DNA of 37,491 nucleotides from an uncultured Thiopseudomonas sp. (GTDB lineage Bacteria > Pseudomonadota > Gammaproteobacteria > Pseudomonadales > Pseudomonadaceae), in assembly GCA_964567275.1 (NCBI GenBank), contig CAZMLX010000003.1, positions 1 to 37,491 of the forward strand, in the 5' to 3' direction. This document shows, piece after piece, positions 1 through 37,491 of this stretch (positions are counted from its first letter, which is position 1; every line of letters starts with the position of its first letter). Below the pieces are notes generated by a model, which was not told the origin of the DNA, searched no databases, and saw only the letters and a list, made by a program, of their open reading frames with translations. The position numbers were made by a program, and so were the translations under genes.

Positions 1-415
1 CACCGGGTCTTGCTTCATATTGCGACTCTTTTCATTCCGTCGTTACCCGGCTTGAGCGTATAACTTCCTGCTCTCCGTCATTCTACGTTTTGCGCAGCAA
101 AATCGCAGAATCCATGGGTTTATGTCTTCGGTGTGGCAGATCGGGCGGGGCGCTGCGCAAAGCTGCGCTGCCACGACCGCCCGGGGGCGTTCATGGCGCT
201 GAGGCTTTGCTTCGGCCCCGCCCGATCTGCGGCTACACCCTGCTGTTGGGGGAGTAGCCCGGCTGTGCCGGGCTGCTGTCGCAGGTGATTGCGGCTGGCA
301 CCGGGTCTTGCTTCATATTGCGACTCTTTTCATTCCGTCGTTACCCGGCTTGACCGGGTAACCTCCTGTTCTCCGTCATTCTCGTTTTGCGCAGCAAAAT
401 CGCAGAATCCATGGT
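1..415. repeat. Tandem composite palindromic repeat (period ~298 bp) built from CGTC-tagged REP-like hairpins
   Basis: 1-~117 recurs at 299-~414 (CACCGGGTCTTGCTTCATATTGCGACTC...CGTCGTTACCCGGCTTGA...CGTCATTCT..GTTTTGCGCAGCAAAATCGCAGAATCCATGG). There is an internal perfect 16-bp inverted repeat at 136-151/215-230. A homologous unit lies at 34036-34257. Confidence 0.9.
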
Positions 416-595
416 TTTTTTGCAAGGCAAACACCGGGTTGCGGTTCTTTGGTCGTTCCTGGCTGTTAAAAAACGGCTAAAAATGGCACTATCACATCTC
501 TTTTCGCATCGGCAGAGCGGTCTTGCAGCCAGTATCCGGCTGCAGGTACCTGCTGGCAGGCCACGAGCCTTCCGGCTGCATACAAGAGGTTATTT

Positions 596-1378
596 ATGGC
601 AACACCCGGAATCACGCCGGCACTTGAGGTGCGCAACCTGCACAAAAGCTATGGCAACCTTGAAGTCATTAAAGGCGTTTCGCTGGCGGCCTGTGATGGT
701 GATGTAATTTCCATTCTGGGTTCATCCGGCTCCGGCAAGTCCACTTTTTTGCGCTGTCTGAACCTGCTGGAGAACCCGCACCAGGGCCAGATTTTTTTCT
801 CCGGCGAGGAGCTGCAGCTCAAAGCCGACAAGACCGGCGCCCTGCAAGCGGTAAGCAATGCCCAGATCAACCGGCTGCGTACCCAGGTCGGTTTTGTATT
901 CCAGAATTTCAACCTGTGGCCGCACATGACGGTGCTCGACAATATTATCGAGGCGCCACGTCGTGTGCTGGGTCAGAGCAAGGATCAGGCCATTGCCAGT
1001 GCCGAAGCCCTGCTGGCCAAGGTCGGCATTGCCGACAAGCGCCACAGCTATCCCAATCAGTTGTCCGGCGGCCAGCAGCAACGGGCCGCCATTGCCCGTA
1101 CCCTGGCCATGCAGCCCCGGGTGATACTGTTTGATGAGCCCACTTCTGCCCTGGACCCGGAAATGGTGCAGGAAGTGCTGGGCGTCATCCGCGGGCTGGC
1201 CGATGAGGGCCGTACCATGCTGCTGGTCACCCACGAACTGGGCTTTGCCCGGCAGGTGTCGAGCCAGGTGGTGTTTTTTCACCAGGGACGCATTGAAGAG
1301 CAGGGAACCCCGGAGGCCGTGTTTGAGCGGCCGCAATCCGAGCGCTGTCGCCAGTTTATGTCCAGTCATTACCTGTGA
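596..1378 (+). CDS. aotP: Polar amino acid (arginine/ornithine/histidine type) ABC transporter ATP-binding subunit
   Basis: Walker A GSSGSGKS, signature LSGGQQQR, Walker B ILFDEPTSALDPE; GAGG RBS; first gene of a HisP/J/Q/M-type operon. Confidence 0.88.
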   Translation: MATPGITPALEVRNLHKSYGNLEVIKGVSLAACDGDVISILGSSGSGKSTFLRCLNLLENPHQGQIFFSGEELQLKADKTGALQAVSNAQINRLRTQVGFVFQNFNLWPHMTVLDNIIEAPRRVLGQSKDQAIASAEALLAKVGIADKRHSYPNQLSGGQQQRAAIARTLAMQPRVILFDEPTSALDPEMVQEVLGVIRGLADEGRTMLLVTHELGFARQVSSQVVFFHQGRIEEQGTPEAVFERPQSERCRQFMSSHYL

Positions 1379-1386
1379 GGTCTAAC

Positions 1387-2139
1387 ATGAAAACCTATAA
1401 AAAAATCCTGCTGGCCACTGCCGCCAGCCTGGCCCTGAGCAGCACTGCCATGGCCGAGAAGCTGCGTATCGGTACCGAGGGTGACTACCCTCCGTTCAAC
1501 ATGCTGAACCCGGCCGGTGAGGCCACTGGCTTCGATCTGGATATTGCCCATGCCCTGTGTGAAAAAATGGGTGCCGAGTGCTCGGTGGTGCTGTCGGACT
1601 GGGACGGCATCATTCCGGCGCTGAACGCCAAAAAGTTCGACTTCCTGGTGGCCTCCATGTCCATCACTGACGAGCGCAAGCAGGCAGTGGACTTTACCGA
1701 CCGCTATTACAGCAACGGCCTGCAGTTCGTCGCCCCGAAAAGTTCCGGCTTCACCCCGGATGCCGCCGGTGTCAAGGGCAAAACCATTGGTGCCCAGCGG
1801 GCCACCATTGCCGGCAACTGGCTGGAAGATACCTACGGTAAAGAGGTGCGCATCAAGCTGTACGACACCAATGAAAACGCTTATCTGGACCTGGCTTCCG
1901 GTCGTCTGGATGCGGTACTGGCCGACAAGTTCGTCAACTGGAAGTGGCTGGAAAGCGACATGGGCCAGGCTTTCGAGTTCAAGGGCGAGCCGGTGTTTGA
2001 AGACGACATCATCGGCATTGCCGTACGCAAGGGCGAACAGCCGCTGGTCGACCGTTTGAACAAGGCGTTGCAGGAAATCCGTGAAGACGGCACCTACCAG
2101 AAAATCAACGACAAGTACTTCCCGTTCGACATTTACTAA
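1387..2139 (+). CDS. aotJ: Periplasmic substrate-binding protein, basic amino acid ABC transporter
   Basis: Signal peptide MKTYKKILLATAASLALSSTAMA; GTEGDYPPF, WDGIIPAL, SMSITDERKQAVDF motifs; C-terminal KYFPFDIY. ATG at 1387 follows GAGG. Confidence 0.88.
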   Translation: MKTYKKILLATAASLALSSTAMAEKLRIGTEGDYPPFNMLNPAGEATGFDLDIAHALCEKMGAECSVVLSDWDGIIPALNAKKFDFLVASMSITDERKQAVDFTDRYYSNGLQFVAPKSSGFTPDAAGVKGKTIGAQRATIAGNWLEDTYGKEVRIKLYDTNENAYLDLASGRLDAVLADKFVNWKWLESDMGQAFEFKGEPVFEDDIIGIAVRKGEQPLVDRLNKALQEIREDGTYQKINDKYFPFDIY

Positions 2140-2143
2140 GCAG

Positions 2144-2171
2144 AACCCGTGACGCCGGGCGTGACGGGTTT
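2144..2171 (+). terminator. Hairpin directly after the binding-protein gene (terminator or mRNA stabiliser)
   Basis: AACCCGT-G-ACGCC-G-GGCGT-G-ACGGGTT, followed by only a short T run. Confidence 0.45.
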
Positions 2172-2254
2172 CGTCATCGCCGGACTTGATCCGGCAAGCG
2201 CCCGGCTCATGGCACTGTCTGCCGGAAATCACCCGGTCAAACCGGGTGATAACG
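2172..2254. repeat. REP-like doublet (CGTC-tagged, CCGG-TTGA-CCGG family)
   Basis: CGTCATCGCCGGACTTGATCCGGC at 2172 and an inverted partner ATCACCCGGTCAAACCGGGTGATAACG at 2228-2254. Confidence 0.8.
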
Positions 2255-2308
2255 GTATAGCGGTAGTTTCATAACCACCCGTACGGCCTGGCCGGAAATA
2301 CTTTTCTC

Positions 2309-3004
2309 ATGATTGTTGATTTACACGGATTTGGCCCGGCCCTGCTGGCAGGCACCTGGCTAACCATCAAGCTGGCCTTGGCGGCACTGGCGCTTGGGCT
2401 GGTACTGGGCCTGGCCGGTGCACTGGCAAAAACCTCCCCTTACCGCTTGCTGCGCATTGTGGGCGACACCTATTCCACTCTGGTGCGGGGTGTGCCGGAA
2501 CTGCTCTGGGTATTGTTGATTTACTATGGCACCGTCAATGCCATGCGCAGCCTGGGCGAGATGCTGGGTATTGAAAACCTGGCGCTAAGCCCCTTTGTGG
2601 CCGGGGTGTTGGCGCTGGGCCTGTGCTTTGGCGCCTATGCCACCGAAGTATTCCGGGGTGCCCTGCTGTCGATTCCCAAAGGACAAAAAGAAGCCGGACT
2701 GGCTTTGGGCCTGCCACGCCAGCATATTTTCTGGCGGCTGGTATTGCCGCAGATGTGGCGGGTTGCCCTGCCCGGGCTGGGCAACCTGTTTATGATTTTG
2801 ATGAAAGATACGGCGCTGGTGTCGGTGGTCACACTGCATGAGCTGATGCGTATCGCCCAGAATGCGGTGTCGGTCAGCAAGCAGCCCTTCACCTTTTACA
2901 TGGTGGCAGCGGTGATCTATCTGGTATTGACCGGTTTCAGCATGCTGGCCCTGAACTGGATGGAAAAGCGTGCCGGCCGTGGCTATACAAGGACAACCGC
3001 ATGA
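2309..3004 (+). CDS. aotQ: ABC transporter permease, HisQ/AotQ type
   Basis: RGVPELL, GAYATEVFRGA, EAA-like GQKEAGLALG, LPGLGN..LMKDTALVS; hydrophobic. Confidence 0.88.
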   Translation: MIVDLHGFGPALLAGTWLTIKLALAALALGLVLGLAGALAKTSPYRLLRIVGDTYSTLVRGVPELLWVLLIYYGTVNAMRSLGEMLGIENLALSPFVAGVLALGLCFGAYATEVFRGALLSIPKGQKEAGLALGLPRQHIFWRLVLPQMWRVALPGLGNLFMILMKDTALVSVVTLHELMRIAQNAVSVSKQPFTFYMVAAVIYLVLTGFSMLALNWMEKRAGRGYTRTTA

Positions 3005-3690
3005 ACTGGGAAATTATCTGGAAGTATTTTCCCCGCATGCTGGATGGCGCCTGGCTGACGCTGGAGCTGGTGGGCATTGCTGTACTGGCCGGCTTGCTGC
3101 TGGCGATTCCGCTGGGGCTGGCACGCACCTCCCGGCACTGGTGGGTGCAGACACTGCCGTACAGCTACATATACTTTTTCCGGGGTACACCGCTGCTGTT
3201 GCAGCTGTTTCTGGTCTATTACGGGCTGGCCCAGTTTGATGGGGTCCGTAACGGGCCGCTGTGGCCCTATTTGCGCGAACCTTACTGGTGTGCGCTGATC
3301 GCCATGACCCTGCACACCTCGGCCTATATTGCCGAGATTATCCGTGGCGCCATTCGTGCGGTGCCGGCAGGCGAAATCGAAGCGGCCCGGGCGTTGGGCC
3401 TGAGCCGGGTACAAACGGTTTGGCATATCGTGTTGCCACGGGCCTGTCGCATTGGCCTGCCGGCCTACAGCAACGAAGTGATCCTGATGCTCAAAGCCAG
3501 CGCACTGGCCAGTACGGTGACGCTGATGGAGCTGACCGGGGCGGCCCGTACCATCATTGCCCGTACCTACCTGCCGGTGGAGTTCTTCTTTACCGCCGGC
3601 CTGTTCTATCTGGCGATGACCTTTATTCTGGTGCAGGGATTCCGTTTGCTGGAGCGCTGGCTGCGGGTCGACATGCTGCAGGGGCGTTAA
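3001..3690 (+). CDS. aotM: ABC transporter permease, HisM/AotM type
   Basis: FRGTPLLLQ, GEIEAARALG, LPAYSNEVILMLKASALAS; ATGA overlap with the upstream gene. Confidence 0.88.
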   Translation: MNWEIIWKYFPRMLDGAWLTLELVGIAVLAGLLLAIPLGLARTSRHWWVQTLPYSYIYFFRGTPLLLQLFLVYYGLAQFDGVRNGPLWPYLREPYWCALIAMTLHTSAYIAEIIRGAIRAVPAGEIEAARALGLSRVQTVWHIVLPRACRIGLPAYSNEVILMLKASALASTVTLMELTGAARTIIARTYLPVEFFFTAGLFYLAMTFILVQGFRLLERWLRVDMLQGR

Positions 3691-4907
3691 TGCCCGTCCC
3701 TGTAACCATGGAAGAGCGCTTTGCCGCCCTTGACCAGCTGCTGCTTGAACATAAAACCCTGTGGCAAAACCAGCCCTTTAGCCAGCGTACTCTGGACTGG
3801 GAAGCGGACCACCCTGAACTGTCCGGCTGGCTGCGGGCGCAAAGCCTGGCGCATGCCGAACAGCACCAGCTTGAACCCTGGCGGCTGGCACCGCAGGACG
3901 CAGCGGCTTGTCAGGTCTTTTCCGGCTGGGCACACAGCGCCCGTCAGCTTGGTGTTCTGGAACCGCTGCCCCGCTATCTGCTCCAGCCCTTTCCCGAGGC
4001 GCTGGCCCGGGGCGTTCCTGGCCGCAAATGGCAGCAGATCGAGGCTTTTGCCGCCTGTTTGCCGCCACAGTGGCAAGGCAGTCGCTGGCTTGACTGGTGT
4101 GCGGGAAAAGGCCATCTGGGCCGCCGGCTGGCCTGGCCGGATGACTGCCTGTGCTGTATCGAGCACGATGCGCAGCTGATTGACGCCGGCCAGCAGCTCA
4201 GTCGCCAGGCAGGGGTGCAGGCCCGTCATGTGCACTGTGATGCACTGGGCGAACAGGTGGAGCCTTATCTGGCGTCCTGTAATAGCTGGGTGGCGCTGCA
4301 TGCCTGTGGTGACCTGCATACCCGTTTGCTGCGCCATGCCAGGCAGCCCGGCCCACGCCGGCTGGCGATTGCTCCCTGTTGCTATAACCGCATTGTGGCC
4401 CGCCATTATCAGCCGCTGTCGGCACAAGGCCGGCAATCCGCCCTGCAGTTGGACCGCATCCTGCTGGGCTTGCCGCTACAGGCGACGGTGACGGCCGGCG
4501 CCGGCGAGGTACGCAAGCGCAACCGCAACATGGCCTGGCGGCTGGGGTTTGATGCGTTGCAGCGCCAGTGGCGGGGTGTCGATGCCTACCTGCCGGTTCC
4601 TTCGGCAGCCAACCGATGGACGTATGCAAGCTTTGCCGACTGGTGCCAGGCTGCTGCCGCACTCAAGGGCATTCAGCCGCAGCCGGTTAGCGATTGGCAG
4701 GCTGCCGAGCAGACCGGCTGGCAGCGGCTGGCCGAAGTGCGCAATCTGGAGCTGGTACAGGGCCTGTTTCGCCGTCCGCTGGAGCTGTGGTTGCTGCTGG
4801 ACATGGCGCTGTTGTTACGGGAACAGGGCTATAGCGTTGAGCTGGGCGAGTTTTGCCCGCAGCAGCTCACGCCCCGAAACCTGATGCTGCTGGCCTGGCG
4901 CAATTGA
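3690..4907 (+). CDS. SAM-dependent methyltransferase (Methyltrans_32-like)
   Basis: LDWCAGKGHLG, ALHACGDLH, APCCY and TPRN motifs. Start taken at ATG 3690, which overlaps the aotM stop (TAATG); the ORF extension back to 3261 lies inside aotM. Confidence 0.8.
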   Translation: MPVPVTMEERFAALDQLLLEHKTLWQNQPFSQRTLDWEADHPELSGWLRAQSLAHAEQHQLEPWRLAPQDAAACQVFSGWAHSARQLGVLEPLPRYLLQPFPEALARGVPGRKWQQIEAFAACLPPQWQGSRWLDWCAGKGHLGRRLAWPDDCLCCIEHDAQLIDAGQQLSRQAGVQARHVHCDALGEQVEPYLASCNSWVALHACGDLHTRLLRHARQPGPRRLAIAPCCYNRIVARHYQPLSAQGRQSALQLDRILLGLPLQATVTAGAGEVRKRNRNMAWRLGFDALQRQWRGVDAYLPVPSAANRWTYASFADWCQAAAALKGIQPQPVSDWQAAEQTGWQRLAEVRNLELVQGLFRRPLELWLLLDMALLLREQGYSVELGEFCPQQLTPRNLMLLAWRN

Positions 4908-4936
4908 ACCCGGCAGCGTGCTGTTACCGTGGACCG

Positions 4937-6196
4937 TCACCCGGCCGGTTCGCAAGCTGGGTCGCTGGCGACCTGGTTGACAGCATTGCGCAGCTGTTTG
5001 AGCAGGCGCCTGGTGTGGGTTGAGGCAAACACCTGGCCACCGGTATGTTCGGCAATGCAGTCGGACAGGCGGGTGTCGCTGATGTTGACCACATTGACCC
5101 TGAGTCTGGGTTGCTCCCGGGCGATGTTGGCGGCAACCGTACAGGCATCAACCTCGCAGCCATCCTCGCCATCCACAAACATCAGAATCACGGCATCCTT
5201 GTTGCGACCATCGACCAGACTGGCGGCCTGTTGCAGGCTGATGCCGAGCGGGGTGCCGCCATTGGCGGTCAGTCCGGCCAGTTCCCGGCGCAACTGCGGG
5301 TGCTGCGCATGGCTGAACAGGCCGTGGTTACGGATAGAGTGACAGCCGTTAAAGGTTAGCAACCGGGTATCAATGGCCGGGTGCAGGTCGTTGATGATTT
5401 GGTCCAGCCCCCGTTGTGCCACCTCGAACCGGGACGGGCCGGTGGTCAGTTGTTTGACTCGGGGATGATCCTTGGGCAGGTGTGTACCCCGCTCAAAATA
5501 CCAGCGTTCATCTTGGTGGCTGGTTGTGACATTGAGGTTCATCGAGCCGGATGTATCCAGCACCACCACAAAGTCGGGCGGCTCGGCGGCCGGGGTGCAG
5601 GTAAAGCTGGGTACCGGCCGAGGGTCCGGATCAACCAGCCCCCAGTAGGGCCCACGCCATTGCCACAGCCACCACAGCAGAAATAGCAGCAGTGGCAGCA
5701 GCAACAGCAGAATCAACCACCAGGGAATCAGAAAATAGCGTCGCTTCACCACCGGTGGAGGGGTAACGGGTGGCGTGACGGTCGCGCTGGCGGGATCGGG
5801 CCGGGGCGGTAGGCCCCAGCGCACCAGTACCGGCTCGTCATTGAGGCTGTACAGATTGCTAGTGTCGGCACAGCCCAGCAAAAAGCGCAGGCGTTCGGCT
5901 TCCTGTGGCTGGCCACCCGATTGCAGGGCAGCTGCCAGCTTTTCAATGGCCGTCTGGCGTTGTTGCAGCCGCTCCAGCAACTGGCTTTGCGCCTGGCTGT
6001 TGAGCTCGGCAAAAGGCCGAGGCTGGCCGCCCAGCTCACTCCACCATTGCAGGTTGCCGTCGTGACCACTACGGGGAATAGCAAACAGGCTGGCTATGCT
6101 GGGTGGAAAATGCCGCTGTAGCAGCGCCACACCCTCCGTCAGCTGTTGCAGGCTGTCGTCGCTACAGGTGAAGGTTTCCCGGGTGATGCGCTGCAT
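4937..6196 (-). CDS. SrfA-like N-terminal domain + Pro-rich linker + TM helix + C-terminal vWA domain protein
   Basis: N-terminus shares FAIP..G.L.W.S.L.G and LY...PVL..WG with the SrfA at 19776-21125. TM segment WWLILLLLLPLLLFLLWWLW. MIDAS motif VVVLDTSGSM plus GGTPL and DGED. Confidence 0.8.
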   Translation of the reverse strand: MQRITRETFTCSDDSLQQLTEGVALLQRHFPPSIASLFAIPRSGHDGNLQWWSELGGQPRPFAELNSQAQSQLLERLQQRQTAIEKLAAALQSGGQPQEAERLRFLLGCADTSNLYSLNDEPVLVRWGLPPRPDPASATVTPPVTPPPVVKRRYFLIPWWLILLLLLPLLLFLLWWLWQWRGPYWGLVDPDPRPVPSFTCTPAAEPPDFVVVLDTSGSMNLNVTTSHQDERWYFERGTHLPKDHPRVKQLTTGPSRFEVAQRGLDQIINDLHPAIDTRLLTFNGCHSIRNHGLFSHAQHPQLRRELAGLTANGGTPLGISLQQAASLVDGRNKDAVILMFVDGEDGCEVDACTVAANIAREQPRLRVNVVNISDTRLSDCIAEHTGGQVFASTHTRRLLKQLRNAVNQVASDPACEPAG

Positions 6197-6214
6197 GGGC
6201 GGTATCCTCGCTGA

Positions 6215-6727
6215 TTACTCGTAACCCAGGCTGAACTGCAGATTGGCTACCTTTTGCTGCAGGTTTTTTAGCTCCTGCTGACGTGCCTGCAGGGTAGCCG
6301 GATCGGCATTGACCATTTGCTGGCGGGCGTTGGCCATTTGCTGCTCCAAATCACTGATTTGCTTCTGCACGTCAGACTTGTTGGCATGGCGAGCCTTGAG
6401 CTGGCCCAGCAGAGAGCTGAGCGAACGGTCCAGTGCGGCCTGCTGCTTTTGCTGCTCGGCCAGACTCAGGCGGGTAGCCTGTTGCTGGGCCTGCAGGTCA
6501 GCAAAGACCTGACGGAAAGCGGCATTTTGTTCGCGGGCGGCAATCAGTTCCTGCTCGCGCTGCTGAATGCGTTCGCTGTAGGCACCGGAATGGTCGCAGT
6601 TCATTTTGGCCAGCAAGCTGGCATTGGTGTTGGAAGGGTCACAATTGGCCGGATTGCTGGCGCAGCCGGCCAGCAGCACAAGGCTGCCGGCGGCGATCAG
6701 ATGGAGGATGGGAAGGGTCCGGTTCAT
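6215..6727 (-). CDS. Coiled-coil lipoprotein
   Basis: Lipobox LAGC; Cys pair near the N-terminus; Gln/Leu-rich heptads to the C-terminus. Confidence 0.8.
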   Translation of the reverse strand: MNRTLPILHLIAAGSLVLLAGCASNPANCDPSNTNASLLAKMNCDHSGAYSERIQQREQELIAAREQNAAFRQVFADLQAQQQATRLSLAEQQKQQAALDRSLSSLLGQLKARHANKSDVQKQISDLEQQMANARQQMVNADPATLQARQQELKNLQQKVANLQFSLGYE

Positions 6728-6730
6728 GGT

Positions 6731-7453
6731 TTAGCCCAGGGTCAGTGCGGAGCGCATGTTGTAGAGATCGTCGACTTCACGTTGCAGGTTGGCGACTTTC
6801 TCGTTCATTTTGCTGATTTCGGCTTCAACCTGGGCCACGTTGTTGCCGGCACCGTTGTCACGCTCCAGCTGGGCGGTTTTCTGGTATTCGGTCACTTTTT
6901 TTTGCATGCCGGCCAGTTGCTTGTTCATCACCGCCAGGTTGGTATCGATCTGGGCGATTTCTTTCTTGGCGTTGGCCTGGTTAACCTGCTTGTTGGCGAT
7001 GTCTTTCTGGATGCTGGCAATACGCTCGCGGTCGGTGGCGATTACGCTCTGGATGGCGGCGGTCTGACCGATGACGGCTTCGGTGTCGGCCTGTACGTCC
7101 TGGCTCATCAGGGCCAGACGCTCGGAGGTGTTGGAATACTGGCTGCGACGCTGGTCGTAGTAGTAGTTGGCGCCCAGACCAACGCCGCAGCCGGCAATGG
7201 CGGCGAGAATCATGCAAGCGGCTTTGTCATTGGTATTGGATACGGCGCAGCCCAGAATGCCGACACCGGCCAGGCTGGCACAGGCGGTCAGGCCGCTGGT
7301 GGTAAAAATTTTGGCCTGTTTGTTCTGGGTCAGGCGCGGGTCGGCGGCGGTGGAGCTGTCCACCATGCTGCTGCCGGTGCTGGCACAGCCGGTCAGGATC
7401 ATGGAGCTGGCCAGGGCCAGGCTGAGCAGGGTTTTGTTGAAAAATTGATTCAT
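6731..7453 (-). CDS. Lipoprotein with Gly/Ala-rich hydrophobic hairpin and coiled-coil tail (TagQ-like by position and architecture)
   Basis: Lipobox LTGC; glycine-zipper-like segment ACASLAGVGILGC...CMILAAIAGCGVGLGA; long coiled coil; AAGGAG RBS. Confidence 0.75.
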   Translation of the reverse strand: MNQFFNKTLLSLALASSMILTGCASTGSSMVDSSTAADPRLTQNKQAKIFTTSGLTACASLAGVGILGCAVSNTNDKAACMILAAIAGCGVGLGANYYYDQRRSQYSNTSERLALMSQDVQADTEAVIGQTAAIQSVIATDRERIASIQKDIANKQVNQANAKKEIAQIDTNLAVMNKQLAGMQKKVTEYQKTAQLERDNGAGNNVAQVEAEISKMNEKVANLQREVDDLYNMRSALTLG

Positions 7454-7470
7454 GGTGTTACTCCTTGGGG

Positions 7471-9021
7471 TTATTGGCGGGCTGGTTGTTGCACTGCTTT
7501 GCAGTGTTCCAGCCAGGCTTTGGTGTCGATTTTCTGGGTTTTCAAAAAGGCCTGCTGGTTGCTCCAGTGGCTTTTCAGGTAGGGCGACAGCTCTTGCAGC
7601 TGACGGTTGGAAGCAATAATGGTCTGCAATACGGGTACCTGGCGGGCCAGGTGGGGCTCGCCATACAGGCTGGCCGACTCAACCAGACTGCTGGCGTAGT
7701 AACGGCTCAGCTTGTGCAGACGGTCTTTTTGCTCGTCCAGTTTGTCGGCCCGCATTGGGCAGCTGGCATCGGCCTCGTCGCCGCTGCAGTTGAGGTCGTA
7801 GTTTTTTTGCAGAAAGTCCAGATAGATGCCGTCGTCCAGCATTTTGGTGCAGAGAAAGGCACCCAGGTTAAGGCTGGCACGGATGGCCTGGTCGCGGGCT
7901 TCTTCCTGTTGCTGGTTGCTGGCACGCAGCTGGTTTTCCAGGCTTTTCAGCTGTTCTTTGAGGCCCTTGTCCTCAACCCCGGCCACCAGCTTTTCCAGTT
8001 CCTGCACAGTGGTTTTCTCCCCGCTGGCTGTGGTATCGCTGACGCCTAGCTGCTTCCAGCTGCGCTCGATGCTGGCCACCCGCTCGCGCGAGGTCAGGGT
8101 GGGTGACACCAGGGCCAGGCGTAGGCCAGTGGTTTTGCCGCTGGCAGCCTGGTTGCCGTCGTAGTAGTTGCGCTCTTTGCGCAGGGCGGTACGCAGCTCG
8201 CCCTGGGTGGTACGGACATCGCCACCGCGCACCACAAAGCCGCCGGCCTGGCCGTGCTGGCGGTCCAGTTTATTGAGGCGGAAAGGCTCGAATATCATTT
8301 CATCGGCGTTGCCGAGCATGTCGTGCAGACCTAGCGGGTTGGGCTTGAGCAGGCCGGTCAGCTGCAACTGGCCGTTGGATGACTGGGCACCGGCAAACCA
8401 TTCGTGGGCATTGAGGCCTTCGGGCATGGGGTAGCGGCTGTCACGGAACTCGGCGGTGCTGACCTGCAATCCGCCACGGGCGGCAAATTCCCACTCCACC
8501 TCGGTCGGCAAACGGGCAAAGCCGGGTTGGCCGTCCTCGCTGGGCAGGCTGTCGGCAGCATGCTGGCGCAGCCACAGGTTATAGTTTTCGGCGGCCTGCA
8601 TGCCTTGCAGCCAGCTGATGCCGGTCACCGGCAGGCGCAACTTGTTGGAAGGTGCCGGGCATTCGGCGTCGGTCAGGGCCCGGTATTGCAGCTGGCTCAT
8701 TTCGTACTTGGCCATCAGGTAGTGGCGTGACGCCTCGCCCGGTCCGGCGGCAAAACTGCCGGCAATAAAGGCCGGCCGGCTGTGCTCGACATAGCCCCAT
8801 TCGGCGCTGTCCTGGCCAACCTGTACCGGATAGTCGGCCAGCGGGTCCTGTAGAGGAATCGACACCTTGCGAAACACCATGAAGCCCTCGCAGGGCATGG
8901 GCAGAATCACGTCATCGGCGGCTGGCGCCGGGTTGTAAAATTTTTCGTCCCAGCCGGCCTGGGCATTGCCCAGCGCCAGCAGCAGTGGCACGGACCACAG
9001 GAAAGAAGGCTTAAAGTTCAC
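7471..9021 (-). CDS. Exported formylglycine-generating-enzyme (FGE-sulfatase) domain protein, TagR-like
   Basis: RLPTEVEWEFAARGG, NPLGLHDMLGNADEM, RGG and GLRL motifs. GTG start at 9021 with GGAG upstream gives the signal peptide VNFKPSFLWSVPLLLALGNAQA. Confidence 0.85.
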   Translation of the reverse strand: MNFKPSFLWSVPLLLALGNAQAGWDEKFYNPAPAADDVILPMPCEGFMVFRKVSIPLQDPLADYPVQVGQDSAEWGYVEHSRPAFIAGSFAAGPGEASRHYLMAKYEMSQLQYRALTDAECPAPSNKLRLPVTGISWLQGMQAAENYNLWLRQHAADSLPSEDGQPGFARLPTEVEWEFAARGGLQVSTAEFRDSRYPMPEGLNAHEWFAGAQSSNGQLQLTGLLKPNPLGLHDMLGNADEMIFEPFRLNKLDRQHGQAGGFVVRGGDVRTTQGELRTALRKERNYYDGNQAASGKTTGLRLALVSPTLTSRERVASIERSWKQLGVSDTTASGEKTTVQELEKLVAGVEDKGLKEQLKSLENQLRASNQQQEEARDQAIRASLNLGAFLCTKMLDDGIYLDFLQKNYDLNCSGDEADASCPMRADKLDEQKDRLHKLSRYYASSLVESASLYGEPHLARQVPVLQTIIASNRQLQELSPYLKSHWSNQQAFLKTQKIDTKAWLEHCKAVQQPARQ

Positions 9022-10234
9022 GAAGGCTCTCCGCAGGTTCAATATGGATGGCGCGCAGCGCACCGAACAATGCCACCAGAGTGGCCAGCCCCATCGCCAG
9101 CAGCAGTGCCAGCAGGGCATGCTGCGGGGTGATCTGGCAGACAAATTCGCCGGTGGGACGGGCGTGGCCCAGCAACCGGTTGAACAGCTGGCTGCCGGCC
9201 AGGTAACCGAGCAGGCCGCCGGCAAAGCCGAACAGCGCCAACAGCATGCCCTGCAGCAGCAGGTAAGCGGCAAGGGCGGTACGCCCAAAACCCAGCAGCC
9301 GCAACAGTGCCAGGCTGCGCCGCTTGCGGTCGATATTGGCAAAAAAAGCACCGGCCAGCGAGGCCAGGCAACCGGTCAGTGAAGCGCCGGCAATCACCGC
9401 AAAAATCACTTCCAGCACATGATTGATGGCCTTGACGTTTTCAATGTCGGCCAGCCGGCTTGAGGTTTCGATGCGTTGCTGCTGCAACCAGCGCTCCAGG
9501 GCGGCGACGCTGTCGATATCGGCGGCATAGAGCCGGGCCCGGGCGTAGCGTACCGGTACGCTGCCGGCATCACGGCCGCCGCTGTTGCCCAGCAGCGGGA
9601 CGGCATGGCCGTCACGGTAGTGCTCCAGTGCCAGCAACAGCTCGCCCGGTACAAAGGCTGCCGCCCGGGCAAAGCGGGCCGGTGGCAGCACCGCCACAAT
9701 GTGCAGGCTGACCTCGGCTTGCTGTTGCTGGCCTTCAACCCGGCGCATCACCCGCAGTCGCAGGCTCTGGCCGGCATCCAGTTGTAGCTGGTCGGCGGCC
9801 CGTGCCGACAGGATTACCTGGTTGGTGGCCAGCTGCACATCAATACCGGCCGTAAGCGGGTCGCCACTGGCGGTAGGAATAATTTCGGCGTTTTCAACAA
9901 AGCGGCGCTGGGCACCCAGCAGATCGGCCTGGGTGTTGAGCGATCGGGGCAAACCCGCCACAAAGCCGGTACCGGGCTGGCTACGCAGCTGGTCGATCCA
10001 TTCCGGGCTGTAGCTGCCACTGCTGAGCATGCGGATTTCCAGGTTGCGGGGATCGCTCAGCAGATCGGCCTGCAGCTGGCTGACCACGCCATGCTTGAGC
10101 CCGAACAGCAACAGCAGCGGAGCGATCACCGCCATCAGCGAGGCCGCTACACAGAGTGAAATTTTGCGGTCGTGCCAGAGATCGGCCAGCACCAGCCGCA
10201 GCAGCAACAGGCTGCGTTCAGCAAGCAGGGACAA
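9011..10234 (-). CDS. FtsX/MacB/LolC-type ABC permease, TagS-like
   Basis: One N-terminal TM, a large periplasmic domain, three C-terminal TMs with RKRRSLALLRLLG. Probable TTG start at 10234 with GGAG 9 nt upstream. Confidence 0.82.
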   Translation of the reverse strand: MSLLAERSLLLLRLVLADLWHDRKISLCVAASLMAVIAPLLLLFGLKHGVVSQLQADLLSDPRNLEIRMLSSGSYSPEWIDQLRSQPGTGFVAGLPRSLNTQADLLGAQRRFVENAEIIPTASGDPLTAGIDVQLATNQVILSARAADQLQLDAGQSLRLRVMRRVEGQQQQAEVSLHIVAVLPPARFARAAAFVPGELLLALEHYRDGHAVPLLGNSGGRDAGSVPVRYARARLYAADIDSVAALERWLQQQRIETSSRLADIENVKAINHVLEVIFAVIAGASLTGCLASLAGAFFANIDRKRRSLALLRLLGFGRTALAAYLLLQGMLLALFGFAGGLLGYLAGSQLFNRLLGHARPTGEFVCQITPQHALLALLLAMGLATLVALFGALRAIHIEPAESLREL

Positions 10235-10910
10235 AGCAGGTTTCTCCGGGTTGATTGTCGGCCACCAGCCGGGGCAGGCCAAACTCGTCCACCAGCGCCC
10301 AGTCGTGGGACACCAGCAGGGTGGCAATGCCCAGCTCGGCGGCCAGCTCGACCAGCAGGCCAAACAGGCGGCGGGCGTTGTGCGGGTCCAGGGCAGCGGT
10401 AGGCTCGTCGGCCAGCAGCAACCGGGGCTGATGGGCGATGGCCCGTACGCAGGCCACCCGCTGGCGTTCGCCAATCGACAGCGCCTGCGGCAGTTTGTCG
10501 AGCAGCGGCTGCAGTTGCAGCACCTCAATGGCATGCTCCACCTGCGCACACTGGGCCGGCAGGCCGAGCATGCGCCGGGGCAGGGCAATGTTGTCCCGCA
10601 CCTTCAAAAACGGCAGCAGGCCGCCGTTTTGCAGCACAAAACCCAGCGCACCGGCGCGCAGGCCGGCCAGTGCCTGCTGGTTGCCGGCGGCCAGTAATGC
10701 AGCCACGTCAACGCCATCCAGTTGGTAATGCACCAGCTGTTCGGGTTGCAGCAGCAGCCCCAGCGCCTCCAGCAGGGTGCTTTTACCGCAGCCGCTTTCG
10801 CCGGTAATGGCCATCAGGCCGCCCCGGGGCAATTCCAGTGCAGGCAGGTGAATGCGGTGGGCGGAAGGTCCGCTGCCACGCACCACCCGCAAGCCGTTAA
10901 CGCTCAGCAT
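10218..10910 (-). CDS. ABC ATP-binding subunit (LolD/MacB family), TagT-like
   Basis: GESGCGKS, LGFVLQ, LSIGERQRVA, LLADEPTAALD, VSHD. Confidence 0.88.
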   Translation of the reverse strand: MLSVNGLRVVRGSGPSAHRIHLPALELPRGGLMAITGESGCGKSTLLEALGLLLQPEQLVHYQLDGVDVAALLAAGNQQALAGLRAGALGFVLQNGGLLPFLKVRDNIALPRRMLGLPAQCAQVEHAIEVLQLQPLLDKLPQALSIGERQRVACVRAIAHQPRLLLADEPTAALDPHNARRLFGLLVELAAELGIATLLVSHDWALVDEFGLPRLVADNQPGETCFVPAC

Positions 10911-12882
10911 CAGGGCATCATTTCCAGAGGAACCGGGTACACGTTGTCGCGGGCATCGCTGCCCTCGGCCAGTGCTACCCAGCGGTTGACGTCTTCGTTG
11001 TAGCGCTGGTAGTGGCGCAGTTTGGTGGCCAGGGTGCGGATGAATTTTTCCTGGGCCAGACCGTCCCAGCTTTTCCAGGTGTCTTCATCCAGGTTGAGCA
11101 CTTCGCTGTGGTAGGGCAGGTCTTCCAGAAACTCGTCAAATACGCCCAGCTCGGCCATGCGGGTATCACCGCCCTGCTTCAGCTGGTTGGGGTCGGCGCC
11201 CATGGTGGCGGCAACCGAGCGCAGCCGCTGGAACATTTCGTCCGGCGAGATCAGGCCATGGTTGGCGGCATCCAGAATGTTTTTCACCACATCGCTAAGG
11301 TCACTGAGCTGGCCCTTGGTCAGCAGCACCCTTACATCGGTAGTGGGGATGTTCTGCTTGATCAGGTCACGGTCGGCGATCCAGGCCTGGAAAACCGGCG
11401 GTGCCTTGCTGCCGGTGCGCTCGCCCAGATAGGCCAGGCGCATGGCATGGCCGATCAGGGCGGCGTCATCCAGCATCTGCTGTTCTTCAGGCTCTGCCTG
11501 AGCATGCAGGGCGCTACCCACGGCATCCTCGCCCATGTAGGCGGCCTTGACCTGCTGGGTCAGGGCGGTGGCCAGGGTATCCACCTTGGCACCAAAGGCG
11601 TTGAGGTCGCCGGCATTGACCGGGTAGTACAGCGAGGTGCCGGTGCCCGGGTAGTTGGACAGCACCTGGTACTGGCTTTCGGCCTTGCTGTGGTTGTTGT
11701 CACCGGCGCGGGTTTTCAGGTGCAGGGTATAGATGGCAACGCCAGGATTGGCGGCTTCCAGCCGTACCTGTTCGGCATTGAAGCCGGTGGACGACAGCGG
11801 GTTGTCGCCTTCCAGAGCGCCGGCATCGGTAATCAGCACCACATAGCGGGCGCCAAAGGCGCTCCAGTCGATGGCATCGATGGCGTGCATCACGCCCGCA
11901 TAGGAGTCTTCATCAAAGGCGGCGCTGGATACCCTGGCCTGGCGCAGGCTGGCGGCCTTGGCCATAAAGTCGGCACCGTCCTTGACCTCGTTGGGGTCAA
12001 CGTACATTTTGCTGACAAATTCCAGGCCGGGCACCGCCTTGGTGCTGGAGCGGAACGAGATCAGCCCGAACTTGACCTGATTACCCAGGTTTTCCCGCTC
12101 GATCTGCTCGTAAACCTTGCGGATGGCCTCGCGGGTACGGTCAATGTAGGGGTCCATGGAGATGGTGGAGTCAATCACAAAGACGACCGCCGCGCTGAAC
12201 TCAGTGAGCTGGCCAGGGTCGGCCTGACCGCCGGCAGCGGAAGCAGCGCTGGCACTGCTGCCGCCAGCGCTGGCTGGCGCATCAGCCTGGCTGACCGAGG
12301 CAACATTGAGAATGCGGGTGCGGAAGCCCTCTTCGGTCATGATTTCTTCGCCGCTGAGTACCGGCAGCAGGTAAAACTGCTTGCTCATGTCAACGAAGTA
12401 TTCCGGCTCCTGGGCCAGTACGCCCTGCGCCCGCTGGCCCTGTTTCAGCTGGGCACGGATCGGGGCAACATGGCTGACCGGATCGGGAGCGTCGAGAATG
12501 CCTTCCAGTTGGTTGCGCTGGTTGAAAAACAGCAGGCGGTCCCGGTTGGCGGGGTTGGTGAAGGCTAGTGTCAGCTGCATTTTCCAGTCCACGGTGCAGC
12601 TGGCCGGCAGCCAGCCGCTGAGGGTGCCGTAGCTGTCCGGGCCAACATGCAGCCACTCGACACCGCCGCTCTGGCTACGCTCGTAGACATAAAAACGGCT
12701 GAAGGCCGGCTGGCTGGTACCGCCAGCGCCACCGGCACTGGCCGACAGCTTGCAACCGGGAGTGGTCAGCACCCGCTGGAACAGGGTTTTCTTGCCGTCC
12801 TGCAGCAGCGGCGACTGGGCAGCCATGGCCTGGCTACAGCCCAGACCGAGCAGGGCGGCCAGGGTCAGGGTACGAAAGGGCA

Positions 12883-12886
<4 letters not shown>
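10910..12886 (-). CDS. Exported vWA-domain protein resembling the periplasmic C-terminal part of PpkA (no kinase domain)
   Basis: Sec signal MMPFRTLTLAALLGLGCSQAMA; MIDAS-type FVIDSTISM and VVLITDAG; PLLQDGKKTLFQRVL start and VPLEMMP end recall the PpkA periplasmic region; no HRD/DFG kinase motifs. Confidence 0.78.
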
Positions 12887-13962
<1,076 letters not shown>

Positions 13963-13965
13963 GGT

Positions 13966-16653
13966 TTATCCCTTGTTGAATGCCTTGATGACAAGGCCCA
14001 GTTGTTCGTTTTGTTCGGGAGTGATTTCCCGGCCTTTACGGTGGCCCGAGTTGTTCTGGGTATGGATGGCCACCCCGGAAAACCAGTCATAGGCAAACAG
14101 CACCGTCTGGTCGATAGCCTGTTCGGGCAGCGCCGGGAAACGCTGCTCCTGGCTGCTTTGATAAAAAGAAAACAGGGGTGTTTTGGTGCCCAGCAAACCG
14201 TTGGGGCGCTCGTTTTTCGGCTCGCTCATATGGCCAAACCAGGCGGCAAAGTCGTTGAGCACCAGTTGGCAGGTCAGAACCTGGCGCTGCACCATGGCGT
14301 CATGGCGCACACCGGTCTGGCTGCGGCGCAGTAGCGCCTTGCTCAGTTGGGCCGGCAGGTCGAGCCGTTCGGCGGTGATGATCATTTCGTTGACCAGTGC
14401 GCTGATGACATCGGGCTGCAAGCCGAGCAGGTCGAGCAGTGGCAGCCGCCGCGGCAGCTGACGCAGATGGCTGACCCAGAGTTCAAAGGCGGCCCGGGCG
14501 AAACGGTGCTCATGGCTTTGCAGCGCCGGCGTGGCTGCGGCAGCCGGAGCTGCGGCCGGCTCGCTGTCGTCGCTACCCCAAATGTCAAAATCGGCTGCGG
14601 GGGCGCTGGCTGCGGCGGCAGCCGGTGCGCTGTCGGCCTCATAGCCGGATTCGAAATCACCGCTCAGGTACAGCTGGCGCAGCTGCTCGTCGGGCAGCGC
14701 CAACGCTGCCAGCAGTTCGCCCAGCACCTGGTGGCGGGACTGTTTGACAAAGGGGCCGACAATTTTGTTGGCCAGTTCTTTTTTGCGGGCCCGCTCGTCT
14801 TCACCACCGGGCTCGTAGTAGGCGTCGAGCCGTGGCAGCAGCTGGTCCAGCAACTCGTTGAGCTGCTCGCGGATGCGGCCCAGCTTGAAATTGATGTCGC
14901 TGACCGGAACCAGCGCCTGGCTGAAGCGGGTCATGCCACCGTCGTTGAGGGTCAGCATGGCTTGCCAGGCCGCGGCGGGCTGGGCTACGTGACGGCGGGC
15001 GAGCTCACTGTTGGCAAAGGTTTCACCCAGCAGATTGAGGTTGGCTTCCGATTCGGATTGAAAGCCGGTTTCGTTCTCCTGGCTGTCCAGGTTCAGAAAG
15101 AACGCTTTAAAGCGGGGCTTGCGTACCAGATAGGTGTTGCGAAACGGTTGGCTGTCCCACTGCTGCATCCAGTCTTCCTTGCCAAAGCGCTCCATCATGG
15201 TCAGCTTGAGCATGTTGTCACAAGCTTCAGCAAACAGTGATGGCCCAGCCTGCAGTGCGTTGATGATAAAACCGTCGCACATGGTCAGCGCCCACACCAG
15301 CCCGCTGGGCCGGCCATCCCGGTGTTGCGGGGTTGGCCCCTGGGTGTTGTCGATCCATGACTTGAGCACCGGCCCGACACTGACCACCTCGCTTTGCTTG
15401 AAGGTACTGGTGCACATCACCAGGGCGTTCATTTCCTGCTCGATGGTGTAACGCTCGAACAGGTAAGCGACCTTGCCACGCAGCAACAGTTTGGCTACCG
15501 GGTTGCCGGGCTGGCCGTCGCTGTTGACCTCGCCCGCCTCATCCAACCGGGCCAGTTTCTGGCGGCTGCGGTAGCCGGGGAAGTCGAGCAAGTCAACGCT
15601 GTTGACCAGATCGTTGGCCGGCGTGCTTTTAAGGCGGAAAATCAGCTCGTTGGTCAGGGCTGCCAGTTCGGCGGCCTGCACCGAACAGGGCGCAGCCAGC
15701 TGGCCGTCAATCAGTGGCCGTACCTGCAGGCTGGTGTCCTGACCACTGCCCAGCCGGCTGAGAATGTCGACATTCATGATGCTGTTGGTCTGGCGCAGTT
15801 CGTCGCCCTGTCTGTTGACCAGCGCTTCAATCGGGGCAAACAGGGTGTCGGCCAGTCCCAGCCGGTGCAGACAGCTGGCCAGCTGGCGGTAGGTGGCAGT
15901 CATTTCGGGAATGCCGCCCCACAGCACCGAGAACAACTGGCCACGCTCGTCGGGGCTCAGGCGGGGTGCCAGCTGCAACACTGTTGGCCAGTATTCGGCT
16001 GCCAGCACTTCGACTGAACGAGGATAGTTGCGTTCCAGATAGTCCCACAAGGCTACCACGTCGTCACGGCTCAGGCCGGGCTGCCCAGCGCTGTGGGCTC
16101 GGCCGGCAAAGGGTTGCAGCGTTTCCTGTACCCGTTCGCTGGTGATGGGGTCGCGGCGCTGGGGATCAAAGTCTTCAAACCAGGCGTTGGCCAGAATAAT
16201 GGCCAGTTCCACTTCGCGGAACAGACGCAGCTCCACCGGAAAGGCGGAGTCTGGCGCCGGCCGGCTGATGCGGGTAAAGCGGGTGACCAGTCCGGTGGCC
16301 TCCTTACCGCCACCCACAGGGTTGACGTGTTTAAGGAAATCCAGGGTTTCATGGCCCATCTCGCTGTGCAGGCTGCCTTCGCTGTCGGCGGCCAGCGCTG
16401 AAATCAGGTAGCTTTTGCCGGCCTGGGATAGTCCGAAAAAGCCGATACCCATGGGCGTGGTGGATACCCGGGCCAGGCTGCGGGCCAGGTTGCGGGCACG
16501 GTACAGGTCACGGTTCAGGCGTTCGGCCTTGTCGGCTACCTCGGCCACTTTGGGGGCGACTTCGGCGATCCAGTCCAGTCCCAGTCCGGCACCCTTGTAA
16601 ACGGCCTGCCAGGCGTTTTGCAGTTCAGTCTGGTTTGGTGTCAGGTTGCTCAT
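13966..16653 (-). CDS. srfC: SrfC-family P-loop GTPase-like protein
   Basis: GFFGLSQAGKSYLIS (G1), KEATGLVTRF (G2), LLDFPG (G3), LLRGKVAYLFERY; 895 aa; directly downstream of srfB. Confidence 0.85.
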   Translation of the reverse strand: MSNLTPNQTELQNAWQAVYKGAGLGLDWIAEVAPKVAEVADKAERLNRDLYRARNLARSLARVSTTPMGIGFFGLSQAGKSYLISALAADSEGSLHSEMGHETLDFLKHVNPVGGGKEATGLVTRFTRISRPAPDSAFPVELRLFREVELAIILANAWFEDFDPQRRDPITSERVQETLQPFAGRAHSAGQPGLSRDDVVALWDYLERNYPRSVEVLAAEYWPTVLQLAPRLSPDERGQLFSVLWGGIPEMTATYRQLASCLHRLGLADTLFAPIEALVNRQGDELRQTNSIMNVDILSRLGSGQDTSLQVRPLIDGQLAAPCSVQAAELAALTNELIFRLKSTPANDLVNSVDLLDFPGYRSRQKLARLDEAGEVNSDGQPGNPVAKLLLRGKVAYLFERYTIEQEMNALVMCTSTFKQSEVVSVGPVLKSWIDNTQGPTPQHRDGRPSGLVWALTMCDGFIINALQAGPSLFAEACDNMLKLTMMERFGKEDWMQQWDSQPFRNTYLVRKPRFKAFFLNLDSQENETGFQSESEANLNLLGETFANSELARRHVAQPAAAWQAMLTLNDGGMTRFSQALVPVSDINFKLGRIREQLNELLDQLLPRLDAYYEPGGEDERARKKELANKIVGPFVKQSRHQVLGELLAALALPDEQLRQLYLSGDFESGYEADSAPAAAAASAPAADFDIWGSDDSEPAAAPAAAATPALQSHEHRFARAAFELWVSHLRQLPRRLPLLDLLGLQPDVISALVNEMIITAERLDLPAQLSKALLRRSQTGVRHDAMVQRQVLTCQLVLNDFAAWFGHMSEPKNERPNGLLGTKTPLFSFYQSSQEQRFPALPEQAIDQTVLFAYDWFSGVAIHTQNNSGHRKGREITPEQNEQLGLVIKAFNKG

Positions 16654-19600
16654 TTCGGACTTACACTCCCGCTGTCAAGCCAGTAATTGGACGCTCCGCC
16701 CTCGGCGCTGAGCATGGTGTAGAGCTGCAGACGCACGTCTTTGCGGTCAAACGACTGGTCCTGTACGTTACTTTCAATGGTGTCATCCAGAATCAGCCGT
16801 TCGGCCACCAGCTCGGCATCGCTGCGGTCGTGATCGGCTTCTTCCACCCGGAACCGCAGCAACAGGCAGGCCTCGCGGCCGTCGGTGGTGGGCTTGCCTA
16901 CCAGTTTGCGGGTGCCCCGGTCGGTCAGTTCGATCAGATACAGCGGCGAAGCCACCCAGCGCTGGGCATCCAGCTGGCGATAACCAAGCCGGGCCTTGCC
17001 CAGCACCCGTAGTTGGGGGCCGTCCTGCGAGGGGTCGTGCAGCTGTACATGCTCGCGGCCGGTTTCCGGGTCACGCTGAATGACATCCCGGTACAGCAGG
17101 TCCTGATCGATGATCAGGTTGCTTTCGTCCAGCTTGCCGATGTGGCGCATGGTGGAGTAAGGCTTGAGCCGGCTGACGCTGAAGTAGAAATTGGAGACCT
17201 TGCGCTGTTCGCTGAGCAGACACAGCAGGGCGCCTACCGCTGCGGTGCTTTTCGGGTCGTCAATGCGGCTGTTTTTGTGGAACGGATACCAGCCTCCGGT
17301 ACGGTAATTGTGCATTGGCACAATGCGTCCGGGCGGCAGCGGAATGCGGCGGCGGATATGCGCCAGCACGCCAGGCAGCCGTGATGGGCGGCCGGTCAGC
17401 AGCAGGGCGTCACAAGGGTACTGGAACGCCATTTCGCACAATGAGTCCAGAATCTTGGTCAGGTTGATGCGATTGTCGAGAAACTCGCGGTGAATGGCGG
17501 CGAGGTCGATGCGCAGCCGCACCTGGCCCAGCTCGAAGCCGTCATGGCCGCCGTCGGCACGGCGTACACCACTGGCCACATAGTCGGCTACCCGCTGGCT
17601 GATCGGGTTGTCGGCCAGCAGCTCGTTGAAGCTGTACTCATGCACCGGCACCGGAATTTCCGGGTCGTAGCTTTCATAGTCCTTCAGCAGTCGCAGCCCC
17701 AGCGGAGTGTAAACCTGCAGGTTGAGCTGCTGACGCAAAATGGCGTCGGGGGTGCTGATGCTTTCGTCACCGCTCAGGCGAGACATCAGCGAGCGGGGAT
17801 CAAAAATGCCGTGATCCTTCAGTGCCTGCTCCACCGCTGGCAATACAAAGCGCTGGATGATGTCGAGCAAGATGTCGTCACCGGCTACCTTGAAACTGTC
17901 ACGGAAACGCTGGCGGGGAATGATCGAGGCATTGCTGCCGCTGTTGCTGTCGGCGCCACGCTCCAGCGAGTATTCGGTAATCACCAGGTCGGTGGTGCCG
18001 CCGCCAATATCCAGGCTGGCCAGGGTAATGCACTCGCGGTCCTGCTTGTCCGGGCGGGCCAGGGTGTCGAAAAATTCCTGCGGGTGGCCGGCAAAGTTTT
18101 CGCGGATTTCGGTGTACAGGTACACCAGCTGGGCACAGCTGGCTTCGTCCCAGTCCACCTTGACCTTGGGCAGTGGTACCCGGGGAGCGGGAACCTGCGA
18201 ATTGCTGCCACGGGCTTTGTAAGGGTCCAGATCGCCTTCGTGCCAGCCCATGCACTTCCATACCAGGCTTATCGCCTGCAACAGCCGGTCGTTGAGCAGG
18301 CTGCGTTCAACCTGCGGCATGCCGGGCGGAATGGTCAGGGTAATGCTGGTCAGTTGGCGGGGGCGCTGGGTGTGGCCCATGCGCGAGCGCTGCGCGGGAC
18401 TGTTGATTTGGGACAGCGCCTGGGTCAGTACCTCGGCCAGCATAAAGGTCATCAGCGAGCTGCGTGAATACTGGGGCGAAAAGGCCGGCAGCCGGTCATC
18501 CTCGTTTTTCAGCTTGTAGAAGGCTTCGCCCAGCTTGGTAATCTTGTGTGAAAAGGGCGCAGCGGTGGCCTTGGGCTCGCTGTCGCTTTGGACATAGGCG
18601 GTGTTGAAGCGCCAGCCGTGCAGATAGGGGTTTTCGTCCCACAGGTAACGCTTGGGACTGGACAGGCCGGTGGAGCCTTCGGTACCACGGCGGCGGCCGG
18701 ACAGCCGGGCTGCCTCAGCGCCGACCCGGGCAATGGTGGGCCACTGGAAGGCGTCGTGGCGGCCGCTTTGCACCGAGAAGTTTTCCTTGCCGAACGAGGC
18801 CTGGGCAAACTCAACCCGGCTTTCAAACGGCTGGCTGTACACCCGTTCCGGGCACAGCAGGTCACGGATTTGCAGCACATAGTTGAACTTGAGGCCGTCA
18901 CCGGACTGGCCATGGTTTTCCACCAGAATGCCGCAGGTACGGGAGTTGCCCACGTCCAGCACCAGATCGACCGGAATCGGCGGGTCCAGCGAGTCGGCAC
19001 CGTTGGCGGCCAGCCGGATTTGCGGCAGTACAATGCGGGCCGGCTCATTGCTGCGCTGCTCGGGAATGGGCGCTGCCATCAGGCTCAACAGGTTGAGGTA
19101 GTGGCCCAGATGCAACTGTTCCTGCAGTTCCTCGTCAATGTCTTCGCCGGGGCGGTGACGGTTGGCTTCACGGTAAATTTCGGCCAGCCAGTCCTGCACC
19201 CATTTCTGGTCCAGAAACCAGCGGCTCTGGCGGGTGTGGCAGGCCAGCCGGAAGCTGGAGCCGGCATCAATGTCTTCACGGCTGGGTGCCAGATACTGCA
19301 TGTCTTTGGTGGACGCCATGGCACGGGTATCAAAAGCCAGCGTCAGGCGATGGGTATTGCCGTCAATATCCGGCTGTTCCAGCTGTACCAGCCGCATGCG
19401 GGTCCAGTTGGTGGGGCCTTCGTCAAAACGCTCGGGCGGCAAAAAGCGGAAAAAGGGTGCCGGCAGCCACAGGCCGCCCAGCAGTTCCAGACTTTTCTGC
19501 ATGCTCAGGGTAAAGTCTTCATCGTCCACCTCGGTAATCAGTCGCTCGTCACGACTGCCGCTGTGGTTGCCGACCGGGCCGACATGGAAAAACTGGCGGG

Positions 19601-19766
19601 TTTCGGCATTTTGCAGCAGACGGGCAATCAGATTGTTGCCCATGCGGGCAAAACGACCGGCCGGCTCGTTGCGCAGGTCAAGCTGCACGGCAAAATCCAT
19701 GAACTGAATACCACTGTCGTGGATCAGGTGAACGGTTTCTTCAAATTGGGTGAGGTCTGGAAGCAT
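16650..19766 (-). CDS. srfB: SrfB-family protein, actin/Hsp70-fold ATPase
   Basis: DSGIQFMDF N-terminus, LVLDVGNSRTCG, GLSSPKRYLWD, DEASCAQ, DIGGGTTD, LLLTGRPSRLP, DPKSTAAVGA, C-terminal YWLDSGSV. Confidence 0.9.
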   Translation of the reverse strand: MLPDLTQFEETVHLIHDSGIQFMDFAVQLDLRNEPAGRFARMGNNLIARLLQNAETRQFFHVGPVGNHSGSRDERLITEVDDEDFTLSMQKSLELLGGLWLPAPFFRFLPPERFDEGPTNWTRMRLVQLEQPDIDGNTHRLTLAFDTRAMASTKDMQYLAPSREDIDAGSSFRLACHTRQSRWFLDQKWVQDWLAEIYREANRHRPGEDIDEELQEQLHLGHYLNLLSLMAAPIPEQRSNEPARIVLPQIRLAANGADSLDPPIPVDLVLDVGNSRTCGILVENHGQSGDGLKFNYVLQIRDLLCPERVYSQPFESRVEFAQASFGKENFSVQSGRHDAFQWPTIARVGAEAARLSGRRRGTEGSTGLSSPKRYLWDENPYLHGWRFNTAYVQSDSEPKATAAPFSHKITKLGEAFYKLKNEDDRLPAFSPQYSRSSLMTFMLAEVLTQALSQINSPAQRSRMGHTQRPRQLTSITLTIPPGMPQVERSLLNDRLLQAISLVWKCMGWHEGDLDPYKARGSNSQVPAPRVPLPKVKVDWDEASCAQLVYLYTEIRENFAGHPQEFFDTLARPDKQDRECITLASLDIGGGTTDLVITEYSLERGADSNSGSNASIIPRQRFRDSFKVAGDDILLDIIQRFVLPAVEQALKDHGIFDPRSLMSRLSGDESISTPDAILRQQLNLQVYTPLGLRLLKDYESYDPEIPVPVHEYSFNELLADNPISQRVADYVASGVRRADGGHDGFELGQVRLRIDLAAIHREFLDNRINLTKILDSLCEMAFQYPCDALLLTGRPSRLPGVLAHIRRRIPLPPGRIVPMHNYRTGGWYPFHKNSRIDDPKSTAAVGALLCLLSEQRKVSNFYFSVSRLKPYSTMRHIGKLDESNLIIDQDLLYRDVIQRDPETGREHVQLHDPSQDGPQLRVLGKARLGYRQLDAQRWVASPLYLIELTDRGTRKLVGKPTTDGREACLLLRFRVEEADHDRSDAELVAERLILDDTIESNVQDQSFDRKDVRLQLYTMLSAEGGASNYWLDSGSVSPK

Positions 19767-19775
19767 GGTGCCGCC

Positions 19776-21125
19776 TTATTCGCGCCGCATGGACATGGGA
19801 AACTGGGTACTGCCGTAACTGCCCGTGCAGTCGGCAATGCTTTGTGCGCCAGGCTTGCAGGTAACCTGGGGCATATCGTAGGTACTGCCGTCAGTGCAGG
19901 AGGCCTGGCCCTGGCTATGAATGCCGAGGCTGCCGTTATGCATGGCGGCGTTGACCGGGCCGCTGCAGGACGAACCATCGGAACGCTCGATGGTGACCTG
20001 GCCCTGGCCCTTCTGGAAGTCGTATTTGAGCCGTAGCGGCCGTGCGGTGCGTGCATCCATAATGCCGGCGCCGGCACGGTAGCTGCCGTCGAGGAAGTCG
20101 GCCGGTCCTTCGCCAATATCCGGCGGAATAAACAGTGGCTGGTTGGCGGCCACCGGCTCGAGGGTGGCGGGTGGCTGGACGGGCTCTGCCGGCAGCTCCG
20201 GTGGCTGTGGCGTGGGGGCCGGTATTTCCGGCAGTGTGGGTATCGGCTCGGCTGGCCGTGACGGTGGCGCCGCCGGCAGGCTGCCAACGGGAGGCATCAG
20301 TGCCGGCTCCGGTGCGGACGTGGTGAGGTCGTGGCCCAGTCGGGGCCCGGCTGTCGACAGCTGCAGATCGGGCGTGGTCACCCGCAGGTCGGGGGTGGTC
20401 AGTGATGGCAGCTTGTCCGACAGCAGCGGTATCCGTACCGAAGGGGTGCAGTAGCTGAGCAGGAAGGGCAACAACAGCAGCAACAACAGCAGTGGCAGTA
20501 GCCACCAGAACCGGGCCCAGCCGCTGCGGCGGGTGGCTACGGGTGCGGCGGCAGCAGGTAGTGGCGTAGCCGGTGGCACCGCCGCCATTACCGGGGCTGC
20601 GGGCAGTTCCGGTGGTCGGGCCGGACGTTCGTTGAGGAAAAACAACGGGTCTTTATAGCGGTCGGCGTCGTGACTGACAAAGCCCCAGAAGGTCAGCACC
20701 GGTTGCAGGCGGTCGTCCTGCTCTACCAGGTAGAGAAATTCGTTGGCAGGCGCATGGCTGGATAGCCCCAACAGTTTGCCAAAGATGATCTGGTCGCCCT
20801 GACCGGATTTTTTGCCGTTGTTGGCCAGGCTCTGGCTGATGCTGCCCACCTGACTGCGAAAATCCTCAAGTTGCCGGGTGGCCTGGCTGCGTTCGTCATC
20901 GCTGGCCGAGCTCCAGGGAATCACTTCGCCAGGCAGCGGGCTGTACCAGTCGAGTACATCGCCTTGCTCGTTGCTTTTGGGAATGGCCAAAAAACGGGCC
21001 AGATCGGGTGCCCGCCGCTCCAGTGCGGCAATGATTTGCAAGGCCGCCTTGTGTACCGGCTGGCCGGTGTCGCCCAGGGCAATAAATCCGTCGTACTTGC
21101 CGGATCGCAGTAACGCTCCCTGCAT
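19776..21125 (-). CDS. srfA: SrfA-family membrane-anchored protein
   Basis: LLRSG....F.ALG..GQPV, LAIP...DWYSP, PVLTFWGF; Pro-rich linkers flanking TM WWLLPLLLLLLLLP; Cys-containing C-terminal domain (FLDGSYRAGAG). ATG 21125 has CAGGAG RBS. Confidence 0.85.
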   Translation of the reverse strand: MQGALLRSGKYDGFIALGDTGQPVHKAALQIIAALERRAPDLARFLAIPKSNEQGDVLDWYSPLPGEVIPWSSASDDERSQATRQLEDFRSQVGSISQSLANNGKKSGQGDQIIFGKLLGLSSHAPANEFLYLVEQDDRLQPVLTFWGFVSHDADRYKDPLFFLNERPARPPELPAAPVMAAVPPATPLPAAAAPVATRRSGWARFWWLLPLLLLLLLLPFLLSYCTPSVRIPLLSDKLPSLTTPDLRVTTPDLQLSTAGPRLGHDLTTSAPEPALMPPVGSLPAAPPSRPAEPIPTLPEIPAPTPQPPELPAEPVQPPATLEPVAANQPLFIPPDIGEGPADFLDGSYRAGAGIMDARTARPLRLKYDFQKGQGQVTIERSDGSSCSGPVNAAMHNGSLGIHSQGQASCTDGSTYDMPQVTCKPGAQSIADCTGSYGSTQFPMSMRRE

Positions 21126-21170
21126 GCTCAAACTCCTGAATGACAATCCGGCTCCGGTTTGTCATTAATT

Positions 21171-21203
21171 AAAAACACACCGGCCCGTATCGGAGCCGGT
21201 GTG
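21171..21203 (-). terminator. Intrinsic terminator-like hairpin in the srfA leader
   Basis: Minus strand reads CACACCGGC-TCCGATACGG-GCCGGTGTG-TTTTT, ending ~45 nt before the srfA ATG. Confidence 0.6.
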
Positions 21204-21266
21204 CAAGGTTGCTAAAAGGGTGCGAATCTGGCGGCGGGCAAAACAGCTGCTGAAGCCTTTAATCAG

Positions 21267-21295
21267 ATTGTAAGATAACGAAATCTTAATATCAA
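21267..21295 (-). promoter_or_regulatory. Sigma70-type promoter for the srf operon with an overlapping palindromic operator candidate
   Basis: Minus strand TTGATA (21290-21295), 17-nt spacer, TACAAT (21267-21272). TAAGAT-N6-ATCTTA inverted repeat at 21271-21288. Confidence 0.65.
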
Positions 21296-21421
21296 AATGC
21301 GATCGGGGTCAATGAAGCGGAGCCATGGTCGATAATGTCATTACGATGTTATTGCTTGGGAGGTGCTGAATACTGTTGGCGAAGCAGCTGTCGGCTCCGC
21401 AGATGACAGGGGAAATCCGGT

Positions 21422-23530
21422 TCAGGCCTCCACCCGTGGCAGGCTCAGTTTGTCCTGCAACCGTTGCTGGGCGTGGCGCGGTTTGTCGTCGACCGGGCTG
21501 GCCAGCTGGTAGCTGCCGTCGGCCTGCAGCAGCCAGGCGTGGGTGTTGTCGCGCAGGTAATGGCCCAGCTCTTTTTTCACCCGGCGCAGCAACTTGTCGC
21601 TGGTCAGCGGAAAGCAGGCTTCGATGCGTTTGTCGAGGTTGCGCTCCATCCAGTCGGCGCTGGACAGAAAAACCCGCTCGCTGCCTTCGCCGGCATTCAG
21701 AAAATAGTAGACCCGGCTATGCTCCAGCTGGCGGCCAATGATCGAGCGCACATGGATGTTGTCGGACACGCCGGGAATGCCCGGGCGCAGGCAGCACATG
21801 CCGCGTACGATCAGGTCGATGCGCACGCCGGCCTGGCTGGCCCGAAACAGCGCCTTGATCATCTTGGCGTCGGTCAGCGAGTTGAGCTTGATGACGATAT
21901 GCGCCGGCAGGCCGGCCAGGGCATTGGTTTCTTCCTGGACAATCATCTCCAGCAGGCTGCTGCGCAGGGTAAAGGGGGCATGCAGCAGTTGCTGCATGGG
22001 CTTGGCCCGCCCCATGCCGACCAGCTGGTGAAACAGGTTGGATACGTCTTCGCACAACCCGGGGTTGCCGGTCAGCAGGCTGTAATCGGTATAGAGCAGG
22101 GCGTTGCCGGCGTGGTAGTTGCCGGTGCCCAGGTGGGCATAGCGCACCAGGCTGTCCTGTTCGCGGCGCAGCACCAGCGCCAGTTTGGCGTGAGTCTTGA
22201 GGCCGAGCATGCCGTAAATCACCACAGCACCGGCGGCTTGCAGGCGGCTGGCCAGTGCCAGGTTGGATTCTTCGTCAAAACGGGCACGCAATTCGATGAC
22301 CACCGTGACTTCCTTGCCGTTGCGGGCCGCTTCGACCAGCGCATCGACAATCTGCGAGTCGGCGCCGGAGCGGTACAGCGTCTGCTTGATCGCCAGCACC
22401 TGTGGGTCTTGCGCTGCATGGCGCAAAAAGTCGATCACCGGGGTGAAGGACTCGTAGGGGTGGTAGAGCAATACATCCTGCTTGCCGAGGGTCTGGAAGA
22501 TGTCTTCTGTTTTTTGCAGCGCTTTGGGAATGGCCGGGGTAAAGGGTGCAAAGCGCAAATGCGGATGGCTGGTCAGTTCGGTAATGGCAAACAGCCGGGT
22601 CAGGTTGACCGGCCCCTGTACCCGGTACAGCTCATCCTCGCCCAGCTTGAACTGTTGCAGCAGGTACTCGACCAGGTGCGGCGGGCAGTTGTCGGCCACC
22701 TCCAGCCGCACTGCATCACCAAAGCGGCGGGCGTACAACTCGCCACGCAGGGCGCTGGCCAGGTCGGCGACATCGTCCACTTCCATCGACAGGTCGGCGT
22801 TGCGGGTCAGCCGGAACTGGTAACAGCCTTTGACGCTCATGCCGTGAAACAGGTCGTCGGCGTGGGCGTGGATCATTGACGACAGAAACACATGGTTGAC
22901 GCCTTCGCCGCCGATCTCTTCCGGAATGCGGATTAGCCGGGGCAGGCTGCGCGGTGCCGGCAAAATGGCCAGCCCCAGGTCGCGGCCAAAGTCGTCCACG
23001 CCTTCCAGCTCGACGATAAAGTTGAGGCTTTTGTTGGCCAGCAGCGGGAAGGGGTGGGCCGAGTCCAGCCCGATCGGGGTCATTACCGGTGCCACTTCGG
23101 CATGGAAAAAAGTGGCTACCCAGTCACGAATGGCCGGCGTCCAGTGGCGGCGGCGCACAAAGCGGATGCCTTCGCTGGCCAGTGCCGGCAACAGGGTGTG
23201 ATTGAGAATCTGGTACTGGCGCTCAACCTGCTGATGGGCGATCTCGGCGATACGCTCCAGCGCCTGCTGGGGCTGGATGCCGTCGGCGTCAATGCGGGGG
23301 CGTGAGCGGGTGACCTGCCGTTTGAGGCCGGCCACCCGGATCTCGAAAAATTCGTCCATATTGCTGGAAAAAATAAGCAGAAACTTGAGCCGTTCCAGCA
23401 GTGGTGTGTCCTCGTCCAGCGCCTGCTCCAGCACCCGGATATTGAACTGCAGCTGTGATAGCTCGCGGTGGATGTACAGACTGCTGTCATCCAGGGCGAT
23501 CATGGCGGGGGCGGGGTTGTCTGGGGGCAT
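21422..23530 (-). CDS. ppk1: Polyphosphate kinase 1
   Basis: [78 protein letters not shown]. Start at ATG 23530 is approximate. Confidence 0.95.
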
Positions 23531-23560
23531 GATGCGTCTGCTTTGAATATTGGGATTTAT

Positions 23561-23701
23561 GGAAACACTGAACAAATGGGCTGGCTCGAAATGAAGCTGC
23601 CCGGCAGGCTTGTCATGCTGCGCATAGTCGCAGCATCCATGGATTCTGCGTCTCGCTATGCTAGCGCAGAATGACGAGCTGTAGTTTTATTCAGCGCTTC
23701 C
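23561..23701. mobile_element. 141-bp MITE, copy 1 (16-bp TIRs, TTAT target duplication, internal REP doublet)
   Basis: Left end GGAAACACTGAACAAA, right end TTTATTCAGCGCTTCC; TTAT on both sides (23557-23560, 23702-23705); near-identical copy at 27054-27194. Confidence 0.85.
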
Positions 23702-23710
23702 TTATGTTTG

Positions 23711-23754
23711 CATCAACAGAGGCCAAGGCTCTGCGTACCTGGCCTCTGCTGATG
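23711..23754. repeat. Imperfect 15-bp hairpin
   Basis: CATCAACAGAGGCCA ... TGGCCTCTGCTGATG. Confidence 0.65.
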
Positions 23755-23782
23755 CCATAAAGTGCGTGCATTTTGCCAGCAC

Positions 23783-23890
23783 GCATCATCGGGATATGGT
23801 GGAGCAAACCTTGTGTCGCCATGGATGGCGACACAGAGCCTACAGGGACGTACTTGCGGCGTGTTTGCGTAATCCATATCACGAGGATGC
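23783..23890. repeat. Nested palindromic repeat element
   Basis: Outer IR GCATCATCGGGATATGG / CCATATCACGAGGATGC; inner GCAAAC/GTTTGC; hairpin TGTGTCGCCAT-GG-ATGGCGACACA; core GAGCCTACAGGGACGTACTTGCGGCGTG. Confidence 0.75.
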
Positions 23891-23910
23891 TGGCGCTGAG
23901 GCCGGGAAAA

Positions 23911-24984
<1,074 letters not shown>

Positions 24985-25009
24985 TTAACCACAAAACCGG
25001 ATTATTTCC

Positions 25010-25037
25010 TTGCATGTGCAAACCGCTCTGGTATCAT
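25010..25037 (+). promoter_or_regulatory. Probable sigma70 promoter of rpmE
   Basis: TTGCAT, 16-nt spacer, TATCAT, with TG at the extended -10 position. Confidence 0.5.
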
Positions 25038-25111
25038 CTGCGCCCCTGTCACGTGCGGTATTCAACTAATGGGGTTGGATGGCGGCACGATTCAATGTTC
25101 GAGGACACGCC

Positions 25112-25324
25112 ATGAAAGCTGACATTCATCCAAATTACACCGACATCAACGCAACCTGCAGCTGCGGTAATGTCATCAAGACCCGCTCCACCATCGGTCA
25201 GGACATCAACATTGATGTATGTTCCGAGTGCCACCCGTTCTACACCGGCAAGCAAAAGGTACTGGACGTGGGCGGCCGCATCGACCGCTTCAAACAGCGT
25301 TTCGGTGGCTTCGGCGCCAAGTAA
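25112..25324 (+). CDS. rpmE: 50S ribosomal protein L31 (Zn-binding type A)
   Basis: [13 protein letters not shown]...[20 protein letters not shown]; GAGG RBS. Confidence 0.97.
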
Positions 25325-25337
25325 GGCCCGCTTCATC

Positions 25338-25366
25338 AAAAAAGCGCTCTTTGGAGCGCTTTTTTA
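25338..25366 (+). terminator. Intrinsic (probably bidirectional) terminator after rpmE
   Basis: AAAAAAGCGCTC-TTTG-GAGCGCTTTTTT. Confidence 0.88.
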
Positions 25367-25476
25367 TTGCCTGACGTTTGGTCGTAGCCGGGCTGGCATA
25401 AGGTCTACTTGTAGGGGGATGGCATCTTGTGTATCCTCACAGACCCTGTTAATTACTACGTTGTGGACCATCCATC

Positions 25477-26745
25477 ATGTCAGATCTGAAAGCTGCCGCT
25501 CTTGAATATCATATGTCGCCGCGTCCGGGAAAACTGAGTGTCGAGCTGACCAAGCCGACCTCCAGCGCCCGCGATCTGGCCCTGGCGTACAGCCCGGGGG
25601 TGGCAGAGCCGGTACGCGAGATCGAACGTGATGCATCGCTGGCTTACCGTTATACCGGCAAGGGCAACCTAGTGGCAGTGATTACCGACGGTACCGCCGT
25701 GCTGGGGCTGGGCAATACCGGTCCGCTGGCGTCCAAGCCGGTGATGGAAGGCAAGGGCGTGTTGTTCAAGCGCTTTGCGGGCGTTGACGTGTTTGACATT
25801 GAAGTGGCGTCCGAGAGTCCGCAGGCGTTTATCGACACCGTTCGCCGTATTTCCATTACCTTTGGCGGCATTAACCTGGAAGATATCAAAGCGCCCGAGT
25901 GTTTTGAAATCGAGCGTACACTGATTGAACAGTGCGATATTCCGGTGTTCCACGACGACCAGCACGGCACGGCCATTGTCACCGCTGCCGGCATGCTCAA
26001 TGCGCTGGAAATTGCCGGCAAACGGCTGGAAGACGCCCGCATTGTTTGCCTGGGTGCCGGTGCCGCTGCCACCGCCTGCATGAAACTGCTGATCAGCCTG
26101 GGCGCCAAGCTGGAAAATATCTATATGGTCGACCGCAAGGGCGTGATCCACAGCGGCCGTGACGACCTCAACCAGTACAAGGCGGCGTTCGCCCACGACA
26201 CCGACCGTCACACCCTGGAACAGGCGATGGAAGGGGCTGACGTTTTTGTCGGTCTGTCCGGCCCCAACCTGCTGAGCGCCGAAAACCTCAAGCGCATGGC
26301 TGAAAATCCGGTGGTGTTTGCCTCCTCCAACCCGGACCCTGAAATCCGCCCGGAAATGGCGCACGCCACCCGTTCCGACGTGATCATGGCCACCGGTCGT
26401 TCCGACTACCCCAACCAGGTCAATAACGTACTCTGCTTTCCGTTCATCTTCCGCGGTGCGCTGGACGTGCGTGCCACCCGCATCAACGAAGAAATGAAAA
26501 TTGCCGCCGTACACGCCATTCGTGACCTGGCAAAAATGCCCTGCCCGGTGGAAGTCTGTGCGGTATATGGCGTGGACAAGATGGAGTTTGGCCGCAGCTA
26601 CATTCTGCCCAAACCGGTTGACCCCCGCCTGATCACCCTGGTGTCCGATGCCGTGGCCCGTGCCGCCATTGACAGTGGCGTTGCCACCCTGCCATACCCG
26701 GCGCACTATCCGTTGCAGTCGGTGGATGATGTGTTTGCCAGCTGA
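25477..26745 (+). CDS. maeB: NAD(P)-dependent malic enzyme (short form, no PTA domain)
   Basis: LAYSPGVAEP, SKPVMEGK, INLEDIKAPECF, FHDDQHGTA, GAGAAA, NPDPEI, ATGRSDYPNQVNN. Confidence 0.93.
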   Translation: MSDLKAAALEYHMSPRPGKLSVELTKPTSSARDLALAYSPGVAEPVREIERDASLAYRYTGKGNLVAVITDGTAVLGLGNTGPLASKPVMEGKGVLFKRFAGVDVFDIEVASESPQAFIDTVRRISITFGGINLEDIKAPECFEIERTLIEQCDIPVFHDDQHGTAIVTAAGMLNALEIAGKRLEDARIVCLGAGAAATACMKLLISLGAKLENIYMVDRKGVIHSGRDDLNQYKAAFAHDTDRHTLEQAMEGADVFVGLSGPNLLSAENLKRMAENPVVFASSNPDPEIRPEMAHATRSDVIMATGRSDYPNQVNNVLCFPFIFRGALDVRATRINEEMKIAAVHAIRDLAKMPCPVEVCAVYGVDKMEFGRSYILPKPVDPRLITLVSDAVARAAIDSGVATLPYPAHYPLQSVDDVFAS

Positions 26746-26772
26746 TGAACGCAGGCTTTGTATCTGTACCAG

Positions 26773-26803
26773 GAATGCCGGGCTTGCCCCGGCATTCTTC
26801 TTT
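26773..26803 (+). terminator. Intrinsic terminator after the malic enzyme gene
   Basis: GAATGCCGGG-CTTGC-CCCGGCATTC followed by TTCTTT. Confidence 0.75.
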
Positions 26804-27053
26804 CCGTCACAGCCTGCTTGGACCGCAGGCTAAAGGGAGGCAGCAGCGGCGGTAGCCGGGCTGAAAACAGTCGGGGCTTTAGATTGAATTTGCCGGCCTG
26901 TATGATTCGGCCTTTAATTGGGGGCCGGGCGTGTATAGGAGTGTGCGTTGGCGGGTTTGCCGGTAATGGCCCTCGACCTGAAAAATATTGTTTGCTGCAT
27001 GTTGAAGGGCGCTCCCAATAAACAGACGCCTTTTAAACGCCGTATTCTGTTAA

Positions 27054-27194
27054 AGAAGCACTGAACAAATGGGCTGGCTCGAAATGAAGCTGCCCCAGCA
27101 GACGTGTCATGCTGCGCGTAGTCGCAGCATCCATGGATTCTGCGACTCGCTATGCTCGCAAGAATGACGAGCTGCAGTTTTATTCAGCGTTTTC
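27054..27194. mobile_element. 141-bp MITE, copy 2 (TTAA target duplication)
   Basis: Left end AGAAGCACTGAACAAA, right end TTTATTCAGCGTTTTC; TTAA on both sides (27050-27053, 27195-27198); same length and body as 23561-23701. Confidence 0.85.
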
Positions 27195-27258
27195 TTAAAA
27201 GTTTTTCTCAGTGGCGCAGCGGGTCTTGTGAACACCACCCATTGACCAGAGGCTTTTC

Positions 27259-28140
27259 ATGAAAGGCATAATCCTCGCCGGCGGCTCCGGCACCCGTCTT
27301 TACCCCATTACCAAGGGCGTTTCCAAGCAGCTGGTGCCCATCTACGACAAGCCTATGGTGTATTACCCGCTGTCGGTACTGATGCTGGCCGGTATCCGTG
27401 AGGTGCTGATTATCACCACGCCTGAGGACCAAAGCAGTTTTCAGCGATTGCTGGGCGATGGCAGCGAGTTGGGCATGCGTTTTGACTATGTGGTGCAGCC
27501 CTCGCCGGATGGCCTGGCGCAGGCGTTTATCCTGGGGCGTGAGTTTATTGGTGATGACGCCGTGTGCCTGGTGCTGGGCGATAACATCTATTACGGCCAT
27601 GATCTGGTCAAATTGCTGCATTCTGCGGTCAGTAACGCCGAGCAGCTGAACCAGGCGACGGTGTTTGGTTACCACGTCACCGATCCGCAGCGTTATGGCG
27701 TGGCCGGCTTTGATACCGAAGGCAAGGTGGTTTCGCTGGAAGAAAAGCCCATCAAGCCCAAGTCAAACTTTGCTGTAACCGGCCTGTATTTTTACCCCAA
27801 TGACGTGGTGCAAAAAGCGGCACAGGTTGAACCCTCCGCACGGGGCGAGCTGGAAATTACCACCGTCAACCAGATGTACCTGGCCGAAAACCGGCTGATG
27901 CTGGAAAAAATGGGTCGTGGCTTTGCCTGGCTGGATACCGGCACCCATGAAAGCCTGCTGGAAGCCTCTGCTTTTATCGAAACCATAGAAAAGCGTCAGG
28001 GGCTGAAAGTGGCCTGTCTTGAAGAAATCGCCTACGAAATGGGCTACATCAGTCGTGAACAATTATTGGCCCTGGCCGAGCCGCTGGCGAAAAACCAGTA
28101 CGGCCAGTACCTGATCCGCCGTGCCGGACAGGAGGTTTAA
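27259..28140 (+). CDS. rmlA: Glucose-1-phosphate thymidylyltransferase
   Basis: [60 protein letters not shown]. Confidence 0.96.
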
Positions 28141-28142
28141 AC

Positions 28143-28718
28143 ATGCAATTTACACGGCAATCCATCCCCGATGTGGTGCTGATTGAGCCCAAAGTGCATG
28201 GCGATGCGCGCGGCTATTTTTGTGAAACCTGGCGGCAGGACAGGCTGGACGAGTTTTTGGGCCATGAACTGAGGTTTTGTCAGGACAACGAATCACGTTC
28301 GACCCGTGGCGTGCTACGCGGTTTGCATTTTCAGTTGACACCCCATGCACAAACCAAGCTGGTGCGGGTGCTGGAAGGTGAAGTGCTGGATGTGGCAGTG
28401 GATATCCGTGCCGGCAGCCCCACCTTTGGCCAGCATGTAACGATGCGCCTAAGCGGTGACAACAAAAAGCAACTGCTGATTCCCCGTGGTTTTGCTCACG
28501 GTTTTGTGGTGTTGAGCGAAACAGCGCTGTTTGCCTACAAGGTGGACAACTACTATTCGCCGGAATGCGACCGTGGCATCGCGTTTGACGACCCGGCCTT
28601 GGGCATTGACTGGTTGTTGCCCCGAGAGCAGTTACAGCTGTCGGCCAAAGACCAGCAGCAACCGCTGTTGAGTGCACTGCAGCAGGGCTTTGACTATGGG
28701 GTCGATTACTATGACTAG
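28143..28718 (+). CDS. rmlC: dTDP-4-dehydrorhamnose 3,5-epimerase
   Basis: DARGYF, QDNES, GVLRGLHFQ, DVAVDIR, IPRGFAHGF, LSAKD. Confidence 0.96.
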   Translation: MQFTRQSIPDVVLIEPKVHGDARGYFCETWRQDRLDEFLGHELRFCQDNESRSTRGVLRGLHFQLTPHAQTKLVRVLEGEVLDVAVDIRAGSPTFGQHVTMRLSGDNKKQLLIPRGFAHGFVVLSETALFAYKVDNYYSPECDRGIAFDDPALGIDWLLPREQLQLSAKDQQQPLLSALQQGFDYGVDYYD

Positions 28719-29670
28719 GCGGGTGCTGGTGACCGGCAAAAACGGCCAGCTGGGGCAAAGCCTGCAGAAAATAGCGGGCCAGTATCCGCAGTTTTCGTTC
28801 GAGTTTGTCGGGCGTGAGCAGCTTGACCTGGCCAGTGCCGAGTCGGTGCAGTCATTTTTTTCTGGCTCACAGCCCTACGCCGGCATCATCAATGCGGCGG
28901 CCTATACGGCGGTGGACAAGGCGGAATCTGAACCTGAGCAGGCCGACCGGGTGAATCACCTGGCGGTTGCCCAGTTGTCTGAAATCGCCCGTGCGCAGGG
29001 CGCTTTTTTGCTGCATGTATCTACGGATTATGTATTTGATGGCAAAGGCTGTCGGCCCTGGCTAGAGAGCGACCCGGTGGCGCCGGTGAATGAATACGGC
29101 CGCAGCAAGCTGGCCGGCGAGCAGGCCATGCAGGCTTCGGGTTGCTGCGGGGCTATTGTGCGCACCAGCTGGGTGTATTCCGAGTTTGGCAGTAACTTTG
29201 TCAAGACCATGCTGCGCCTTGGCACTGAACGGGATGAGCTGGGGGTTATTTTTGACCAGGCGGGTACGCCAACCTATGCCACGGATTTGGCCCGGGTGTT
29301 ATTGGGGTTGTTGGAGCAGGGGTGCGGCGAGCAGGTGCAGGCTGGCTCAGTAGTGAGTGCAGGCAGTAACCGGCTGGATCCTGCGACTTCGCTACGCTCC
29401 GCGCAGGATGACAAACAATACAAGGCAGAAGCAGTTGCGGTATATCACTTCAGCAATGAAGGCGTGTGCAGCTGGTACGACTTTGCCTGCGCCATTTTTG
29501 AGCTGTCGGGCGTGCCGTGCCGGGTCAAACCGATTGCAACCAGCGACTACCCGACCCCGGCGGTGCGGCCGCATTACAGTGTGTTGAATAAAGGCAAAAT
29601 TCGGCAGCAATTGGATGTGGTTATTCCACATTGGCGGGATTCCTTGAGGCAATGCCTGGCCTTGATGTAG
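28711..29670 (+). CDS. rmlD: dTDP-4-dehydrorhamnose reductase (with an in-frame palindromic insert)
   Basis: VTGKNGQLG, NAAAYTAVDKAESE, STDYVFDG, YGRSK, RTSWVY, PTYATDLA, RPHYSVL; ATG 28711 overlaps the end of rmlC. Confidence 0.95.
   Translation: MTRRVLVTGKNGQLGQSLQKIAGQYPQFSFEFVGREQLDLASAESVQSFFSGSQPYAGIINAAAYTAVDKAESEPEQADRVNHLAVAQLSEIARAQGAFLLHVSTDYVFDGKGCRPWLESDPVAPVNEYGRSKLAGEQAMQASGCCGAIVRTSWVYSEFGSNFVKTMLRLGTERDELGVIFDQAGTPTYATDLARVLLGLLEQGCGEQVQAGSVVSAGSNRLDPATSLRSAQDDKQYKAEAVAVYHFSNEGVCSWYDFACAIFELSGVPCRVKPIATSDYPTPAVRPHYSVLNKGKIRQQLDVVIPHWRDSLRQCLALM
29373..29412. repeat. REP-like palindrome inside rmlD
   Basis: GGATCCTGCGACTTCGCTACGCTCCGCGCAGGATGAC, near-identical to intergenic 29751-29787. 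Confidence 0.88.
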
Positions 29671-29724
29671 GTGGTTATGAGATTTGTGGCTTTAGGTTGC
29701 CTAAGGTTGGAGTGGCTAGCGCAC

Positions 29725-29889
29725 TAGTGATTGCAGGTAAGCAAGCCGCTGGATCCTGCGACTGCGCTTCGCTTCGCGCAGGATGACAGGGTGGTAGGGC
29801 TTCTCTTAGTGTAGGGTAACAGGATGGGGGCCTCGCTTCGCGAAGGATGATGGAGTTATGTCACCCTGCGCGCAGTCGCAGGGTCCAGC
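29725..29889. repeat. Intergenic cluster of REP-like palindromes between rmlD and rmlB
   Basis: GGATCCTGCGACTGCGCTTCGCTTCGCGCAGGATGAC (29751-29787), a decayed copy at ~29820-29850, and an opposite-orientation GTCACCCTGCGCGCAGTCGCAGGGTCCAGC (29860-29889). Confidence 0.85.
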
Positions 29890-29968
29890 GCTTTCAGGCA
29901 ATGCGGGTATTGAGCCGGCCCAGGCGGTTGGCAGAATCATTTTAAATTTGAAGGACGGTTAATCCGCT

Positions 29969-31192
29969 ATGCACGATTCGGCATTGAAAATTCTGGTCAC
30001 CGGCGGTGCCGGCTTTATTGGTAGCGCTGTGGTGCGTCATTTAATCAAGGATACCGATCATTCGGTGGTCAACCTGGACAAGCTCACCTACGCCGGCAAT
30101 CTGGAATCGCTGGTCAGCGTGAGTGACAGCCCCCGCTACGCCTTTGAGCAGGTGGATATTTGCGATGCAGCAGAAGTGCGGCGCGTGCTGGCTGAACACC
30201 AGCCAGACCTGATGATGCACCTGGCAGCGGAGAGCCATGTGGATCGCTCGATTGACGGCCCCGGCGAGTTTATCCAGACCAACATTGTGGGCACCTATGT
30301 GCTGCTGGAAGCGGCGCGGGCCTACTGGCAGCAGCTGGATGCGCAGCGCAAGGCACGTTTCCGTTTTCACCACATCAGTACCGACGAGGTGTACGGCGAT
30401 TTGCTGCATCCCAATGATGTGGGGCAGGGCGTTAACACAACAGCAACGTCATTGCCCGGCTCGACCGGGCAATCTTCATATTCGCAATTTAATTCTGCAG
30501 TAGACCACCCGATTGAGTCGGGTGATGAGGCTGTAAGTGGTGGGCCCGGCATGACTTTGCCGCTGTTTACCGAAACCACAGCCTACGCACCCAGCAGCCC
30601 CTATTCGGCCAGCAAGGCCGGCTCGGATCACCTGGTTCGCGCCTGGCATCGTACCTACGGCCTGCCGGTAGTGGTGACCAATTGCTCCAACAACTATGGC
30701 CCGTTCCACTTCCCGGAAAAATTGATTCCGCTGGTGATTCTGAACGCCCTGGAAGGCAAGCCGCTGCCCATTTATGGCGCCGGCGACCAGATTCGTGACT
30801 GGCTCTACGTGGAAGACCATGCCCGGGCGCTGGTTTTGGTGGCTACCCGGGGTGCCAATGGCGAGACCTACAACATTGGCGGCCACAACGAAAAACAGAA
30901 CATCGAGGTGGTGCAAAGCATTTGCAGCATTCTCGATGAGCTGGCGCCACGCCCTGCCGGCAGCTACAGCGATTTGATCACCCATGTCAGCGACCGCCCC
31001 GGCCATGACCGCCGCTACGCCATTGATGCCGGCAAGATCGGCCGGGAACTGGGCTGGACTCCGCAGGAAACCTTTGCAACCGGCCTGCGCAAAGCCGTGC
31101 AGTGGTACCTGGATAACCAGCCCTGGTGCCAGCGGGTGCAGGATGGCAGTTACCAGCGCGAGCGGCTGGGCGGCGCCCCTGACAGCGCATGA
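29969..31192 (+). CDS. rmlB: dTDP-glucose 4,6-dehydratase (with ~40-aa in-frame palindromic insert)
   Basis: [71 protein letters not shown]. Confidence 0.96.
30447..30529. repeat. REP-like doublet inside rmlB
   Basis: CGTCATTGCCCGGCTCGACCGGGCAATC (30447-30474) and inverted partner GACCACCCGATTGAGTCGGGTGATGAG (30503-30529); same family as 2172-2254 and 34386-34412. Confidence 0.88.
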
Positions 31193-31195
31193 ACC

Positions 31196-31221
31196 AAAAG
31201 GAGGCTGCGGCCTCCTTTTTT
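31196..31221 (+). terminator. Intrinsic terminator after rmlB
   Basis: AAAAGGAGGC-TGCG-GCCTCCTTTTTT. Confidence 0.88.
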
Positions 31222-31362
31222 CGTCTTGTGTTGCCCGTCTGCTGGCGCCCGTACATGTAGTATTGCTTTCATTGGACTACAACTGAAGACTCGATAGTCG
31301 GATACCGGTCACTGGTTTATGCTGGCATCTTTGTGTTTTGACGCATGACCACAGGAGGTTGC

Positions 31363-33999
31363 ATGGCACGTATCAGTCAAAGGGTGCACAACAACGTTCA
31401 CATGTTCGGTGATCTGCTGGGCCAGACCATGAAGGCCCAGCGCGGAGCCGGGTTTCTGGACAAGGTTGAACTGATCCGCACCGGTGCCAAGTCGGCACGG
31501 CGTGGTTCGCAGGAAGGCCGTGCCCAGTTTGAGGAAACGCTGGCCGGTCTGGCCGAGGACGAGTTGTTGCCGGTGGCACGGGGCTTTAGCCAGTTTCTCA
31601 ATCTGGCCAATATTGCCGACCAGTATCACCTGATGCGCCGTCGCCGCGAGGACGAGGAGCCGGCCTTTGAAGACCAGATGCTGGCCAAGGTGCTGGAGCG
31701 GCTGAAAGCCTGCAACCAGTGCCCGGACCAGCTGGCCAAAGTGGTCGGTGACCTCGACATCGAGCTGGTGCTGACCGCTCACCCGACCGAGGTGTCGCGT
31801 CGCACCCTGATCATGAAATATGACGTCATTGCGTCGCAACTGGCCAAGCTGGACCGCAGCGACATGACCGCCGCCGAGCGGGAAAAAGTAATCAACCGGC
31901 TGCGTGGCCTGATTGCCGAAATCTGGCACACCAGCGAAATTCGCACCAGCCAGCCGGTGCCCCAGGACGAGGCCCGCTGGGGCTTTGCCGTGATTGAACG
32001 CTCGCTGTGGCAAGCGGTGCCGCGCATGTTGCGCCACGTCGACCAGACCCTGCGCGAGGCCGGTGCCGGCCCGCTGCCGCTGACCGCCACGCCGGTGCGC
32101 TTTGCCAGCTGGATGGGTGGCGACCGGGATGGCAACCCCAATGTCACCTCTGGTGTCACCCGCCATGTACTGCGGCTGGCGCGCTGGATTGCATCCGACC
32201 TTTATCTGCGTGACATTGGCCAGCTGACGGCAGAACTGTCCATGCAGCAGGGTTCGGACGAACTGATGGCGATAGCCGGTGCCAGCGACGAGCCATACCG
32301 GGTGGTACTCAAACGCCTGCGTGCCCGGTTGCGTCATACCCGCAACGAGCTGACCGCAGCCATAACCAATAACCAGCCGTTGCCGGCCGACATTCTGCAC
32401 AACAAGTCCGAGCTGCTGGAGCCATTGTTGCTGTGTCACCGCTCGCTGCATGCCTGCGGCATGGGCCTGATTGCCGACGGTGACCTGCTGGACTGCATCC
32501 GCCGGGTGGCCACCTTCGGGCTGGCGCTGGTGCGGCTGGACATCCGCCAGGATGCGTCCCGCCATGTGGCGGCGCTCGACGAAATGACCCGCTGGCTGGG
32601 GCTGGGCAGCTATGCCGGGTGGAGCGAAGAACAACGCCAGGCGTTCCTGCTGCAGGAGCTGCACAATCGCCGGCCGCTGCTGTCGGACGAATTCCAGCCC
32701 AGCGACGATACCCGTGAAGTGCTGGACACCTGTGCGGTGGTGGCCCGGGCCCCGGAAGACTCGCTGGGTACCTATGTCATCTCGATGGCATCGGCACCGT
32801 CCGACGTGCTGGCGGTCCAGTTGTTGCTGAAAGAGTCCGGCGTGCGCCGTGCCATGCGGGTTGCCCCGCTGTTTGAAACCCTGGATGACCTCGACAACGC
32901 AGCAGGCGTTATTCGCCAGCTGCTGAGTCTGGATGATTACCGCCAGCGGCTGACCGGTCCGCAGGAAGTGATGATCGGCTACTCGGACTCGGCCAAGGAC
33001 GCCGGCACCACAGCCGCTGCCTGGGCTCAATACCGGGCCCAGGAACAGCTGGTCGCCGTCTGCCAGCAAGCCGGAGTCGAACTGCTGCTGTTCCATGGCC
33101 GTGGTGGCACCGTGGGTCGTGGTGGCGGTCCTGCTCACGAGGCGATCCTGTCACAGCCGCCAGGCTCGGTGGCCGGACGCTTCCGTACCACCGAACAGGG
33201 CGAGGTGATCCGTTTCAAATACGGCTTGCCGGATGTGGCGGCCCAAAACCTCAACCTGTACCTGGCTGCGGTACTGGAGGCGACCTATCTGCCGCCGGTC
33301 GCACCCAAAGACAGCTGGCGGGCGGTCATGGACCGGATGGCGGAAGATGGTCTCAATGGCTACCGTCATGTGGTGCGCGAAGATCCACGCTTTGTCGATT
33401 ACTTCCGCCAGGCCACGCCCGAGCTGGAACTGAGCCGCCTGCCGCTGGGCAGTCGTCCGGCCCGCCGCCGCAGTGGCGGCATTGAAAGTCTGCGTGCCAT
33501 TCCCTGGATCTTTGCCTGGACCCAGACCCGGCTGATGCTGCCGGCCTGGCTGGGTTGGGAAACCGCTTTGGAGCAGGCCTGTGCCCGTGGCGAGCAAGAC
33601 ATACTGGACGAAATGCGCGACCACTGGCCGTTCTTCCGTGCCCGTATCGACATGCTGGAAATGGTGCTGCTCAAGGCCGATGCCGGCATTGCCCGCCTGT
33701 ATGACGAGCGCCTGGTAGAGCCGGAACTGCGACCGCTGGGCGAGCAGCTGTTTGCCCGTTTGCAGCAGGCGGTTGACCGGGTGCTGGCGTTGACCGGTGA
33801 AAGCGAACTGCTGGAGCGTCACCCGGATGTACGGGCGTCGATCAGCGTGCGGGACACCTACCTTGATCCACTGCACCTGTTGCAGGTCGAACTGTTGGCC
33901 CGTTCCCGCAAACACGGCGATGCCCTCAGCCCGGCGATCGAGCAGGCCATGCTGGTTACCGTAGCCGGCATTGCTGCGGGGCTGCGTAACACGGGTTGA
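31363..33999 (+). CDS. ppc: Phosphoenolpyruvate carboxylase
   Basis: [51 protein letters not shown]-terminal GLRNTG; AGGAGG RBS before ATG 31363. Confidence 0.97.
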
Positions 34000-34017
34000 T
34001 GTGGGGTTTTGCTGTTA

Positions 34018-34524
34018 GCAGGGTTTGGAGCATTCCGTCATTCTGCGTTTTGCGCAGCAAAATCGCAGAATCCATGGCGTGCGGGACGGGTGTGACCCGG
34101 CCGGACGAGGCACTACGCAACGCTGCGCTGCCACGACCGCCCTTTGGGGCGTTCATGGCGCTAAGGCTTTGCTCCGGCCCCGCCCGGCCGGCGGATACAC
34201 CGGTGTGGCTGGGGGTGGCCCGGCTGCGCCGGGCTGCTGTCGCATGGTGTTGCGGTTGATGCCCTGATGACTTCAGCTCCGTTGTTACCCCGCTTGCAGC
34301 CAATCTGTCGTTACTTCGCTTGCAGCCAACCTGTCGTTACCCCGCTTGCAGCTAACCTGTCGTTATTCTGCTTGTAGCCAACTCCGTCGTCACCCGGCTT
34401 GACCGGGTGACCTCCCTCAAATCAGCAGGGTTTAGAGCATTCCGTCATTCTGCGTTTTGCGCAGCAAAATCGCAGAATCCATGGCGTGGCAGCGCAGCTT
34501 TGCTCAGGCCCCGCCCGGCCAGCG
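34018..34524. repeat. Composite palindromic repeat region (BIME-like mosaic) between ppc and adk
   Basis: GCAGGGTTT.GAGCATTCCGTCATTCTGCGTTTTGCGCAGCAAAATCGCAGAATCCATGGCGTG occurs twice (34018, 34425). 34036-34257 is homologous to 76-295. A 26-bp tandem array lies at 34281-34412, and an inverted partial unit at 34485-34524. Confidence 0.9.
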
Positions 34525-34619
34525 CAGACATTCCGCACGCAGCGAAGCGCAGTTGCCGACTCCAATATGTGGTCGGACGGGGAAGGACATTCGCCTTGCG
34601 ACAGGTCAATAAAAGCTGA

Positions 34620-35444
<825 letters not shown>

Positions 35445-35531
35445 TCCTGCAGGAGCGGCCCTGACTCCAGGGTGCGCTCCTTTGGACTTCTCACGCCCCA
35501 GCAGGAGCGCTGTCCGGCGCGATTACCTTCT

Positions 35532-36218
35532 ATGCCTACCTTGCTTGCCATTGATACCGCCACCGAGGCCTGTTCTGTTGCCCTGCTGCATGATGGCCGC
35601 CTGTTCAGCCGCTATGCGGTGATGCCCAGGCTGCATGCCCAGCATATACTGCCCATGGTGCAACAGCTGCTGGACGAAGCCGGCATCCGGCTGACAGCGG
35701 TGGACGCTATTGCTTTTGGCCGTGGCCCCGGAGCCTTTACCGGCCTGCGCATAGCGGTTGGAGTGGTGCAGGGGCTGGCCTTTGCACTCGACAAACCGGT
35801 GTTGCCGGTGTCCAGTCTGGCCGCCATTGCCCGCCGGGCCTGGCGGGAGCAGGGCAGCGAACAGGTTGCAGTAGCGATCGATGCCCGCATGGATGAAGTG
35901 TACTGGGGCTGCTATGCGCTCGAAGACGGCCAGATGCAGTTGCAAGGACTGGAGCAGGTATGTGCTCCGGAACAGGCCCGCCTGCCCCGCAGCGCCGCTG
36001 GCAACTGGCTGGCCGCCGGTACCGGCTGGAATGCCTATGCCGGCCGCATTGCGGTTGAAGTCAGCGGCCAGGCCAGCGAGTCCCTGCCTCACGCCGAAGA
36101 CATTCTGATGCTGGCGCTGAACGACTGGCACCAGGGCCGGGCACAACCGGCGGACCATGCGCTGCCGGTTTACCTGCGTGACCAGGTGGCAACACCCAAT
36201 AATTCGGGGTCAGAGTAA
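35532..36218 (+). CDS. tsaB: tRNA threonylcarbamoyladenosine biosynthesis protein TsaB (YeaZ)
   Basis: LLAIDTATEACS, GRGPGAFTGLRI, IDARMDEVY, PVYLR. Confidence 0.95.
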   Translation: MPTLLAIDTATEACSVALLHDGRLFSRYAVMPRLHAQHILPMVQQLLDEAGIRLTAVDAIAFGRGPGAFTGLRIAVGVVQGLAFALDKPVLPVSSLAAIARRAWREQGSEQVAVAIDARMDEVYWGCYALEDGQMQLQGLEQVCAPEQARLPRSAAGNWLAAGTGWNAYAGRIAVEVSGQASESLPHAEDILMLALNDWHQGRAQPADHALPVYLRDQVATPNNSGSE

Positions 36219-36254
36219 CCATTCGACGAATGGTTACTCTGACCCCGAATTATT
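36198..36254. repeat. Perfect 28-bp inverted repeat (1-nt spacer) overlapping the tsaB stop codon
   Basis: AATAATTCGGGGTCAGAGTAACCATTCG-A-CGAATGGTTACTCTGACCCCGAATTATT. Confidence 0.95.
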
Positions 36255-36292
36255 AAGGTAAAGTATAGGCATGTTTTTTAGAGGCTCAGGCC

Positions 36293-36631
36293 ATGCGTCT
36301 TGACGGATTCTCACCCGCCTATGTGCCCAATCGCACAACCCGGCCGGATGCGATCGCAGTATCCGACGAAGTCGCACGCCAGCAGGAAGCCCTCAACCGC
36401 CAGGGCGATGCCCTGTCCGGTAGTACCCGTCCGCAAACCCTGCAAGCCGTCTCCCAGGTTCAAGCCCAGCAAGAGTACGAACGCTACCAGGAGCGCAAGG
36501 CCGAATTTTCCGGCCAGAACCTGAGCTGGCAAAACCGTCAGGCGATGGCCAGCTATTCCAATACCGCCGGTCTGGCCGGTGACGAGCCGGTCGATGCTGC
36601 CCAGGTACTGGGGCTGGATCTCTACGCCTGA
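36293..36631 (+). CDS. Hypothetical protein (MRLDG...GLDLYA)
   Basis: 112-aa ORF between tsaB and rsmJ; its stop overlaps the next ATG (TGATG). Confidence 0.7.
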
Positions 36632-37389
36632 TGGGCGTTCGCATCGCAGCGCTGGACCCCTCACTGGAACAGGCAGCGCAAGCACTTTCCCTTCAATTGT
36701 CATTACCGCTACAGGGCGATGCCGCCTTTGAATTGCAATTAACCCTGCAAGGCCTGCAACTGCAAGAGCTAAACAGCAAAGCCGGTGCGGTACGGGTTGA
36801 TTTCGCCGGTGGTGCGCAGGCCCATCGCCGCCAGTTTGGTGGCGGCAGCGGCCAGATGATTGCCAAAGCCATAGGTGTGCAGCCCGGTGTGCGGCCACTA
36901 GTACTGGAGGCCACAGCCGGTTTGGGGCGTGATGCCTTTGTGCTGGCTTGCCTGGGTTGTCCGGTGGTGATGATCGAGCGCCATCCGGTCGTAGCGGCTT
37001 TGCTGGGCGACGGGCTGCGCCGGGCGGCACAGGATGCCTCCACCGCTGAGGTTATTGGCCGCATGCAACTGCTGCAGGGCGATGCCATCGACCGGATGCA
37101 GCGCTGGCAACAGGAGCAGCCGCAGGTGATCCATCTGGACCCGATGTTTCCCGAGCGGGGCAAAAGCGCCCAGGTAAAAAAAGAAATGCGCCTGTTTCAG
37201 CCGCTGGTTGGCTCCGACGACGACGCCCCCCGTCTGCTGGCAGCAGCACTGGAACTGGCCAGCCACCGGGTCGTGGTCAAACGCCCCCGCATCGCCCCGC
37301 CGATCGAAGGCCCGGCGCCCGGTTACAGCCTGCAGGGCAAATCCAGCCGCTACGACATCTATCCCAAAAAGACACTGCGTCAGGTGTGA
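36631..37389 (+). CDS. rsmJ: 16S rRNA m2G1516 methyltransferase (YhiQ)
   Basis: [53 protein letters not shown]. Confidence 0.92.
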
Positions 37390-37455
37390 ATGTATTCGTA
37401 CAGGCTGCCCGGATACACCCCAACCTGCAGGTGCAGCGACTTGCGCACCCCTCAC

Positions 37456-37485
37456 CGTCATGCTGCGCGCAGTCGCAGCATCCAT
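37456..37485. repeat. CGTC-tagged REP-like palindrome
   Basis: CGTCATGCTGCGCGCAGTCGCAGCATCCAT; same unit as inside the two MITEs. Confidence 0.85.
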
Positions 37486-37491
37486 AAATGG

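Follow-up and report, generated by a model that had tools for sequence, protein, structure and literature searches.

The TagQRST-PpkA system of the Pseudomonas aeruginosa H1-T6SS, which belongs to the threonine phosphorylation pathway (PMC13713981, PMC13584744), is among the closest described counterparts of the locus considered here. In that species TagQ and TagR form a complex upon damage, and in a model this complex dimerises PpkA through its periplasmic domain, via TagR loop 261-273 (PMC13713981). According to a 2026 paper, this TagQR-PpkA damage response may occur in the P. aeruginosa T6SS alone. The srfABC genes have long been called 'virulence factor' or toxin genes, without a mechanism. 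According to the accessible parts of two papers, they are repressed by RcsB and PhoP (PMC2897811) and make up a class 2 operon of the flagellar system that Salmonella requires for swarming (PMC4219756); such control is unlike a damage-response pattern, though it concerns the sensor-less form. The linkage of srfABC to tag genes and its T6SS independence are already published (2013, 2019, 2026 preprint), as kinase signalling or toxin export. A preliminary description of the present locus had expected similar clusters in other proteobacteria; both properties have been in print since 2013, and the srfABC-tagQRST-ppkA clusters of the 2013 set are mostly T6SS-free (PMC3608642, accessible text). The gene cluster itself is not new; a damage-sensing and membrane-remodelling function is proposed for it here as likely, by analogy.

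The operon consists of 11 ORFs, all on the minus strand (positions 21125..4937), in a window of 37,491 nt, the window being the whole stretch of DNA analysed. Its junctions, 5' to 3', measure 9, -4, 3, -4, -1, about -17, -11, 17, 3 and 18 bp; from the first (9 bp) to the last (18 bp) they are short or overlapping, and therefore leave no intergenic gap above 18 bp. ORF coordinates and junctions agree with the 11 co-directional genes, the gene order and the gaps of at most 18 bp in the preliminary description. Its family labels were likewise borne out by profile scans, which gave along the operon NF040486, PF07520, PF10139, VWA (weak), ABC_tran, FtsX/MacB, FGE-sulfatase and SrfA-N + VWA_2, with NF040486, PF07520 and PF10139 of the SrfA, SrfB, SrfC tandem each exceeding the curated cut-off. 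Lipoboxes and TM segments were assigned from sequence and hydropathy. Contigs of sequencing run X8 span both operon ends (4107-6250 and 19624-21550); the gene arrangement is therefore not a join artefact, and an assembly chimera is ruled out. The complete collinear order recurs in 13 of the 17 same-family genomes having g5, and the 11-gene operon is real. It is flanked by housekeeping genes. Metagenomes carrying operon DNA came from wastewater, digester, sludge, landfill and manure.

One sigma70-like promoter had been described, and its existence is likely at 21283..21312 (minus strand; TTGACC-N18-TAAGAT), where TTGACC at 21312 and TAAGAT are in register with the nearest relatives; read by eye, TTGAC...TA occurs in the same register upstream of srfA in 16/39 upstream regions of relatives. 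The overlapping candidate at 21295-21267 (minus strand; TTGATA-N17-TACAAT), with which the region first described begins, is out of this register. A promoter scan returned 3 sites against 3.0 expected from chance. Between the promoter candidates and srfA lies a terminator-like hairpin of 12 pairs with a T-run behind it (21175..21204, minus strand), and a second hairpin comes next; the srfA leader folds with a z of -3.08. The hairpin has no counterpart in the more distant relatives compared, and a search of the source genome ruled it out as a genome-wide repeat. RNA runs X18 and X19 gave short scattered contigs only (14/30 and 12/30 bins), uninformative on strand, level and co-transcription.

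Dynamin GTPase motifs are defined as G1 GxxxxGKS, G2 Thr, G3 DxxG and G4 TxxD. SrfC (13966..16653, minus strand; 895 aa; PF10139) has all four intact, as GLSQAGKS, EAT, DFPG and TMCD. Its model (pLDDT 84.9) has a G domain with a helical neck formed from both termini (aligned range about 3..895, low TM-score). The best matches in Foldseek and VIA (BDLP, Cj-DLP, mitofusin, EHD and IniA) are all dynamin-family: BDLP at E 2.9e-5, with low TM-scores to dynamins (TMq 0.14-0.21), and mitofusin 1 at Z 13.2 (rmsd 5.5 over 344 residues), a Z of about 13 being near the chance range for helical models. No 19-residue window reached hydropathy 1.7; any membrane binding might be amphipathic or go through g4 or SrfA. 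Folds and motifs agree with the preliminary labels of SrfB as an Hsp70-like ATPase and SrfC as a GTPase, and SrfC is predicted to be, more exactly, dynamin-like.

In eight three-gene loci without g4-g9, all from genomes of one other family, SrfC residues 471-540 are missing in 8/8, GxxxxGK[ST] is lost in 6/8 and DxxG in 7/8. G1-G3 are kept in SrfC of all g4-bearing loci except one, a sensor-bearing locus (L061) whose SrfC has neither G2 nor G3. That motif decay goes with sensor-less loci is new here.

SrfB (16650..19766, minus strand; 1038 aa; PF07520) is a cytoplasmic ATPase with a predicted Hsp70/actin fold. Foldseek placed DnaK/Hsp70 on top for its model (pLDDT 85.6, pTM 0.90), DnaK at E 3.9e-14, with chains only 10-14% identical. 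The phosphate-1, phosphate-2 and adenosine motifs of an actin-like nucleotide-binding domain are present, and DxGN, DEA, DxGGGTxD and TGRP are invariant. The profile scan reported PF07520 alone and no Pfam HSP70 match, and none of the 11 genes encodes a J-domain; on its model, SrfB is classed as Hsp70-like, not as a chaperone. By sequence and hydropathy, neither SrfB nor SrfC has an export signal or TM segment. The Hsp70-like and dynamin-like models appear to be new: no title on this system was among those listed by literature searches on these proteins and folds, which excluded most subscription papers, among them the 2017 X. stockiae paper, so an earlier mention of these folds is possible.

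SrfA (19776..21125, minus strand; 449 aa; NF040486 at 360 bits, cut-off 150) has, by hydropathy, a cytoplasmic SrfA-N domain, a TM near 201-225, a Pro-rich linker and a periplasmic 4-Cys domain. SrfA-N is a pseudo-kinase fold on the authority of one preprint, in its accessible part (bioRxiv 10.64898/2026.09.18.752743). Profile comparison of the SrfA and PpkA alignments gave a probability of 0.2%, and therefore no sequence trace of SrfA-N descending from the PpkA kinase; the ESM Atlas held no usable match for SrfA-N. The last gene, g11 (4937..6196, minus strand), combines SrfA-N (NF040486 at residues 18-129, E 1.2e-7), TM 156-174 and a periplasmic vWA domain (VWA_2), and on these matches is classed as a second SrfA-type receptor.

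Two further products, g4 and g5, would together form a receptor. The bitopic g4 (12883..13962, minus strand; 359 aa) has an N-domain (1-131), a Pro/Glu linker, TM 196-214 and a periplasmic Sel1-like domain (248-359). The g5 product (10910..12886, minus strand; 658 aa) has a signal-peptide-like start and a vWA MIDAS with invariant columns in the alignment, and neither kinase nor TM. In BLASTP it matched the C-terminal part of nine T6SS-type PpkA fusions at 31-38% over about 640 aa (36-38% in 8/9), and a kinase domain was verified in 3/3 scanned of those nine. By this similarity, g5 is the entire PpkA periplasmic part made as a separate exported protein; a PDB sequence search returned 0 matches for it. 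The g4-g5 complex was predicted at 0.72 against 0.00 for the best of three controls, on a score whose mark was passed by 116/157 solved pairs and 2/215 mismatched pairs, and which is only roughly applicable to g4-g5 because the alignments were own-made. Prediction runs share at least 87% of contacts, with partner pLDDT of at least 87, and place g5 residues 538-624 on g4 residues 259-342. Among 30 free gamma-type rows, 10/16 interface positions of g5 are invariant, and at positions 542, 609, 610, 617 and 621 all nine fused PpkA rows differ from them. Three alpha-type free g5 rows are like fused PpkA at several interface positions, so this contrast is partly kinship. A search of 7988 candidates for longer, fused forms of g4 gave none at E 1e-8, though such a negative is weak evidence. 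The g4-g5 pair is predicted to be a split, kinase-free receptor, which is new here.

Next come the tag-like genes. In reference T6SS loci, where the identity of TssK/L/M, TagF, PppA, kinase and TagQ was confirmed, the PpkA C-terminal part, TagT, TagS and TagR follow one another in the order of g5, g6, g7 and g8. The TagT-like ABC ATPase g6 (10218..10910, minus strand; LolD/FtsE type) matches the gene after ppkA at 39-48%, and the TagS-like FtsX/MacB permease g7 (9011..10234, minus strand, the start codon at about 10234 being uncertain; 4 TM) matches TagS-position genes at 33-37%, each in 8/9 T6SS loci. The TagR-like FGE-fold periplasmic protein g8 (7471..9021, minus strand; PF03781) matches TagR-position genes at 30-31%. 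The lipoprotein g9 (6731..7453, minus strand; Cys23), which has a coiled coil and two Gly-rich segments of hydrophobic character, is TagQ-like in position and by a weak match to profile NF041250 (38 bits, E 9.6e-10, cut-off 300), which gave 27-30 bits on two g9 orthologues and 505-524 bits on true TagQ; BLASTP to TagQ gave E 0.001. A second coiled-coil lipoprotein, g10 (6215..6727, minus strand; Cys22), has no counterpart in T6SS loci. The likeness to the tag order claimed earlier is specific for the PpkA periplasmic part and TagT/S/R; it is faint for TagQ. Loop 206-218 of g8 (13 residues) lines up with the loop through which TagR is predicted to bind PpkA and is kept within the g8 family, although the loop sequences are unlike (HEWFAGAQSSNGQ in g8, F/YNQVAGGTGQAAR in TagR). 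Catalytic FGE has cysteines after the RGG motif. No Cys was found in the RGG region in any of 40 g8/TagR rows, which rules out g8 as a catalytic FGE.

The 28 ORFs scanned in the window include no kinase, PppA, Fha or Tss protein, as first described. For T6SS INDEPENDENCE, TssC, Hcp, TssM, TssK, PppA and a PpkA-type kinase were not found in the source genome (87% complete), nor did tblastn match the PpkA kinase domain there. TssC is absent from 10/17 and present in 7/17 same-family genomes with free g5, and is present in 15/15 genomes having the fused form alone, in 3/4 sensor-bearing genomes outside the family and in 7/11 genomes reached via named loci. The tag-like block is independent of T6SS, as had been claimed. 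The claimed co-occurrence of srfABC and tag genes holds, and the two also occur apart: g5 is missing in 10/15 SrfB-positive genomes of a phylum sample, G200 has the sensor block without SrfB, loci L062 and L064 have srfABC with a g4-like gene and no g5, and L072 has no tag block at the site. SrfB was found in 0/9 same-genus genomes, with other genes at the operon site in 5/5. In a midpoint-rooted tree PpkA nests among free ectodomains, which is new here, and a single origin of all kinase fusions was rejected (AU p 2e-5).

Gene content, order, homologies and motifs are observed directly, as is the fact that the assembled genome gave no match to a T6SS or a kinase. For the operon as a whole we propose, at even odds in our own judgement, that it senses damage to the outer membrane and, by clustering the predicted g5-g4 split receptor, would bring a dynamin/Hsp70 machine for membrane remodelling to the site of damage. 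By analogy with P. aeruginosa, damage would free g9 (and g10) and stabilise a g8 dimer, with the g6/g7 ABC transporter giving an ATP-dependent step. The g8 dimer may then bind two g5, as the loop alignment suggests, and g5 538-624 is predicted, with controls, to dock on g4 259-342, a non-covalent contact that would stand in for the chain in which PpkA joins ectodomain, TM and kinase covalently. Gene co-occurrence suggests that clustered g4 N-domains might trigger the assembly of SrfC on the inner membrane, SrfA-N of srfA and g11 perhaps serving as docking platforms. Judging from the folds, SrfC could tether or seal membrane, and SrfB could load or recycle the assembly.

The same chain might read surface or cell contact and drive adhesion, swarming or cell-cell junctions via two metal-binding vWA domains. 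Two periplasmic vWA domains (g5, g11), with an invariant MIDAS in g5, would suit this, as would the Salmonella srfC mutant, which swarms poorly and swims normally (PMC4219756, accessible part), and the link of the cluster to host-associated Deltaproteobacteria (PMC3608642, accessible part). We consider it unlikely, given that the sole characterised g5-g9 homologues respond to membrane damage (PMC13713981) and that the swarming data come from sensor-less loci, the GTPase being decayed in the comparable three-gene loci here. It is still harder to credit that SrfABC is a toxin, processed and exported in membrane vesicles by the downstream genes (Sun 2019; 2026 preprint). SrfABC of X. stockiae, made as recombinant protein, proved toxic to cells of insects and of mammals, and its three components co-precipitated, but the toxicity assays used E. 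coli lysates and expressed proteins (PMC6950479, accessible part). The ABC transporter, taken as Lol-like in the accessible part of the preprint (bioRxiv 10.64898/2026.09.18.752743), stands in a cassette that is the TagTSR-PpkA sensor set in order, a link absent from that part. A dynamin-like SrfC could drive vesicle release, as suggested for LeoA, whose role in vesicle-borne toxin release is tentative in the text available; however, SrfB and SrfC carry no export signal, SrfA is membrane-anchored, g8, with an RGG-region Cys in 0/40 rows, is therefore unlikely to be a modifying FGE enzyme, and operon DNA comes from wastewater, digester, sludge, landfill and manure metagenomes.

Improbable to much the same degree is an abortive or defensive system, in which SrfC/SrfB would bar entry or kill the cell once a phage, a predator or a conjugation machine has pierced the envelope. 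The patchy distribution (SrfB in 0/9 same-genus genomes, other genes at the site in 5/5) and the response of DynA to phage too, as given in the accessible literature, speak for it, but neither a nuclease nor any other toxic effector domain turned up, the operon is flanked by housekeeping genes, and PADLOC gave no meaningful match. It returned none for SrfA, SrfB, SrfC, g4, g5, g8 and g11, one weak TM match for g7, and weak matches of g9 and g10 to long proteins (JetC and LmuB among them) that probably reflect coiled-coil likeness. It is very improbable that the tag-like block works for a T6SS located at another site, with srfABC no more than a neighbour. TssC does occur in the 7/17, 3/4 and 7/11 carrier sets, and in G024 part of TssM is matched where a contig ends; yet TssC was not found in 10/17, including G103 (3 contigs, 100% complete), where TssM was not found either, and such T6SS-free carriers already weaken the idea. 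Moreover, the operon has no kinase, and G081 has this operon plus a separate kinase-fused copy beside its T6SS.

Should the damage-sensor reading hold, it would give a bacterial dynamin an upstream damage signal. A mechanism for srfABC, and the uniqueness of TagQR-PpkA, would become testable at g8 206-218, g5 538-624 and g4 259-342, and the origin of the T6SS counter-attack sensor would be explained. On that last point, a scenario that we find possible but rather doubtful has the TagQRST-ectodomain module as an old free-standing envelope-damage sensor whose kinase-free form drives dynamin/Hsp70 membrane repair via a split receptor. In this scenario the tit-for-tat T6SS trigger of P. aeruginosa came later, by kinase fusion to that ectodomain, enterobacterial srfABC is a sensor-less, GTPase-decayed remnant, and Gram-negative bacteria would have a post-translational pathway of site-directed membrane repair.

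Compared with TagQRST-PpkA, the operon keeps the same succession, in which TagT, TagS, TagR and then a Gly-rich lipoprotein come after the PpkA periplasmic domain; it also has an equivalent TagR loop and the MIDAS. It differs in that its ectodomain is a separate exported protein without TM or kinase, it has no PppA, Fha, TagF or tss genes, it adds g4, g10, g11 and srfABC, and its g9 lies far under the TagQ cut-off. The srfABC-tagQRST-ppkA neighbourhoods of host-associated Deltaproteobacteria, Xenorhabdus and Haemophilus are the same kind of cluster, as compared by description, not by sequence, from accessible text (PMC3608642; PMC6950479; bioRxiv 10.64898/2026.09.18.752743); the accessible parts of these papers take the cassette for a Lol-like module that exports a toxin, or 'PpkA' for a kinase, and describe neither a free ectodomain nor a g4-g5 receptor nor folds of Hsp70 or dynamin type. 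In Salmonella-type enterobacteria, three-gene srfABC has the same SrfA, SrfB and SrfC families in the same order; the eight sampled loci have no g4-g11, a shortened SrfC and decayed G motifs, and have the look of a reduced version. Bacterial dynamin-like proteins (BDLP, Cj-DLP1/2, DynA, IniA, LeoA) share with SrfC the G1-G4 motifs and a G domain with a helical neck. Among them, DynA of B. subtilis gathers in foci where the membrane is damaged, with a repair role proposed (PMC6104087, accessible part). The cyanobacterial 'chaperone clade' pair of a DLP and a DnaK-domain protein (PMC5827413) has in common with SrfC the pairing with an Hsp70-type protein. SrfC differs from these proteins in its large G2-G3 insert, with no hydrophobic paddle detected, and in being a single DLP, not one of a pair, linked to a trans-envelope sensor.

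The operon, at 4937..21295 on the minus strand, belongs to the SrfABC family. Its eleven ORFs, their order and tight junctions are all as set out in the preliminary description, and the family labels proposed there match the profile-based family calls. From the sequences, the homologies and motifs of the encoded proteins are established.

The product of the fifth gene, g5, has matches in 32 of 150 family genomes: 17 hold a match of 62–79% identity and 15 only one of 38–42%, with both classes present in G081. Matches of 38–42% lie inside ORFs mostly of about 1000–1200 aa, and in the nine fetched loci of this class g5 aligns to the last ~620 residues. Profile scans of selected ORFs identified a protein kinase N-terminus in all three fused ORFs scanned, and TssK, TssL, TssM, TagF, PppA, and TagQ around fused PpkA ORFs. 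Since g5 matches the C-terminal part of kinase-fused ORFs in T6SS loci, it corresponds to the whole periplasmic part of PpkA as a separate (free) protein. Its N-terminus, read by eye, resembles a signal peptide, and no TM segment was found in it. The g6, g7, and g8 products match those of genes after ppkA (39–48, 33–37, and 30–31%, respectively) in eight of nine loci. The suggested likeness to TagQRST and PpkA stands for the PpkA ectodomain, TagT, TagS, and TagR; for TagQ it comes down to a weak profile match of g9. Excerpts of PMC13713981 set out the TagQR mechanism, with Srf unmentioned in them, and describe a TagR loop, modelled on PpkA, as necessary for duelling. Residues 206–218 of g8 align with this loop, having the same length and a different sequence, which is conserved in the g8 family.

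Counts of co-occurrence and of T6SS genes are tallies and not tests, because kin are not independent: all 11 genes are collinear within 20 kb in 13 of the 17 free-g5 genomes in the family, bearing out the co-occurrence of srfABC and the tag block, and TssC is not found in 10 of these 17, as expected if the tag block is independent of tss genes, and is present in 15/15 fused-only genomes. Among the remaining four free-g5 genomes, contig ends truncate two loci, a third has its srfB ~8 kb farther upstream, and in the last g1–g5 are present with no tag block at this place. TssM is absent from four of five genomes checked, with a partial match in the fifth (G024). The same gene order is found in fifteen named Pseudomonas and Halopseudomonas loci, as far as each reaches; these may overlap the 17-genome set and are kept out of its count. 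In an even sample of 400 genomes of the phylum, SrfB is above the cut-off in 15, including five with g5 and the tag block, two with only a g4-like gene after srfC (20–28% identity range in alignment), and eight, all of one family, with srfABC alone.

Gene content varies among relatives. PAN-domain proteins and a GH3 hydrolase replace the tag block after srfABC and a g4-like gene in L064 (6186–11305), and g11-type genes (SrfA-N, vWA) occur three times over at the operon end in L068 (1–3490), suggesting a variable receptor array. Locus L062 has two srfA-type genes, L061 has a vWA gene before srfA, and four loci of one genus (L070, L088, L089, and L090) have g5–g6 gaps of ~0.6–1.2 kb, in some also between srfB and srfC. 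About 8 kb separate srfB and srfC in G074 (L087/L115). Two draft records have srfB split over two ORFs (L007 2522–5660 and L008 1666–5180), either a pseudogene or an assembly error. SrfA has ~670 aa in L001, L003, L004, and L006, compared to the usual 450–480; in L001 the SrfA-N match begins at residue 213, as it might if the head were duplicated.

Searched by profile, a set of 1.84 billion representatives yields 740 ectodomain proteins at E 1e-30. Of the best 150, a rough criterion classes ~129 as having no long extension at the N-terminus; two are fused to a kinase and 19 carry extensions of other kinds, in one case an AAA ATPase plus TM. Since free forms made up the query, this share of free forms is biased. 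In the ectodomain tree (LG+G4; 50 rows chosen by us from 158 aligned), T6SS PpkA is a single clade (100/100) and its successive sisters are all free forms (100/99, 98/82, 100/100). With the root placed by midpoint only, and free representatives taken without genome context, the free ectodomain likely came before fused PpkA. Other N-termini with a TM segment can precede the ectodomain as well: an AAA ATPase in P0275, a second, independent kinase in P0256, and small Cys-rich heads in P0257 and P0388. The second kinase fusion is placed elsewhere in the tree, and a single group of both kinase fusions is rejected (AU p 2e-5). In G200 (L113 9520–18684), a free PpkA-type ectodomain, TagT/S/R-like genes and a glycine-zipper TagQ-like gene are accompanied by genes for a helical protein of 178 aa and a C-terminal protease of the S41 type, and by a divergent Sel1/MORN and MG2-domain operon; SrfB and TssM have no match in this genome. 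That the sensor block here comes with a gene for an S41 protease and not with SrfB is in keeping with a sensor module that feeds several outputs, of which this locus is possibly a third.

Being a soluble ectodomain, g5 requires a membrane partner. In every fetched locus showing both srfC and g5, g4 lies between them, and its product has a cytoplasmic domain, a Pro-rich linker, a TM segment, and a periplasmic Sel1-like domain, i.e., the PpkA layout without the ends. The predicted complex of g5 (24–658) and g4 (244–359) scores 0.72 vs. 0.00 for the best control; contacts agree to at least 87%, and partner pLDDT is no lower than 87. Of 157 solved pairs, 116 attain the mark for this score, as do 2 of 215 mismatched ones, a calibration that applies roughly here. 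No sequence match to g5 was found in the PDB, making it less likely that the score reflects structures memorised by the predictor. With L007 and L083 excluded, gamma-type free forms show high conservation at the g5 interface positions, and fused PpkA differs there; alpha-type free forms also differ. The modelling supports g4–g5 binding.

The best matches of the SrfB model (pLDDT 85.6) are to DnaK and further members of the Hsp70 family (E 3.9e-14, TMq ~0.3), and its nucleotide motifs are invariant across 32 rows. The SrfC model (pLDDT 84.9) resembles, with low TM-scores, bacterial dynamin-like proteins and mitofusins (BDLP, Foldseek E 2.9e-5; mitofusin 1, VIA Z 13.2, rmsd 5.5 over 344 residues), and the first 29 VIA rows are dynamin-family in every case. 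No membrane anchor was seen in SrfC. When 17 loci were aligned and others checked by motif, GTPase motifs G1–G3 were retained in all g4-bearing loci except L061 (without G2 and G3). Eight three-gene srfABC loci (L053–L060) encode a shortened SrfC without residues 471–540, in which G1 is lost in six and G3 in seven; SrfB motifs mostly persist there. This decay may be one event, as all eight belong to one family. Excerpts of PMC5827413 describe dynamin-like genes in cyanobacteria, with genes for DnaK-domain proteins coming after them.

A public run that is not marked as the source has contigs spanning both operon ends. The operon is flanked by ppk on one side and a methyltransferase gene on the other, an interval that holds other genes in 5/5 same-genus genomes, and SrfB is carried by 0/9 such genomes; the operon was thus gained in the host genome (G000) or lost in the others. 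The block found at this place in same-genus genomes is on another contig in G000 (C1 21135–25639, vs. window 4907–21422), so the site involves rearrangement. GC content is 62% in the operon vs. 60% in the genome, and the nearest named SrfB relatives are Pseudomonadaceae. Public metagenomes that contain this DNA come from wastewater, digester, sludge, landfill, bioreactor, and manure. In the srfA leader, downstream of the conserved promoter, the stretch 21204–21140 (minus strand) has two hairpins, the first of them terminator-like; GC blocks common to their arms are complementary, making alternative pairing possible, and they could terminate ppk transcripts or attenuate the operon. None were seen in relatives, whose leaders are shorter. 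Two short stretches within 29375–29796 (39–48 bp, 87–90%) match a single intergenic place in L093, and are possibly a REP-like repeat.

We give an even chance to the reading that a damage sensor clusters a g5–g4 receptor and so brings in SrfC and SrfB, which would remodel or seal the inner membrane. Damage would be the trigger, passed by a g8–g5 step to the receptor, which is predicted to form through g4–g5 contact and would cluster; a g4–SrfC step would then recruit SrfC and SrfB, and these, given their predicted folds, may carry out the repair. Control of contact or swarming is an unlikely role. Export of a vesicle-borne toxin is improbable; excerpts of bioRxiv 10.64898/2026.09.18.752743 propose vesicle export and describe a pseudo-kinase fold in SrfA-N and an ABC/vWA/FGE cassette, and in excerpts of PMC6950479, X. 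stockiae has T6SS post-translational control genes near srfABC and toxicity is reported. Defence triggered by puncture is slightly more doubtful still. Service to a distant T6SS is very improbable. G000 (2.3 Mb, 87% complete) gave no match to TssC, Hcp, TssM, TssK, PppA, or the PpkA kinase domain. The operon fails the tests for a kinase and for a T6SS and is therefore placed outside the threonine phosphorylation pathway.

The gene cluster is already known. A ten-gene srfABC-tagQ-ppkA-tagRST neighbourhood was described in 2013 in host-associated Deltaproteobacteria, where, in the excerpts of PMC3608642, only one genome of the set had a T6SS and PpkA was assumed to be a kinase. In the literature searched, no earlier report was found of a split receptor without a kinase, of an output through dynamin, or of the possible PpkA origin; the supplements of the bioRxiv study may hold SrfB/SrfC fold calls. 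By analogy, the operon likely works like the TagQRST–PpkA sensor.
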